Shown here one piece after another: positions 1 to 64,000 of a stretch of DNA of 64,000 nucleotides (positions are counted from its first letter, which is position 1; each line of letters begins with the position of its first letter). The notes beneath the pieces were generated by a model. That model worked only from the letters and a program-made list of their open reading frames with translations, was not told the DNA's origin and made no database searches. The DNA lies in the NCBI GenBank assembly GCA_965602275.1, contig CBFCXZ010000009.1:6719-70718 (forward strand). Direction: 5' to 3'. Made by a program: the position numbers and the translations under genes. The stretch is from an uncultured bacterium (GTDB taxonomy: Bacteria; Campylobacterota; Campylobacteria; Campylobacterales; Sulfurovaceae).

Positions 1-2
1 GC

Positions 3-359
3 GTCAATAACTTTTATGCGTACAATGACATTGGGAAAGTGGTGAACCCCATGATAGCTGAGGGTCAGGTAGAAGGTGGAGTAGCACAGGGGATCGGCTT
101 TGCCCTGTATGAGAGAGTGGTCCATAAAGACGGCGAGGTTAAAAACAATCGTCTAAGTGATTATAGTGTACCAATGGCTGCGGACCTGCCAAAACTGCAT
201 ATCGCCTTTCTCAACAGGGATGAGCCATCAAAAGGACTTGGTGAGCTTCCGATGGACGGTCCTGCTGCCGCGGTTGCCAATGCACTTACCCATGCACTTG
301 ATACAGCTTTTGATGACCTTACCATCACCCCTGAAACCGTGGAGGAAAAATGCAGATAA
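3..359 (+). CDS. Xanthine dehydrogenase/CO dehydrogenase family molybdopterin-binding subunit, C-terminal part (5' end outside the window)
   Basis: Frame open from base 3 (VNNFYAYNDIGKVVNP...). EGQVEGGVAQGIG and KGLGELP (catalytic Glu) motifs. Followed by 2Fe-2S and FAD subunits. Confidence 0.92.
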   Translation, partial: VNNFYAYNDIGKVVNPMIAEGQVEGGVAQGIGFALYERVVHKDGEVKNNRLSDYSVPMAADLPKLHIAFLNRDEPSKGLGELPMDGPAAAVANALTHALDTAFDDLTITPETVEEKCR

Positions 360-793
360 TATGTACTATAAACAGTAAACCTTGCTCTCTTAAATGTGAA
401 CCGGACCAACGTGCTCTTGATATTCTCAGAGCAATGGGTATGCTCTCCGTGAAAGAGGGGTGTGGCGAAGGCGCGTGCGGCGCGTGCAGTATCTTTTTTA
501 ACGGCAAATTGATCAACTCCTGCCTGCTTCTTGCACCCCAGATGCAAGGTGCCGAAATAACAACACTGGAAGGGTTACAAAAAGAGACAGAAACGATACG
601 TGAAAACTTTGTCAGAGAAGGTGCAGTACAGTGCGGTTTTTGTACACCGGGATTTGTCATGCGTGCTTATGACTATATTGAACGTGATGGTATAAAAGAT
701 GAAAAGATCTTAAAAGAGGCACTCGATGGCAATCTTTGCCGATGTACAGGGTATCAGAAAATTGTCGAAGCTATTTTGAAGAGTATGCCATGA
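350..793 (+). CDS. Xanthine dehydrogenase family (2Fe-2S) iron-sulfur subunit
   Basis: CGEGACGACS...C and QCGFCTPG...NLCRCTGY cluster motifs. Confidence 0.95.
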   Translation: MQIICTINSKPCSLKCEPDQRALDILRAMGMLSVKEGCGEGACGACSIFFNGKLINSCLLLAPQMQGAEITTLEGLQKETETIRENFVREGAVQCGFCTPGFVMRAYDYIERDGIKDEKILKEALDGNLCRCTGYQKIVEAILKSMP

Positions 794-1596
794 TTTATCA
801 TAGAGCCAAAAACCTTGATGATGCAATGAAGTTGATCGCAGAACATCCTGACTTTCTATTGATGTGCGGAAGTACTGATGTCGCAGTAGGGTTAAAAAAG
901 CAAAAAAGTGTAAACGGCATCATCGATATCCATGCCTTAACTGAGCTTCAGGGCATTAAAATAGTGTCAAATACCATGCTTATCGGGGCGTTGACTACCA
1001 TTACTGATATTTTGGAGAGCACTGAAGTACGCGCACATCTGCCGATGCTTTTTGCCGTAGTAAAAGTGTTTGGTTCACATCAGATCCGAAATGTGGCCAC
1101 CATTGGCGGTAATATTGCCAATGCCTCACCGGCAGTGGATCTTACTGTCGTGTTATTGGCGCTCAATGCAACCGTCACACTGGGTTCACAGAAGGGAGAG
1201 AGAATCATAGACCTTGAGGCGCTTTTTTGTGGTTACAAGTGTACAAAACTGGATCATGAGATCATCCTTGACATTCGCATCCCTTTGCAGGAACATCAGT
1301 GGTATTACAGAAAAGCAGGAGCGCGGGAGCGGCTGAATATCACAAAAGTGAGTCTGGCGATGGTAAAAAACAGCGAAGGTTACTGTATCAGCGGTGCCTC
1401 ACTTAACCCATATGCTTTGCGGTTTAGAAAGGTAGAGAGTTTATTAAACAGCGATAATTTCAGTGATGAAAAAATCAAAGAGGCATTAGCGCAGGATACC
1501 GCTCCATCAGGCGCTTTGCGTTCGACAAAAGCGTATCGTGTGCGGGTTGCATTCAATATGATCAAAGAAGCGCTTTCAGGATTTACAGTATTATGA
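790..1596 (+). CDS. Xanthine dehydrogenase family FAD-binding subunit
   Basis: ATG at 790 overlaps the upstream stop (ATGA). QIRNVATIGGNIANASP motif and C-terminal YR motif. Confidence 0.93.
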   Translation: MIYHRAKNLDDAMKLIAEHPDFLLMCGSTDVAVGLKKQKSVNGIIDIHALTELQGIKIVSNTMLIGALTTITDILESTEVRAHLPMLFAVVKVFGSHQIRNVATIGGNIANASPAVDLTVVLLALNATVTLGSQKGERIIDLEALFCGYKCTKLDHEIILDIRIPLQEHQWYYRKAGARERLNITKVSLAMVKNSEGYCISGASLNPYALRFRKVESLLNSDNFSDEKIKEALAQDTAPSGALRSTKAYRVRVAFNMIKEALSGFTVL

Positions 1597-2141
1597 CAGT
1601 GGTCCTGCTTGCCGCCGGAAAATCAAGCCGGACCTCTACAATGAAACAGCTTTATCCGATTAAAGCTGAGTACCTGATCAATGTGCAGATCAGAGCTCTT
1701 CAGACTTATGGCTTTGATGTTGCAGTGGTTTTGGGACATGAATATGAAAGGATTCGTACTATTCTTGATAACAGTGTGATGATAGTGCATAATGAAAATT
1801 ATGAAGAGGGAATGTTCTCTTCGGTAAAAAAGGCTTTTGAGGTGTTGGATGAAGAGCAGCTTGTCTTCTGTCATATTGATAGGCCGATACCGGATTTGAC
1901 CGTATTTGAAGCACTTTTACAAAGTGACAATGACATAGCCGTTGCTTTTTACCAAGGAGAAAAAGCACCTCCGATCTGTATCAGATCCTCGATGAAAAAG
2001 CGATTGTTGAATTCAAATCTAAAGCGTCTTGATCACTGGATAGCGGCGGAAGATGATGTGGCGTATGTGGAGATTGATGATCCAAAAGTGCATTATAATG
2101 CCAATACAGATGAAGCATTAAAAAGGTATTTTGATGAATAA
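1593..2141 (+). CDS. mocA: Molybdenum cofactor cytidylyltransferase (MocA-like nucleotidyltransferase)
   Basis: VLLAAGKSSR N-terminus, NENYEEGMFSS, HIDRP. Coupled to an XDH operon that needs MCD cofactor. Confidence 0.8.
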   Translation: MTVVLLAAGKSSRTSTMKQLYPIKAEYLINVQIRALQTYGFDVAVVLGHEYERIRTILDNSVMIVHNENYEEGMFSSVKKAFEVLDEEQLVFCHIDRPIPDLTVFEALLQSDNDIAVAFYQGEKAPPICIRSSMKKRLLNSNLKRLDHWIAAEDDVAYVEIDDPKVHYNANTDEALKRYFDE

Positions 2142-2649
2142 CACTATTTTGATCACCTCTTTTTCAACATGGAAATCGCATCATATTACTAATTCGTCAG
2201 ATGATCTGCTGCATCTGCTCAGTGAAAGAGAACTTGGCCCATTCAATTTTCTAAGAAAACTTCCTGTGGAATTTGAGTTAGCTCCTCAACATGTTCTCAG
2301 CAGGTTCAATGAGCTTCGACCCAAAGTGTTGATCTGCTGCGGCATGGCGGAAGAGCGTACAAAACTCAATATCGAGTCCAGTGCTGTTCTTGACGAACAG
2401 ATCCTGCAAACCAGTGTGGATTTGGACAAATTGACCGCTGATCTGCTGATGACGGAGATCAGCCATGATGCAGGAGAGTTTGTCTGTAATACACTCTACT
2501 ACAAGACGCTCGAACATCTCTCTTCGCAAGAGGAGAATCATCACTCTATTTTTGTTCATGTTCCAGTGATTACAGAGGAGAACAAGAGTCTTCTTGTGGC
2601 AGATTTTATATCGATCATAGAACGGTTATCTGTAATGTCATTTGAGTAA
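2134..2649 (+). CDS. pcp: Pyroglutamyl-peptidase I (peptidase C15)
   Basis: ILITSF N-terminus. Catalytic Glu (NIES), Cys (DAGEFVCN) and His (IFVHVP). Confidence 0.88.
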   Translation: MNNTILITSFSTWKSHHITNSSDDLLHLLSERELGPFNFLRKLPVEFELAPQHVLSRFNELRPKVLICCGMAEERTKLNIESSAVLDEQILQTSVDLDKLTADLLMTEISHDAGEFVCNTLYYKTLEHLSSQEENHHSIFVHVPVITEENKSLLVADFISIIERLSVMSFE

Positions 2650-2677
2650 TAAAACCCTCTGAATAAAAAGGAAAGCC

Positions 2678-4195
2678 ATGTTATATCAAATTTTAAAAGA
2701 TACGAGCGAACGGCTCCCCAATAAGATTGCAGCAGTCTATGATGACAGAGAGTACACATACCATGAACTGCTTCTTTTAACCGACCGTATGGCAAACGCT
2801 CTTTTGAGGCTTGGCATGAAAAAAGGGGATCGGCTTGCGTTTTATCTGTATAACTGCCCGGAGATCATCATCTGCTATTTTGCCTGCTTTAAGATCGCAG
2901 TCACGGTTATCCCCATCAATTACCGCCTCAAAGAGGATGAGGCACACTACATCATCGACCATAGCAAACCAACTGTTTTGATCAGTCAGAAGAGCCTGTT
3001 TTCACAAATTGCCGATAACATGCCTGAGTTGCCGAGTGTAGAGCGCAGTTATCTCATTGACACTGAGGGGGAGTTTGCCGATACCTTGCATTTTTCGGAT
3101 CTGATGAATCCGGTAGAAAGTCCAGCCACTTATGCTGAAATTCCGGGTAAGACAGAGGCTGCTGTCCTATATACTTCCGGAACGACAGGGAAACCCAAAG
3201 GTGCAGTGCTGGCGCATGACCAGATGATGACCCACACTGTTGGTCACTGCAAGTTGGTGAATTATCAGCCTCAGGACAGAACATTGGTATGTCTGGCACT
3301 CTCCAACAACTTTGCATTCAGTCATCAAATGCTTTCTGCTCTTTATACCGGTGCAACATTGGAAATCAATGCCGCTTTTGATCCGGATGAGGTGCTGGAA
3401 AAGATTGAAAAAAGCGGTATCACCATGCTCTATATGATGCCGGTAATGTTTCATGCGCTCAACAAACAAGCAGCAACAAAAAACCTTCCTATTCCGAATC
3501 AATTGCGCCTGGCTATTGTTGCAGGCGATACCACCCCCTTTGTGGTCTTGAACCGGTTCAAGGAGATATTTGGGTTGGAGATGTGTGAAGGGCTCGGCAT
3601 GGCCGAAACACAGATCTATGCGCTTAACCCTTTAGGAGAAGGAAAAAAGAGAGGCTCTGTAGGTTTGCCCGTTACTTACACGGAGGTTGCTATTCAAGAT
3701 GACCAGGGCAACCCATCACCGGTGGGTGAAACGGGGGAGATTGCAGTCAGGGGAGAGATTGTTATGCGGAGTTACCTGAATAACGCGAAGGTCACAGCAG
3801 AAAGCTTTCGCAACGGGTGGTTTCTGACCGGCGATCTTGGCTATTTTGATGATGACAGCTATCTGTGGTTCAGAGGACGCAGAAAACAGCTGATCCTCCA
3901 TGACGGCTCCAATATCTCACCCCAGGAAGTCGAAGAGGTCTTCTATCACCATCCGGCTGTTTTTGAAGTCGGTGTCATCGGTGTGCCGGATAAGTTTGAA
4001 GGAGAGATGGTGCATGCTTTTGTAGCACTGAAGCCAGAGGTTAAGGCTGTCAGCGAAGAGGAACTACTGGATTTTGCCAGAGAACACCTTGCCGATTATA
4101 AGCTGCCAGAAAGCATCACCTTTATCGATGCACTGCCCAAAGGTGCAACGGGAAAAATTGACCGTAAACTGCTTAAGCAATATGATAAAAATTGA
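2678..4195 (+). CDS. AMP-binding acyl-CoA synthetase / fatty-acid-CoA ligase
   Basis: YTSGTTGKPKG P-loop, GLGMAET, TGDLG, and C-terminal LPKGATGKIDRK. Confidence 0.93.
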   Translation: MLYQILKDTSERLPNKIAAVYDDREYTYHELLLLTDRMANALLRLGMKKGDRLAFYLYNCPEIIICYFACFKIAVTVIPINYRLKEDEAHYIIDHSKPTVLISQKSLFSQIADNMPELPSVERSYLIDTEGEFADTLHFSDLMNPVESPATYAEIPGKTEAAVLYTSGTTGKPKGAVLAHDQMMTHTVGHCKLVNYQPQDRTLVCLALSNNFAFSHQMLSALYTGATLEINAAFDPDEVLEKIEKSGITMLYMMPVMFHALNKQAATKNLPIPNQLRLAIVAGDTTPFVVLNRFKEIFGLEMCEGLGMAETQIYALNPLGEGKKRGSVGLPVTYTEVAIQDDQGNPSPVGETGEIAVRGEIVMRSYLNNAKVTAESFRNGWFLTGDLGYFDDDSYLWFRGRRKQLILHDGSNISPQEVEEVFYHHPAVFEVGVIGVPDKFEGEMVHAFVALKPEVKAVSEEELLDFAREHLADYKLPESITFIDALPKGATGKIDRKLLKQYDKN

Positions 4196-4318
4196 TGGGC
4201 TACGGTTTTTTCAACAATAGCAAAGTGGCTTCCGTCATCGCCTCGATATCGGTTTTAATGGTGGCTTCGGGAGAAGGGGTGGCAGTGAAGTTTTCTACTG
4301 TGTTGCATGCTCATATGC
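4100..4318 (+). repeat. Direct repeat copy 1 (live acyl-CoA ligase 3' end + dead amidohydrolase 3' end)
   Basis: Colinear with 6147-~6388. The first 96 nt have 10 mismatches. This copy has an internal deletion of about 20 nt. Confidence 0.92.
4200..4318 (-). pseudogene. Remnant of the M20 amidohydrolase 3' end
   Basis: Reads AYEHATQ*KTSLPP/frameshift/PSPEATIKTDIEAMTEATLLLLKKP*, versus the live VYKQAKQQKTSLPSLHSSYFAPPPETTIKTGIEAMTEAALLLLKKQ*. Confidence 0.88.
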
Positions 4319-4400
4319 AAGCAGGATTAGTATATTGGGAAAGAATTTTGCTATACTTGTTACAGATTTAAATAACTCGATTTTAAAATAGACAAAGGAG

Positions 4401-6125
4401 ATGTCAGCCATGAAAAAGTTTGCAGTGTATATGAGTATTGTATTTTTGATTTTTGTTGCCGGATGCGGTGGGGATAGTTCATCATCCATTGATCTGAGCT
4501 TGGGCTGTAAAAATAAAGCAGTCATTAACACCACGACCGGTTCATTTTGTGCGGCATCCGATTCTCCGGAAGATCTCAATGCCTACAAAGGGATCAAATA
4601 CGCAAAGGGCGGCCAGACATACCGTTGGCAATCCCCTGTAGCTGCAGATGACTTTGTTATTGCGAGAGAAGCAGGCACCTTTGGCAATGTTTGTGCGCAG
4701 CTAGATACTTCCATACTGGGAGCTGATGCTTTGGCTGCGTTGACAGACGATTTTAATGTCAGTTCCAAGGGGTCTGAAGACTGCCTTTTCCTTAATGTCT
4801 ATGCCCCTAAAGAGACCCAAAATGAGAAAAAACCGGTAGTTGTGTGGATCCCCGGAGGGGCATTTTTACTAGGAACCGGTTCTGACATCACCTTTAATCC
4901 GCAACATATTGCTGAATTTGAAGATATGGTTGTGGTGACACTCAACTACCGTCTTGGAATATTTGGCTTTTTAAACCTTCCCGATGCCTATAAAAAAGAG
5001 GGTGTCACCTCGGCAAACTTCGGCCTGCAGGATCAGGCAATGGCCATCAAATGGGTCTATGAAAACATTGAGCACTTCGGCGGCGACAAAGAGAAGATCA
5101 CCATCATGGGCCAGAGCGCCGGCTCCATGTCGGTCGGTTTTCACCTGGTCAACAATGACGCAGAGACCAGTAACTACTTCAGAGCTGCCATTATGCAAAG
5201 TCCCTACATGGGCTTTCCCATCAAAACAGATGAGCAGGCCCTGGATGTCGGAAGTTATTCGGCAAACGCAATGATAGAAGAGTGCAAGAAGGACGACAAT
5301 GTTTCTGATCCGATTCAGTGTCTATACGAAACACTTTCAACAGAAGATATTATTGTTGACATTGAGCTAACTGGGTTGACGACCTACCTTATTCAGGCCT
5401 TCTTCGTCAGCGGTTCATTTTCAGATATCTTTCCGTATGAGCCCTATATCGATAATGAGATGGTCAAGTCCAACCTGGTCGACGGCGAGATCAAAAAACC
5501 CCTGCTTATCGGAAACACTAAAAGCGAAAGCAACTTTTTTCTTGCGCTGATTAAGCCATATTACGATATTTCAACAGAAGCAGCCTATGAAAATTTTATC
5601 GACCACATGTTTAAGGATCTCAATAAAACAACACTCATGCAAATGTACCCTTACGAGAGTGAGGAGCCCGTAAAAGCGCTGGGAAATCTAGTCAGCGACT
5701 ACGCGTTTAAATGTGCAAGCACGACCTTTATAGAGACTGACACCTTTGCAGATACCTATATTTACAAATTTAATTTTGAGTCCGGGTTTAACCGATGGAA
5801 AGACGGCCCTATGTGTGACGCGCCTGCAGTGTGCCACTCTGCCGATCTTCCTTATACGTTCCATCAGTTCTACTACAGCGACGACACACCGATCCCGAAT
5901 GTAAGCGATAATGAAAAGAACTTCAGCGTTGCAATGATCGGCCGCTGGAGCGAATTTGACAAAACACATAGCCTGAACGGCTTTGCACCTTACAGCCCAG
6001 ACGTTGAGAACTTTATCGATATCAACAACACCGCACCTTACTTTTTTGAACAAAGCGGCACATTTTCAACAGAGCACAACTGTAAGTTTTGGAACGACTA
6101 TTATAAGGTACAGAAGAATCCTTAA
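4401..6125 (+). CDS. Type-B carboxylesterase/lipase family lipoprotein
   Basis: Lipobox FVAGC. SEDCLFLNVY, PGGAF oxyanion hole, GQSAG nucleophile, CHSADL His. Own RBS (AAGGAG) and TGCTATACT extended -10 near 4350. Confidence 0.93.
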   Translation: MSAMKKFAVYMSIVFLIFVAGCGGDSSSSIDLSLGCKNKAVINTTTGSFCAASDSPEDLNAYKGIKYAKGGQTYRWQSPVAADDFVIAREAGTFGNVCAQLDTSILGADALAALTDDFNVSSKGSEDCLFLNVYAPKETQNEKKPVVVWIPGGAFLLGTGSDITFNPQHIAEFEDMVVVTLNYRLGIFGFLNLPDAYKKEGVTSANFGLQDQAMAIKWVYENIEHFGGDKEKITIMGQSAGSMSVGFHLVNNDAETSNYFRAAIMQSPYMGFPIKTDEQALDVGSYSANAMIEECKKDDNVSDPIQCLYETLSTEDIIVDIELTGLTTYLIQAFFVSGSFSDIFPYEPYIDNEMVKSNLVDGEIKKPLLIGNTKSESNFFLALIKPYYDISTEAAYENFIDHMFKDLNKTTLMQMYPYESEEPVKALGNLVSDYAFKCASTTFIETDTFADTYIYKFNFESGFNRWKDGPMCDAPAVCHSADLPYTFHQFYYSDDTPIPNVSDNEKNFSVAMIGRWSEFDKTHSLNGFAPYSPDVENFIDINNTAPYFFEQSGTFSTEHNCKFWNDYYKVQKNP

Positions 6126-6146
6126 TGAAATCCCATCATAATATCA

Positions 6147-6388
6147 AAGCTACCGGAAAGCATCACTTTTATCGATGGACCACCTAAAGGTGCAACGGGA
6201 AAAATAGACCGTAAACTGCTAAAGCAATATGATAAAAGTTGATGAGCTACTGTTTTTTCAACAAAAGCAAAGCGGCTTCCGTCATCGCCTCGATACCTGT
6301 TTTGATAGTAGTCTCTGGAGGAGGTGCAAAGTATGACGAGTGTAAGGATGGCAACGAAGTTTTCTGCTGCTTTGCTTGTTTGTATACT
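6147..6388 (+). repeat. Direct repeat copy 2 (dead acyl-CoA ligase 3' end + live amidohydrolase 3' end)
   Basis: 6147-6242 translates KLPESITFIDGPPKGATGKIDRKLLKQYDKS*, versus the live KLPESITFIDALPKGATGKIDRKLLKQYDKN*. Confidence 0.92.
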
Positions 6389-7506
6389 GCAGGGTCAGTG
6401 GCACCCAATCTGAACATTAATGAAGGGATACGCGGTTCAATCCGGCCATAAAGTGTAAAATCTTCGCCGACCATAGAGGGTTGAATGTCTTTAACCTGCT
6501 CACGACCCAATCGCTTTTCAAAATGTTCTCGAATTCGTTGCGATAGTGCAGGGTCATTGTAGACTGCCGGTATATACTTTTGCTCTATATGAACTTCGGG
6601 CAGTTTGTCCTCCGGCATACCGAACGAGCGTGCCTGATTTTCCGCGATCCGTTTAATAGACGTGAGCACGTTTTTTCTTGTCTCTTCGGTATAGGTGCGC
6701 ACGGTGAGCTGCAGATCAACCTGTTCCGGGATATTCTCGCGCTTCATTCCTCCCTGAATGGTACCGACGGTCACAACGGCCGTATCTTCTGATGACACTT
6801 CACGCGATACGATGGTCTGCAGTGCGATCACGATATGTGCTGCCAGGACAATAGGATCTTTGGCAGAAGCTGGCATGGCTCCGTGACCGCCCTGACCAAA
6901 CACATTGATATCTACTGAGTCCACATTGGCAAAACTGTATCCGGACTGTACCGATACTGTACCACTGGGAAGTTCGGGGTGGACATGCAGGGCAAGATTA
7001 TAATCGGGCCGCACAAACTGCTCAAAAAGCCCATCTTCAAGCATTAATCGGGCACCGGCACCCTTCTCTTCAGCTGGTTGGGAGATCATCATCAGGGTGC
7101 CGGACCAGTGATCTTTCATAGCCGCCATTCTTCGGGCAGTCCCGATAAAAAGTGACATATGGATGTCATGGCCACAGGCATGCATGACCGGAAGGTTCTG
7201 TCCACTCTTTTCTTGGTGGTATTGTGTACTGCTATAGGGAAGTTCTGTTTTTTCCTTGACAGGCAGGGCGTCCATATCGGTGCGGATCATCACCGTTGGC
7301 CCCTCACCGTTGCACATCAGGGCAACCAAGCCGTATCCGCCAACCCTTTCGGTGACTTCAAAGCCGATTTCACGCAGCTCTTTTGCAAGGCGCTCAGCGG
7401 TTTTTTGTTCATGAAAGGAGAGTTCCGGATGGCTGTGAAGGTGCGTATACAGTTTATGAATATATGGATAATCCTTGTCAATCATATTTTTTAGTGTATT
7501 ATTCAT
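6247..7506 (-). CDS. M20 family (M20D, hippurate hydrolase/aminoacylase-like) amidohydrolase
   Basis: HSHPELSF, RTDMDALP, HACGHDIH, QPAEE, GEDF and LHSS motifs. Confidence 0.93.
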   Translation of the reverse strand: MNNTLKNMIDKDYPYIHKLYTHLHSHPELSFHEQKTAERLAKELREIGFEVTERVGGYGLVALMCNGEGPTVMIRTDMDALPVKEKTELPYSSTQYHQEKSGQNLPVMHACGHDIHMSLFIGTARRMAAMKDHWSGTLMMISQPAEEKGAGARLMLEDGLFEQFVRPDYNLALHVHPELPSGTVSVQSGYSFANVDSVDINVFGQGGHGAMPASAKDPIVLAAHIVIALQTIVSREVSSEDTAVVTVGTIQGGMKRENIPEQVDLQLTVRTYTEETRKNVLTSIKRIAENQARSFGMPEDKLPEVHIEQKYIPAVYNDPALSQRIREHFEKRLGREQVKDIQPSMVGEDFTLYGRIEPRIPSLMFRLGATDPAVYKQAKQQKTSLPSLHSSYFAPPPETTIKTGIEAMTEAALLLLKKQ

Positions 7507-7594
7507 CGGCAATACTCTGTGTAAAATCTGACAGGATCAAGACAAAGAGAAGCATAAATCCTGTTACTTTGCAGAGCCTTGTTTTATGCGACAA
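7499..7594 (-). pseudogene. Out-of-frame signal-peptide-encoding 5' segment of the amidohydrolase
   Basis: A TTG-started 31-codon ORF (MSHKTRLCKVTGFMLLFVLILSDFTQSIADE*) overlaps the main ORF start. Removing 1 nt near 7501 fuses them. Confidence 0.5.
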
Positions 7595-7823
7595 TCTCTC
7601 AGATAAATAGACTTTCATTATACCCATTTTTGTCATTATATCCCTCGCAAATTTATTTGGATTCCTTCTTTATTTTATCGAAAAAGAGACAAAAAACAAA
7701 ACTTCAATATCCGTCACTATCCGTTAAGGGTAATTTACATATAATATTTTAAGATGTTACGCATTGCACGTTATGAATGAAGTTATGAATACAGCTTGAA
7801 TTGAAAATATAAATGGAGAAGGG

Positions 7824-9203
7824 ATGATTGATCAGGCAATTGTAGTTATCTATCTTATAGGCATTTTAATCTTGGGACTCTGGGCCGCGAAAGGCGTGTC
7901 AGACCTGAAACAGTTCTCGGTTGTGGGGCGCTCTTTCGGTGCGATGGTCATCTTTCTGACTTTATCTGCATCTTTCATTGGTGGCGGCTTCTCGATGGGA
8001 AATGCCGAGAAGGTCTTTTTATTCGGGATCGTGAACATCTTCGCGCTTTGGGGATTCAGCATCAAAGAAATCCTGGTGGCGACCTTGATCGCTCCCAAAA
8101 TGGATAAATACCCGAATGCGATCTCCGTGGGGGACATTATGTATGAAAATTACGGGAACTTTGCTAAGATCGTAACCGGGATTTTATCCATAATCCTCTG
8201 TGCAGGTATACTTGGTGCACAGGTAGGGGCCATAGGCTATATTTTCAACGTCTTCCTGGACATCCCTCAAATCTACGGTATCCTTGTAGGTTGCGGCATC
8301 GTGATCATCTATTCTACGATTGGCGGAATGCGATCGGTTGTTTTTACCGACATTGTTCAATTCTTCGTCCTATTCATCGGTATCACGTTGACGCTGATTT
8401 TTGGGTATTTCCATGTCGGCGGCTGGTCGGGCATCACAGCATCCGTACCTGCAACTCATTTCACTTTCTTGGGAACTGACAAGACACTTGTACAGTTTAT
8501 CTCCCTGTTCCTGACTTTTTTGTTGGGCGAGACTCTGATCCAGCCTTATGTCCAACGTCTCTTCCTCTCAAAAGAAGCTGCCCATACGGCAAAGGGTACG
8601 TTTTGGAGCGGGGTTTTCTCGTTCCCGTTTTTTGCCATTACCGGCTTTATCGGCATCATCGCTTTGACGATCGATCCCGATCTTAACCCTAACCTGGCGA
8701 TGCCGTTTGTTATCACAGAAGTGCTTCCCATCGGCCTGAAAGGCTTGGTCATCGCCGGAGTCATCTCCATCGTCATGTCCTCGGCCGACTCTTTTCTTAA
8801 CGGGGCATCAGTAGCCTTTACCCACGACGTAGTAAAGCCGCTTAGATCAAAGGTAATGGACGAAAAGCAGGCGCTTGTCGTAACTCGGATATTCAATATC
8901 TTTGTCGGCGTCCTGGCGGTGATCATTGCGATAAAAATAAAAAGCATCCTGGACATACTCATCTATTCCTACAACTTCTGGTCGCCTGTTATGCTGGTTC
9001 CGCTGGTTGCGGCCATTCTCGGAGTCAAGGCCAATGTAAAGCACTTCATCGCCGGAGCTTCAGCTGGGATCCTCGGTGTGCTTATCTGGAACTTCGCTCT
9101 CAACAATCCCGGTGGCTTTGATGGTTTGATCGTCGGTGTCTTCTGTAACTTTTTTGTCTTTTTTATTGCTTACTTCATTGAAGGCAAAAAAAAGGCTGTA
9201 TGA
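7824..9203 (+). CDS. Sodium:solute symporter (SSS/SLC5 family)
   Basis: About 13 TM helices. SASFIGGGF, YSTIGGMRSVVFTDIVQ and VMSSADS motifs. Confidence 0.93.
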   Translation: MIDQAIVVIYLIGILILGLWAAKGVSDLKQFSVVGRSFGAMVIFLTLSASFIGGGFSMGNAEKVFLFGIVNIFALWGFSIKEILVATLIAPKMDKYPNAISVGDIMYENYGNFAKIVTGILSIILCAGILGAQVGAIGYIFNVFLDIPQIYGILVGCGIVIIYSTIGGMRSVVFTDIVQFFVLFIGITLTLIFGYFHVGGWSGITASVPATHFTFLGTDKTLVQFISLFLTFLLGETLIQPYVQRLFLSKEAAHTAKGTFWSGVFSFPFFAITGFIGIIALTIDPDLNPNLAMPFVITEVLPIGLKGLVIAGVISIVMSSADSFLNGASVAFTHDVVKPLRSKVMDEKQALVVTRIFNIFVGVLAVIIAIKIKSILDILIYSYNFWSPVMLVPLVAAILGVKANVKHFIAGASAGILGVLIWNFALNNPGGFDGLIVGVFCNFFVFFIAYFIEGKKKAV

Positions 9204-9230
9204 AAGGATATCAATAAAGGAATGGAGAAA

Positions 9231-9552
9231 ATGATGAACCGATGGATGAAGATAGCATATATAATGAAGCAACGGAAGGGATGCTTGCTAATGAGGGAGG
9301 CCCTTTCGGTGCCGTCATTATTCAAGATGGCAAGGTCATAGCAGCAGCACATAATGAAGTTCTTAAAACCAATGAACCCACTGCCATGCTGAAATCAATG
9401 CCATCCGGCGAGCCAGTGAACAGCTTGAGCACTATAATCTATCTGACTGTGTCTTGTATACCAGTGATGTGATTTTCAAACAGATCGATTATGAAACCAA
9501 TAGCAAACTTTTCGATCAGTGGCTTGAAAAAGATGACCGTCAGATCTATTGA
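9231..9552 (+). pseudogene. guaD: Guanine deaminase (Bacillus GuaD-type, cytidine deaminase fold) pseudogene
   Basis: MMNRWMKIAY/fs/NEATEGMLANEGGPFGAVII...PTA/fs/HAEINAIRRASEQL...VLYTS/deletion/...FDQWLEKDDRQIY*. Two frameshifts, and the PCxxC segment is missing. Confidence 0.85.
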
Positions 9553-11102
9553 TGTCGGTCATTATTATCCAATTTGGCTTCGGCCTCAGCTTTGAGGTGA
9601 AGCGCCTTGCGATCGAGTTTTCCGGTAGGTGTCTTGGGTAACTGCTCCAATACACTCCAGCGATCGGGTACCTTGTAGGCTGCAATGCGGGTTGATACCC
9701 AGGTTTTCAGCCCAGCTATATCCAAGTGTTTTACATTGGATTTCCATTCAATATAAGCCGCCAGGATAGCACCATAGTGCGCATCAGGAATACCCACAAC
9801 ACAGCTTTCTTTGATATCAGGATATGAATTAATGACATCCTCAACTTCATGTGGCCCAACGTTTTCTCCACCGTGAATAATGATCTCGCCTTTACGCTCA
9901 AGAAAGGTATAGAACCCATCCTCATCACAGGAGGCGATATCATCACCATAGAGCCAGCCATCCCGCAGAGCTTTCTTCGTATTCTCCGGATCTTCCCAGT
10001 ACCCGATCATTACACTGTCACCCTGCACGATGATCTCACCTGCCTCGCCAGGAGCTACGTCGTTACCGTCGGGGTCAACCAGCCGGACCTTCATGCCCTC
10101 AGAAGGCTTGCCTATAGTCCTATTACGCTTGGGGCCTGAGGGGCGATTGGAAAGATAGCCCTCACATTCGGTCATGCCAAAGGCCTGAAGCAAGTCATGT
10201 CCTGTACGCTTTTTGAAGCGCTGATACAAATCATGTGAGCATTCGTCACCGGCAACAAAACATGCCTTGAGCGAACTTATATCGGTTGTTTCTGATAGAG
10301 GGCTCTCCATCATCTCCAGCAACATGGTAGGCAGCATAAGGGTAGTGTCAATATGATAGTGCTCTATGGCCTGCAGCAGACTGTCTGCCTGTAGTTCAGG
10401 TTCAAGAACAAGGGTGCAACCTGCAAGAAAGGCCGGCATAGTGATACCGGAAAGCCCTGCGATGTAACCAACTCCGGTTGAAACAAGCAAAATGGTTTCC
10501 GGACGGATCTCTTTGGTTGCCACCTGGACCCATGCATTGCCCAGCAGCGAAAAATGCGTATGGATCACCCCTTTGGGGCGGGCTGTACTACCTGATGTAT
10601 AAAAAATTACAGCAGGGTCATCCGGATGTATCTGAGGCCACTCATAGTTAGTTGGTACTTTGACCGGATGTTGATGTAGAGTTCCTTCATGCTGTCCCGG
10701 ATCATCGTCATAAACCATGATATGTTCCAAGGATGAAACAGTTTGATCGATATCTTTCGTTATAGCAGAGAACATTTTGTCGATAATGAGCAGCCGGCAT
10801 TTACTGTGATTCAGGGCGAATTCGATTTCCGGTCTCTGGTAATGGGTATTTACCGGAACTACAATAGCGCCTATTCGAAAGCAGGCAAAGTAGAGGAATA
10901 GCATATCCGGCCGGTTGGGGAACATCAATCCCACTCTATCATTACGCCCGATCCCAAGCCCCAGTAGCATTCGTGCATCTGCATCGATATTATCATAGAA
11001 TTCGCCATAACTAATAGATCGGTCTTCAAAGCAGATCGCTGTTTTTTGCGGATCACTCTTGGCATGCTTCCTGATAAGGTCATCAAGTATTTTTGGTTTC
11101 AT
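9546..11102 (-). CDS. AMP-binding acyl-CoA synthetase (second paralog)
   Basis: YTSGSTARPKG, AFGMTEC, GDDI and LPKTPTGKLDRK. Confidence 0.92.
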   Translation of the reverse strand: MKPKILDDLIRKHAKSDPQKTAICFEDRSISYGEFYDNIDADARMLLGLGIGRNDRVGLMFPNRPDMLFLYFACFRIGAIVVPVNTHYQRPEIEFALNHSKCRLLIIDKMFSAITKDIDQTVSSLEHIMVYDDDPGQHEGTLHQHPVKVPTNYEWPQIHPDDPAVIFYTSGSTARPKGVIHTHFSLLGNAWVQVATKEIRPETILLVSTGVGYIAGLSGITMPAFLAGCTLVLEPELQADSLLQAIEHYHIDTTLMLPTMLLEMMESPLSETTDISSLKACFVAGDECSHDLYQRFKKRTGHDLLQAFGMTECEGYLSNRPSGPKRNRTIGKPSEGMKVRLVDPDGNDVAPGEAGEIIVQGDSVMIGYWEDPENTKKALRDGWLYGDDIASCDEDGFYTFLERKGEIIIHGGENVGPHEVEDVINSYPDIKESCVVGIPDAHYGAILAAYIEWKSNVKHLDIAGLKTWVSTRIAAYKVPDRWSVLEQLPKTPTGKLDRKALHLKAEAEAKLDNNDRHQ

Positions 11103-11359
11103 GATACTTATTCCATTCCTTTATAGTGTTAATACCCAATTGATCTTATAATAGTATATCAATATTTATTAACACTTTAATAATATTTGAGTGATTTTAT
11201 GTATGCTATTCTATTTCTAAAAAATTCAGTATTTCCAAAGTTGAAATATCATTATGGACCTGCTGATCAAATTTGCAAAAAATAGTACAAAAGAGTAGAA
11301 TAATATAAAGAGCTATGTTAAAAAAATACTTTTTTTGATAAAGAGAAATAGGAGAAAGT

Positions 11360-11872
11360 ATGAAAAAGATATTGATAAAAGTGCTTGTGGTTCTTCTAAA
11401 TATGGCATTTTTGTGTTTACCTGCCGCTGCACAAGCTGAAAAACTGGAAACTTCATCGTCTCAGGATATGCTGATAAAGAGTGAGGTTGAAACAGCAGTT
11501 AGTATGTTGCAGGCAATACATACAAAGCATCAAAAGGGTGAAATGAACCTTGTGCAGGCAAAAAAGCTTGGTGCCAACCTTCTGAGGGAACTCAGGTATG
11601 GTACTGAAGGATATTTCTGGGCTGATACAACAGAGGGTGTTAATGTTGTTTTGTACGGTAAAAAAGATGTGGAAGGAAAGAATCGGCTCGAGAACAAAGA
11701 CCAAAACGGTATATTCTATATAAAGGAATTTTTGATAATCGGTAAAGCCGGAGGTGGGTATGTCGAATATTGGTTTCCGAAGAAGGGTGAGACTATTGCT
11801 CAGCCAAAGCGATCCTACGTGCTCTTATTTAAACCGTTTGGATGGGTGGTTGGGAGTGGCTACTACCGCTGA
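11360..11872 (+). CDS. Stand-alone exported single Cache (sCache_2-like) domain protein
   Basis: Signal peptide (…PAAAQA). LRYGTEGYFWAD, KDQNG.FYIKEF, YVEYWFPK and PKRSYV Cache motifs. No TM or output domain. Confidence 0.88.
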   Translation: MKKILIKVLVVLLNMAFLCLPAAAQAEKLETSSSQDMLIKSEVETAVSMLQAIHTKHQKGEMNLVQAKKLGANLLRELRYGTEGYFWADTTEGVNVVLYGKKDVEGKNRLENKDQNGIFYIKEFLIIGKAGGGYVEYWFPKKGETIAQPKRSYVLLFKPFGWVVGSGYYR

Positions 11873-11898
11873 AAAGATCAAAAGAAGAAAGAGAAATT

Positions 11899-12795
11899 AT
11901 GCTGAAAGTATTTATACCAAGATTTGTCTTCATCGTATTCGCGAGTATGATGATGTATTCATTATCTTATGCTGAAAATCTTGATACGAAAGCACAAAAA
12001 CACAATGCAGCAATAGAACTGGAATACTTTGTCAAGAGAGGTGCAGTATTGATCGCGGAAAAAGGAGAAAAAGCGTTTGCTGCATTCAGGCAAAAGGGAA
12101 GCGAATGGTTCAATGATGACCGATATGCTTTTGTCTGGGACATGAATGGATTGCGATACGTGTACCCACCAGATAGAAAGGGTGAGGGGGATCAGGTACG
12201 CAGTCTTAAAGACGTAGATGATAAATCGATCGGAGAGCTGATGATCGAGGTAGCCTCATCCAAAGAAGGGAAAGGGTGGATCCATTACCGTTGGCCTAAA
12301 CCCGGCAAAGTTACTCCAAGCTGGAAAAGTACTTATGTGATGAAGGTGCAGAGCCCTTCGGGTAAAGCATTTATTATCGGAAGCGGTGCTTATGACATGC
12401 CAGTACAAAAATCATTTGTGGTGGATGCTGTCAACTCAGCTGTAAAACTGCTTGAACGTGAAGGTTCAAAAGCATTCGACATGCTCAGGGACATGCGGAG
12501 CCAGTATATTTATCAGGATACTTATGTTTTTGTGATTGCAGACGATGGTGTCGAGCTGGTCAATGCAGCCTTTCCGAAACTTGAGGGACGAAATGTGATT
12601 GACTATAAAGATGCCGATGGAAATTATATGGTAAAAGCGTTTATTAATGTAGCTAAAAACAAGGGGCATGGATGGGTGGATTATCTATGGCCAAAACCCG
12701 GAGACGTTGAAAAATCGCAGAAATCAACGTATGTCCGAAAAGCGATGGTGGACGGCAATATGGTCGTTGTCTGTGCCGGATTATATCGGGATTAG
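11899..12795 (+). CDS. Stand-alone exported protein with two tandem Cache domains
   Basis: Signal peptide (…SLSYA). Two repeats of Y.FV.D/…KD.DG/…GW..Y.WPKPG…KSTYV. No output domain. Confidence 0.88.
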   Translation: MLKVFIPRFVFIVFASMMMYSLSYAENLDTKAQKHNAAIELEYFVKRGAVLIAEKGEKAFAAFRQKGSEWFNDDRYAFVWDMNGLRYVYPPDRKGEGDQVRSLKDVDDKSIGELMIEVASSKEGKGWIHYRWPKPGKVTPSWKSTYVMKVQSPSGKAFIIGSGAYDMPVQKSFVVDAVNSAVKLLEREGSKAFDMLRDMRSQYIYQDTYVFVIADDGVELVNAAFPKLEGRNVIDYKDADGNYMVKAFINVAKNKGHGWVDYLWPKPGDVEKSQKSTYVRKAMVDGNMVVVCAGLYRD

Positions 12796-12907
12796 AGAGG
12801 TGAAGTTATCAGATAAGCAACTTCATTATCTTCTTAAGTGCCTTGCGATAAAATAGTTAAAAGGTATCTTTAAAGAGACTTTTATTTGTATGAAGTGAAA
12901 GGTTTTC

Positions 12908-15900
12908 ATGAAAACGGACATCATAGTAGTAGATGGAAATGAAGCAGCAGTACGTATTGCCCATAAACTCAACGAAATTATTGTTATCTATCCGATCACA
13001 CCAGCATCGCCGATGGGAGAGTGGGCTGATGTCTATTCGGCGCATGGTGATAAAAATATTTGGGGAACCGTTCCTGATGTGACAGAGATGCAAAGCGAAG
13101 CTGGAGCAGCCGGAGCAGTACATGGATCGTTGCAAACCGGTTCGTTGACTACGACTTTTACCGCCTCCCAAGGGTTGCTGTTGATGCTGCCAAATATGTA
13201 TAAAATAGCCGGTGAATTAACCTCGACTGTTTTTCATGTTGCCGCACGTTCCATTGCCGCGCAGGGACTCTCTATTTTTGGCGATCATACGGATGTTATG
13301 TCGGTGCGTCAAAGCGGTTTTGCCATGCTGGTGTCGAATTCGGTGCAGGAGGTGCATGATTTTACCCTGATTTCTCAGGCGGCGACTTTAAAAGCCCGTG
13401 TACCATTTTTACATTTCTTTGACGGCTTCCGTACCTCGCATGAAGTCAAAAAAATAGATGCTATCAGTGATGATGTCATGCGTACTATGATCGATCATGA
13501 TCTCATCGAAGCGCACCGCAACCGTGCCCTTTCGCCCGAGCATCCGTTTATCCGCGGAACGGCACAAAATCCAGACCTTTATTTTCAAGGACGTGAAAGC
13601 GTCAATACCTTCTATCTTGAAACCCCGGCGATCGTTGAAGATGCTATGAACCAGTTTGCTGCCCTTACGGGGCGAGCGTACGGTCTTTTCGACTATGTCG
13701 GTGATAGAGATGCCGAACGCGTTATTGTTCTGATGGGTTCAGGGGCAGAAACGGTTCACGAAACCGTCGAATACCTTCAAGGCAAAGGCGAAAAAATTGG
13801 TGTGATCAAAGTGCGTCTTTTCCGTCCTTTCTCTATTGCACACTTTATTGCCGTCCTGCCTGAGAGCGTTACTTCTATCGCGGTGCTTGATCGGACGAAG
13901 GAACCGGGTTCCGTCGGCGAACCGCTCTACCAGGATATCCTCACTGCTCTGAGTGAAGCCCATAACGAAGGGAGCTTGAGACTCAAACACTTTCCGAAAG
14001 TGATCGGTGGACGCTACGGCCTCTCTTCCAAAGAGTTTACCCCGGCGATGGTCAAGCGTGTTTTTGACGAGCTTAAACAAGAAAACCAGAAACAGCATTT
14101 TACCATCGGTATCATTGACGATGTGACCCACATGAGCCTGGAGTGGGATCCTGATTTTATTATTGAAAATGATGCCACGTTCAGAGGGGTCTTTTACGGG
14201 CTCGGTTCGGATGGCACGGTTGGGGCAAATAAGAACACGATTAAAATCATCGGGGAAGAGACAGAGAATGAAGTGCAGGGTTATTTTGTCTATGATTCCA
14301 AAAAATCAGGCTCCATGACGGTGTCGCACCTGCGTATCAGTCAGCTGCCTATCCATTCGACCTACCTTATTCAAAAGGCCAACTTTATTGCCTGCCACCA
14401 GGCCGTTTTCCTTGAGAAGTTTGACATTCTCCTGACGGCGGAACGCGGCGCCTCTTTCTTGTTGAACTCGCCGCATAAGAAAGAGGAAGTATGGCACCGT
14501 CTGCCCCGCCGTATCCAGCGGGAGATTATGGAAAAAGAGCTCCGTTTTTATGTAATCAATGCTTATAGCGTTGCCAAAGAAGCGGGACTTCACCGGCGGA
14601 TCAACACCATTATGCAGACCTGTTTTTTCACGATTACGAGTGTCATGAGGCATAAGGATCACTCCAAAAGAATCAAGCAGGCCATCGAACAGACCTATGG
14701 AAAACAGGGTGAGGAGGTTGTTCGGAAAAATTTTGCCGCTGTCGATATCACTCTGGAAAACCTTTACGAAATCACGGTTCCCGACAAACTTGACAGTGAT
14801 ATAGAAATGCTCTCCCCGATCAGTGGCAGCGTCCCTGACTTTGTCCAAAATGTCACAGCAAAACTGATTGCCGGACAAGGTGACACCCTGCCAGTCAGCA
14901 TGGTTCCTGCTGACGGGACATGGCCGAGTGGTACGACGCAGTATGAAAAGCGCAATATTGCGATGGAAGTACCCGTATGGGAACCGCAGTTGTGCATACA
15001 GTGCAACAAGTGTGTCACCGTCTGTCCGCACAGCGTTATCCGGGGAAAAGTCTATGATGAAGCCTTACTGGAGCATGCGCCGGAAACATTCAAAGATATC
15101 CCGGCCAAAGGTAAAATGTTTGAAAAGGCAGAGCATTTTACCATTCAGATTTCCGTAGAAGATTGTACCGGCTGTATGCTTTGTGTCGAGGAGTGTCCGG
15201 CTGAGAGTAAAGAGGTCGCCGGGAGAAAAGCGATTAATATGATGCCCATCCACCCGCTGTTGGATGCCGAAAAAGAGAACTGGAATTTTTTCAGTCACAT
15301 TGAGGAGATTGACCGCAGCCGTCTAAATCATTCAAAGATCAAAGAGGCACAGTTGCTCGAACCGCTATTTGAATTTTCAGGAGCTTGCCCGGGGTGTGGA
15401 GAGACGCCATACATCAAACTGGCGACCCAGCTCTTCGGCGACCGCATGATCGTTGCCAATGCCACGGGCTGCTCTTCTATCTACGGTGGAAACCTACCGA
15501 CAACACCATGGAGTGTCAACAAAGAGGGAAGAGGTCCTGCCTGGTCCAATTCGCTTTTTGAAGATAATGCAGAGTTCGGTCTGGGGTTCCGGCTGAGTAT
15601 CGATAAACAGTCCATACAGGCCAGAGAGCTTCTTCAGGCAGTCGGCGACACTGTTCCGCATGATCTGGTATCGAAAATTTTAAGTGCTGACCAAAAGGAT
15701 GAAGCGGCAATTTTTGAGCAGCGTAAACGCGTTGATATACTTAAAGAAAAGCTCAAAAAGGTATCCCATGCCAAAGTAAACGAGCTTCTGGAAGTTGCCA
15801 ATTATCTTGTTAAAAAATCAGTCTGGATGATTGGTGGAGACGGCTGGGCCTACGATATCGGCTACGGTGGTGTCGACCATGTGCTTGACAGTGGAAAAAA

Positions 15901-16456
15901 TGTCAATATTCTAGTGTTGGATACGCAAGTCTATTCCAACACCGGTGGTCAACAGTCCAAAGCCACCCCTACGGGAGCGGTAGCAAAATTCGCAGCCAAC
16001 GGCAAAGCGGCTCTGCCAAAAGATCTTGCCCGGATGGCGATGGCGTATGAGAATGTCTATGTCGCACGTGTCGCGATGGGTGCCAGTGATTCGCAGACAC
16101 TCAAAGCTTTGATGGAAGCCGAGCAGTATGACGGTCCCTCACTCATCATCGCCTACAGCCACTGCATCGCGCATGGCTATGATCTGCGGTTTGGTATGCA
16201 CCAACAGCGTCTTGCCGTTGAGTGCGGATTATGGCCGCTGTTCCGCTATCATCCTGAACGTGCCGAGAGAGGTGAACATCCTCTAACACTCGATTATAAA
16301 AAACCTAAAATCCCGGTCAGCGAATATATGAAGAACGAGATGCGTTTCAGTATGGTACACCGTATGGACCCTGAACGTGAAGCCGCTTTTATTCAGAAGG
16401 CGCAAAAGCATGCAGATGATATGTGGGAGATTTATAAGAACTTGAGTGATTTTTAA
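12908..16456 (+). CDS. nifJ: Pyruvate:ferredoxin (flavodoxin) oxidoreductase, single-chain NifJ type
   Basis: IYPITP, EMQSEAGAAG, FTASQGLLLM, two CxxCxxCxxxCP ferredoxin motifs, FSGACPGCGE and GGDGWAYDIG. Confidence 0.97.
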   Translation: MKTDIIVVDGNEAAVRIAHKLNEIIVIYPITPASPMGEWADVYSAHGDKNIWGTVPDVTEMQSEAGAAGAVHGSLQTGSLTTTFTASQGLLLMLPNMYKIAGELTSTVFHVAARSIAAQGLSIFGDHTDVMSVRQSGFAMLVSNSVQEVHDFTLISQAATLKARVPFLHFFDGFRTSHEVKKIDAISDDVMRTMIDHDLIEAHRNRALSPEHPFIRGTAQNPDLYFQGRESVNTFYLETPAIVEDAMNQFAALTGRAYGLFDYVGDRDAERVIVLMGSGAETVHETVEYLQGKGEKIGVIKVRLFRPFSIAHFIAVLPESVTSIAVLDRTKEPGSVGEPLYQDILTALSEAHNEGSLRLKHFPKVIGGRYGLSSKEFTPAMVKRVFDELKQENQKQHFTIGIIDDVTHMSLEWDPDFIIENDATFRGVFYGLGSDGTVGANKNTIKIIGEETENEVQGYFVYDSKKSGSMTVSHLRISQLPIHSTYLIQKANFIACHQAVFLEKFDILLTAERGASFLLNSPHKKEEVWHRLPRRIQREIMEKELRFYVINAYSVAKEAGLHRRINTIMQTCFFTITSVMRHKDHSKRIKQAIEQTYGKQGEEVVRKNFAAVDITLENLYEITVPDKLDSDIEMLSPISGSVPDFVQNVTAKLIAGQGDTLPVSMVPADGTWPSGTTQYEKRNIAMEVPVWEPQLCIQCNKCVTVCPHSVIRGKVYDEALLEHAPETFKDIPAKGKMFEKAEHFTIQISVEDCTGCMLCVEECPAESKEVAGRKAINMMPIHPLLDAEKENWNFFSHIEEIDRSRLNHSKIKEAQLLEPLFEFSGACPGCGETPYIKLATQLFGDRMIVANATGCSSIYGGNLPTTPWSVNKEGRGPAWSNSLFEDNAEFGLGFRLSIDKQSIQARELLQAVGDTVPHDLVSKILSADQKDEAAIFEQRKRVDILKEKLKKVSHAKVNELLEVANYLVKKSVWMIGGDGWAYDIGYGGVDHVLDSGKNVNILVLDTQVYSNTGGQQSKATPTGAVAKFAANGKAALPKDLARMAMAYENVYVARVAMGASDSQTLKALMEAEQYDGPSLIIAYSHCIAHGYDLRFGMHQQRLAVECGLWPLFRYHPERAERGEHPLTLDYKKPKIPVSEYMKNEMRFSMVHRMDPEREAAFIQKAQKHADDMWEIYKNLSDF

Positions 16457-16587
16457 TTTTAATTGAACCACTTGCAAATTCAACCCCACAAAATAGCTTA
16501 TTTTAGGTTGCATCAATTTTTCTATTGAAAAAACTATGTTTGAAGTTATTTTATAGTGAAAAGCTAAAATCTGCTAAAAATTCTGGA

Positions 16588-17388
16588 TTATGGGTTTGAC
16601 AGCAGGAAATCCAGCACACGGTCGGTAAATACCTGGGGTTGTTCCATATGAATGGAATGGGCGGCATGTGCTATGACAGAAAAGGCTGCTCCTGGAATCG
16701 CCTGCGCTATGGAAGCGGATGCATCTGGAGGGAAGAGGATATCCTCTTGTCCGCTGATAATCAACGTCTTTGCAGTGACACCGGAAAGTTGTTCGAAACA
16801 GTCAAATCCTGAGATCGCCTCTACTTGTTTTCTAAAAGCAACCGCACTTTGAGGATACGGGTAATCAACGGCATAGCGGAGTGCAGCGTCTATGGCATCC
16901 CCATTTTCAAAAAATTGTTCTGTAAAGAGCCAGTAGAAGATGCTGCGGAACCACTGCATTTTATCCATACCTGATTCCAGGGTTGATGCCCAATCGGAAA
17001 AAAGTACATCATTGCATTTCGGGTTAGAGGCTGATGTGCCTGCAAGTATCAGTTTGTCGACAGTATCTGGGTAACGGGTTGTAAGGTTTAGAGCAACGAA
17101 GCCACCCATCGAATGGCCAAGCAGATTAAAAGAGGAGAAGCCCAGATGTCTTGTAAGTGCCATGCAGTCATCAGCGATCTGCCGGATGCTTGTCTCAACG
17201 TCTTGCGGTACGGTTCTGCCTGTTCCTCTGTTATCCGGTGCAATGACCAGAAAGTGCCGTGAGAGTTCCTCCATAACTGGTTGCCAACTTTGGGAGTCAC
17301 TGCCCAGACCGGCAACTAGCATTAACGGTTCTCCTGTCCCCTGGATCTCGTAGTAAAGCGAAACATTATTGACTTGTATATTTGGCAT
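16588..17388 (-). CDS. Alpha/beta hydrolase (RutD / enol-lactonase-like)
   Basis: GHSMGG nucleophile elbow, GQED Asp, AHSIHME His. Confidence 0.88.
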   Translation of the reverse strand: MPNIQVNNVSLYYEIQGTGEPLMLVAGLGSDSQSWQPVMEELSRHFLVIAPDNRGTGRTVPQDVETSIRQIADDCMALTRHLGFSSFNLLGHSMGGFVALNLTTRYPDTVDKLILAGTSASNPKCNDVLFSDWASTLESGMDKMQWFRSIFYWLFTEQFFENGDAIDAALRYAVDYPYPQSAVAFRKQVEAISGFDCFEQLSGVTAKTLIISGQEDILFPPDASASIAQAIPGAAFSVIAHAAHSIHMEQPQVFTDRVLDFLLSNP

Positions 17389-17424
17389 AACATATTAACC
17401 TTTTTTTAATATTCTACTTCGCTT

Positions 17425-18708
17425 CTACAGTACAAAAAACACCAGTAAAGCAACGGCAGCCAAAACCCCCATAGCTATGTCGATCTGTTTATACCTGCCC
17501 TGAACCAGATTGATAAAAACAAAAACCAAAGCACCCAAAAGCAGACCGTTGGTGATGGAGTACATCAGTGGCATTCCCAGTACGATAAAAAAAGTACTGT
17601 ATTTTATGGCGGGATCTTGATAGTCTATATGCTTCACTTCACTGAACATCATAACGCCAATAACGATAAGGATAGGGTAGATCGCATTTGGAGGGATGGC
17701 TTTGAAAAAAGGGAGCAGAAACAGAGGTAAAATAAACAGCAGACCGACCACAACTGCACTAAGCCCTGTTCGCCCACCCTCTTCGACACCGGCGGCACTC
17801 TCAATGTAGGATGTTGTACTGGTCACTCCGGCAAGCCCGCTTAGCATTGTTGCAGCGGCATCTGCCTCAATGGTTTTTTGCAGCGGCAAGGAGTCCTTTT
17901 TATTAAAAAGATCTGCCCGCATTCCTACGCCGGTCAGTGTGCCAAGTGTATCAAAAATATCGGTGATCAAAAAGATGATAATGACCGGTATCATAGAGAG
18001 TGTCAAAACAGAGGGGATATCCAACTCAAATGCTATCGGCGCCATAGATGCAGGCATGGAGATAAACTCCTCCGGCAGCTTTTCGATACCTGTACCCCAT
18101 GCAAAGAGTGTTGTCAGAACGATTGAAAGGATAAAGGCACCTTTGTATTGTTTGAGTGTAAATAAAATTGCCAGAGCCAGACCAAACAGACCGAGCAGAA
18201 CATGGCTGTCTTGAAAACTGCCGATGGTTACGAGCGTTGAAGGACTGTCAACAATGATTTTCATCTGCTCTAATCCAATAAATGCAATAAAAGCACCGAT
18301 CCCCGCACTGACTGCTCGCTTGATGTCCATGGGAATAGTTTCGATCATCCAGCGTCGCAACGGTGTCATACTGATAAGTATATATAATATCCCAGAGACA
18401 AATACAATGCCCAGAGCACTCTGCCAGGGAATTCCCATCCCTTTGACCAGTCCGAAACTAAAATAGGCATTCAAACCCATACCAACACTCATAGCGATCG
18501 GAGTATTTGCCCAAAATCCATTGAGTATCGATGCGATGATGGTCATTACTGCCGTAGCCGTAATAAGGGCATCATAAGGCATGCCTGAAGCACTCATGAT
18601 GGAAGCATTCACCGGAACGATGTAGAGCATGGCCATAAACGTTGTAAACCCTGCAGTTATTTCGGTTCTGACATCTGTTCTGTGTTCTTGAAGTTTAAAA
18701 AGGTTCAT
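17425..18708 (-). CDS. NCS2 family (AzgA/PbuG-like) adenine/guanine/hypoxanthine permease
   Basis: RTEITAGFTTF.AM.YI..VN, GMGLNAYF, DIFDT.GTL and YIESAAGV.EGGRTGL. Confidence 0.95.
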   Translation of the reverse strand: MNLFKLQEHRTDVRTEITAGFTTFMAMLYIVPVNASIMSASGMPYDALITATAVMTIIASILNGFWANTPIAMSVGMGLNAYFSFGLVKGMGIPWQSALGIVFVSGILYILISMTPLRRWMIETIPMDIKRAVSAGIGAFIAFIGLEQMKIIVDSPSTLVTIGSFQDSHVLLGLFGLALAILFTLKQYKGAFILSIVLTTLFAWGTGIEKLPEEFISMPASMAPIAFELDIPSVLTLSMIPVIIIFLITDIFDTLGTLTGVGMRADLFNKKDSLPLQKTIEADAAATMLSGLAGVTSTTSYIESAAGVEEGGRTGLSAVVVGLLFILPLFLLPFFKAIPPNAIYPILIVIGVMMFSEVKHIDYQDPAIKYSTFFIVLGMPLMYSITNGLLLGALVFVFINLVQGRYKQIDIAMGVLAAVALLVFFVL

Positions 18709-20333
18709 TATCTGATTCTACAATTGTAGATAAATTGAAATGTCCGTCCATCAAAAAGGCCTTTGTCGCTGAGTTTCAGTTCCGGAATCACCAGCAGTGC
18801 CATAAATGAGAGAGTCATAAACGGGGCGCTTAACGTTGAACCCAAGGCTTCTTTGGCAATGCGGTCTATCTTCTCATATTCTCTGGCGATATTGAAACCG
18901 TCTTCTGCACTCATGATTCCTGCAATTTCCAGGGGTAGAACCCACGTTTGTGTATCCGTAACGGCACAAATACCGCCTTGGTGTTCAATGAGAAGGTTGA
19001 CCGCTCTGGCAATCGCCTCATCGCTGCACCCTACGGCAATGATATTGTGCGAATCATGGGCAACACTCGAAGCGATTGCGCCTTGCTTTAACCCAAAACC
19101 ATTGACATAAGCGACAGCGGGCATAGCATCTTCATAACGGTTAACGACACTTATTTTAAGAATGTCATGTTCAATATCACTTATGGTTTCTGTTGGCATA
19201 TTTCGAAGATCTACTAGTTTTTCATGAGTATAATGCTCATGATCGATGGCCTGGATCACTTCAACCGTTTTACATGCCGGCATTGTAAAATCTTCTGTTT
19301 CTTTTGTGCTTGCATGAAAGTTATTGATCTTTGAGATCGGTACCGGGCTTATTTTCGATTCTCCGTTTTGGGCAACCACTTCACCATTGATCACTGTTTT
19401 TAAAATGGTGAAATCAACCAGATTATCTACTTCGATGAAGTCAGCACTGTCTCCCTCTCTTAACATTCCGACATCCAGGTTGTAATGCATGATCGGATTG
19501 ATGCAGGCGATTTGTAAAACTTTGAAGAGATTATTGCCTTTTGCCAGGGCACGCTTGACAAGCTGGTTGATATGCTCATGATAGAGATCATTTGGATGGC
19601 GGTCATCGCTGCAAAACATCAGCATCGCATAATGTTCATCAATCAGTGGTGCCAGAGCGTTAAAATTCTTCGCAGCTGAGCCTTCGCGTATCAGTATTTT
19701 CATACCGTTTTGGATCTTTTCCAATCCTTCATCATACGTACATGTTTCATGGTCGGTCGTGATACCCGCGTTGATGTAGCGTTTAAGATCATCTCCGCGA
19801 ACTCCGGGAGCATGACCATCTACCGGTTTGCCCAGATCATGCGCCGCATTTATCTTTAAGAGCATATCTTCATCGCCATGGATGACACCTGGAAAATTCA
19901 TCACTTCGCTGAGATATTTGATCTGTGGTTTTTGCAGTAATGCTTTGACCTCCTCAACGCCCAGTGTGGCACCACTGGTCTCAAAGGATGTTGCCGGTAC
20001 ACAAGGCGATGCTCCGAAATAAAATTTGAAATTGACCTGTTCGGCATTGTTGAGCATAAACTCAACCCCTTTTATGCCAAGAACATTGGCGATTTCATGC
20101 GGATCGGAAACAGTGGCAACCGTACCGTGGCGTACTGCCAGACGGGCAAATTCGCTTGGAGGAAGCATCGAACTCTCTATGTGGATATGGGCATCGATAA
20201 ACCCAGGCAGGATGTAGGTGGAGCAGTGCTCGTCAATCTTTGTGACAGAAGTGATCTTTTGATTGTTGGTTACTACTTTTACAGGATAAATCTCACGCTG
20301 GTCAATATCAACAAAATTGGCTTTAATTTCCAT
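18708..20333 (-). CDS. ade: Adenine deaminase
   Basis: PGFIDAHIHIESS, DPHEIANV, DGHAP, REGSAA, SDDRHP and SVAHDSHN. Confidence 0.96.
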   Translation of the reverse strand: MEIKANFVDIDQREIYPVKVVTNNQKITSVTKIDEHCSTYILPGFIDAHIHIESSMLPPSEFARLAVRHGTVATVSDPHEIANVLGIKGVEFMLNNAEQVNFKFYFGASPCVPATSFETSGATLGVEEVKALLQKPQIKYLSEVMNFPGVIHGDEDMLLKINAAHDLGKPVDGHAPGVRGDDLKRYINAGITTDHETCTYDEGLEKIQNGMKILIREGSAAKNFNALAPLIDEHYAMLMFCSDDRHPNDLYHEHINQLVKRALAKGNNLFKVLQIACINPIMHYNLDVGMLREGDSADFIEVDNLVDFTILKTVINGEVVAQNGESKISPVPISKINNFHASTKETEDFTMPACKTVEVIQAIDHEHYTHEKLVDLRNMPTETISDIEHDILKISVVNRYEDAMPAVAYVNGFGLKQGAIASSVAHDSHNIIAVGCSDEAIARAVNLLIEHQGGICAVTDTQTWVLPLEIAGIMSAEDGFNIAREYEKIDRIAKEALGSTLSAPFMTLSFMALLVIPELKLSDKGLFDGRTFQFIYNCRIR

Positions 20334-20627
20334 AGGAGCATCTCCATCTTAATCTGATACATTTTTACATAGATAGCATAAAGAGTGTCTTAGTGCCTAG
20401 TATTTCTTCTAAACTATACTATTATGACTGAAGTTTATGATGAAATTATTGAAGCTTTGATGCAGTAATCTTCAATATTCTGTTACTCTTTTTTATGTGC
20501 TGGAAAACTATTTTATAAGGTTTTTAAAATAAGATGTTTACTTTTTATTCCTTAAGAACTCAGTCGAGTCTGATCCAAGTTGTTTAATGTTTTTTATACG
20601 CTTGACACTATATCACCTAGAAGGTCT

Positions 20628-20650
20628 GGAATTAGACCCATCTCTGATTA
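20628..20650 (-). repeat. 23-nt motif shared with 37744-37766
   Basis: Reverse complement TAATCAGAGATGGGTCTAATTCC versus TAATCAGAGGAGGGTCTAATTCC (21/23). Confidence 0.6.
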
Positions 20651-20656
20651 TTATTA

Positions 20657-21355
20657 CTAATTCTTAATACAACGAGCAGAGTATCCAGTAGAACGAGTGT
20701 CCAAGAATGATCTCACAACAACACCTACATAAGATAGAGCGTATGCATTCTCTGAGTCCATACTGCTTGACCAAACATAACCATGTTTGCTTTGATCCCA
20801 CAACTCTCCCCCAATATCATCACGAAAACCTGCATATGGTAATTTAAGAAAGGTATCTGTGCTACTTGCCATCTCCTCTCTTATCGTTTCAGCTTCAAGT
20901 TCATCCTTGGTTGGTATCCTATATCCTGCAGGGCAGACAGAACTCCCATCAATTTTAGACCAATTTGTATGCCTAATGCTTCCATTAGAATCTACCGATG
21001 TCCATTCACCAACCCCAGTTATAAACATATTTCCCGCATTATTTACATCTGTAGCCAGTGTATCGGTCGTTTCACTATTTTTGTTCTGATGCCCATCAAA
21101 GTTTCTTCCCCACTGGTAGTAGTCACCATAGCAAGCAGTGTCATTAAGAGCAGTACACACCTCTGTAGCACCAAGGTTTCTGTCCAACCATATTTTACCC
21201 GTATAGGGTGACGTTACATCACAATACTCTGTACCGTTGTGGGTTATACAAGTTCCATCTTCTCCAGAAGAAGTATTATTGGAAACACATCCTGAAAAAT
21301 GCATTCCTGCAAGAATACCTATGATAATCACTGTAATTTTTGATGATAAATTCAT
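20657..21355 (-). CDS. Lipoprotein with FISUMP (Fibrobacter succinogenes major paralogous) domain
   Basis: Lipobox HFSGC. WLDRNLGA, GDYYQWGR, CPAGYRIPT..E, LPYAGFR and YVWSSS. Confidence 0.8.
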   Translation of the reverse strand: MNLSSKITVIIIGILAGMHFSGCVSNNTSSGEDGTCITHNGTEYCDVTSPYTGKIWLDRNLGATEVCTALNDTACYGDYYQWGRNFDGHQNKNSETTDTLATDVNNAGNMFITGVGEWTSVDSNGSIRHTNWSKIDGSSVCPAGYRIPTKDELEAETIREEMASSTDTFLKLPYAGFRDDIGGELWDQSKHGYVWSSSMDSENAYALSYVGVVVRSFLDTRSTGYSARCIKN

Positions 21356-21737
21356 TTGCTCTTCCTTTCTAAGATATTTATGCTTGAGTCTACTCTTTTA
21401 AACATTAGAAAATAATAAAAGTATTTAAAGGGCATATAAGTTTTGGAAGTAAAAAAAATCTATTTGCCTGACTACCATATCAAATAAATCTTATAGGCTA
21501 TCGAAATATGAGCCTGATCTTCAGAGGTAGATACGACGGTTACCTTGTGACTGTAACCAATTAAAACCTTATAACTTAACATATTTTATAACGTTTATCG
21601 CTGTAGCGACGTTTAGAGACCATTTATAAGGAACCGAGAATATAAAACCTTATAAAACATGCCAATATGGAAGGTTTTATAATGATTGACACTAACTTTT
21701 ATATTCCCTGTAATACCAGATATAAACCATAATAGTT

Positions 21738-21923
21738 TTAACTTTCTAATAAATCTTTTTTGAAGTAGATATAAAAAAAAGATAAAAGAGGTACAAATAC
21801 TAAACCTATGATCCAAAAAACTTTTGCTTTTTCATTTTTAAATTTACTGAATACTGCAGAATGTATACAGTAAAACCAAAGTAAAATAAATAGTGCTAAG
21901 ATAATAAGAGTAACGTTAGACAT
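21738..21923 (-). CDS. Small two-helix membrane protein (PLDc N-terminal-like)
   Basis: AGGAG RBS. Two hydrophobic helices with a K.FWI..LVFVPL pattern. Confidence 0.65.
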   Translation of the reverse strand: MSNVTLIILALFILLWFYCIHSAVFSKFKNEKAKVFWIIGLVFVPLLSFFYIYFKKDLLES

Positions 21924-22014
21924 AATAAATATCTCCTTTCTTAATTATTTTAAATACATATTCATTATATTAAAATAAACATAAAGAAAAATTTCCTTGT
22001 TACAAAAATAGAAC

Positions 22015-23220
22015 TTAACTAATTTTTCTAACAAACACCACTTTAAGATAATTACCTTCTTTAAACTTATCACTCACTCTAAAATCTTTTGGTAAAAAGA
22101 AAGTCTCTTCGATACTGTATTTTCCATTTAACTCTTTAAATGCTTTGTTTATAAAATCTCTAAATTTTTGCATATCAAAGTTTGAAGCATTGGTTGAAGC
22201 AACTATCACACCACCCTTATTTGTTATTTGAATAGCTTCTTTGAGAAGTTTAATATAGTCTTTTCCCGCAGAAAAAGTATGTTTTTTTGACCTTGCAAAA
22301 CTAGGAGGATCAAGCACTACCAGATCAAAAGATAATTTTTTTCTCACTGCATACTTGAAGTAATTAAAAACATCCTCTACGATGATATCTTGTGTCTCTA
22401 CGTCTATATTATTTATACTGAATTGTTCTTGTGTTTTACTACGGCTTCTGTTTGCCAGATCTACACTTGTGGTCTTCGTTGCACCACCCAAAGCTGCAAA
22501 AACTGAAAAAGCTCCAGTGTAAGAGAAAGTGTTTAATACTGTTTTGCCTTTTGCATATTTATCTCGAATGGTTTTTCTCACATCTCTTTGATCTAAAAAT
22601 ACCCCTACCATAGCACCATCATCCAAAAATATAGCAAAATTTGCCCCATTTTCTTTTACTATAATAGGGGATTCAGCACTATTACCACAAACAAAATCAT
22701 CTGTATCGTCAAGATATTGACCTTTTGCATCAAATCTCTTTTTTTGATAAATGCCTTTATACTCAACGCTGCGTTTAAGTGCTTCTAAAATATCTTCTTT
22801 AAATTTATATATACCCACACTGTACCACGTGACTAAATAGAACCCATCAAAATAATCTATGGTCAATCCACCTATGCCGTCACCTTCACCATTAAAGACT
22901 CTAAATGCCGTAGTACTTTCATCACTATAAAAGTCTTCTCTATACTTGATAGCAGATTTTATTTTTTTGACAAAATAAGTTACATCTATTTTTTCATCTT
23001 TTTTAGATGACAGTACCCAGCCATACCCTTTATTTTGTTTTCCATAATACCCTTTGGCTATGAACTTTTTTCTATTATCCAGCAGATTGACTATCATACC
23101 CTCATCTGTGACTCTGTTCCAGTCAACAATAGACTCTTTTGAGATCAGTGGATATCCATCTTGATACGCTTTTATATATCCTGATTTTATAGTTAAATTT
23201 ATCTCTTTATGCATATTCAT
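22015..23220 (-). CDS. RlmI/YwbD-like PUA-domain class I SAM-dependent rRNA methyltransferase
   Basis: FRVFNGEGDG, GVFLDQR, LNTFSYTGAFS and VLDPPSF. Confidence 0.9.
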   Translation of the reverse strand: MNMHKEINLTIKSGYIKAYQDGYPLISKESIVDWNRVTDEGMIVNLLDNRKKFIAKGYYGKQNKGYGWVLSSKKDEKIDVTYFVKKIKSAIKYREDFYSDESTTAFRVFNGEGDGIGGLTIDYFDGFYLVTWYSVGIYKFKEDILEALKRSVEYKGIYQKKRFDAKGQYLDDTDDFVCGNSAESPIIVKENGANFAIFLDDGAMVGVFLDQRDVRKTIRDKYAKGKTVLNTFSYTGAFSVFAALGGATKTTSVDLANRSRSKTQEQFSINNIDVETQDIIVEDVFNYFKYAVRKKLSFDLVVLDPPSFARSKKHTFSAGKDYIKLLKEAIQITNKGGVIVASTNASNFDMQKFRDFINKAFKELNGKYSIEETFFLPKDFRVSDKFKEGNYLKVVFVRKIS

Positions 23221-23294
23221 TTATCCTTATTGGGAATTATAGTATAAATTTCAATTCAAATGTTATAATAACCCACACTAAAGGAGAACAGTCT

Positions 23295-23720
23295 ATGGCT
23301 TTTACACCTAAAACACCTTATCTTACTGCTGACGGCATCATCGAAATATATGATGACAAAGATATATTTCAGGGTATTGTGCTCATAGAGCGAAAGAATG
23401 AGCCAAGAGGTTTGGCACTGCCTGGTGGTTTTGTGGATGTGGGTGAGAGAGTGGAAGATGCTTTGGTGCGTGAGATGAAAGAAGAGACAAATCTTGATGT
23501 AACCATAAGTAGAGTGCTTGGTATCTACTCTGACCCTGCACGTGATCCGCGTTTTCATACAGCCTCTGTGGTATATGTGGCTAAAGCCAAAGGTGAACCC
23601 CAGGGTGGAGATGATGCCAAAGAAGCACAACTTTATAGTCTTGATACAATTCCAATGGAAAAACTGGTCTTTGACCATACCAAGATAGTGAAAGACTATC
23701 TACACTCACGTAAAAGTTAA
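23295..23720 (+). CDS. NUDIX hydrolase (ADP-ribose pyrophosphatase-like)
   Basis: Nudix box GGFVDVGERVEDALVREMKEET, plus RDPR and AFDH-like LVFDH. Confidence 0.92.
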   Translation: MAFTPKTPYLTADGIIEIYDDKDIFQGIVLIERKNEPRGLALPGGFVDVGERVEDALVREMKEETNLDVTISRVLGIYSDPARDPRFHTASVVYVAKAKGEPQGGDDAKEAQLYSLDTIPMEKLVFDHTKIVKDYLHSRKS

Positions 23721-23733
23721 AAGGAAGCTTCTT

Positions 23734-24414
23734 TTGCAAAGTAGTTATGATCTTCTCTATGCACTCATATCGTTGGGCTACCTTCAAAGTAACAGAGATC
23801 CTCTCTGGTGGCCAAAGAGCGGGACGTTTGAAGTGATTATCGGTGCGATCTTGACTCAGCAGACAAAATGGGAGAAAGTAGAGGAGTCACTATCAAATCT
23901 AAAAGAACATAGACTTCTTTCTTTAGAGGCACTAAGCAAGGCTGATGTTCAGCAGATCGCTACACTCATCAAACCCAGTGGTTTTTACAATACCAAAGCT
24001 CAAAGACTTAAAATGCTCTGTACCCATATCCTCGATGATTTTGGTACTTTTGAAGTGTTTCAAAATGATGTTGACAGACAATGGCTACTCGCACAAAAAG
24101 GGGTAGGGATGGAGAGTGCAGACTCCATACTTTGTTATGGCTGTGGACGCGAAGTCTTTGTTGTCGATAGCTATACACAAAGACTTCTTGATACACTAGG
24201 CTACAGTTTTGAGGGGTATATGCAGATACAAGAGTGGATGCAAGAGGGGATAGAGGCAAACCTTAACAAGATTAAAGATATTTACAAATATGAAATAGAA
24301 CTTCATGTAATTTATGCAAGATTCCATGGTAAGATTGTAGAATATGCCAAAGAGCATATTCGAGGTAAATATGTGGATATCAAACCCCTTATGGAACATA
24401 TAAAAGGATCATAG
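23734..24414 (+). CDS. HhH-GPD DNA glycosylase (MagIII / endonuclease III-related)
   Basis: WWP..GTFEVIIGAILTQQTKW, PSGFYN.KA, KGVGMESADSIL and VVDSYT. Confidence 0.88.
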   Translation: MQSSYDLLYALISLGYLQSNRDPLWWPKSGTFEVIIGAILTQQTKWEKVEESLSNLKEHRLLSLEALSKADVQQIATLIKPSGFYNTKAQRLKMLCTHILDDFGTFEVFQNDVDRQWLLAQKGVGMESADSILCYGCGREVFVVDSYTQRLLDTLGYSFEGYMQIQEWMQEGIEANLNKIKDIYKYEIELHVIYARFHGKIVEYAKEHIRGKYVDIKPLMEHIKGS

Positions 24415-24417
24415 AAA

Positions 24418-25233
24418 ATGACCAATATTGTCATTACAGGATGCAGTACAGGCATAGGGCTGGCAACTGCAAACTATCTTAAAGATAAATTTGTTAAAGT
24501 CTATCCAACTGCCAGAGACCCTAAAGATGTAGAAATGTTAAAAGAACTGGGTTTTGAACATGCTATGCAGCTTGATGTGAGAAAGCCTGATGAGATAACA
24601 GCCGTTATCACTAAAGTCCTTGAGATTGACAGTAAGATAGATGTCTGGTTTAACAATGCAGGTTATGGACAGCCAGGAGCTATGGAAGACATCACTATAG
24701 AAGTACTTAAAGCACAGTTTGAAACCAATGTCTTTGGTCTGCATGAATGTACCAGACAGATCATTCCTGTCATGCGAAAGCAGGGACATGGAAAGATCAT
24801 CCAGCACAGCTCTGTACTGGGTATTGTCTCACTCTTTGGGAGAGGTGCTTATAATGCCAGTAAATATGCCGTAGAGGGACTTACTGATACACTAAGACTG
24901 GAACTTAAAGGTACAGATATCTACCCTGTACTTCTCAATACAGGACCTGTCACCAGTGATTTTCGAAAAAATGCTGTACAGAAGCTAAAAGAGAATGTAG
25001 ATATAGAGCACTCTTTGTTTAAAGAACAATATCTGGAAAGTATGGAGGGAATTGCCAAAAAAGTACCTTTTAAAGAAGAGGCGATCTCGGTAGCTCAGAT
25101 AGTACATACCATCATTCTGACAGAGAGACCAAAACCAAGATACTATATCACTAAAGCTACTTATCTGCTGGGTTATATCAAAAGAGCAGTAAGTACATCA
25201 CTGTTAGATAAAATTTTATTGAAAATAGGATAG
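24418..25233 (+). CDS. Short-chain dehydrogenase/reductase (YbbO-like)
   Basis: ITGCSTGIG, NNAGYG and YNASK. Confidence 0.92.
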   Translation: MTNIVITGCSTGIGLATANYLKDKFVKVYPTARDPKDVEMLKELGFEHAMQLDVRKPDEITAVITKVLEIDSKIDVWFNNAGYGQPGAMEDITIEVLKAQFETNVFGLHECTRQIIPVMRKQGHGKIIQHSSVLGIVSLFGRGAYNASKYAVEGLTDTLRLELKGTDIYPVLLNTGPVTSDFRKNAVQKLKENVDIEHSLFKEQYLESMEGIAKKVPFKEEAISVAQIVHTIILTERPKPRYYITKATYLLGYIKRAVSTSLLDKILLKIG

Positions 25234-25274
25234 TTATGATGTACAATTAAGTATATTATTTTACAGGAATCTTT

Positions 25275-26855
25275 ATGTTTAAAAAATCTCTCAAAAATTC
25301 ACTTTTCCTCTCTCTTTTACTACTCGCTTCTAGTGCCATAGCATCCAACAAAGTCATCAGTATTGCAGGAACCGCTGATCTTCAGGGAATGATGGAAGCT
25401 TTTTCTCAAAAGTTCGATCTCAACGGTGATGGAAAAAAAGAGAAGATCATGATGGGTGGCATAGCTTATCTTGCAACAGTCTATAAACAACTCAAAAAAG
25501 AGAATCAAAACACTGTTATCGTCTCAACAGGAGATGACCTGATGAACAAGTATTTTCATACCTATAAAGGAAAAGCTATCTTTTCTCTTATGTCTGATGC
25601 TGGGTATGAACTGTATGCATTTGGAAACCATGAGTTTGATAAAGGGAGTAAAGTATTTGCCAAAGCGTTGGATGATGCTTCATTTACTTCTATTTGTAGT
25701 GATTTGGATGTTTCTACTTCAGCTCTCAAAGGAAAATGTGAACCTTATTTGATAAAAGAGATAGATGGTGTTAAAGTAGGGTTCTTTTCACTTATGACAG
25801 AAGATCTTCCTTTGGTTACAAGTGAAAGAGATGTTAAGATCATTTCTAACAATGTGACGACTGCCAAGATGATGATCAAGCTTTTAAAAGATAAAGAGGT
25901 AAATGTCATCGTTGCTCTCTCCCATATCGGATATAAGCAGGATGTAGCACTTGCTAAGCAGGTGAAAGGGATCGATCTTATCTTTGGAGGACATTCTCAT
26001 GAGTATGTCAAAAAGATGGGACGTATCCATAAAACAGCTATTGTTAACGGTGGACAACAGGGTACACAGATCATCAAAGTAGATATTCCGTTAGATAAAG
26101 ATCTCAAAGTCTTAAGTAAAAAGATAAAAATGACCAATATACCAGTAACAGAAGTGCTCAAGGCAGATCAAAAGATAAAAGAAAGAGTTGCAAAGTATCA
26201 AAAAGGCTTTCCTGCTGCTATCGTTTTAGGTCAGACAAAAACACCTTGGAATCTAAGTTCAGATGAAATACGTAAAAATGAATCTTCTGTTGCAGATATG
26301 ATCAATGACCTCATGAGAGAAAAATTCAAAGTGGATGTCGTACTGAATAATGCAGGGGCGTTCAGAGGCAGTAAGATATACAGTGAAGGTAATGTCACAG
26401 ATACCATGCTCAAAGAGATCGATGAGTTTGCAAACTATGCATATATGCTTAAACTCAAAGGAAAGTATTTTAAAGAGATACTCGAAAGATCTGCGGCCAG
26501 TTATGGAGAGGGTGGACTTATGCAGGTCTCGGGACTTAAATACCGTATCACATTGCCTAAACAGGTGCAACAGATCAAAGGTCGTAAAGTGATCAAGCCT
26601 GGGAAACGCGTTGACAGTATCAAAGTGCTTCAAGAAGGAAAGTGGATTGATCTGGATCCTAAAAAAGAGTATAGCATCCTAAGTAACTCTTTTATCGTTA
26701 ATCATGAAGGAGATGGATATTTTTGGTTTAAAAAGTATGGAACAGACTTAAAAAACACCTATACTACTTTCTATTCGATCATGGCTGAGTACATTGATAC
26801 ACAGAAGGTTCTCAGTCCTAAAGCCAAAGATGGACGCATAGAGATTGTTCATTAA
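25275..26855 (+). CDS. Exported bifunctional metallophosphatase / 5'-nucleotidase
   Basis: Signal peptide. GD, GNHEFD, LSH.G, GGHSH, NAGAFR and C-terminal DGRI. Confidence 0.9.
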   Translation: MFKKSLKNSLFLSLLLLASSAIASNKVISIAGTADLQGMMEAFSQKFDLNGDGKKEKIMMGGIAYLATVYKQLKKENQNTVIVSTGDDLMNKYFHTYKGKAIFSLMSDAGYELYAFGNHEFDKGSKVFAKALDDASFTSICSDLDVSTSALKGKCEPYLIKEIDGVKVGFFSLMTEDLPLVTSERDVKIISNNVTTAKMMIKLLKDKEVNVIVALSHIGYKQDVALAKQVKGIDLIFGGHSHEYVKKMGRIHKTAIVNGGQQGTQIIKVDIPLDKDLKVLSKKIKMTNIPVTEVLKADQKIKERVAKYQKGFPAAIVLGQTKTPWNLSSDEIRKNESSVADMINDLMREKFKVDVVLNNAGAFRGSKIYSEGNVTDTMLKEIDEFANYAYMLKLKGKYFKEILERSAASYGEGGLMQVSGLKYRITLPKQVQQIKGRKVIKPGKRVDSIKVLQEGKWIDLDPKKEYSILSNSFIVNHEGDGYFWFKKYGTDLKNTYTTFYSIMAEYIDTQKVLSPKAKDGRIEIVH

Positions 26856-26916
26856 GGATAGCTATAAGCACTTCTAAGCTATAGTATCTCAAATATTTTT
26901 TTAGGATAAATAGTTA

Positions 26917-27450
26917 ATGGATAAAATAAAAATAGGTGTAATAACGACAAGCGATAGAGCATCACAAGGCATATATGAAGATATCTCCGGGGTAGCCATT
27001 ATGGATACGATGAAAGAATATCTGTTGAATGAATGTGAATATGAATATAGATGCATCCCCGATGAGCAAAGCCTCATAGAAACAACACTTATAAATCTTT
27101 CACGCGACGAGAACTGTGATCTCATAGTTACAACTGGTGGTACTGGTCCTGCAATGAGAGATGTAACGACAGAAGCAACTGAAAATGTCTGTCAGAAGCT
27201 CCTTCCGGGGTTTGGAGAACAGATGAGAGCGGTAAGTCTGCAGTATGTGCCCACAGCCATACTCTCTCGTCAAACTGCAGGTATCTGTAACGGTTCACTC
27301 ATCATCAATCTTCCTGGAAAACCAAAGTCTATTCGTGAATGTTTAGATGCTGTTTTTCCTGCGGTTCCATATTGCATAGACCTTATAGGCGGCGGCTTCA
27401 TGGAAGCAGATGAAGCAGTGATTAAAATCTTCAGACCTAAAGCAAAATAA
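26917..27450 (+). CDS. mog: Molybdopterin adenylyltransferase
   Basis: SDRAS.G.YED.SG, TTGGTGPA.RDVT, LSRQTAG and NLPGKPKSI.ECL. Confidence 0.96.
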   Translation: MDKIKIGVITTSDRASQGIYEDISGVAIMDTMKEYLLNECEYEYRCIPDEQSLIETTLINLSRDENCDLIVTTGGTGPAMRDVTTEATENVCQKLLPGFGEQMRAVSLQYVPTAILSRQTAGICNGSLIINLPGKPKSIRECLDAVFPAVPYCIDLIGGGFMEADEAVIKIFRPKAK

Positions 27451-27466
27451 GGACATACTAAATAAT

Positions 27467-27676
27467 ATGAATGTTGAATTTATTGAACAAAAACTAGATG
27501 AGATATTTAAAGAGTTGGAACAAGAAGTGATGTCTGTTTTAATGGATGAAAGTTTGGATAAAGGACAAACCAATCTTCATATGAAGCCACTTGCTTCAAC
27601 TAAACAGATACTTGAAAATGCACTTGATAGCATTAAGATGGTAGACAAACTGGCTAAAGAGGATCTCGAAAAATGA
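27467..27676 (+). CDS. Hypothetical protein (acidic helical, 69 aa)
   Basis: AAGGA RBS. Operonic after mog. Confidence 0.75.
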   Translation: MNVEFIEQKLDEIFKELEQEVMSVLMDESLDKGQTNLHMKPLASTKQILENALDSIKMVDKLAKEDLEK

Positions 27677-27888
27677 TAAAGATCTTCTCACTCTTTTTAT
27701 GGACTTCTATTTTAGCTTTTGCAGGTGAAAAAATGACTATACCTCCCTATATTGTCTTGTCAGGTTTTATCATTATCGTAGGGCTTTTCTTTTGGGGTGT
27801 TTATAAAGCAGTAAAAACACAAAAGACTATATATGCACTTGCCATGTTGCCATTTGCACTTCTCTTGATAGTGATGTTTTTCATCTAA
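27673..27888 (+). CDS. Small membrane protein
   Basis: ATGA overlap with the upstream gene. Hydrophobic helices. Confidence 0.7.
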   Translation: MIKIFSLFLWTSILAFAGEKMTIPPYIVLSGFIIIVGLFFWGVYKAVKTQKTIYALAMLPFALLLIVMFFI

Positions 27889-28072
27889 ATAATAGATAAT
27901 TTTATTCATTAAAATTTATTAAAAATAAAGGTACAAACAAAATAATTGATTTTTATTACTTATTTCAATCATATTTGTTCTCTTTTGAAGCTCTATATCT
28001 TATACTTTAGTACTTATATAAACTAAGGGGTTCAAATGACAAGAATTAAAATTCAGTACAGTGAGGCACTAA

Positions 28073-28834
28073 ATGCCGAATCTTAAAAAAATCACTTCTA
28101 CACTTTTAAGTGCTTCTCTGGCATTGACATTGTTAAGCTCACTTTCTATAGCAAAAGATTCCAATGCACATTGGGGATATACAGGGCATGGTTCTCCAAG
28201 CAGCTGGGGAGAACTTTCTCCTAAATATAAAATGTGCGGTATGGGAAAAAACCAGTCGCCTATCAACATTATGACTTCTCTGGATGCTGATCTTGATGCA
28301 ATAATACCAGAGTATAAAAGTAGTTCAAAAGAGATTTTAAACAACGGTCATACGATTCAGGTCAATGTCGAAACAGGAAGTACTCTAAATGTAGATGGAA
28401 TTACATTTGAGTTAAAACAGTTCCACTTTCATACACCGAGTGAAAACCATATAGATGGCAAATCATTCCCACTTGAAGCACACTTTGTTCATTTGGATAA
28501 AGAGGGTAATATTGCTGTACTTGCTTTAATGTTTGAAGAGGGTGAAGAGAACAAAGACTTAGCTAAAGTATGGGAGAAGATGCCTAAAGGTGCGAATGAG
28601 AAGAGTGCATTAGAACTTTCTGATATTTCAAAAGCACTGCTTCCTGAAAATAAAGACTACTACCGTTTCAATGGTTCACTCACAACACCACCATGTAGTG
28701 AAGGTGTTCGCTGGCTAGTACTTAAGACACCAGTAAGTATCTCTAAAGTACAAGTAGAAACATTTTTGCATACGATGCACCATCCAAACAATAGACCTAT
28801 ACAGGCAACAAATGCCAGAATTATCGTCAAATAA
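28073..28834 (+). CDS. Periplasmic alpha-class carbonic anhydrase
   Basis: Signal peptide. HWGY, QSPINI, NNGHT, QFHFH.PSE, EAHFVH, GSLTTPPCSE and NNRP.Q. Confidence 0.96.
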   Translation: MPNLKKITSTLLSASLALTLLSSLSIAKDSNAHWGYTGHGSPSSWGELSPKYKMCGMGKNQSPINIMTSLDADLDAIIPEYKSSSKEILNNGHTIQVNVETGSTLNVDGITFELKQFHFHTPSENHIDGKSFPLEAHFVHLDKEGNIAVLALMFEEGEENKDLAKVWEKMPKGANEKSALELSDISKALLPENKDYYRFNGSLTTPPCSEGVRWLVLKTPVSISKVQVETFLHTMHHPNNRPIQATNARIIVK

Positions 28835-28910
28835 CATGTTATACTGCAAAGGAGTACTGTAACCCTCCTTGTAGTTGTTGTACGCAATGTTGCTTATGCT
28901 ATAATTTGCG

Positions 28911-29327
28911 ATGCAAAAATCAGACTATATATTACGTAAATGTACTAAAATCATTTTTTTTCTTTTTCTTAGTATCAATATTCTTCATGGTGGTAAAATG
29001 ACTCAAACACAGTTTGAGAGTATCAAAGTCAAATGCGATAATAATGATGGTGCAGCCTGTGCAAGACTCTATTACTTCTATATCTCCAGTAAACACTCTT
29101 TTCTTTCGGGGCTTAAAGTAGATAAAAAGAGAGCACTGCACTATGCACAAAAAGGGTGCCATTTAGAGGATGAGGATGGATGCTTCACTGCAGGTATGAC
29201 ACTCTATTATGGGGATAAAATTGCAGGTATTCTTCCAGATAGAGAACAGGGTCGTAAGTATCTTAAAAGGTCATGTGAACTAGGTAAAGAGGATGTCTGT
29301 ACCTTTTTTCTCAATAAAAACTTTTAG
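28911..29327 (+). CDS. Exported Sel1-like repeat (Hcp-like Cys-rich) protein
   Basis: Hydrophobic N-terminus. KC...DG.AC, A...KGC...D..GC and L.RSC.LG...C repeats. Confidence 0.75.
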   Translation: MQKSDYILRKCTKIIFFLFLSINILHGGKMTQTQFESIKVKCDNNDGAACARLYYFYISSKHSFLSGLKVDKKRALHYAQKGCHLEDEDGCFTAGMTLYYGDKIAGILPDREQGRKYLKRSCELGKEDVCTFFLNKNF

Positions 29328-29389
29328 CTTCGCCTTTAAAAAACAAATACAAGGATCAAATAGACATTTATACTACAAAAACATATGCG

Positions 29390-30076
29390 TTATTTCCTTG
29401 TAGTTGTCATACTCAATCCAAGCCAGTCATCCATCCCACCTCTGTACCATTTTATCTTTTCCGGCGGATAACCTAAAGCGAGCAGTGCTTTTACCATATT
29501 TGGAGATTGGCTGCACCATGCACCATTGCAAAATAGTAAAATAGTTTTAGCTTTAGAAAAGTCAAAAGGCTTTTTTATACCAATAATACCAAGTTTTGAT
29601 AAAGATGCTTTATATTCCTCTTCAAATACTTTGGGTTTCATAATATAGACATAATGAATATTCATCGCACCGGGTATCGTACGATATTCATACCACTCTT
29701 CATCTCTGGTATCTATAAAAAGCATCATACTGTCATGCTGCATTTTTTTGACAAATGCCATCACTTCCATTTCACCATAAGTTTCTATATCTTTATGGAT
29801 CTGCATAGGGAATATAACTTTTCCCGCACTTGTAATAAAGGTTGACTTACAAGCTTTTGGTACCGTATTATGGGCATACTTAGCTTTCCAAAACACATCA
29901 TTACTGATATGTATATCCATACATTTAGGATCGATCTCACGTTCTATGGTGATCTGTTTTTTCTCACCTTTACTGTTGATGTAGTCTGTTTTTACACCGG
30001 TAAACTGCAATGAGATGTCGTTTGAAGAAAGGATATTAAGTATCATAAAAAAAACCAGGGTAATTTTAATCATCAT
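29390..30076 (-). CDS. Periplasmic rhodanese-like sulfurtransferase
   Basis: Signal peptide. IDTR, TIPGA.NI, LFCNGAWCSQS and WYRGGM..W. Confidence 0.9.
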   Translation of the reverse strand: MMIKITLVFFMILNILSSNDISLQFTGVKTDYINSKGEKKQITIEREIDPKCMDIHISNDVFWKAKYAHNTVPKACKSTFITSAGKVIFPMQIHKDIETYGEMEVMAFVKKMQHDSMMLFIDTRDEEWYEYRTIPGAMNIHYVYIMKPKVFEEEYKASLSKLGIIGIKKPFDFSKAKTILLFCNGAWCSQSPNMVKALLALGYPPEKIKWYRGGMDDWLGLSMTTTRK

Positions 30077-30111
30077 AGACTCCTTTTATGAATTATAATA
30101 ATAGAAGTCTA

Positions 30112-30128
30112 TGTAGTAGTTGTGTAGT
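30112..30128 (-). promoter_or_regulatory. Tandem 11-bp-periodic direct-repeat box (ACTACA-N5-ACTACA) upstream of the rhodanese gene
   Basis: TGTAGTAGTTGTGTAGT, 15/17 identical to 37722-37738. Lies just upstream of -10-like hexamers. Confidence 0.5.
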
Positions 30129-30143
30129 AAATATCTTAAATAA

Positions 30144-30827
30144 TTATTTCCGTGTGGATGTCATACCCGCACTAAGCCAATCTTGCATGCCTCCACGATA
30201 CCATTTTATCTTCTCTGCGGGGTAACCTATCTCTAAAAGGGCATAGATCATTGCAGGGGATTGACTGCACCATGGGCCGTTACAAAAAAGTACCAGTATT
30301 TTGGCTTCGCTAAAATCAAACTCATCATCTTTTCCGATATAAACACCCATATGCTTTAAACCGTACTCAAACTGAAATTCAAAAGAGTCTCTCTCTTTAA
30401 AGTAGTGAAAAGGCATATTGATCGCACCGGGGATAGTACGATAATCAAACCATGGTTTTTTACGACTGTCAATGAGCAGCATCGTATCATCATGTTGCAT
30501 CTGTTTGATAAATGCCAACACTTCCAACTCTCCATAGGTCTCCAAATCTTCATCCAAATGCATGGGTAAAAGTTTTCCGGGTGTTACAACAAAGGTAAAT
30601 TTACATGCATCAGGTACTTTGGCATTGGCATAGTTTCCTTCCCATAACATCGTATTGTTAATAGGAACTTTCTTACATATAGGGTCAATGTCTCGTTTCA
30701 CAACGATATCTTCTACTTGGCTTTTAGATCTGTCTTTAACCATAATGCCACTGTATTCAAAACCTTTATTAGCAGCGAATAAAAATGAAGTTAAAAGTAA
30801 AGAAAGCAGTATATTTTTTATAAACAT
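30144..30827 (-). CDS. Periplasmic rhodanese-like sulfurtransferase (tandem paralog)
   Basis: Same motifs as the neighbouring gene (LFCNGPWCSQS, WYRGGMQDW). Confidence 0.9.
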   Translation of the reverse strand: MFIKNILLSLLLTSFLFAANKGFEYSGIMVKDRSKSQVEDIVVKRDIDPICKKVPINNTMLWEGNYANAKVPDACKFTFVVTPGKLLPMHLDEDLETYGELEVLAFIKQMQHDDTMLLIDSRKKPWFDYRTIPGAINMPFHYFKERDSFEFQFEYGLKHMGVYIGKDDEFDFSEAKILVLFCNGPWCSQSPAMIYALLEIGYPAEKIKWYRGGMQDWLSAGMTSTRK

Positions 30828-30919
30828 TTTATATCCTTATACATATATTTATTTTATATTAGCATAAAAGTTGTGTGAGTCAAGAGTAAAAAGGAAGAAA
30901 TTAATAAAGAAGAGAAGTG

Positions 30920-30944
30920 ATACGCTAGAAAGTGTCTAGCGTAT
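30920..30944. terminator. Hairpin terminator downstream of the SulP gene
   Basis: ATACGCTAGA / TCTAGCGTAT 10-bp stem. Confidence 0.6.
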
Positions 30945-30959
30945 GGTAAGAGTATTAAA

Positions 30960-32546
30960 TTATACGTTTGTCGCTACTTTATAGGTAGGATCATCCTCTT
31001 CATAGGTACAGAAAGGACCTGCTGATTTGAGTGTCTTCTTACAATCCTCAGAGAGGTGTCTAAGCGTAAGTTTTTTACCGGCTTTTTTATATTTATCCGT
31101 GATCGCATCGATGGCTTCAGAACCTGAACTGTCCATTACTCTGGCATCTTTAAAGTCTATGACTACAACTTCAGGATCATTTTCTATATCAAACTGTTCG
31201 TTAAATGAAGTCACAGAAGCAAAGAAAAGAGGACCATCAAGTTCATAAATTTTTCTTCCTTTTTCGTCCGTATGTGTACGAGCAAAGATCTTTGCGTGTT
31301 CCCAGGCAAATACCAATGCAGAGATGATGATACCTGCTATAACAGCTACGGCAAGGTCTTCAAATACAGTGATGATTGTTACAGTTACAAGTACAAATGC
31401 ATCTGAACGAGGCATATGTTTGATACGTTTCAGTGAAGAGAACTCAAAAGTACCGATACTCACCATAAACATGATCCCCACAAGTACTGCTACAGGGATA
31501 ACTGCGATAACATCGGAAAAGCTCACCACAAGGATGATGAGCAATACTGCTGCTGTAAATGAGGAAAGACGACCCAAACCACCAGAAGTAAAGTTAATGA
31601 TACTCTGACCGATCATCGCACATCCAGCCATACCACCAAAAAGTCCAGAAGTAGTATTTCCTACACCAAGTGCGATACACTCTTTGTTGCCAGAACCACG
31701 CTTTCCACCCATTTCATCCAGTACTGAAAGCGTAAGCAGAGATTCGATAAGCCCAACCAATGCAACGATAAGTGCTGTAGGAAGTATAATGGCCATCGAT
31801 GCAAATGTAAAGAGTTCTGCAACCGGCATTACAAACGAAGGCATGGATACATTTGAAAGGTCTGCAAGGTCACCTACGATCTTCGTATCAATATGCATAA
31901 GGTACGTTACAAGAGTAAGAACAACGATAGCCACAAGCCCTGCAGGGGCAGCTTTACTGACTTTAGGCAAGAAGTGCATCGTCGCCATAGTAAGAACCAC
32001 GATAATATACATAACGTAATTTTCTGAAAAACTGGCAGAGATGATCTCCATCCAGCTACCACTGTATTGTTCCATATTTTTAGGTGCAAGGAAAGGAAGT
32101 TGTGCCAATGCGATGACGATAGCCAAACCATTTACAAAGCCAAAGAGGGCAGGTTGAGGCACAAGACGGATGAACTTACCCATTTTGAGGAGTCCAATAC
32201 CTATCTGTATGAGTCCTGCGATGATGGAAGTGAGTAAGATATAGTGCAGTATCATCATAGAAAGTGCATCTTTACTCAACTCGGGATACATCTCAGCTAC
32301 AGAAAGACCAAGACCTACAAATACCACAGCTACAGCTCCGGTAGCCCCAGAGATCATCCCTGGTTTACCACCGATGAGTGCAGTCACAAGACCGATGATA
32401 AATGCTCCATAAAGACCAACCACAGGAGAAACTCCAGCGATAAATGAAAATGCTATCGCTTCAGGCACAAGTGCAACGGCTACAAGTGCTCCGGAGAGGA
32501 TGTCATTTTTGATGTTTTGTTTCGAATAGTTTTGAATGTTAAACAC
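30960..32546 (-). CDS. SulP/SLC26 anion (bicarbonate/sulfate) permease with STAS domain
   Basis: VALVPEAIAF, PGMISGATGA, GGMAGCAMIGQS and C-terminal GPLFFAS STAS domain. Confidence 0.95.
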   Translation of the reverse strand: MFNIQNYSKQNIKNDILSGALVAVALVPEAIAFSFIAGVSPVVGLYGAFIIGLVTALIGGKPGMISGATGAVAVVFVGLGLSVAEMYPELSKDALSMMILHYILLTSIIAGLIQIGIGLLKMGKFIRLVPQPALFGFVNGLAIVIALAQLPFLAPKNMEQYSGSWMEIISASFSENYVMYIIVVLTMATMHFLPKVSKAAPAGLVAIVVLTLVTYLMHIDTKIVGDLADLSNVSMPSFVMPVAELFTFASMAIILPTALIVALVGLIESLLTLSVLDEMGGKRGSGNKECIALGVGNTTSGLFGGMAGCAMIGQSIINFTSGGLGRLSSFTAAVLLIILVVSFSDVIAVIPVAVLVGIMFMVSIGTFEFSSLKRIKHMPRSDAFVLVTVTIITVFEDLAVAVIAGIIISALVFAWEHAKIFARTHTDEKGRKIYELDGPLFFASVTSFNEQFDIENDPEVVVIDFKDARVMDSSGSEAIDAITDKYKKAGKKLTLRHLSEDCKKTLKSAGPFCTYEEDDPTYKVATNV

Positions 32547-33064
32547 ATCAATTCCTTACATATCTAAAAGTTTTGGAATTTTACCATAATTGTTTATGGG
32601 GAAGATTTGTTTATACTTTAAACCTCGTTTACACAGTCTTGATGGAAGCAAGAAAAAAAGCCTGGGAGAGACAGAAAGTATAAGATCACGCCAAGGGTGA
32701 ATAGCCAATGTCACCATAGCACCGTAATGCTTTTCATTTGTTACTATCATCTCGGCACCAAAACTTACTGAAAAGTACTTTTCAATTCCGTCACCTTCCA
32801 ATCGTTTCAGAAGATGCAAATGTAGATTGACACCTTCTTCTCCCTCAGTTTTCAAGTTTGCACTTTCTCTTCTCTCTGTTTAATACTTTCCATCATCATA
32901 CTTTCCTTGCGTATAATTAATGTTATAGAAAATTATATCTTAAAGAATTTATCAAACTTCTATCATTAGCAGTTATATTTGTAAATAATTATTGAAAAAT
33001 TTTCACTTACTCCTGATTTTATGTTACAATAAAACAGAAACGCAAATAAATGGAGGTAAACATT

Positions 33065-33304
33065 ATGAAGAAATTACATTTAACGATCGCTTTAGTAGCA
33101 GGTGCAAGTATAGTTCTAATGACAGGATGTGCAACTAAAACACAAACTGGTGCAGCAATTGGTGCAGGTACAGGAGCATTAATAGGACAAGCTGTTGGTG
33201 GTAACACTGCTTCAACTCTTGCAGGAGCAGCGATAGGTGGTCTTGCAGGTGGTGCCATTGGTCAGAATGAAGATAGGAAAGACAGAGAAGCAGGACGTTA
33301 CTAA
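33065..33304 (+). CDS. Glycine-zipper lipoprotein
   Basis: Lipobox LMTGC. GAAIGAGTGALIG…GAAIGGLAGGAIG. Confidence 0.88.
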   Translation: MKKLHLTIALVAGASIVLMTGCATKTQTGAAIGAGTGALIGQAVGGNTASTLAGAAIGGLAGGAIGQNEDRKDREAGRY

Positions 33305-33321
33305 TAGATAACCATCGGGTC

Positions 33322-33356
33322 TATTATGAGGGTGGGGCTTGGCGACCCTCATAATA
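33322..33356. terminator. Strong hairpin between convergent genes
   Basis: TATTATGAGGGT / ACCCTCATAATA 12-bp perfect stem. Confidence 0.7.
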
Positions 33357-33406
33357 TAGAAATATCTTCATTTAATTATCATAAACTTTAAATACAATAT
33401 TACACT

Positions 33407-34645
33407 TTACTGAGCATCTTTAACTGCTTGTTCTCTTAACTTATCTTTCTTACTTTTTCTTTTACCTTTCACAGGTGCTTTACCTTTCTCTTTGATGGGT
33501 GCATTACCCTTAAGTTCATACCCTTTTATCTGTTCTCTTTCCAGCTTAATGTTACTACGCTTTTCTATAAGTTTAAAATGATCTTGTTCTTCATGTCCTA
33601 TGAATGTCACAGCTAGACCAGACTTGCCAGCTCTTCCTGTTCGTCCTATACGGTGGATGTAGTCAGCCGGGGAGCGTGGCAAGTCATAGTTTACGACACA
33701 AGATATGTCATCTATATCCAACCCGCGTGAAACCAAATCTGTTGCAAACAAAATCTGTATTTTCTTGGCTTTAAACTGTTCTAGCGTATAGTTACGGTCT
33801 TCTTGCGTTAAGTCACCATGAAAAGACTCTGCCAAATAACCACGTTTTCTAAACTTCTCAGCGATGTTGTCTGTGGCTCTTTTGTTCGCCATAAATACCA
33901 GTATGCTTTTCCATTTTTCTTTCTTCATTAAGTGTCTAAGTAAAGGCCCTCTGTTTTCAGGATTTACTTCTATGACCCTTTGGACTATTTTCTCAACTAC
34001 AGGTGCTTCATCTTCAATGCTCACTTCTATAGGGTTTTGTGTGATTTTTGAAGCTATGTCGAGCATTTTTTGAGGATAAGTTGCAGAAAAGAGAAGGTTT
34101 TGACGTTGGGAAGGTATCTCGTCCAATACAAGATCAAGTTCTTCTGAAAATCCAAGGTTCAGCATCTTGTCTGCTTCATCAAGTACAAAATATTCTAATT
34201 TAGAAAGATTCATCTGCTTCTTAGAAAGTACATCCAAAAGACGACCGGAAGTAGCCACAACAATATCACACCCCTGCTGTATGGCATAAAGCTGATCACC
34301 GATGCTTTCTCCACCAATGATAGAAACTACCTTTGGCTTACGAGCTAAACCGTTTCCAAAAGTAGAAAAATATTCTGCTACTTGAAGTGTAAGCTCACGA
34401 GTAGGGGTCAAAACCAAAACCTTGATCTTTGCCTTTCCCTCTGGTATATTCTGAGACCAAAGCTCCAAGATAGGCAAAACAAAACTGGCACTCTTTCCAC
34501 TTCCTGTTTGAGCTTTTGCTATGATATCATTCTTTTCTAGAACTAAGGGGATTACTTTTCCCTGGACAGTGGTTGGTTTAGTATAATTATTTTCTTGTAG
34601 AGATTTTTGTATGGGAGTTGATAGGTTTAGGTTTTTAAATAGCAT
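33407..34645 (-). CDS. DEAD-box RNA helicase
   Basis: AQTGSGKS, PTRELT, DEAD, SAT and HRIGRTGR. Confidence 0.96.
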   Translation of the reverse strand: MLFKNLNLSTPIQKSLQENNYTKPTTVQGKVIPLVLEKNDIIAKAQTGSGKSASFVLPILELWSQNIPEGKAKIKVLVLTPTRELTLQVAEYFSTFGNGLARKPKVVSIIGGESIGDQLYAIQQGCDIVVATSGRLLDVLSKKQMNLSKLEYFVLDEADKMLNLGFSEELDLVLDEIPSQRQNLLFSATYPQKMLDIASKITQNPIEVSIEDEAPVVEKIVQRVIEVNPENRGPLLRHLMKKEKWKSILVFMANKRATDNIAEKFRKRGYLAESFHGDLTQEDRNYTLEQFKAKKIQILFATDLVSRGLDIDDISCVVNYDLPRSPADYIHRIGRTGRAGKSGLAVTFIGHEEQDHFKLIEKRSNIKLEREQIKGYELKGNAPIKEKGKAPVKGKRKSKKDKLREQAVKDAQ

Positions 34646-34653
34646 GTAGCTTC

Positions 34654-34685
34654 CTCGTTACGTCTCTCATGTGGCGTAATGTATA
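34654..34685 (+). repeat. REP-like palindrome, copy A
   Basis: CTCGTTACGTCTCTCATGTGGCGTAATGTATA. Shares a 16-nt exact match (CCTCGTTACGTCTCTC) with inverted copy B. Confidence 0.7.
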
Positions 34686-34817
34686 TAGTGTTTATTATAC
34701 AATAGAATCCTCTGAATAACCATGGACTTTGAGTTATGGGCACTTCTAATTTTTAATTGAAGTATGTATTACACCTTGGAAAGGTGCAAAGAGAGAGAAA
34801 GCGAATGAGAATTATTA

Positions 34818-35156
34818 TTAATCGTAGACATCATCCATATTGAAACTATAATCTGGCTCAATATCAGGAATAGCATCAAGGGAGTTTGGATCAACTTCAA
34901 GTTCCGATAGATCAAAGTTCTTTCCCTGATAAAATGTTTGCTCTTTAGCATACTTCTCTTCTCTTTTCATCTGCTCTTGAATCTGCTTTTCAGCTCTTTT
35001 TGCTTTTACACTGTCATTATTTTCAGATTTCTCTTTTGCTTTTGTACTAGTATTATTTTCAGTATTTGACTTTGTTTTTATGCTATTATTGTTTTCAGCA
35101 TTCAACACTACGCTTAAAGAGCCTATCAAAAAAATCGATAGAAATAGTTTTTTCAT
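34818..35156 (-). CDS. Exported hypothetical protein (N/K/E-rich)
   Basis: AAGG RBS, MKK signal peptide ending …LNA. Lies between REP copies A and B. Confidence 0.75.
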   Translation of the reverse strand: MKKLFLSIFLIGSLSVVLNAENNNSIKTKSNTENNTSTKAKEKSENNDSVKAKRAEKQIQEQMKREEKYAKEQTFYQGKNFDLSELEVDPNSLDAIPDIEPDYSFNMDDVYD

Positions 35157-35298
35157 AATTTAACCTTATTTTATTATTTACTTTTAATTATACAAGTATA
35201 GTATTAATAGAATATTAATACAATTTTTTTACAAAATATATTTCTTCTATAAATAGGGGAATGGGTGTGTCAAAAAAGCGTAACAACCACTTAAAGTG

Positions 35299-35327
35299 GA
35301 CATTGTGCCTTAGAGAGACGTAACGAG
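35299..35327 (-). repeat. REP-like palindrome, copy B (overlaps the epimerase stop)
   Basis: Reverse complement CTCGTTACGTCTCTCTAAGGCACAATGTC, which encodes LVTSL* of the epimerase. Confidence 0.7.
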
Positions 35328-36389
35328 GGAAGCGCCCAATCCTACACTGTCACTTAAGATAATGTTACTTTCATCAAACAGAATACTCATCTCCACAGGA
35401 TGAGAAGCTAAAAGACTTACAGCATCCAAGTCAAGCATCGTAATTACATCAGCCTTGGCAGAAGCTACATGTACACCTGCTGCTACAGAGATGGGCCCTT
35501 CCAGCATACAGCCTATCATACATTTTACACCAAATGCTTTGGAAAGATCAGCAAGTTCAAGAGCTTGTGTGATACCTGCGGTTTTGGCCAGTTTGATATT
35601 GACGTAGTCTATGGCTTGCATCTCAAGCAGTTTTCTTGCATCTTTAATGCTGAAGATGGATTCATCTGCAAGTAGGGGAGTTTGAACTCTCTCTTTAATG
35701 TAGCGTAGTCCTTTTATATCATCTGCTCGTACAGGCTGCTCTATGAATTCTGCGATGATGTTTTCTTTCTCAAGGGCATGAAGTAGGTTGACAGACTCTT
35801 TGGCTGTCCATCCCTGATTTGCATCAAGTCTTAGTTTGATATTTCTATCCAAAGTACTATGTATGGCTTTTACTCTCTCTATATCTTTTTGTGGATCATC
35901 ACCTATCTTTATTTTGAGTGTGTCATAGCCTAAACTTACAGCATCAAGAGAGTCTGCTATCATCTTGTCTATCTCACCCATGCTTATAGTGATGTCGGTT
36001 TTAAAATGGGTTTGTGTCCCACCAAGCATTTGGTAGAGGGGTTGTCTAGCTACTTTGGCTTTTAGATCGTAAAGGGCTATTTCCAGAGCAGATTTAGCTG
36101 TAGTATTTTTTAATATTAAATTATGAAGCAAGCCTAAAATAGTATCAAAATCTTCTATCTCTTTGCCCAGTATAAAAGGCTTTATATACTCGATGACAGC
36201 GATCATAGAACCCATCGTCTCACCCGTGATGACAGGTGTGGGGGCACCTTCACCATAGCCTACAGAACCATCATCACACTCAATGATAACCACAAGGTCT
36301 TCGAGTGCATCTACACGACGTAAAGAGGTGATGAAAGGGTTTTTAAGTGGAGCTTTGAGAATATTGGTTCGTATGTTGCTTATTTTCAT
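35310..36389 (-). CDS. L-Ala-D/L-Glu dipeptide epimerase (enolase superfamily)
   Basis: PFITSLR, GYGE, KIKIG, LDANQGW, EQP, ADES, NIKL.K and DLD. Confidence 0.93.
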   Translation of the reverse strand: MKISNIRTNILKAPLKNPFITSLRRVDALEDLVVIIECDDGSVGYGEGAPTPVITGETMGSMIAVIEYIKPFILGKEIEDFDTILGLLHNLILKNTTAKSALEIALYDLKAKVARQPLYQMLGGTQTHFKTDITISMGEIDKMIADSLDAVSLGYDTLKIKIGDDPQKDIERVKAIHSTLDRNIKLRLDANQGWTAKESVNLLHALEKENIIAEFIEQPVRADDIKGLRYIKERVQTPLLADESIFSIKDARKLLEMQAIDYVNIKLAKTAGITQALELADLSKAFGVKCMIGCMLEGPISVAAGVHVASAKADVITMLDLDAVSLLASHPVEMSILFDESNIILSDSVGLGASLVTSL

Positions 36390-36392
36390 ATG

Positions 36393-36749
36393 TTATTTTT
36401 GCAGGCTTTGAATGACATCGCTGATGTCACCTTTACGTATAGTATATTTGATATGGTTTGATTTTAACTGTTTGATGAGTTTGTCTCCAAAATTTGAAGC
36501 GATCATTTCTGATACCTTTTTCTCTTTTAGCATAGCTACCAACTTTGAGCTGGCTCCTCCCTGTATATCTTTATGTGGGTTTTTCATGGTTTCCAATACT
36601 TTACCTTCGTTATCAAAGAACATATAATAGTCACATCGTGAAGCTTCTAAAGCAATCTCTGCTTCGAAAGTCTCTCCCGTACTTGCTACTACGATAACAT
36701 TAGAAAATAAACTACTACATATGATGAGTAAACCAATAATCCATTTCAT
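36393..36749 (-). CDS. NifB/NifX family (dinitrogenase FeMo-cofactor domain) protein with signal peptide
   Basis: VAS.G…I…SRCDYY.FFD, NPH…GGA and FGDK pattern. N-terminal hydrophobic leader. Confidence 0.7.
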   Translation of the reverse strand: MKWIIGLLIICSSLFSNVIVVASTGETFEAEIALEASRCDYYMFFDNEGKVLETMKNPHKDIQGGASSKLVAMLKEKKVSEMIASNFGDKLIKQLKSNHIKYTIRKGDISDVIQSLQK

Positions 36750-36751
36750 AA

Positions 36752-36982
36752 TTAAACCTTACCTTCTAAACTTTCAATCTCTCGTATCTTAGCTCCCAAC
36801 CCTTTTATCCGTGTTGCAAGTTTTTCTCTTTTTTGCAAGATGAGATCTTCTTCAAACTCATCATCTGCATATTCCAGGTTTTGTTCGTAGCTCTTATACT
36901 CTTTAAGCAGTTCTGCTTTGAGGTCTATGTATTCAGGTTTCTTTTCTACTTCTGTTTTTTGTTCATCTGTTAATGTTGTCAT
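36752..36982 (-). CDS. Hypothetical coiled-coil protein
   Basis: AAGGA RBS. Operonic with downstream genes. E/K-rich helices. Confidence 0.7.
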   Translation of the reverse strand: MTTLTDEQKTEVEKKPEYIDLKAELLKEYKSYEQNLEYADDEFEEDLILQKREKLATRIKGLGAKIREIESLEGKV

Positions 36983-37148
36983 TTAAAATCCTTCTGTGTT
37001 TCATTTATTATATAAAAATGTTTTATACAAATTGCTGTTATTGCATAGAAAAGTAATGATTCGGGGATGTATTATGGGGAACTACCGGTAGACTATAACT
37101 TCTTCCTCTTCTTCCCATCACTTTGGATAGGAAGAAAAGATTTAAGTT

Positions 37149-37676
37149 CTAGTATCTTCTGCTCTCTCTATCTGATCTGCGATCACGTCTATCTCTTCTA
37201 ACTTTATCTCTCTTCTGTTTTTTATATCCATAACGCCCTTCGACTGCTTTATAGCGTCTACCTTTATAATAGCGATGTCCCCTGTCATAATAGTGACCAC
37301 TACGGTATTTACGTCCACGATAGTGATAATATCCATTTTTATAAATTCCACCATATAAGTATCCACCATTGTAATAGTAGTAAGGTCTGTCATAATAGTT
37401 ATAGTTATAACGATGATGACGATAGTAACGACCACCATGGTATCTATGTCCACGATAATAGTAATACCCATTACGATAAGATCCACCATAGTAGTATCTG
37501 TTATTATAATAGTAGTAAGGTCTATTAGTATAGTGCGGGTAAGTATATGAAGCTAAAACTGCACCTGTTGCAAGTCCAGATACAAAAGCCCGATCTTGCG
37601 GTGTACAACCTGTGAATAACAGTGTCGCGCTAAGCGCACCGATCACACCTAAATGTTTAAGTTTTTTTCTTATCAT
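37149..37676 (-). CDS. Tyr/Gly/Arg-rich low-complexity lipoprotein (two repeat units)
   Basis: AAGGAG RBS, lipobox LFTGC, repeated PYYY…YYYGG.Y.NGYY.YRG units. Paralog at 41845-42222. Confidence 0.82.
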   Translation of the reverse strand: MIRKKLKHLGVIGALSATLLFTGCTPQDRAFVSGLATGAVLASYTYPHYTNRPYYYYNNRYYYGGSYRNGYYYYRGHRYHGGRYYRHHRYNYNYYDRPYYYYNGGYLYGGIYKNGYYHYRGRKYRSGHYYDRGHRYYKGRRYKAVEGRYGYKKQKRDKVRRDRRDRRSDRESRRY

Positions 37677-37721
37677 ATTGGACTCCTTTTATATTTTATT
37701 TTATATAGTATATCAGAAAAG

Positions 37722-37738
37722 TGTAGTTATTGTGTAGT
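37722..37738 (-). promoter_or_regulatory. Tandem direct-repeat box (ACTACA-N5-ACTACA) followed 9 nt later by TATACT
   Basis: TGTAGTTATTGTGTAGT, upstream of the Tyr-rich lipoprotein gene. Confidence 0.5.
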
Positions 37739-37743
37739 TTATT

Positions 37744-37766
37744 TAATCAGAGGAGGGTCTAATTCC
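37744..37766 (+). repeat. 23-nt motif shared with 20628-20650
   Basis: 21/23 identity, inverted orientation. Confidence 0.6.
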
Positions 37767-37864
37767 CCGAGGAGATTCAAATAATTGGTCTCTATCGTAT
37801 CAAGCCTGAAGCAGTAGAAAACTGAGTATCATCCAGTGAATAATTATGACTATGTGAGATACTT

Positions 37865-38836
37865 CTAGCTTACAAGTAATGGTTTTAACCCTATGCTGCT
37901 TGCAGTTTTGTTAAATAGTTCCTGATCTTTAAAAGGGGCATCTCCGTATTTTGAATGCACTATGGATTCGATGCAGCATCCTGGTATCCATTCGGCTTTG
38001 TAGCCCGGTAAACGTGGGATGAACTTCACACCATCTATGCCTGTAGCTACTTTGTAAAAATATGCATCTTTAGGTTTTTTCAGCATTTTTGGATGGGTAT
38101 AGTCTATTACGATAGATGGATTTTTAAGATGGGGTATGAATGGATAAAACAACTTCCCTCTCAGAGTGATAGCGATCACGATATCTGCATCTTCTATCAA
38201 GGATGGACCTTCAGATACATTGATCTCAGAAGCATTATAGCCATGATCATTTAGAAAGTTTACAAGCCCGGTACTGATGAAGCTTTTCCCTACAATAACT
38301 ACCTTTGCATTTTCAGAAAATCTATTTTCTTTGACAGCAGCATCTATAGTTTGGGATATTGAGAATATAGTTCCCATAGTCCCATACATAAATTTTTCAC
38401 CTGTATCTATTGCATGTTTTGTCATGATGCCTGGTCCTTGACCAGCCATACCTATGGTATTGGCTCCGACAATAGCAGCAATTTTATTTAGGTTATTCAT
38501 AACATCCATAGATATTTGTTTATGGTGTATCAGATCATGTGTAGAGTTTGGAACAACAAGTACAAGACCTCTGGCGTTGATCGTACTTTTTGTAATGATA
38601 CCTGCTATAGCAGGCTTTCCTGAGTAAAGAACACTTTTTGCCAGCCACAACGGACAATAGCCATCTATATCTTTATCTTTCCCCGGGTAAACGAGAAAGA
38701 TGTATTGAAACAGTTTAAATGGTCGCAACATAAAGAAGAGTAAAAAAATAGGATATCTTAAAATAAGACTTGTAGTAATAAACACGGACTTTCTTGCATA
38801 GGTTTTTATACTTTCGTTATTCAATACCTTAACCAC
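37865..38836 (-). CDS. COG5322-like protein (distant acyl-ACP reductase / amino-acid dehydrogenase fold)
   Basis: YIFLVYP, GANTIGMAG, degenerate Rossmann VVIVGK, ADIVIAIT, IVIDYTHP and PGCCIES. Recognised by pattern only. Confidence 0.6.
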   Translation of the reverse strand: MVKVLNNESIKTYARKSVFITTSLILRYPIFLLFFMLRPFKLFQYIFLVYPGKDKDIDGYCPLWLAKSVLYSGKPAIAGIITKSTINARGLVLVVPNSTHDLIHHKQISMDVMNNLNKIAAIVGANTIGMAGQGPGIMTKHAIDTGEKFMYGTMGTIFSISQTIDAAVKENRFSENAKVVIVGKSFISTGLVNFLNDHGYNASEINVSEGPSLIEDADIVIAITLRGKLFYPFIPHLKNPSIVIDYTHPKMLKKPKDAYFYKVATGIDGVKFIPRLPGYKAEWIPGCCIESIVHSKYGDAPFKDQELFNKTASSIGLKPLLVS

Positions 38837-39992
38837 CTATCATCTCAAGTACTTTCCCTACCATAAGTCCACCAAAGGTCCCAAGAATGTACCCCATCAT
38901 CGCCATAAGTACACCTATAGGAATAAGAGCTTTTGAGTAGGCGGAGGCTAAGATAGGGGCTGAGGCTACACCTCCGATGTTGGCTAACGATGCTACACCC
39001 AGAGAAAAGAGGTCAAGTTTGAAAAGTTTGGCAAAGAATATCATGATACTCACATGTATAGCGATGATAACAAATCCGGCTACAATGTAAAGAGGGGCTT
39101 CGGTCAGCTCTGCAAAGTTGGCTCGTGAGGCGATGAGAGCCACTATGAGGTAGAGCATGATGTTTGCCAACTCTGAGCCACCCGATATCTTGGCTAGAGG
39201 TGTCATGGCAAAGAGTGTTCCTGTAAGTGTAGAGATGATGACTATCCATGTAGTGGTGGTTAGAAATGATGTGATAGGTAGAAAAGAGGCTCCATACTGT
39301 GATAAGGCAGAGACGAGGAAGGCAGCACCCAGCAGAAAAAAGAGGGAAGCAAAGTCTATGGGTTTTTTTGATTCTTCTTTAAGTGCCAGTCTTTCTCCTA
39401 CTTCATCTATGACGGAGGTGTCGGCTTTGCTCCAAAGGTTGAACTTTTTAGCAAAGGGAACAAGGGCAAGGAGTATCATCACCCAGATAGCGTAATCTAT
39501 AGAATCAATGAGCAGGGTGTATCCCATAGCAGAGTCAGGCAAGTCTAATGCTCCCTGTATGGCCACCATATTTGCTGTTCCACCCATCCACGAGCCAGAG
39601 AGTGCTGCAAAAGCTTTCCATGAGTTAGGCTCAAAGTAGGTATGGAAGAGGGTGAAAGTAGCTATGAAACCCATCGCGATGCTCACCGAGGCTAAGAAGA
39701 AAGTCAATAACATCTTCTTACCTAGTTTAAAGATCTCTCTCATGTCAGCAGAGAGCAACATGAGAAATATCATGGCAGGAAGAAGGTTAGATTTAACTGC
39801 TTTATAGGTAGCTGTCACAGACTCACTTTTTTGCCACAGTCCAAAGGTAGAAAAGAGCATTACCACAAAGTAGATGATGACGATGGAAGGGAGATACTCA
39901 AAGAGCTTATGTTGGCTCTTTTTCTCGGTGTAGACGATAGCAGAGCCTATCATCATAAGTAGAGCTAAGTAGGTAAAACCATTTTCTATCAT
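38829..39992 (-). CDS. DUF819 family membrane protein
   Basis: Multi-TM. GSWMGGTANMVA and SLANIGG.ASAP. Commonly associated with dipeptide epimerase genes. Confidence 0.88.
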   Translation of the reverse strand: MIENGFTYLALLMMIGSAIVYTEKKSQHKLFEYLPSIVIIYFVVMLFSTFGLWQKSESVTATYKAVKSNLLPAMIFLMLLSADMREIFKLGKKMLLTFFLASVSIAMGFIATFTLFHTYFEPNSWKAFAALSGSWMGGTANMVAIQGALDLPDSAMGYTLLIDSIDYAIWVMILLALVPFAKKFNLWSKADTSVIDEVGERLALKEESKKPIDFASLFFLLGAAFLVSALSQYGASFLPITSFLTTTTWIVIISTLTGTLFAMTPLAKISGGSELANIMLYLIVALIASRANFAELTEAPLYIVAGFVIIAIHVSIMIFFAKLFKLDLFSLGVASLANIGGVASAPILASAYSKALIPIGVLMAMMGYILGTFGGLMVGKVLEMIGG

Positions 39993-40771
39993 CTTAACAA
40001 TCCTAATCCCAAGGCTCTTATCTCTTCACTTTTATGAAAATCAAATGTTTTATATTCTTTAGTATGAGGCTCTAAAAGATAGATATTTTTACTTGAGTAT
40101 CTGATGTGTGTTTGTGATTGGTTAAAGATAAGTAGTCTCATGGACTTTTCAAACATCTCCAAGACATTAGAGGTTTTAAAAAAATTATCCGGCATCACTT
40201 TTTGGAAGGCATTTTCACCTAGTACATCTATGGCTAGGACATCGTCAAAAGTGGCTTCATTGATGCCTAGGTTTTCACACAAAAACCCATCACCATAGAT
40301 ATCGCCATCTATAATATGCTCTTCAAATATCCCGGGTATAGCCATGGTACAAAGTATAGCATCTTTAATGGCTACATCATCCTCAGCTGTAAATACTCTC
40401 TTGTTTCCATCTCTCAGATTGGTTACTATAAGCTTTAACGGGATTTGTGTATCTTTCATCTTTCTATCTTGAAAGATCTCATCAAAGATCTTTGCTATTT
40501 TCTCATTATCGATTATTGCATTACCCGAAAAGGAGAATTTTATCCAGTTAAAAACACCTGCAAAACTTTTAATACGTTCATGTATCTCTTTTTCATTCAT
40601 CCCTATGGCCATACAAGCCCCGATGATTCCACCCATGCTTGTACCTACTATCTCGTTAGGTACGATGTTTCGCTGTTCAAGGTCATGCAGTACACCCAAA
40701 TGAGCGATGCCCAAAGCACCACCACCAGAGAGGACTAAAGTGAAGTTGTCAGTTTTGAAGTTATTTGTCAT
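39989..40771 (-). CDS. Patatin-like phospholipase
   Basis: SGGGALG, GTSMG nucleophile and DG motif. Confidence 0.9.
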   Translation of the reverse strand: MTNNFKTDNFTLVLSGGGALGIAHLGVLHDLEQRNIVPNEIVGTSMGGIIGACMAIGMNEKEIHERIKSFAGVFNWIKFSFSGNAIIDNEKIAKIFDEIFQDRKMKDTQIPLKLIVTNLRDGNKRVFTAEDDVAIKDAILCTMAIPGIFEEHIIDGDIYGDGFLCENLGINEATFDDVLAIDVLGENAFQKVMPDNFFKTSNVLEMFEKSMRLLIFNQSQTHIRYSSKNIYLLEPHTKEYKTFDFHKSEEIRALGLGLLR

Positions 40772-40962
40772 GAAAGTATTATAGCTTAATGGGATTTATA
40801 TCCAAAAGTTTCTTGTTCGTACCATCTCCAATATCGTCATAATCGGTACATTTTGTCCAAATATTGGATTGTTTTTGATATACTTGTCTTATAGAAAGAA
40901 CATTAAAAATGGATATATTGTTCTTTTTAAAAATCATTTTACAAAGAAGAGGAGAAAGACAT

Positions 40963-41727
40963 ATGAAGAAGAAAACATTTCTAAAGTGGAGTATGGCGTT
41001 AATGCTTTTAACTCTTATGTTTCAAAACGCATACGGTGACATATATATGAAGCAAAAACAGCATACTGATGCTGTGACAATGATGGGTCAGACGCAACCT
41101 GCCCAAGATGTGATCAGTGAGTCCTGGATCACATCAGATAAAATAGTGATCATGAGTGAAAAGCAAAAGGTTATTATGGATATAGATAAGAAGATCATGA
41201 CCATGGTCAATCATGAAAAAAAGGTTATTGCAAATATGCCAATGGACTTTTCTAAAAGTATGGGTAAAATGGATAGAAAAGGGGATATGTCACCGGAAGC
41301 AAAGGCGCAATTTCAACAAATGATGAGCAAAATGATGCAAATTGATGTGAAGGTGAAAGAGACGAATGAAAGAAAAAAAATTGGTAAATGGAATTGTCAG
41401 AAATATCTTCAAACCATAACAATGGCAATGGGTACAACAAATTCTGAAATTTGGGCGACAGAGGATATCAAAGTTGATGAAGATCTATATGCAAAATATT
41501 CTGTTGGGATACTGGCTCAGATGCCTGGTGTGAGCCAAAACATGAGTGCTATAACGAAGGAACTCAAAAAAATAAAAGGTGTTCATGTCTATTCAGAGCA
41601 AACCGTAACAATGATGGGGCAACCTATGAAATCCACTATTGAGCTGATGGAATTCAAAGAGGGAAAAGTACCAAGTAATATATTTGATCTGCCAACTGGG
41701 TATAAAAAAGCAGGTGCTTTTAGATAA
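40963..41727 (+). CDS. Exported DUF4412-like protein
   Basis: AGGAG RBS, signal peptide ending …AYG. T.E.KKIG.W.C.KY, W.TED and F.LP.GY.K. Confidence 0.72.
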   Translation: MKKKTFLKWSMALMLLTLMFQNAYGDIYMKQKQHTDAVTMMGQTQPAQDVISESWITSDKIVIMSEKQKVIMDIDKKIMTMVNHEKKVIANMPMDFSKSMGKMDRKGDMSPEAKAQFQQMMSKMMQIDVKVKETNERKKIGKWNCQKYLQTITMAMGTTNSEIWATEDIKVDEDLYAKYSVGILAQMPGVSQNMSAITKELKKIKGVHVYSEQTVTMMGQPMKSTIELMEFKEGKVPSNIFDLPTGYKKAGAFR

Positions 41728-41844
41728 AACAGAGAATGTGTTGTAATTATTCTATCTCTTCTGAGATGGAGAGAATATAAATGCAGAGCTTTCAGACTCT
41801 GTAATACTCAACCGGGAATACTTACCGGCTGGGTAAAATCTGAA

Positions 41845-42222
41845 TTATCTGCGTCTTGCTCTGTAATGAGAAGATCGTTGATAATGGCTTCTGCTGTTGT
41901 AGTGACCATATCTACCATTTTCAGCACGATAGCGTCGCCCCTTATAGTGACGATATCCATTGTTGTAGTAGTGTCCATTACGATATCTGTTTCCACGATA
42001 ATGATAGTAGCCGTTTCGGTAATAACCTCCATAATAATACCTGCCACCATGATAATAATAGGGTTGATTATAATAATATGGATAATTGTAAGAAGAGAGT
42101 GCAACAACTGTTCCTCCTATTGCAACACCGGTAGCCAATGCCTGTTCTTCAGGTGTACAAGCTGTAAATAAGAGTGTTGAAGAGAGAACTGCGATCACTC
42201 CAAGCTTTTTAAATTTTGTCAT
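41845..42222 (-). CDS. Tyr/Gly/Arg-rich low-complexity lipoprotein (one repeat unit)
   Basis: Lipobox LFTAC. Same unit as 37149-37676. Confidence 0.82.
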   Translation of the reverse strand: MTKFKKLGVIAVLSSTLLFTACTPEEQALATGVAIGGTVVALSSYNYPYYYNQPYYYHGGRYYYGGYYRNGYYHYRGNRYRNGHYYNNGYRHYKGRRYRAENGRYGHYNSRSHYQRSSHYRARRR

Positions 42223-42285
42223 AATATCCCCTTTCTTTCATTATAGTATAACGTAAACATGAAAATTATAACAACTTAAGTACTA

Positions 42286-43566
42286 CTATTTCCTACGTCC
42301 TTCTGGCTTTTTCTTTTTTTGAGTGCTCTTACTTCGTGATCTTTTTTCCATTCTTTTTTTATGAAAATCCCACCCGCCTTTTTTCTCTATAAGCGATTTC
42401 TTTTTTGGCTGTGATTGTCTTGGCTGTTTGTCTGTCAATTCAAAGCCCGGGTAGATCTCTCTTTTTATATTAAGACGCAGATGTCTCTCTATTTTTGAGA
42501 AAGCATTATAATCTATCGTTGTCAAAAATGATATGACCTGTCCTTTATGACCGGCTCTACCTGTTCTTCCAACTCTATGAGTAAAGTCATCAGTAGTTTC
42601 TGGTAGATCATAGTTGATGACCATTTCAAGTTCGGGAATGTCTATACCTCTTGCTGCAATATCGGTTGCTACCAGCACCTGTGTTTTTCCACTTTTTAAA
42701 AGGGCTAGGGATTTTGCTCTGCTACCTCTGTTGAGATCACCGTGAATGATAGATGTTCTGATCTTCTTGCTTTTCAGGTACTCATAGATCTTATTTGCAG
42801 ACTCTTTAGAAGAGGCAAAAAGCAGTATCTGTTCCAAATGTTTATCTTCTATAAGTTTGGCTACCAATTCAGCTTTTCTGGCTTTGTCCACCTTATAGGC
42901 TCTGTGAACGATGAAATCTACAATATCTCTTCTCTGACTCACTTCTACAATAGCAGGATCATTCAGGAACTCTTTAGCCAGTTTTTTAATGTTTTGTGAG
43001 ATCGTTGCTGAGAACATCAGTGTTTGTCTTGGTTTACCACAGTAGTTTAAAATGGCTTTGATCTCTTCAAGAAAACCAAGGTCAAGCATAGTATCTGCTT
43101 CATCTAAAATAACGGTATTAATGAACTCAAGGTTTATTTTTTTGTCATGAATGAAACTTTGCAAACGTCCAGGTGTCGCTACAATGATATCTGCACCACT
43201 CTTAATACGTTCAATCTGTGTACTTTTAGGTATACCACCCTGGATTTTTACATTTTTAATATCAAGGTACTTTCCAAAATCATTAATGGAACGTGAAACT
43301 TGATCTACAAGTTCAATAGTAGGCACAATAATCAATGCTCTGATAACCTTTTGATCTTTTTTCACTACTTTTTGAAGTTTATTTAATAATGGGAGTACAT
43401 ATGCAGCAGTTTTTCCAGTACCGGACTTTGATGCACCTAAAACATCTAAGCCTTTCATGGCAACAGGTATGACTTTGTTTTGTATTGCAGTAGCATTCTC
43501 ATACTTTTCATGTGCAATGGCTCTCAAAATATCGGGATGTAGGTTTAATTTTTCAAATGCTTTGAT
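42286..43566 (-). CDS. DEAD-box RNA helicase (probable ATC start at 43566; alternative TTG at 43608)
   Basis: GTGKT, PTIEL, DEAD, SAT and HRVGRTGR. AAGGA RBS 6 nt upstream of an in-frame ATC that precedes KAFEKLNL. Confidence 0.93.
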   Translation of the reverse strand: MKAFEKLNLHPDILRAIAHEKYENATAIQNKVIPVAMKGLDVLGASKSGTGKTAAYVLPLLNKLQKVVKKDQKVIRALIIVPTIELVDQVSRSINDFGKYLDIKNVKIQGGIPKSTQIERIKSGADIIVATPGRLQSFIHDKKINLEFINTVILDEADTMLDLGFLEEIKAILNYCGKPRQTLMFSATISQNIKKLAKEFLNDPAIVEVSQRRDIVDFIVHRAYKVDKARKAELVAKLIEDKHLEQILLFASSKESANKIYEYLKSKKIRTSIIHGDLNRGSRAKSLALLKSGKTQVLVATDIAARGIDIPELEMVINYDLPETTDDFTHRVGRTGRAGHKGQVISFLTTIDYNAFSKIERHLRLNIKREIYPGFELTDKQPRQSQPKKKSLIEKKGGWDFHKKRMEKRSRSKSTQKKKKPEGRRK

Positions 43567-43702
43567 GGTGTTTCCTTGGTAAATATTGATAGGACGCTTT
43601 TTGAGCAAAGCCCAAAAAACTACGTTGTCACTGGGACTACTTCAGCAGTAAGCTCATATGACTAGTCATATTTTATGATTATATTGTGTGTATTATAGCG
43701 TA

Positions 43703-44560
43703 TTAGTTCAAAAGACCGTAAAAGTCTCTAGGCGCATCTACTTCAAAGCGTAAAGGCTTTTTAGTTTTAGGATGTATGATACTCAATCTCATAGAATGAA
43801 GGCCCATTCTTCCACCCTTTGTTCCATAACGCTCATCACCCACGATACTATGTCCCAACCAAGCCATATGAGCACGTATCTGATGCTGTCTTCCTGTCTC
43901 TATACTTACTTCGAGTAATGATCTATTGTCAGCTCTTTGTTTCACTTCGTAATGGGTAATGGCAGATTTAGCATTGGGATGTTCTCCTACATGCATACGG
44001 TACTCTTTGTCATCCAGTCTTAAAGGCTGATCTATGGTGCCTTTTGTTTCTTTGGGAGTACCTTCTACGATGGCGAGATAGACTTTTTCAGACTTACCCC
44101 AATTAGCCATCACTGCCTCTCTCATCTCTTTAGAGGTTGCAAAGAGTAAGATGCCGGACGTATCTCTGTCCAGTCGATGCACAGGCCAGAGCTTCACCGA
44201 GTTTTTTCCTCGTGAGAGTTGATTTCTGAGTATGGCAAGTGCATGTTGCTTGTTTTCCTGTGTAGTCCCTACAGACAAAAGCCCTGCAGGTTTGTTTACG
44301 GCTATCAGGTCTTTGTCTTGATAGATGATTTCTAGTCTGTTGGTTGTTTGTGCAGATGTTCCAACTCTTTGAACCACACCCACTTCTACTATATCATCCA
44401 CATTGAGTATAAAATCATGTTTGGTAGTAACTTCACCATTTACAGCAACACTTGAACCTTGTAATCGCTGCTTTACTTTCTTTTTAGACCAACCTGTAAG
44501 AGTTGAGAAAAGGAAATCTAAGAGTTTACCTCTTTGTTTAACTTTGAATTTTTCTGCCAT
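43703..44560 (-). CDS. RluA family pseudouridine synthase with S4 domain
   Basis: NKPAGLL, HRLDRDTSG and TGRQHQIRAH. Confidence 0.95.
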   Translation of the reverse strand: MAEKFKVKQRGKLLDFLFSTLTGWSKKKVKQRLQGSSVAVNGEVTTKHDFILNVDDIVEVGVVQRVGTSAQTTNRLEIIYQDKDLIAVNKPAGLLSVGTTQENKQHALAILRNQLSRGKNSVKLWPVHRLDRDTSGILLFATSKEMREAVMANWGKSEKVYLAIVEGTPKETKGTIDQPLRLDDKEYRMHVGEHPNAKSAITHYEVKQRADNRSLLEVSIETGRQHQIRAHMAWLGHSIVGDERYGTKGGRMGLHSMRLSIIHPKTKKPLRFEVDAPRDFYGLLN

Positions 44561-44585
44561 GTGTTATCACCTTTTACATTGGAAA

Positions 44586-44758
44586 CTCGTTCCCATGCTC
44601 TGCGTGGGAATGCATAGGTAGTTAGTATTATATCTCAGTTTAATACACCGTTAGGTGAAAATAAAGTGTATGGTGTTTTGATACCACCTAGCGGTGGATT
44701 ATGATTTTGTTTTAGATTGAAATGATATATGCATTACGACGGAGACCATCGTAACGAG
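44586..44758. repeat. REPIN-like element: inverted pair of REP-like palindromes with an inner inverted repeat
   Basis: 44586-44616 CTCGTTCCCATGCTCTGCGTGGGAATGCATA and 44728-44758 (rc CTCGTTACGATGGTCTCCGTCGTAATGCATA). Inner pair CACCGTTAGGTG / CACCTAGCGGTG. Confidence 0.75.
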
Positions 44759-44784
44759 AAAGTTTTCTAATATATCCCATAGGT

Positions 44785-47607
44785 TTACCTTCTTCTTCGT
44801 CCACGATACCCACCACGCCCAGAAACAGACCCAGTTCCACGCTTACTCTGCCCATGACACTCATCACAAATAGAAAAACGATAAGAAAAATCAAGCACTT
44901 TCCCACATCTTCTACATTTCTTGGTAAAGTGACCTTGTCGTAATGAGTTCTCTATGAAGTTGTTAAGTCTTACTCTAGCTTCTATAGCTTTTTGCGTATC
45001 TCGGAAGAGGTCTGGGAACTTGAAAGAGAGCCAGAGGTAGAGAGAGATCTCTCTTACTCTGTCTTCAGCATTGAGCAGCATATCGTTGGTTTGTGCGAAA
45101 GCAGGGAGGTCACGAGGCGGGATGTAAAGTACGGTTCCTCCTGCTTCTACTTGTTTGACGTAACGGTGGAACACGGACTCTATGTAGGGTGAGGAGATGC
45201 TTGCAGGGGCACAGGAGAGGAAGAACCGAGTTTTTAAGTCAAGTTCATATTCACTTACTATAGCGGCTACTTCAAGCATGGAGTCTATGTTGGCTGCGGA
45301 AAATGGTCCTTCAAACTCCATATTGTCTGCAAAGAAAGCCAAGATATCCAAGATGTTATCTGTTTCGAGTATTTCACCTATGAGCATGACATGTTCTAAA
45401 CTTGCCATGACAGAGACAGGCAGTTCAAGGTCTGGAAGAGGGCTGTGAAAGGCAGAGGTGATGGTGGCTAGGGTATTGTCATCTAAGGCACCGACATACC
45501 CTTTCTCTTCAAAGCCGTAACGACCTGCACGTCCAGATATCTGCGACACTTCGCTAGGTAAGAGTTCACGGCGACGTAAGCCGTCAAATTTATTGTCTTT
45601 TGAAAAGAGTAGGGTCTTTATAGGGAGATTGAGTCCCATGGCTATGGCATCGGTTGAGACAAGTATCTGGCTTTCCCCCTCTCTGAAACGTCTTGCCTCT
45701 TCACGTCTGACTTCTGGAGAGAGGTTACCATATACGACTGAAACACTGTATCGCTCTGATAGTTGTTGTTTGAGTGAGAGCACATCACGTCTGGAAAATG
45801 CTACGACAGCAGTTTGTGGTTCTATCTTCTTCATGGAAGTAGGTCTGCTCATCATGGCTAACTCATTTTTACGCTCAAAGTGTATAACCTCCAGCTCCTC
45901 ACCCAAATACTCACATAGCTCTTCTACAGCTTTTAGTGCGTTACTTGAGCCTGTAAGTATGACTTTTTTGGCTGGTGCTCCTATGAGGGCATTTGCCCAA
46001 GCCCAGCCTCGATCACGGTCAGCTATCATCTGTATCTCATCTATGACGCAAACATCGACATCTACTGCACCGTTCATCATCTCTATGGTGGAGCTTATGT
46101 GTGTAGACTCTTCGTCTATGATCTCCTCTTCTCCGGTAATGAGAGAGACATGTACACCTTCTTTTTTAAGGTTCTCATACCCTTCAAGTGCCAGCAGACG
46201 CAGAGGTGCAAGGTAGTAGCCTGTGGTGGCAGCTTCCAGTTCTTTGAGTGCAGTGTAGGTTTTCCCGGAGTTGGTAGGTCCTACATGAAAGACTATTTTG
46301 CGTTTAAGCTCACGTGCGAGAGGGAAGAGGTTTTTAAAATCACGAATGGTCTTAGCCAGTAACTCTTCACGTTTTTGCTTAGCTAGTAGGGGTTTTATGT
46401 ATTCTCCGAAGTGAAAAAGTATGCGTCGTTTACTTTTCTCTTTAAACTTCAGAGTCGTAGATGAACGTATCTGAGGTTCTACAAAACGTACGATGAACTC
46501 ATGAAGTTTATCTTCTGATAACTCCAGTTTATCACTCATCTCCTGCATCTCTTCAAATACATCATCAATCGCGACTCTAAAGTGGGCAAGCAAGTCATCA
46601 TTTACTCTGTTTATATCTTCTTTAACAGGTAGCTCTTGACCTCTCCAAATGAGGTTGTAAAAGAAAGGTTTTTCATAAGAAACAGACGTGTTATAATAGA
46701 GTATCGTACCAAATAGATCGTGGTTTTTTTCTTTCTCTATCATGATGTGGTCAGAGCTTTCAAATACTTCATATTTATCACTGATATTAGTTAATATGTT
46801 CTTAATGATTTTTAGCTCTACTGGTGCATGAGAGAGCATAGACTCAGGTGGCATGATTCTAAGTGCTGTATTTGCTTCTTTCTCCGTAAGGTAGGGGTGT
46901 TTAGACTCTTGCATGTGTGCAAGAAAAGCTTCTAGCTCCGCAGACTTTATGGCGATGGTCTCTTCTTTTTTAGCTTGCAGTTTTGTGATGATCTCTTCAT
47001 CGTTAAGTTTCCAAAGTTCATCCATATCCAGGGTACTTGTAGTACATAAAAGCAGCTTGTTAAAATCGAAACTTTTCAATGCAAAAGTGAAGCTGTGATA
47101 GAACTCCATCTCATTCATAGTATTGAATGTTACTTCTAAAGATTTTTCAAGAGAATGTAGTTGCTCCCTCATACGGAGATAACCAAGCTTAGCGAGGACT
47201 TTATCTTCTGTGATCTTAGCATTTTTCACATCTATAAAAGCATCAAGAAGCAAGTTCTCTTCATGTTTGCTGTGTTCAACATCTTCCAAGAGCTGAAGGA
47301 TCTTTTCTACTTTGTCTAAAGGAGGGCGATTATCTCTTCTGGCTTTATGTACGGATTTATAGCTCTGTGTCAGGTAAGAGACTATCATCTCTCTCATACC
47401 GGCACCTTCTTCACTCCACGTACGCCTAATGGCTCTGATCATCTCTTCACGTGTATGAGAGGGAAGGGTGATCTCAAGCAGCATGATGAGCTCTATGAGT
47501 TTTTCATCATCAAGTGTAGCCACTCCTTCATCAAAAGGAAGTCCATTAAAGTAGTTTCGTATTTTGTTGTTCATTTTTATAAGATATTTTTTCTTTTTCT
47601 TTGCCAT
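44785..47607 (-). CDS. Suv3-like superfamily 2 RNA helicase with long N-terminal extension and C-terminal Zn ribbon
   Basis: GPTNSGKT, PLRLLA.E, DEIQM, RGWAW, YGNLSPE.R, TDAIAMGLN and QISGRAGR. Ends CRRC…CDEC with an RGG tail. Confidence 0.9.
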   Translation of the reverse strand: MAKKKKKYLIKMNNKIRNYFNGLPFDEGVATLDDEKLIELIMLLEITLPSHTREEMIRAIRRTWSEEGAGMREMIVSYLTQSYKSVHKARRDNRPPLDKVEKILQLLEDVEHSKHEENLLLDAFIDVKNAKITEDKVLAKLGYLRMREQLHSLEKSLEVTFNTMNEMEFYHSFTFALKSFDFNKLLLCTTSTLDMDELWKLNDEEIITKLQAKKEETIAIKSAELEAFLAHMQESKHPYLTEKEANTALRIMPPESMLSHAPVELKIIKNILTNISDKYEVFESSDHIMIEKEKNHDLFGTILYYNTSVSYEKPFFYNLIWRGQELPVKEDINRVNDDLLAHFRVAIDDVFEEMQEMSDKLELSEDKLHEFIVRFVEPQIRSSTTLKFKEKSKRRILFHFGEYIKPLLAKQKREELLAKTIRDFKNLFPLARELKRKIVFHVGPTNSGKTYTALKELEAATTGYYLAPLRLLALEGYENLKKEGVHVSLITGEEEIIDEESTHISSTIEMMNGAVDVDVCVIDEIQMIADRDRGWAWANALIGAPAKKVILTGSSNALKAVEELCEYLGEELEVIHFERKNELAMMSRPTSMKKIEPQTAVVAFSRRDVLSLKQQLSERYSVSVVYGNLSPEVRREEARRFREGESQILVSTDAIAMGLNLPIKTLLFSKDNKFDGLRRRELLPSEVSQISGRAGRYGFEEKGYVGALDDNTLATITSAFHSPLPDLELPVSVMASLEHVMLIGEILETDNILDILAFFADNMEFEGPFSAANIDSMLEVAAIVSEYELDLKTRFFLSCAPASISSPYIESVFHRYVKQVEAGGTVLYIPPRDLPAFAQTNDMLLNAEDRVREISLYLWLSFKFPDLFRDTQKAIEARVRLNNFIENSLRQGHFTKKCRRCGKVLDFSYRFSICDECHGQSKRGTGSVSGRGGYRGRRRR

Positions 47608-47701
47608 TTTCTACTATTTTCATATTTTTTATAAGTATAGCATATTGTTAGACTCTCTTAGAGTTTATCTGATACAATAATCCTTTTATTAAGGAGTATA
47701 A

Positions 47702-48025
47702 ATGGCATTTATAGAAGTAGACGAAGATAATTTTGAACAGGTATTAACTGAAGAGTTTGATAAAAAGCAGATTGTTATTTTAAAGTTTGGTTCAGAGTTT
47801 TGTGACCCTTGCCATGCGTTGGAGTGTGAACTTGAAGATGTAGATGATGAGTTTGAAGATGTCTCTGTTCTTATGATAGACACAGATGAATCACCTGAGT
47901 TGGCAGAGCAGTATGAAGTGTATCAGTTGCCTACGATGGTTATTTATAAAAGTAGAACGCATATGATCTACAATAGAGAAGGTGTGATACTTTCTCAGGA
48001 TATTAATGAGATCATAGGAAAGTAA
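47702..48025 (+). CDS. Thioredoxin family protein
   Basis: FGSEFCDPC active site and LPT cis-Pro motif. Confidence 0.88.
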   Translation: MAFIEVDEDNFEQVLTEEFDKKQIVILKFGSEFCDPCHALECELEDVDDEFEDVSVLMIDTDESPELAEQYEVYQLPTMVIYKSRTHMIYNREGVILSQDINEIIGK

Positions 48026-48059
48026 AGGGTATCACCTGTTATTGGAGGTGCCCTAAATG

Positions 48060-48135
48060 TGGTATCCCCACGAGGACTCGAACCTCGAGCTAGGCCTTAG
48101 GAGGGCCCTGCTTTATCCAGTTAAGCGATGAGGAC
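48060..48135 (-). tRNA. tRNA-Arg (anticodon CCT)
   Basis: 76 nt. Acceptor GTCCTCA/TGGGGAT, D stem GCTT/AAGC, anticodon arm GGGCC-CTCCTAA-GGCCT, T arm CGAGG-TTCGAGT-CCTCG, encoded CCA. Confidence 0.95.
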
Positions 48136-48222
48136 AAATTATGAATAGTGGGATTATAGCAAATATTTTTATTTGTAAACCTAATTAGCTATAATACCAA
48201 AAAAGATACAGGAAATAACATC

Positions 48223-49143
48223 ATGGCAACATATATATTTGGACATACAACACCAGATTCAGACTCTATTGTGGGTGCATTGTCACTCTCATACCTTAAA
48301 AATCAACTGGGTGAAGATACGATCCCGACAAGACAAGGGGATATTAATCCTGAGACTGCATGGATACTTGAAAAATTCGCTTATGAAGCTCCTCAACTTA
48401 AAAACAGTTATGCAGGTGAGAGTGTTTATCTTATCGACTTTATGGAAAGCTCCCAAAGTCCTGAAGATATTGCTGAAGCTACTATACTGGGTATTGTTGA
48501 TCACCATAAGCTTGGTGATCTTAAAACAGATGCTCCACTTGAAATGTGGGTACGTCCAGTAGGGTGTTCAAACACTATTGTAAAACAGATGTTTGACTAT
48601 TATGATATTGAAATTCCTAAAAACTTAGCAGGTATGATGATGTGTGCTATTTTAAGTGATACGGTGATATTTAAATCTCCTACCTGTACCAAAGAAGACA
48701 CCAAAGCATGTAAAGAGTTGGCTCAGATCGCCCAGATAGAAGATTATAAAGCTTTAGGCATGGAAATGTTCATCGTAAAGTCTGATGTACTCTCTGCGAC
48801 ATCTAGAGAATTGGTGCTAAGAGATTTCAAAGATTTCAACATGGGTGGCAATACCATCGGTGTAGGACAGTTAGAGGTTGTTGACCTTTCTGTATTTGAT
48901 GCTATGAAGAGTGATCTCAAAGAAGAGATGAAGAAGCTGAAAGAAGAGGGTAGTAGACACTCTGTACTTCTTTTGCTTACAGACATTATGCAAGAAGGCT
49001 CACAACTGCTTGTAGTCAGTGATGAAGCTGGGAAGATCGAAAATGCATTTGATGTGAAACTTGACAGTGATGCAGAAGTATGGCTAAAAGGTGTGATGAG
49101 CCGTAAAAAGCAGATCATTCCTTTTTTAGAAAAACAGTTTTAG
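48223..49143 (+). CDS. ppaC: Manganese-dependent (family II, DHH) inorganic pyrophosphatase
   Basis: GH..PDSDS, VDHH, RPVGC, ILSDT, DFKDF and SRKKQIIP. Confidence 0.96.
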   Translation: MATYIFGHTTPDSDSIVGALSLSYLKNQLGEDTIPTRQGDINPETAWILEKFAYEAPQLKNSYAGESVYLIDFMESSQSPEDIAEATILGIVDHHKLGDLKTDAPLEMWVRPVGCSNTIVKQMFDYYDIEIPKNLAGMMMCAILSDTVIFKSPTCTKEDTKACKELAQIAQIEDYKALGMEMFIVKSDVLSATSRELVLRDFKDFNMGGNTIGVGQLEVVDLSVFDAMKSDLKEEMKKLKEEGSRHSVLLLLTDIMQEGSQLLVVSDEAGKIENAFDVKLDSDAEVWLKGVMSRKKQIIPFLEKQF

Positions 49144-51209
49144 CGCTCTTGAGTCGATCCAAGCTTTAAATATGCTTCAAACTCTTTTTTAGGAATGGGT
49201 TGTGTATAGAGGAATCCTTGAGCAAATATACACCCGTGTTTAACTAAAAACTCTTGCTGAGGAGTAGTTTCTACTCCTTCTGCGACAATATCAAGATTCA
49301 TACTTTTAGCGATGAGAATTGAAGCAGAAACAACCACTTCATCACTATGATTAGTTGGCGCATCCTGAACAAAAGATTGATCTATTTTGATCTTCTGAAT
49401 GGGTAAACGCTTGAGATATGCCAAAGAAGAGTACCCTGTACCAAAATTATTGATCGAGATATTACAACCTAAATCATGAATCTCTTCAAGTAATGAAGTG
49501 GCAGCTTGCTGATCACTCATCGCATACCCCTCAGTTACTTCAAACTCTATCCAGTCAGGATGACATCCGGTAGCTTCAAGAGAATCTTTTATTATCGTAA
49601 TAAGTGCTTTGTCATTAAGCTGTTTGGCAGAGAGATTTATGGATATCATTTTTATATCAAGCTTATCTTCTTTCCACTTACGCATATCTTCCATCGCTTG
49701 TCTTATGACCCATTTACCGATATCTATGATCTGTCCGGATGATTCTGCTATAGAGATGAATTGAAGTGGCATGATCATACCTTTTTGGGGATGATACCAG
49801 CGTAAAAGAGCCTCTGCACCAACAACTTTTTTATCTAATACATTGATCTGAGGTTGATAATAGAGTACAAACTCATGCTTTATAATAGCATTACGCAAGT
49901 CATACTCAAGCAGGATTCTTTCATGTGCTTGTATTGAGAGATCCTGGGTATAGAATGTATAGCTATTTCTACCATTCTCTTTAGCATTATACATTGCTAT
50001 ATCTGCAAAACGTACCAGTGTTTCGGGATCGCTACTATCGTCAGGAGCAATAGTAATACCAATACTTGTTGTAATATAAAATTGGTGTTCCTCAATAATA
50101 AATGGATCCTTTAAAGTATCAAGTATATGTTGTGCAATATTGGCTGCATCTAAAGGAGTGTTGATATTTTCAAGTAAAATGGTGAATTCATCTCCTCCAT
50201 GTCTAGAGAGTGTATCTTCTTTCCTGATCACACTTTGTAGACGTTTTGAAACAAGTTTGAGTATTTTATCACCGGTAGAATGACCAAAGGTGTCATTGAC
50301 CTCTTTAAAATGATCCAGGTCGATAAAGAGTACTGCACTATATTGATTATTTGATTTTCGCAGAGTCATTAAGTGTGACAGACGATCCATAAACAGTGTC
50401 CGATTTGCCAATCCGGTCAACATATCATAATTGGCATAGATACGCAGCTGTTCTTCTCTTGCCTTACGTTCACTGATATCACGAGCGATACCAAGAATTC
50501 CAATAACATTACCCTCACCATTTTTCATCGGTGTTTTGATCGTTTCAAATAATCCTTCATAACCACTATCAGCAAAGGTTAAAACTTCTTCATAGATATG
50601 TGACTCTTTTACTTCCAGTGCTTTACGATCTTTATTGCGGAAAAAATTTGCAGATTCCTGATCAACAAAATCAAAATCATCTTTTCCGATGATCTCAGAC
50701 TCGTTAGCCCCAAAAAGACGTTCAAACCTTGCATTACATGCCAGATACTTACCTTCTGTATCTTTGATCCAAAGAAGATCAGGGATAACATTGACAATGG
50801 TTTTTAAGAAGTTTTTCTGTGTCATCAATTCTTTTTGAAGTTGTAAACCATGCGTTTCAAGTTGTTTTTCCAAAGTACGGTCTTCATAAAATACTGCTAC
50901 TGTACCATCACCCAGTTTAACAACTGTATTCCGTCGCCATCCTTTAATACGGTCATCTTCATAAAAATTCGTATCAAGCACTTCCATCTCTCCTCTTGCT
51001 TCAACACGTAAAAGCAGATCAAAAAGACCAAATTCTTTAACAGCAGGAAAGAGTTCTGTGAGTTTTTGTCCAAGTAGTTTACTGCGATGTATCTTTTCTG
51101 TTACTTCAGCTAATTTATTAACCCCTGTAATACTAAAATCATCACCATCTTTTTCATAGATAACTACATTGATGGGAAGTAAATCAATATCAAGAGAATA
51201 AGGTTGCAT
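49140..51209 (-). CDS. PAS-PAS-GGDEF-EAL protein (EAL probably inactive)
   Basis: RHGGDEF with an RKED I-site. EAL motif present, but DDFGTGYSS reads NNFGTGYSS. Confidence 0.93.
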   Translation of the reverse strand: MQPYSLDIDLLPINVVIYEKDGDDFSITGVNKLAEVTEKIHRSKLLGQKLTELFPAVKEFGLFDLLLRVEARGEMEVLDTNFYEDDRIKGWRRNTVVKLGDGTVAVFYEDRTLEKQLETHGLQLQKELMTQKNFLKTIVNVIPDLLWIKDTEGKYLACNARFERLFGANESEIIGKDDFDFVDQESANFFRNKDRKALEVKESHIYEEVLTFADSGYEGLFETIKTPMKNGEGNVIGILGIARDISERKAREEQLRIYANYDMLTGLANRTLFMDRLSHLMTLRKSNNQYSAVLFIDLDHFKEVNDTFGHSTGDKILKLVSKRLQSVIRKEDTLSRHGGDEFTILLENINTPLDAANIAQHILDTLKDPFIIEEHQFYITTSIGITIAPDDSSDPETLVRFADIAMYNAKENGRNSYTFYTQDLSIQAHERILLEYDLRNAIIKHEFVLYYQPQINVLDKKVVGAEALLRWYHPQKGMIMPLQFISIAESSGQIIDIGKWVIRQAMEDMRKWKEDKLDIKMISINLSAKQLNDKALITIIKDSLEATGCHPDWIEFEVTEGYAMSDQQAATSLLEEIHDLGCNISINNFGTGYSSLAYLKRLPIQKIKIDQSFVQDAPTNHSDEVVVSASILIAKSMNLDIVAEGVETTPQQEFLVKHGCIFAQGFLYTQPIPKKEFEAYLKLGSTQER

Positions 51210-51505
51210 TGAAAAAGACTCCTAGAAAAAATTAATTATAATAGCCTTAGATTCCAACCGATACAAATATCGGGGAACCTTCTTGATTATTTTATCTGTC
51301 ATAGTAACACATAATTGTCAAAATATGTCAAAAAATATTAATTATAATAAATTTCTGTTTTACGTATATTTACGCTATAATGCCACACTAATTTAAGCGT
51401 ACATCGGTCAACTCTTTTATTCTTCATAAATCAAAAACACTAACTTAGCCTAGGACCGACCTCATACTAAAGATGGTAGGCTCGTTCAATAAGGTATAAA
51501 ATATA

Positions 51506-52831
51506 ATGTCATTTACAAACTTGGGGTTATCTGAACCTCTACTAAAAGCGATCAAAGAGCAGGGGTATGATACTCCTACACCCATACAACTACAAGCTAT
51601 TCCTACTGTTATAGAAGGTAAGGATGTTCTCGCAGCAGCACAAACTGGAACAGGTAAAACAGCAGGATTTACTTTGCCACTGCTTGAGAGACTTTCTCAA
51701 ACAGATCCTAAAATGCAAAAAAAACAGATACGCGTTTTGGTACTTACACCTACACGTGAACTTGCTGCACAGGTGGCCGAAAGTATTAAGACATATGGTA
51801 AATATGTACCATATACTTCTACTGTTATCTTCGGTGGCGTTGGAATAAACCCACAACTTGCAACCATACGAAAAGGGGTTGATATCGTCATCGCTACGCC
51901 GGGGAGACTTTTAGACATTGCAGGACAAAAAGGTATAGACTTTTCAGCGCTTGAATGTCTGGTTCTCGATGAGGCTGATCGCATGCTTGACATGGGATTC
52001 ATACATGATATTAAAAAGCTTATGAAACTTATGCCACAACAAAAGCAAACTTTACTCTTCTCTGCAACCTTCTCCAGTGATATCAAAAAATTGGCATCAG
52101 GACTTCTTAAAGACCCTGTGCTTGTTGAAGTAGCAAGAGAAAATACTACTGCTGATCAAATAAGCCAAGTGGTGCACTATGTCGATAAAGGTCGTAAAAG
52201 AGAGTTGCTTTCTCAGCTCATCAAGACTAAAGACTGGAGACAGGTTTTAGTCTTTACTCGTACTAAACACGGTGCAAACAAGCTGACTAAGCAGCTTGAA
52301 GAGTATGGTATAAGCGCAGCTGCTATACATGGAAACAAAAGTCAAGGGGCTAGAACCAAAGCATTGGCCTCTTTCAAAGCAAATGAAATCCGTGTACTTG
52401 TAGCTACAGACATTGCAGCACGTGGAATAGACATAGACCAGCTACCGCATGTAGTTAACTATGAACTTCCAAATGTACCGGAAGACTACGTGCACCGTAT
52501 TGGTAGAACAGGGCGTGCAGGGCAGAGTGGTGAGGCAGTTTCTTTGGTGTGTATTGATGAGCATAAATTACTCTTTGACATAGAAAAATTTATTAAGTCG
52601 GATATCAAAAAAGTACATATTGAAGCATTCACACCAGACCCTAGCATCAAGGCAGAACCTATACAAAATGGTAGAGGTGGTGGACAACGACAAGGTGGAA
52701 ATTCACGTAACAGCAACTCACGTAATAAGCCCCGTAGTAATTCTTCGCATGCCAACAACGGTGGTAGTCGTGATGGTGCCAGAAGTAACAGTAGAAATAG
52801 AAATCGTAATAGAAATAAAGCAGAAGGATAA
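51506..52831 (+). CDS. rhlE: DEAD-box RNA helicase, RhlE-like
   Basis: [27 protein letters not shown] and an R/N/G-rich tail. Confidence 0.9.
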
Positions 52832-52836
52832 TTAAT

Positions 52837-53166
52837 ATGAAAAAAATATTTAAATTAACAGATGAAAAAAAACATGAAGACCGCGTACTCGAAGCAGTAA
52901 AAAATGACATCCGTAAGTATGTAAAACGTGAACGCAAGAAAAAGCTTCCTGATGCAGCTACAATGTACTGGGATTTTGACTGTCGTATAGGTGAAAATGC
53001 TGATAAAGCTGAAGTAGTTGTGTTTGAAGAACTTATCAAGGCTTTAGATAAAGTCAAAGCTTCAGGGGCAACAGAGTGTTATGTTGAGATATTGGCAAAA
53101 ACAGTCGATAAACCAGTTAAAGAAGCAGTTGAAGCTGTTCAGGAAGAAATAAACGAAGAGGAGTAG
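52837..53166 (+). CDS. DUF6172-like hypothetical protein
   Basis: MKK.FKL…R.LEA.K.DIRKY.KRER.K.LP…WDFDC…Y.EILAK pattern. Confidence 0.78.
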   Translation: MKKIFKLTDEKKHEDRVLEAVKNDIRKYVKRERKKKLPDAATMYWDFDCRIGENADKAEVVVFEELIKALDKVKASGATECYVEILAKTVDKPVKEAVEAVQEEINEEE

Positions 53167-53169
53167 CAT

Positions 53170-53292
53170 ATGATGAAAAAGTTTTATGTATTAGTTTCAA
53201 TCATTATGATAGGATTCTTTATATCGGGATGTGCAACATGGCATGGAGCCAAAAAAGATACAAGCCGTGTATGGGATGTCGTAACATCATAG
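53170..53292 (+). CDS. Entericidin EcnA/B-like small lipoprotein (40 aa; absent from the ORF track)
   Basis: GGAG RBS. MMKKFYVLVSIIMIGFFISGCATWHGAKKDTSRVWDVVTS*, with lipobox ISGC. Followed by a terminator. Confidence 0.8.
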   Translation: MMKKFYVLVSIIMIGFFISGCATWHGAKKDTSRVWDVVTS

Positions 53293-53326
53293 ACCTATAG
53301 ACGCAACATCAGTCTCCTAGTGAGCC

Positions 53327-53360
53327 AAAAAGGATAGAAGTATAACTTTCTATCCCTTTT
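53327..53360. terminator. Intrinsic terminator (potentially bidirectional)
   Basis: AAAAAGGATAGAA…TTCTATCCCTTTT. Confidence 0.7.
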
Positions 53361-53383
53361 GATATATGGGCACCGCTAAAAAC

Positions 53384-53468
53384 CATTCCTCCTTCAACCA
53401 AAGAGCATCTTCTTTTTTATTACTTTTAACCTTTTTCTCATATTCTTAACTAATAGTAAACATCAATT
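53384..53468 (-). pseudogene. Dead duplicate of the pilT/pilU 3' end
   Basis: About 12 mismatches over 85 nt versus 57440-57524. Reads LMFTIS*EYEKKVKSNKKEDALWLKEE versus LLFTLSQEYEKKVNTNKKENDLSLKNE. Confidence 0.88.
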
Positions 53469-53523
53469 ATAAGATAAGAAAAACTAAAATATTTTTATTT
53501 ATTTATAATAAAAATCTCATTTT

Positions 53524-53555
53524 GGCACATTTTTGGCACATTTTTTAGGTATACT
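53524..53555 (+). promoter_or_regulatory. Tandem GGCACA-N5-GGCACA box plus TATACT -10 upstream of the FIST gene
   Basis: 11-bp periodic repeat with 9-nt spacing to TATACT, the same geometry as 37722-37738. Confidence 0.5.
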
Positions 53556-53631
53556 AATAAAACAAGGAAGTTTGAGAGTTTATTATATCTCTAACCAGTA
53601 ATGATTTAAGTATTATAGATGAGGGTATATA

Positions 53632-54750
53632 ATGGCTGATATTATTTTTGATCCAACAGGCTCCATAGAAAGTTTTACTAACAACATTAATATACTCAGC
53701 TCTAAAAATGAGTCCGTTATGATCTTGGCATGTGATGCCAATGGGTTTAAAAAAGAGTTGATCGATCCTATTCTTCTGAAACATACTATCTCTATCATAG
53801 GTGGTATTTTCCCCTCTATCATTTATAATGCCAAGAAATATGATCAAGGTACACTTTTTATTGGTCTTAATGACAAAATGCAGGTCAATGTCATTAAAGA
53901 CATCAGCCAAAAAGATTATGATAAGTTGGATGGGGATATGGAAGAACTGATAGGTGATTTTGATAAATCTGTCAGAACCATGTTCGTTTTTATAGATGGG
54001 TTGACAAAACATATCGGTAAATGTATCAATGTTCTATTTGACAATTATGGTCTGGAGATCAATTATATTGGCGGAGGTTCCGGCTCACTCAGCTTTGAAC
54101 AAAAACCTTCACTTTTTACCAATTACGGACTCCTACAGGATGCTTTGGTTTATGCCTATTCGAAACGTCAAAGTTCTATAGGTGTCAGGCATGGTTGGAA
54201 AAGTATCAGCGGACCTTACCAGGTCACTAAGTCGGAAGCTACCATAATCAAAGAACTCGATTACAAACCGGCATTTGAGCTATATAAAGGTGTCGTAGAC
54301 CAATACGCTTCTGAACCTATCAATGAAGAGAACTTTTTTGAGATTGCCAAATCATTTCCCTTTGGTATCAACAGTGTTTCCGATACAAAAATAGTACGTG
54401 ATCCGATCATCTTAAATGGTACAGAAATGGTTTGTGTCGGAAATGTAGAAGAGGGTATTTATGTCGATATCTTAGAGGGAAGCAGTGATGCATTGCTAAA
54501 AGCTGCAAAAGATGCTGCAGATATCAGTCAGGAATATATGAATTTTGAAAATGATTTTACCCTGTTTATAGACTGTATCTCACGTGTACTATTTTTGGAA
54601 GAGAACTTTGATGGGGAAATTAAAGCAGTCTATAAGGGTAATGCCCCACTTGTAGGAGCATTGACATTTGGTGAAATTGCCAATAACGGTAGAGATTATC
54701 TGGAATTTTACAATAAAACATCTGTAGTAGGACATATAGGTCATGGATAA
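53632..54750 (+). CDS. FIST N/C domain protein (NosP-like)
   Basis: IGGIFP, IGGGSGS, HGW…G, FIDCISR.L and GALTFGEI…FYNKTSVVG. Confidence 0.9.
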   Translation: MADIIFDPTGSIESFTNNINILSSKNESVMILACDANGFKKELIDPILLKHTISIIGGIFPSIIYNAKKYDQGTLFIGLNDKMQVNVIKDISQKDYDKLDGDMEELIGDFDKSVRTMFVFIDGLTKHIGKCINVLFDNYGLEINYIGGGSGSLSFEQKPSLFTNYGLLQDALVYAYSKRQSSIGVRHGWKSISGPYQVTKSEATIIKELDYKPAFELYKGVVDQYASEPINEENFFEIAKSFPFGINSVSDTKIVRDPIILNGTEMVCVGNVEEGIYVDILEGSSDALLKAAKDAADISQEYMNFENDFTLFIDCISRVLFLEENFDGEIKAVYKGNAPLVGALTFGEIANNGRDYLEFYNKTSVVGHIGHG

Positions 54751-57292
54751 AAATCCGCTGCTATTGGCACTTTATGAAATCTCAATGTCTATAGGGAATA
54801 CACTTGAGCTTAACGAAATGCTTAACGAAAGTGTAAGAATGATATTGAGCAGACTTAACTGTTCTTCAGCGGCTATATATCAAAAGCGTGACAGTAAGTC
54901 TGAGTTGCTCTATGCTAAACCCAAAGTATTGATTAAGAACGAAGCCTATGTTTCTGTTGTGCAAGCACTTGAAGAGAAATTTTATAATAGTAATAGTCCT
55001 GGTCCTGTCTTGATAGAGAAGTTTGATGACAGATATTACTATCTTTTTGAATTGAAGAACTGTGGTTATCTTGTATTGACCAAATCAGATGATTCTCTTG
55101 ATGATTTTGTGCTAAATTCCCTGCAACAGATAAACCTAAAACTTGTCAATGCTATCCAGGCCTGTATAGATAATGCAAAGCTTCGTGAGAGTGAAGCCCG
55201 ACTAGCCAGTACACAAAGAATTGCCCATCTTGGAAGCTGGACGACCTCATTCCCCTCTATGCATCTTCATTGGGATGATGAAATATTTCGTATTTTTGGT
55301 GAATATCCTCAAAGTTTTACGCCAACATATAAGCAGCTTGCTCGCCGCCTCACAAGTAGGTCGCAAGAAAAACTACGCAAAGCAATATATCTAATTATGG
55401 CTAAAAAAAAGAGCCATTATGAGAGTGTATTTGAAATCATAAAAAAAGATGGATCGATCGGTTTTATACAAGTTCAAAGTAAAATTGTTTTTGATCCACA
55501 GGGAAAGCCAACTTATTTACTTGGAACCACTTTTGATATTACTAAGCAGAAGCAGCTTGAAGAGCAAATTCGAAAAGAGAGTACCTTGCTTAAAAGTATT
55601 ATTAACACAATACCTATTAGGATATTTTGGAAAGATTTAGAGTCACGATATTTAGGCGGTAACAATCTTTTTGCTCAGGATGCAAACCTGAAAGATGAAA
55701 GTCACCTTATCGGGAAAGATGATTATGATATGCCATGGAAAAATGAGGCTGAACTGTATCGTGCATTGGACAATAGTGTTATAGATACGGGCATTGCAAA
55801 ACTAAATGTTGAAGAACCTCTAACAGACAAGAATGGTATACTGAGATGGATTTCTACATCCAAAGTACCCTTGATAGATGAATATGGAAAGATCTTTGGT
55901 ACCTTAGGCACCTATCTGGATATAACGAATAAAAAAGAAAATGAAAAGAATTTGAAGCTACAACGTGATGCCTTAGCGCATCAAGCCTATCATGATACCT
56001 TAACCGGACTTCCCAACCGTTCACTCTTTTTGGACAGACTTAATCAATATATCCATAAAGCACATCGTAATAAACATAAGGTTGCTGTCTTGTTTATTGA
56101 TATGGATAGGTTTAAAGAGATCAATGACTCACTTGGACATGTATTTGGTGACAAAACCATCAAAGAGGTTGCACGAAGAATAGAGAGTCAGATACGTGAA
56201 ACAGATACGCTAGCCCGTTTTGGTGGAGACGAGTTTATAATGATTTTTAATGATATAAAAAACTCAATTTCCATTGTGAATATTGTACAAAAAGTGATGC
56301 AGAGTATGGATAATCCTATTACTATTGAAGGGCATAGTGTCTATGTTACATTAAGTATTGGTATCAGTATCTATCCTGATGATGCTGATACGTCTGATGA
56401 TCTTTTAAAAAATGCTGATGCAGCAATGTACAAAGCTAAAAATGATGGACGTAACACGTATAGGTTTTATACTGAAGATATGACAAAAAAAGCTTTTGAA
56501 CGTATGGCATTAGAATCAAGTCTGCGTCAGGCCATAAAAGATGACGACTTTATGCTTTATTTTCAGCCACAAGTTGATGGAGAGAGTGATGAGGTCATTG
56601 GTATGGAAGCTTTGTTACGATGGGAACATAGGAGTATGGGTTTTATTCCTCCTGACAAGTTTATTGCTATTGCGGAGGAAACGGGATTGATTATTCCTTT
56701 GGGTAAGTGGATATTGAGAACGTGTATGCGACAGATGGTAAAATGGTATGCCAAGGGCTTGCATCCAGGAACTTTAGCTATAAATATTTCTATGATACAA
56801 CTTCAAAAAGATGATTTTGTTTCAATGTTGGAGATGATACTGAAAGAGACAATGTGTCAACCCCAGTGGATTGAAATAGAAGTGACGGAAAGTCAGATCA
56901 TGAAAAATCCTGAACAAACGATTCTGACGCTTCAAGAGATCAGTAAATTAGGTATAGAGATATCGATTGATGATTTTGGTACAGGTTATTCATCGCTATC
57001 TTATCTTAAACGTCTTCCTATTGATACGCTTAAAATTGATCGATCTTTTGTAAAAGATATTCCTGATGATGAGGAAGATATAGAAATTGTTAAAGCGGTG
57101 ATTGCTCTTGCAGGGAGTTTAAATCTACGTGTTATTGCCGAAGGGGTTGAAACTGAAGATCAAAAAGTGTTTTTAGTGAAAAATGGGTGTAAAAATATTC
57201 AGGGATATTTATATGCCAAACCAATGCCGGCTGATGAAATGGAGAAAATACTAAGGGAATCTTTGCAAGAAGAGATCGATTTACTTGTATAA
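54743..57292 (+). CDS. GAF-like-PAS-PAS-GGDEF-EAL diguanylate cyclase/phosphodiesterase
   Basis: RFGGDEF with an RETD I-site. EAL, DDFGTGYSS and EGVET intact. Overlaps the FIST gene. Confidence 0.94.
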   Translation: MDKNPLLLALYEISMSIGNTLELNEMLNESVRMILSRLNCSSAAIYQKRDSKSELLYAKPKVLIKNEAYVSVVQALEEKFYNSNSPGPVLIEKFDDRYYYLFELKNCGYLVLTKSDDSLDDFVLNSLQQINLKLVNAIQACIDNAKLRESEARLASTQRIAHLGSWTTSFPSMHLHWDDEIFRIFGEYPQSFTPTYKQLARRLTSRSQEKLRKAIYLIMAKKKSHYESVFEIIKKDGSIGFIQVQSKIVFDPQGKPTYLLGTTFDITKQKQLEEQIRKESTLLKSIINTIPIRIFWKDLESRYLGGNNLFAQDANLKDESHLIGKDDYDMPWKNEAELYRALDNSVIDTGIAKLNVEEPLTDKNGILRWISTSKVPLIDEYGKIFGTLGTYLDITNKKENEKNLKLQRDALAHQAYHDTLTGLPNRSLFLDRLNQYIHKAHRNKHKVAVLFIDMDRFKEINDSLGHVFGDKTIKEVARRIESQIRETDTLARFGGDEFIMIFNDIKNSISIVNIVQKVMQSMDNPITIEGHSVYVTLSIGISIYPDDADTSDDLLKNADAAMYKAKNDGRNTYRFYTEDMTKKAFERMALESSLRQAIKDDDFMLYFQPQVDGESDEVIGMEALLRWEHRSMGFIPPDKFIAIAEETGLIIPLGKWILRTCMRQMVKWYAKGLHPGTLAINISMIQLQKDDFVSMLEMILKETMCQPQWIEIEVTESQIMKNPEQTILTLQEISKLGIEISIDDFGTGYSSLSYLKRLPIDTLKIDRSFVKDIPDDEEDIEIVKAVIALAGSLNLRVIAEGVETEDQKVFLVKNGCKNIQGYLYAKPMPADEMEKILRESLQEEIDLLV

Positions 57293-57317
57293 TCTTTTAA
57301 GAAGTTCATATCGAGAC

Positions 57318-57370
57318 AGGGTAGAGTATCTCTTCATGTACTTTATCGTAAGCTTTTAAGATCTCATCAC
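57318..57370 (-). pseudogene. Dead duplicate of the aldo/keto reductase 3' end
   Basis: 44/53 nt identical to 61574-61626. Reads DEILKAYDKVHEEILYP versus DEILKACDKVHEEILYP. Confidence 0.85.
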
Positions 57371-57438
57371 AGTAAACTAATCGCATTCTCGCGTCAAGAA
57401 TGAGGATAACGCATGAGAGGATAGAAAATAAATCTCTA

Positions 57439-58584
57439 TCATTCGTTCTTCAACGAAAGATCATTTTCTTTTTTATTAGTATTAACCTTTTTCTCATATT
57501 CTTGACTCAAGGTAAACAGCAATTTGAGATCAGAAGGACTGGTTGCATACTGATAGGCTTGCTCTTCTGTGATCTTGTCTGTTAATGTGAGGTCAAATAG
57601 TGCCTGATTAAAGTCGATAGAGTCAAAACTGATCCCCTCTTTTTTAATAGCGTCCGGGATTTCATTATCCCGTTTAGCTCGAATAAGCTCTTTAATAAGA
57701 GGGCTTTTAAACATCATTTCAACAGCTGGTAGCATATCTCCGGATATTCCTTGAATCAAACGCTGAGAAATAACTGCTTCAAGGGTAGCAGCTAGTGTTG
57801 CACGTACACGATTCTGCTCATTTGTAGGGAAAATAGCAATGAGTCGGTCAACCGTTTCACGCGCATCTAAAGTATGTAGCGTTGAGAAAACAAGATGCCC
57901 TGTGTTTACAGCTTGTAAAATACTTTCAGCTGTAGCAATATCACGTATTTCACCAACAACAATAATATCCGGATCTTCACGCATTGCTGCACGTAATGCT
58001 CCAGAAAAGCTGTTAGTATGCATTCCTACTTGTCGTTGTTCAACGATAGATTTATTATCATGATGCATATACTCTATAGGATCTTCGATAATGATGATAT
58101 GTCGCTGATACGTCCTATTTATCTCTGCAATTAGACTTGCAAGTGTCGTAGATTTTCCACTCCCTGTAGTACCGGTGACAAGAACAAGACCTCGTCGAAA
58201 GTGGACAAGTTTATGTAAGGCTGTTGGAAGATTCAATTCTTCAATACGCTTAATATCTGAGGGGATCAAACGAAAAACTATCGCAAAACCACCAAGATGC
58301 ATATAAATATTAACCCTAAAACGGTATTTATCATTTAGGGAATAGGCCCCATCAAACTCTTTGGTCTCTTTAAAGCTTTCATACGCATTAGCAGTCAATG
58401 CTTTAATAACTGCCTCGATCGTTTCTGCTTTTATCACTTCTTTAGATAAAAGAACAATTTCACTTTTAAAACGTGCACGTATAGGACTATCACTTTTAAT
58501 ATGTAGATCGGCTCCTCCTGCCTCAATTAACATTGTTAACCAAACATCCAATCGCTTCATTGCGTCCTGATCGAATAAAGACAT
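57439..58584 (-). CDS. pilT: PilT/PilU family type IV pilus retraction ATPase
   Basis: RFRVN.Y, GTTGSGKSTTL, IEDPIE, REDPD.I.VGEIRD and TGHLVFSTLHT. Confidence 0.88.
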   Translation of the reverse strand: MSLFDQDAMKRLDVWLTMLIEAGGADLHIKSDSPIRARFKSEIVLLSKEVIKAETIEAVIKALTANAYESFKETKEFDGAYSLNDKYRFRVNIYMHLGGFAIVFRLIPSDIKRIEELNLPTALHKLVHFRRGLVLVTGTTGSGKSTTLASLIAEINRTYQRHIIIIEDPIEYMHHDNKSIVEQRQVGMHTNSFSGALRAAMREDPDIIVVGEIRDIATAESILQAVNTGHLVFSTLHTLDARETVDRLIAIFPTNEQNRVRATLAATLEAVISQRLIQGISGDMLPAVEMMFKSPLIKELIRAKRDNEIPDAIKKEGISFDSIDFNQALFDLTLTDKITEEQAYQYATSPSDLKLLFTLSQEYEKKVNTNKKENDLSLKNE

Positions 58585-58796
58585 ATTTCACTCCTCCACT
58601 AATACTTTTATCTTTATTGTACACTTTAATTAGGATGAATACAACCATTGTTTGTAAAATGTGTAGATTACATTAACATCGTATCCATCCATTCCCTGAT
58701 TCCAAGTTTAGCTTTGATCGATACTTAAATTTATATGACAAAAAAGTTATAATAGTTCTATTAAATATCTATATATCAAAGCAGAGAGAACGCAAC

Positions 58797-60893
58797 ATGA
58801 ATTCACTGATCAATCTATTGGCACAAAAAACAAAACTCAAACAAACTTACATCACCAACATTCTTAAACTCATGGATGAAGGTGCAACCATCCCTTTCAT
58901 TGCACGGTATCGTAAAGAGATGACGGGTGGGGCGAGTGATGAAGTGTTACGCGAGTTTGAAGGTGTGTATTTAAGTGTTAAAAAACTGCTGGAACGTAAA
59001 GCAGAGATAGAGAGGCTTATCCAGGAGAGAGGTGTATTGACCGATGCCATCAAGAAGAGCATCACCTTTGCAGATAGTCTAAGAGTGTTGGAAGATATCT
59101 ATCGTCCGTATAAAGAGAAGAAAAGCTCACGTGCAGCGACTGCCATTGCAAATGGTTTAAAACCACTTGCCTATACCCTACAGAGTGCAAAACTGAGTCT
59201 TGGTGATTTTAAAGCCCAGGCAAAAATGTTTGTAAAAGGTAAGGTCAGTTCTGTTGAGGATGCCATCAAAGGTGCACAGGACATCTTGGCAGAACGTTAT
59301 GCAGATCAGCCACGTGAGCGTGAAGCCATACGCAACTCTATGTTGCGTTTTGGTACCATCGAAACCAAGAAAGCCAAAGGGTTTAATGAGAGAGGGTTGT
59401 ATACTAATTTCATCAAACATTCTGAGAAAGTAGTCTACATTCCTTCTCATCGTTACTTAGCCATAATGCGAGGGGTTAAAGAAAAAGAACTTTCGGTTAA
59501 AGTCACACTTGACATAGCAAGAATAGAAGAGAATATTAAAAAATATAAAATACCTCGTGATGCGTCATCTTCTAAGGAACTGCTGTTCTTAGCGTATAAA
59601 GATGGACTTAAACGTCTCTTGTTACCATCCATAGAAAGAGAAGTACAGGCAGAGTTAAAAGAGAAAGCTGATATCGCTGCCATTGGTGTTTTTGGAAAAA
59701 ATCTAAATCAACTTCTTATGACACCACCTGTGATAAAAAGAGTTATTTTGGGTGTTGATCCTGCTTTTAGATCGGGCTGTAAACTGGCTGTCATAGATGA
59801 GAATGGAAACTACTTGGAACATGCTGTCATCTACCCAACAGACCCTCGAAACGAGTATGAAAAGTCTAGAGATGTGATACTGAAACTCTCTAAAAAATAT
59901 AATATTCAAGCCGTTGCTATAGGAAATGGAACTGCTTCAAGAGAAACGCAAGAGTTTTTTGCCCGTTTAAACACAGATGAGGATGCAAAACTGAACTATA
60001 CTGTGGTCTCTGAAGCTGGGGCATCGGTGTATTCTGCTTCTGTCATCGCAGCGCAAGAGTATCCGAAACTTGATGTGACCATACGTGGTGCTATCTCCAT
60101 TGCACAAAGATTACGTGACCCTATGGCAGCTTTAGTAAAAATAGATCCTAAGTCTTTAGGCATCGGGCAGTACCAACATGATGTAGACCAAAAACTTTTA
60201 GAAAAAAAACTTTCTGATGTAACACAAGACCTTGTAAACAGAGTAGGGGTTGACCTCAATTCTGCCTCTGCTTCACTACTCTCTTATGTGGCTGGTGTAG
60301 GAGCAAAAGTAGCACAAAATATCATCGCATACAGAGAAGAGAACGGCTACTTTACTTCTAAAGAACAACTCTTAAAAGTCAAAGGTTTAGGGACTAAAGC
60401 ATACGAACAGGCTGCAGGTTTTGTTCGTATTAAAGAGGGTAGATCTGTATTTGACAACAGTGGCATACACCCTGAGAGTTACGCTGTAGCCAAACGCTTA
60501 GAGGGGTTGGAGTTAGAAAAAATAGATGTCAGGACGATGGCAGAAGAGTTAAAAATAGGAGAAGAAACCCTAAGAGATATTATCAAAGAACTTTTAAAAC
60601 CAGGCTTTGATCCCAGAGAAGAGTTGCCGGCTATTCCTTTTAAAGAGGGTATAACAGATATCAAAATGCTGCGTGAAGGATCTGTTGTCTCCGGTGTTGT
60701 ACGAAATATAGCAGATTTTGGTGCATTTGTAGATATAGGTTTGAAAAATGACGGCATGATACATATTTCAAAGATGAGTAGCAAACGCATTGCTCATCCT
60801 CTTGAAGTGCTTTCACTCAATCAATTTCTACCACAAATAGAAGTGATCTCCATAGATGAAGAGAAGGGAAAAGTAGGGCTTAGTTTATCTTAA
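58797..60893 (+). CDS. tex: Tex family RNA-binding transcriptional accessory protein
   Basis: TIPFIARYRKEMTG, GVDPAFRSGCK, SEAGAS.YSAS, HhH motifs and an S1 domain. Confidence 0.95.
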   Translation: MNSLINLLAQKTKLKQTYITNILKLMDEGATIPFIARYRKEMTGGASDEVLREFEGVYLSVKKLLERKAEIERLIQERGVLTDAIKKSITFADSLRVLEDIYRPYKEKKSSRAATAIANGLKPLAYTLQSAKLSLGDFKAQAKMFVKGKVSSVEDAIKGAQDILAERYADQPREREAIRNSMLRFGTIETKKAKGFNERGLYTNFIKHSEKVVYIPSHRYLAIMRGVKEKELSVKVTLDIARIEENIKKYKIPRDASSSKELLFLAYKDGLKRLLLPSIEREVQAELKEKADIAAIGVFGKNLNQLLMTPPVIKRVILGVDPAFRSGCKLAVIDENGNYLEHAVIYPTDPRNEYEKSRDVILKLSKKYNIQAVAIGNGTASRETQEFFARLNTDEDAKLNYTVVSEAGASVYSASVIAAQEYPKLDVTIRGAISIAQRLRDPMAALVKIDPKSLGIGQYQHDVDQKLLEKKLSDVTQDLVNRVGVDLNSASASLLSYVAGVGAKVAQNIIAYREENGYFTSKEQLLKVKGLGTKAYEQAAGFVRIKEGRSVFDNSGIHPESYAVAKRLEGLELEKIDVRTMAEELKIGEETLRDIIKELLKPGFDPREELPAIPFKEGITDIKMLREGSVVSGVVRNIADFGAFVDIGLKNDGMIHISKMSSKRIAHPLEVLSLNQFLPQIEVISIDEEKGKVGLSLS

Positions 60894-60912
60894 TTATGCA
60901 AGATGAAACCCA

Positions 60913-61350
60913 TTAAATCTTCTGTGCAGGAATAATCATTACGGGGATATCCGAATGATGTAGCACTCCCTCGCTGGTACTACCAAGAATCAGATGAGTT
61001 AGCGCACCTTTTTTATGTGAACCCATTACAATGATATCGGCAGTGTGATGTTTGGCTTGATTGAGAATAGTTTTGACTGTCTCACCCTGTATTAAAAGCG
61101 CGGTTGTTTTCAGCCCTGATTCCTCAAACTGACTTGCATATAATTGCAACTGGCGATGCTCTTTATGAAACTCTTCTGCATGAACATCACGCATCACTTC
61201 TGTATCTACCTTGCTACCGACAAACTCCGGTTCAGGCTCAGCAACGTGCAGCAGCCAGACTTCTGCATCTGTAGCTTTAGCAAATTTAATTGCTTCATCA
61301 ATAACATTAGAGGATATTTCCGATAAATCAACAACAACTTGTATTTTCAT
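60913..61350 (-). CDS. Universal stress protein (UspA family)
   Basis: V.VD.S, LLHV, DIIVMGSH and LGSTSEGVL…PVMII. Confidence 0.92.
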   Translation of the reverse strand: MKIQVVVDLSEISSNVIDEAIKFAKATDAEVWLLHVAEPEPEFVGSKVDTEVMRDVHAEEFHKEHRQLQLYASQFEESGLKTTALLIQGETVKTILNQAKHHTADIIVMGSHKKGALTHLILGSTSEGVLHHSDIPVMIIPAQKI

Positions 61351-61564
61351 TTTTCTCTCTTTATCTTTTTAGAATATTTTTGCCCAGAAACTGTAGCATC
61401 AAGCCACATTTTTTCAATTATCTCTACTACTCGAATATCATCATACCCTAAATAGTGGATTTTCTATGTACTCAACTTTCGCACATAAAGGTATTTTTAC
61501 TTACGGTACTAAATATCTTTTTCTGCTGTTTCATTAAGTAGTTCATCTCTCCACTACAACGTGG

Positions 61565-62590
61565 TTATCCCATAGGATAAAGTATCTCTTCGTGAACTTT
61601 GTCACAAGCCTTTAATATCTCATCACTGAGTGTCAGGTTCATCGCTGCAAGTGATGCATCGAGTTGCTCTGCATTGGTTGCACCGATGATGGTAGATGCT
61701 ACAAAATCAAACTGTTTTGACCAGGTAGTAGCCAGTGTAACAGGGTGCAATCCTGCATCTGCTGCTATTTTGAGATATTTTTGTGTGGATGCCAATGTTT
61801 TGTCATTCATAAAACGTTGTGCCATGGCTCTTTGTCTAGTGTTTGGTGATTTTAAATAGTCTGCAAACCTTCCTTTGGCTTCTTGTGGGCTCAGTGCTTG
61901 ATTGTACTTTCCGGAGAGTACCCCTCCGGCAAGCGGTGAGTAGGGGAGTAGTGAGACTTGTTCATTTTTACAAAGTGTAGAGAGTTCATCTAAAAATCTC
62001 CGGTTAAGTAGTGAGAAGTTGTTTTGTATGGATTCAAATTGTGCATATCCTTTATACTGAGAAGTCATTAAGGCTTTACTTGTACCGTAAGCTGTATCAT
62101 TGGAAGTACCTATATAACGTACTTTTCCTGCTTTTACCAGCCTGTCAAATGCTTCAAGTGACTCTTCTATAGGAACTATAGTATCTGGCCAATGCATCTG
62201 GTAGAGATCGATGTAGTCTGTTTTAAGTTTTTTCAAACTTCCTTCTACTGCACGTTCGATGTGAAATCTGTCTATGGCTGTCAACCCATGACGAATAGGA
62301 GGAACAAACCAACCACTTGCAGCACCCGCAACTTTAGTCGCAAGGATGATGGAGTCACGTGCTTTGGTCTGCATCCATTCACCGACCCACTCTTCAGTAA
62401 TACCGGCGAGTTTCCCCTCAGGGGGAACAGGGTAGAGTTCTGCAGTGTCGTAGAAGTTTACACCATGATCATAGGCTTTATCCATAATTTTAAAAGCCTC
62501 TTTTTTGTCACATTGTGTACCAAAAGTCATAGTCCCCATACAGATGGGGGAGACACGAAGACCTGTTTTTCCTATGTACCGATGTTGCAT
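61565..62590 (-). CDS. Aldo/keto reductase (Tas-like)
   Basis: GTMTFG, DTAELYP, LATKV, DYIDLYQMHWP and QNNFSLL. Confidence 0.93.
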   Translation of the reverse strand: MQHRYIGKTGLRVSPICMGTMTFGTQCDKKEAFKIMDKAYDHGVNFYDTAELYPVPPEGKLAGITEEWVGEWMQTKARDSIILATKVAGAASGWFVPPIRHGLTAIDRFHIERAVEGSLKKLKTDYIDLYQMHWPDTIVPIEESLEAFDRLVKAGKVRYIGTSNDTAYGTSKALMTSQYKGYAQFESIQNNFSLLNRRFLDELSTLCKNEQVSLLPYSPLAGGVLSGKYNQALSPQEAKGRFADYLKSPNTRQRAMAQRFMNDKTLASTQKYLKIAADAGLHPVTLATTWSKQFDFVASTIIGATNAEQLDASLAAMNLTLSDEILKACDKVHEEILYPMG

Positions 62591-62641
62591 GATGAACTCC
62601 TTACTATATTTATATCATACCTAAAATAATAAGACTTTATA

Positions 62642-63259
62642 CTATGACTTTGTTGCTATGATTAATCTAACGATATCAAACAGTTTATGTTCAACTGATA
62701 CGATAGTAAAACCGGATTGTTCTATATTTTTCTGGGTTTTTCGTATCATGGATGTGCCAAGAAGTTTTGTTGAGACTATGTTCATGAGATATAAGAAGAT
62801 GTTTAAAATAAAATATTTACTTTTCATATGTTCGAGAAAAATCACTTTCCCATTTGGTTTTAAGACACGGTATACTTCTCTCAAGCCTGCTATCGGATCG
62901 GGAACCGTACAGAACACAAAGGTACTGATAACGGTATCAAATGTATCATCTTCAAACTTCAGATCTTGAACGTCCATTTCATATAGTGTAAACGCTTTTA
63001 AGTCTACTTCTGTTTTCTTGTTTTTTGCAACTTCAAGCATTCCTGGACTAAAATCTATGGCAGTCAAGTCAACACTTTTGTTGTAATAGGGTAAATTCTT
63101 ACCAGTCCCTACACCCACTTCCAGTACATGTCCATAAGCATATAACATCGCTTCTTTTCGGAGTTTTTTAAAAAGCAATTTTTCTATAGGCCATTCAAAG
63201 AGGTCATAAAGTTTTGCAATTCTGGAATATTTCCGGGATGTATCTTCTTTCATAGCCAC
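62642..63259 (-). CDS. Class I SAM-dependent methyltransferase (PmtA/UbiE-like)
   Basis: LEVGVGTG, DFSPGML, FDTVIS and RVLKPNG. Confidence 0.9.
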   Translation of the reverse strand: MAMKEDTSRKYSRIAKLYDLFEWPIEKLLFKKLRKEAMLYAYGHVLEVGVGTGKNLPYYNKSVDLTAIDFSPGMLEVAKNKKTEVDLKAFTLYEMDVQDLKFEDDTFDTVISTFVFCTVPDPIAGLREVYRVLKPNGKVIFLEHMKSKYFILNIFLYLMNIVSTKLLGTSMIRKTQKNIEQSGFTIVSVEHKLFDIVRLIIATKS

Positions 63260-63390
63260 TATCCTTTAATTATAAAATATTATAACAAAATATTTAAATA
63301 AAAAATACTCATACACATTATGTGCTAAAACGATAGATAACAAGTTCTCAATGCTATTTTGATATAATTTTGTAAAAAAGGATCCTATGG

Positions 63391-64000
63391 ATGCAAGACC
63401 GTTATGTAGCTGATGTTGGGGACTTTGGGAAGTTCCAACTTTTTCGTTATCTATTCAATCATAAAGATAGTCCCCTTGATGGAAAAGCCTTAGCCCAGAT
63501 ATGGTTCATGCATGAAGGTGAGGGTGAAGAGAACAACGATGGAAGGCATATAGATTATTTTGAACGTATGAATGGGTCTGATGAATATTTGGAACACTCA
63601 CTCATGAACTTGATCATGCGAGACAAACGTGAAGTGACTGAGCTTGAAGAGCTTAAACTTCTCAAAAATGCAAAATTTTACTATGAAAAAGTACCAAATG
63701 CTTTAGAAGACCGTTATCTCTGGCTTAATCAAGCACTTACTTTTTCCAATAAATCACAGATAGTAGCAGTAGCCCCAGACAACGGTATGGCACTCAAATG
63801 CAATAGGGTAGAGAAACGTTTCGAGATGCTAACACTCTCCCAACACTACAGCCAAAAAGTGTATCCGCACAAATATATTTTTGCAGATGAAGTATCTTAC
63901 TTCTACCGTTTACCGTATCTGGAAGTTTGTATAGTTTACCAACACCTTAGTCGATGTTTCTCTCATAATGAACAGATAACTTCTCTTTTACGTGATTTGG
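63391..64000 (+). CDS. Conserved hypothetical protein (MQDRYVADVGDFGK family), runs off the window
   Basis: AAGGA RBS. Frame open from 63391 to the end of the window. Contains NDG and PDNG motifs. Absent from the ORF track because no stop is reached. Confidence 0.75.
   Translation, partial: MQDRYVADVGDFGKFQLFRYLFNHKDSPLDGKALAQIWFMHEGEGEENNDGRHIDYFERMNGSDEYLEHSLMNLIMRDKREVTELEELKLLKNAKFYYEKVPNALEDRYLWLNQALTFSNKSQIVAVAPDNGMALKCNRVEKRFEMLTLSQHYSQKVYPHKYIFADEVSYFYRLPYLEVCIVYQHLSRCFSHNEQITSLLRDL

Follow-up and report, generated by a model that had tools for sequence, protein, structure and literature searches.

The locus studied here raises the question of how genes come to be added to a bacterial genome without mobile-element machinery, a process that is poorly documented outside laboratory selections. 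Within the window, the 64,000-nt stretch of a Sulfurovum genome that was analyzed, cargo consisting of ordinary accessory genes is flanked by a working gene end and by a diverged orphan copy of the same end. A preliminary description of the window had listed three such direct repeat pairs, and alignment together with self-blastn against the 2.2-Mb genome recovers all three at 76-87% identity.

In case 1, the cargo is a carboxylesterase gene (4401..6125, + strand; Pfam COesterase, E = 1e-86) lying between an AMP-binding ligase gene (2678-4195, +; Pfam AMP-binding plus AMP-binding_C) and an M20 peptidase gene (6247-7512, -; Pfam Peptidase_M20). The direct repeat, 4100-4331 versus 6147-6399 (self-blastn E = 5e-55), is 76% identical overall including a 22-nt deletion after 4277, and its leading 178 nt are 87% identical. 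Repeat copy J1 joins the live 3' end of the acyl-CoA ligase gene as its left half (4100..4195, +, aligned to 6147-6242) to a dead M20 peptidase 3' end, m', as its right half (4200..4331, -, which contains the 22-nt deletion and was aligned to 6247-6399 and to the M20 orthologues in the relatives L041 and L042). Copy J2 joins a dead ligase 3' end, l' (6147..6242, +), in which the frame and stop codon are intact and 3 of 29 residues are changed, to the live 3' end of the M20 peptidase gene (6247..6399, -, by alignment). Differences between l' and the live ligase end fall 0:3:7 by codon position, and the dead-branch changes of m' are spread evenly across codon positions. Case 1 lies within a GC-rich foreign island, and its scar may have originated in another lineage.

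Cases 2 and 3 form a composite in the order D-p'-FIST-DGC-a' followed by pilT-tex-usp-AKR. Downstream of the DUF6172 gene (52837-53166, +; Pfam) lies a dead pilT 3' end, p' (53384-53485), which with the remnant of a downstream hairpin (53334-53351) spans 53334..53485 on the - strand by alignment; it has gained an in-frame TAA and lost its own stop codon, and it is also present in a sister species, where the TAA position still reads CAA. Cargo 2 (53632..57292, +; Pfam) consists of a FIST gene (53632-54750) and a PAS-GGDEF-EAL gene (54743-57292), and is followed by a dead AKR 3' end, a' (57318..57370, -, by alignment), that abuts the pilT 3' end at a non-ancestral seam. The PilT-like ATPase gene (57439-58584, -; Pfam T2SSE) has its live 3' end at 57439..57540 (-, aligned to p'), and cargo 3 (58797..61350; Pfam), comprising tex (58797-60893, +) and usp (60913-61350, -), separates it from the aldo/keto reductase (AKR) gene (61565-62590, -; Pfam Aldo_ket_red), whose live 3' end was aligned at 61574..61626 (-). 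The case 2 repeat (53384-53485 versus 57440-57540, direct) is 83-86% identical with a self-blastn E of 7e-21; that of case 3 (57318-57370 versus 61574-61626, direct, E = 3e-6) is 53 nt long and 83% identical, and no perfect run in it exceeds ~11 nt. Between a' and the live AKR end the differences fall 0:1:8 by codon position, and a recount agrees with the earlier tally that 7 of 8 changed AKR codons are synonymous. Rfam and tRNA scans of the window found nothing at the repeats, the sole tRNA (48060-48135) being distant from the scars.

Such an arrangement might be an assembly artefact in which related populations were co-assembled. In the bin, small contigs (C35, C38, and C39) resemble housekeeping regions of C16 and C17 at 70-86% identity, and a congener therefore co-occurs in the sample. 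However, the arrangement of cases 2 and 3 has matches of 99.9-100% identity in independent assemblies of at least five other samples made by two pipelines (ERZ25073476, ERZ25073475, SRR26215682, SRR26215709, and ERZ25073482), and a 94-kb contig of ERZ25073476 also covers case 1. Because the same sequence was assembled from at least five other samples, the arrangement is not an assembly chimera. The composite with both scars also occurs in the 92%-identical sister species in three further metagenomes, and chimeric joining cannot give rise to an orphan tail attached to unrelated cargo. An artefact is effectively refuted, and we assign it almost no probability. A look-up of exact DUF6172, ligase, and AKR proteins for strain-level empty sites returned the same arrangement on every contig found, and the M20 protein as delimited here had no exact match on record.

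Among relatives, synteny bears out the expectation that uninterrupted versions of the loci exist, with empty sites present for all junctions. DEAD-DUF6172-pilT-AKR is compact in G014, G017, and G019, which represents the empty site for cases 2 and 3; pilT and AKR are neighbours in most relatives without tex-usp between them, and tex is present in just 8 of the 25 genomes searched. The ligase/M20 site is empty (L042), with the two genes of a Helicobacteraceae MAG directly convergent and no esterase between them; the esterase gene of cargo 1 was not found in 40 relatives. At all three loci tested, the insert is flanked by direct repeats of >30 bp that are single copy in the empty-site genome. 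Cargo 2 was not at the DUF6172/pilT site in the relatives compared, five of which (G001, G002, G006, G016, and G024) have a lipoprotein gene there versus FIST-DGC in the studied genome, and in G007 the FIST and PAS-GGDEF-EAL genes are found together across AKR, on its 5' side. The pilT/AKR and AKR/g255 sites also vary among relatives, and the HAD and nucleotidyltransferase genes are 9 nt apart in relatives versus 8 kb and two scars in the genome studied here. The variable sites are gaps between conserved neighbours (ligase/M20, DUF6172/pilT/AKR, and HAD/nucleotidyltransferase), with cargo that differs by lineage. Predicted versions from before the events (esterase-l'-M20, or a DGC gene converging on an AKR gene that is still whole) were not found in any genome examined, and the contexts of the closest FIST homologues were the same composite (92% identity), an unrelated Sulfurovum lithotrophicum site, and a GGDEF cluster, with no DGC-AKR donor locus among them.

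The scars are not confined to the window. Their suspected recurrence was borne out, with at least six further scars in the 2.2-Mb genome; two of these lie at gene 5' ends (C1 121899/123733 and C2 12014/14903), and the relative G006 has a 5'-end scar too, so that an association with gene 3' ends, as originally proposed, is too narrow. Of the 14 unique short repeat pairs spaced within 8 kb, every one is in direct rather than inverted orientation, and about nine represent gene-end scars. The repeats are 53 to 250 nt long, their copies are 76-89% identical, and perfect runs reach only 10-23 nt in most repeats. Two candidates were discarded, X4 (C1 185916/187652) as two intact paralogous ORFs of ~52 aa and X9 (C15 36185/42380) as paired TPP riboswitch-like sequences, judged by eye. 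Over all scars the cargo includes esterase, FIST/DGC, tex, usp, nitrilase, SOD, glycosyltransferase, and YaeQ genes with no recombinase by Pfam; annotation of every cargo gene likewise upholds the observation that neither integrase nor transposase is present, and all cargo inserts are <20 kb without mobility genes. Within the window, the cargo is unremarkable, namely an esterase, a c-di-GMP module, tex, and usp. A hrpB fragment adjoins nhaA on another contig, and this fragment, like a' beside pilT, looks like a piece of donor context imported with the cargo. The live HAD gene is an outlier in GC3 (0.54 versus 0.32 +/- 0.06 for the genome). As a marker of foreign copies GC3 was dropped, with the live and dead halves of scar X1 at 0.49 versus 0.44 and relatives ranging from 0.15 to 0.66.

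The sister species, 92% identical, carries the same composite including both scars, and cases 2 and 3, which had been counted with case 1 as three independent events, are better described as interleaved parts of one composite. Its scars predate the species split, and their age is estimated at ~2.3 times that of the split; a' is 100% identical between the two species. Third-position identity to the sister species is 87-91% in the inner block from FIST to usp and 77% in the flanking DEAD and AKR genes, and AKR is a mosaic with a breakpoint ~155 nt from its 3' end. This mosaicism, and flanks twice as diverged as the inner block, are consistent with flank exchange, whether in the original event or afterwards; sliding identity of AKR against five congeners gave no clear foreign 3' end. 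In one strain, 16 SNPs occur in 122 nt amid an otherwise near-identical 20 kb, a tract that reads as a short import and, with the mosaic AKR and the more diverged flanks, points to ongoing exchange between lineages. ComEC and DprA domains are present in this 99.99%-complete genome, and no MutL domain was found in it.

The divergence between live and dead copies bears on how the scars arose. Pooled differences fall 36:21:99 by codon position, placing 63% at third positions; the corresponding share among true orthologues is 77%, and duplication in situ with neutral decay of one copy predicts 44-47%, which the observed value rejects (P < 2e-5). When changes were polarised by outgroups, with the alignment restricted to explicit homologous limits, the dead branch took 36 of 79, versus at least 67-75% expected under decay from the live copy (P = 7e-5 to 2e-8), although polarisation by distant outgroups is noisy and drifts toward 50:50. 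Since the sister-species split, dead copies have accumulated 13 changes versus 6 in live copies, or about twice as many after death. Genus-typical states are often kept by the dead copies where the live copy is derived, as in AKR and in the nucleotidyltransferase ('NRY*'). In the M20 part, J1 and J2 are 79.1% identical to each other and 79.8% and 78.3% identical, respectively, to L042, such that the repeat copies are neither near-identical nor closer to each other than to the empty site. Given the third-position excess, and no surplus of changes in the dead copies over the live ones, a large part of the divergence is allelic. The live/dead differences bear a signature of purifying selection, one that does not arise from simple local duplication and neutral decay. 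The preliminary description had argued that dead copies evolved as functional alleles before displacement; this is supported by the pooled genome-wide differences, which alone reach significance, but single window cases are weak, the changes in the pilT copy and in the dead M20 branch being flat across codon positions as in neutral decay.

These neutral-looking branches would suit a purely local history, in which a locus was duplicated in tandem, the paralogues persisted or decayed, and deletions or replacements left remnants of gene ends. A duplication joint would also yield the non-ancestral a'/pilT junction and a g255'/AKR' junction seen in G006, and the timing is not impossible because the scars are so much older than the sister split. 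Yet local neutral decay is rejected by the pooled third-position excess and by dead branches about as long as live ones, relatives have single copies, and the cargos between copies are mutually unrelated. A local history further demands long-lived intact paralogues at six or more loci, all recently truncated, and we consider it highly improbable.

We favour, with a probability of roughly 45%, the explanation that the orphan ends are recombination scars left by a joining of locus versions that resembles homology-facilitated illegitimate recombination (HFIR), with neither a recombinase nor a simple local duplication. DNA of a foreign lineage would enter the cell, most probably via natural transformation, and one of its ends would pair homologously or homeologously with a conserved flanking gene, while the other would form an illegitimate join at a point between a few dozen and a few hundred bases into the resident copy of a flanking gene, an HFIR-type event in which insertion is coupled to partial replacement. 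The import would supply an intact, diverged allele together with the cargo, and the untouched tail of the resident gene would remain as the dead copy. Repeated rounds could concatenate alternative locus versions into D-p'-FIST-DGC-a' plus pilT-tex-usp-AKR, and completed composites might spread between species by ordinary flank recombination. We infer the transformation route, the one-sided illegitimate join, and the identity of the resident copy. Even in a cell without mismatch repair, sequences that are 15-20% diverged should seldom undergo homeologous recombination.

Scar X1 is chimeric in one copy only: over its initial 90 nt it matches the live copy at 97%, including an uninterrupted 62-nt run, and identity falls to 80% over the following 123 nt. 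A chimera of this kind is not expected from HFIR alone and calls for either crossing over within an existing repeat or gene conversion at a later time. The 62-nt run next to a diverged half resembles the crossover point of a Campbell-type event, along the lines proposed in the preliminary description, in which circular foreign DNA carrying the cargo and a short target-end fragment integrates by a single RecA crossover and duplicates the homology. That process accounts directly for diverged copies, and its topology of left fragment, cargo, and full gene suits every scar. However, the crossover would have to work on repeats down to 53 nt at 83% identity with perfect runs of ~10-23 nt, the FIST-DGC cargo is accompanied by pieces of two distinct genes (p' and a'), and the expected reciprocal chimeras were not seen in X1, where one type accounts for three of the four half-segments. 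A circular single crossover is not needed, is unlikely for the shortest repeats, and overall seems to us an unlikely source of the scars.

The other way to read X1 is insertion with long target duplication in situ, of the Nobusato/Furuta type, in which the junction copies were identical at birth and one copy with its flanking gene was later replaced by a diverged allele, (homeologous) recombination giving the allelic look. The topology is exactly that of the published cases, a 97% part beside an 80% part is what a recombination tract would leave if it stopped partway through a repeat whose copies had been identical, and short imports such as the 16-SNP tract suit the replacement step. This explanation requires two steps at each scar, and whereas published repeats are closer to each other than to the empty site, none of the nine scars here is young save half of X1; we regard it as doubtful, if somewhat less so than the circular crossover.

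Beyond the favoured HFIR-like joining at these loci, it is conceivable, though we would not presume it, that competent Campylobacterota lacking mismatch repair build accessory genomes in this way generally, without recombinases, by concatenating locus versions of different species through one homologous crossover and one illegitimate join, with orphan ends as the trace. An orphan end would then be portable homology, such that a composite could be excised, transferred, and re-integrated by RecA alone. If so, many repeats attributed to insertion with long target duplication were never duplications, which would explain a 25-year-old puzzle. Were this general, a genome-wide census of orphan ends could reveal past transfers and their orientation and, since the ends would record donor gene order, allow both the transfers and that order to be reconstructed, and the share of illegitimate recombination in the accessory-genome growth of environmental Campylobacterota could be estimated.

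Several known systems share part of this picture. Minimal mobile elements of Neisseria (Saunders and Snyder, 2002; Snyder et al., 2007), on the definition given in PMC3082526, consist of a conserved gene pair with different whole-gene cassettes by strain or species, exchanged through the flanks after transformation. The DUF6172/pilT site likewise has conserved flanks and differing cassettes among genomes; minimal mobile elements, however, are replaced by double crossover and leave no orphan ends, whereas cassettes at the studied loci are additive, with a scar per step. Islands borne by integrases enter gene 3' ends (of tRNA, tmRNA, and some protein genes) and bring a substitute end with them; as with the scars, the native 3' fragment, displaced and diverged, ends up on the far side of the insert. 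Unlike these islands, the scars have no tyrosine or serine recombinase in any cargo and no short identical att core, their repeats span 53 to 250 nt, and 5' ends are hit as well.

HFIR in transformation, reported for Acinetobacter baylyi, Streptococcus pneumoniae, and Pseudomonas stutzeri, couples insertions with deletions in naturally competent species, according to PMC3240628. As proposed for the scars, no recombinase is involved, one end is homologous and one illegitimate, and resident DNA is lost, which would leave a resident gene cut short beside the insert; HFIR is known from laboratory selections, whereas the studied scars are natural and their illegitimate joints putative. We know of no catalogued natural scars in which the imported DNA came with its own intact, diverged version of the gene that was truncated.

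Insertion with long target duplication, reportedly the subject of Nobusato et al. in 2000 (Gene 259:99), has posed a puzzle of mechanism since that year. Its repeats exceed 30 bp and often cover start or stop codons, no mobility genes accompany them, and most cases come from competent species including Helicobacter and Campylobacter (Furuta et al., 2010; PMC2853133), which share a phylum with the organism studied here. In both settings, inserts lie between direct repeats of tens to hundreds of bp that match a single-copy target at the empty site. Published repeats are 97-100% identical and carry restriction-modification genes, whereas the present ones are 76-89% identical with a synonymous bias, carry metabolic, signalling, and housekeeping cargo, and are nested or interleaved and older than the species split. 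Collectively, about nine dated scars, of which the sister species shares at least two (those of cases 2 and 3), have consistent geometry and an allelic signature that can be measured. They argue that some 'duplications' are the joined ends of two different alleles, and relative to published long target duplication they look like a diverged variant, the scars of host recombination joining locus versions.

The three direct repeat pairs reported in the preliminary description are all present in the window, and its gene names agree with Pfam. In blastn against the whole 2.2-Mb assembly, the pair around the esterase between ligase and M20 (case 1) spans 4100-4331 and 6147-6399 (87% identity over the first 178 nt, with a 22-nt deletion in the left copy; E 5e-55), the pilT end copies around FIST and DGC, a PAS-GGDEF-EAL gene (case 2), span 53384-53485 and 57440-57540 (83-86% identity; E 7e-21), and the AKR end copies around pilT-tex-usp (case 3) span 57318-57370 and 61574-61626 (83% identity; E 3e-6). 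Each copy in case 1 is a tightly convergent junction with both gene ends: on the left, the live ligase end meets a dead M20 end, and on the right, a dead ligase end meets the live M20 end. At least five further samples gave assemblies that match the case 2/3 region at 99.9-100%, one 94-kb contig among them extending across case 1 as well; assembly chimerism is therefore ruled out for practical purposes.

The window corresponds to C9:6719-70718 of the genome, which the names of its homologues assign to Sulfurovum in the Campylobacterales. The recurrence claimed earlier extends well beyond the window. Self-blastn of the genome (39 contigs, 2.2 Mb, GC 37.5%) yielded 14 unique two-copy short repeats with copies ≤8 kb apart, all of them direct and none inverted. 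Once tandem paralogues, a contig-end k-mer, a riboswitch-like sequence pair and an intact small-ORF pair were set aside, about nine remained as gene-end scars, of which three fall within the window and six outside. Two scars lie at gene 5′ ends, at nitrilase and hrpB. A relative carries a double 5′-end scar at AKR|g255 (G006:C1, 11867-18958), in the order live AKR, cargo, dead g255 5′ end, dead AKR 5′ part, cargo, live g255, with copies at 79% and 85% identity. Because such 5′-end scars occur, the process is not specific to 3′ ends, to which the preliminary description had restricted it. No recombinase was found in any cargo examined, the cargo genes being ordinary; this agrees with the earlier claim that none is involved and rules out integrase-borne islands. 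At hot spots the scars are nested in pairs: relatives have 9 nt between HAD and the nucleotidyltransferase gene NT, and this genome has 8 kb, arranged as HAD-A-had′-B-nt′-C-NT (had′ and nt′ being dead ends), and contig C3 carries a second site of the same architecture. On contig C1 (185899-187835), nhaA is flanked by two intact paralogous ORFs of ~52 aa (MK..ALRMIEEEMP..); nhaA also adjoins a dead piece from the 3′ part of hrpB (186081-186171), 80% identical to C2 17253-17340, and live hrpB lies far away.

Other repeated sequence was observed alongside the scars. A dispersed intergenic family of ~100-140 nt, unrelated to gene-end scars, has many copies at 76-90% identity outside the window (C5:15663-15905, C23:35062-35424, C24:3193-22160 and ~30 other sites). 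Within the window, a 113-nt direct repeat family (66-76% identity) lies in two paralogous lipoprotein genes at 37287-37534 and 41965-42077. In the small contigs C35, C38 and C39, housekeeping genes (addA/addB-like, carA, nuo) occur a second time, at 70-86% identity to regions of C16 and C17, and C39 has a 55-mer in common with the end of C8; these contigs represent either a co-occurring congener binned in or a population-level homeologous variant.

Empty sites were likewise found as anticipated, the ligase|M20, DUF6172|pilT|AKR and HAD|NT sites of relatives being seen without the cargo. Same-genus relatives have the gene order DEAD > DUF6172 > < pilT < AKR, followed by g255 >, and the DEAD-DUF6172-pilT-AKR order is compact in G014, G017 and G019. 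The window instead reads DUF6172 - p′ - (FIST, DGC) - a′ - pilT - (tex, usp) - AKR, where p′ and a′ are the dead 3′ ends of pilT and AKR, and the junction between a′ and the pilT 3′ end is non-ancestral. In other relatives the cargo at DUF6172|pilT is a lipoprotein gene and the genes at pilT|AKR also differ, and tex is present in only 8 of 25 genomes searched. In one relative, G007, pilT adjoins tex, the genes between tex and AKR differ from those of the window, and FIST-DGC is found 5′ of AKR.

The first 20 kb of the window (1-20300) is GC-rich (0.44-0.49 vs. 0.36) and encodes xanthine-dehydrogenase-type genes, three AMP-binding ligases, the esterase, M20, an SSF transporter and others, and its M20 and esterase genes were found in none of the 40 relatives searched; this places case 1 within a foreign island. 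M20 finds its best matches (80-84% aa) in metagenome-assembled genomes (MAGs) of Campylobacterota and Helicobacteraceae. The empty site is on a Helicobacteraceae MAG contig (DAOWOG010000020), where M20 and ligase are directly convergent without the esterase, which is located elsewhere in a Campylobacterota MAG.

The orphan ends could be local duplicates in which one copy decayed neutrally, a history for which 44-47% of live/dead differences are expected at third codon positions. Across ten coding segments the differences at positions 1:2:3 are 36:21:99, a third-position share of 63% that rejects this model (P < 2e-5) and likewise a pure model in which both copies stayed live, true AKR orthologues having 77% of their differences at third positions; a mix of ~70% allelic divergence and ~30% decay would fit this share. 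Outgroup polarisation also speaks against local decay, with only 36 of 79 polarised changes on the dead branch, and a strict count of the M20 part, requiring both outgroups to agree (10 dead vs. 8 live), leaves this outcome unchanged. Since the split from the sister species, dead copies have gained 13 changes and live copies 6, and dead copies, once dead, decay at ~2x the rate of live ones; near-parity despite this faster decay indicates that much of the divergence is older than the death of the copies. The M20 part of case 1 is star-like, with dead copy, live copy and MAG orthologue about equidistant (79.1%, 79.8%, 78.3%). Individual cases are uneven. A clean allelic pattern is seen in a′ (0:1:8) and in two scars elsewhere in the genome, X1 (5:0:22, free of indels over its 213 nt) and X2 (3:2:14). 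The dead M20 branch looks decayed, as does p′ (6:3:5), whose in-frame stop appeared after the two species had separated. The earlier claim that orphan ends evolved as functional alleles is supported at the pooled level. Since p′ looks decayed and a′ clean, their patterns would fit p′ being the older scar.

The sister species, 92.4% identical over 51344-63393, has the same composite with both scars. Third-position identity to it is 87-91% in the inner block from FIST to usp vs. 77% in the DEAD and AKR flanks. The AKR gene, with a breakpoint ~155 nt from its 3′ end and a ~200-nt patch (61720-61920) that is ~20% diverged from the sister species, compared with ~5% elsewhere in AKR and in the usp-AKR spacer, is a recombination mosaic. 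In assembly ERZ25073475, 16 of 19 differences from the window over 20.3 kb fall within 122 nt of the FIST gene (54414-54535), reflecting either a short import from a ~13%-diverged donor or a hypervariable segment; this variant did not match the G007 allele. The genome encodes ComEC and DprA, and no MutL domain was found in it. Together, the inner-block/flank contrast, AKR mosaic, SNP cluster, MutL absence and presence of ComEC and DprA support active recombination between lineages. As a separate observation, a′, within the DGC|pilT intergenic region (57293-57438), is 100% identical to the sister species, compared to 87% for p′ and 92% overall, and may have become functional, e.g. in terminating transcription between the convergent DGC and pilT genes.

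Collectively, the data require that the two copies usually derive from different lineages and that host recombination can join the pair. We favor events of the type known as homology-facilitated illegitimate recombination (HFIR), as defined in PMC3240628, in which homologous exchange in a conserved flank would be coupled to illegitimate joining within the copy of a flanking gene already resident there, with no need for duplication, a circle or a crossover within the short repeat. Such events would explain why remnants vary in length and occur at 5′ as well as 3′ ends, how seams like a′|pilT arose, and why pieces of donor context, for instance the hrpB fragment next to nhaA, came along as passengers. 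The preliminary description had proposed single-crossover capture of foreign, possibly circular or transformed DNA through short terminal homology; in its circular, Campbell-type form this mechanism is not supported and is hard to reconcile with a 53-nt repeat that is 83% identical and has perfect runs of ~11 nt. X1, however, is a misfit for HFIR alone: identity to the live copy is 97% over the first 90 nt, which include a 62-nt perfect run, and 80% over the following 123 nt, and this points to a crossover inside a pre-existing repeat. For this reason both the Campbell model and insertion with long target duplication stay viable for at least some events. Scars of this diverged kind provide an explanation, open to testing, for a long-standing mechanistic puzzle.

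Insertion with long target duplication (Nobusato, 2000; Furuta, 2010, PMC2853133) is the nearest described phenomenon, sharing the empty-site logic, the lack of mobility genes and repeats across gene ends, and it is enriched in competent bacteria including Helicobacter and Campylobacter (PMC2853133). In published cases the two repeats share 97-100% identity and surround restriction-modification genes (PMC2853133). Tested for this defining near-identity, the repeats here prove diverged; they enclose ordinary cargo and belong to old, nested scars. In behavior the variable sites resemble the minimal mobile elements of Neisseria (PMC3082526), but such elements are not known to leave scars. The scars described here are a diverged form of a known scar type.
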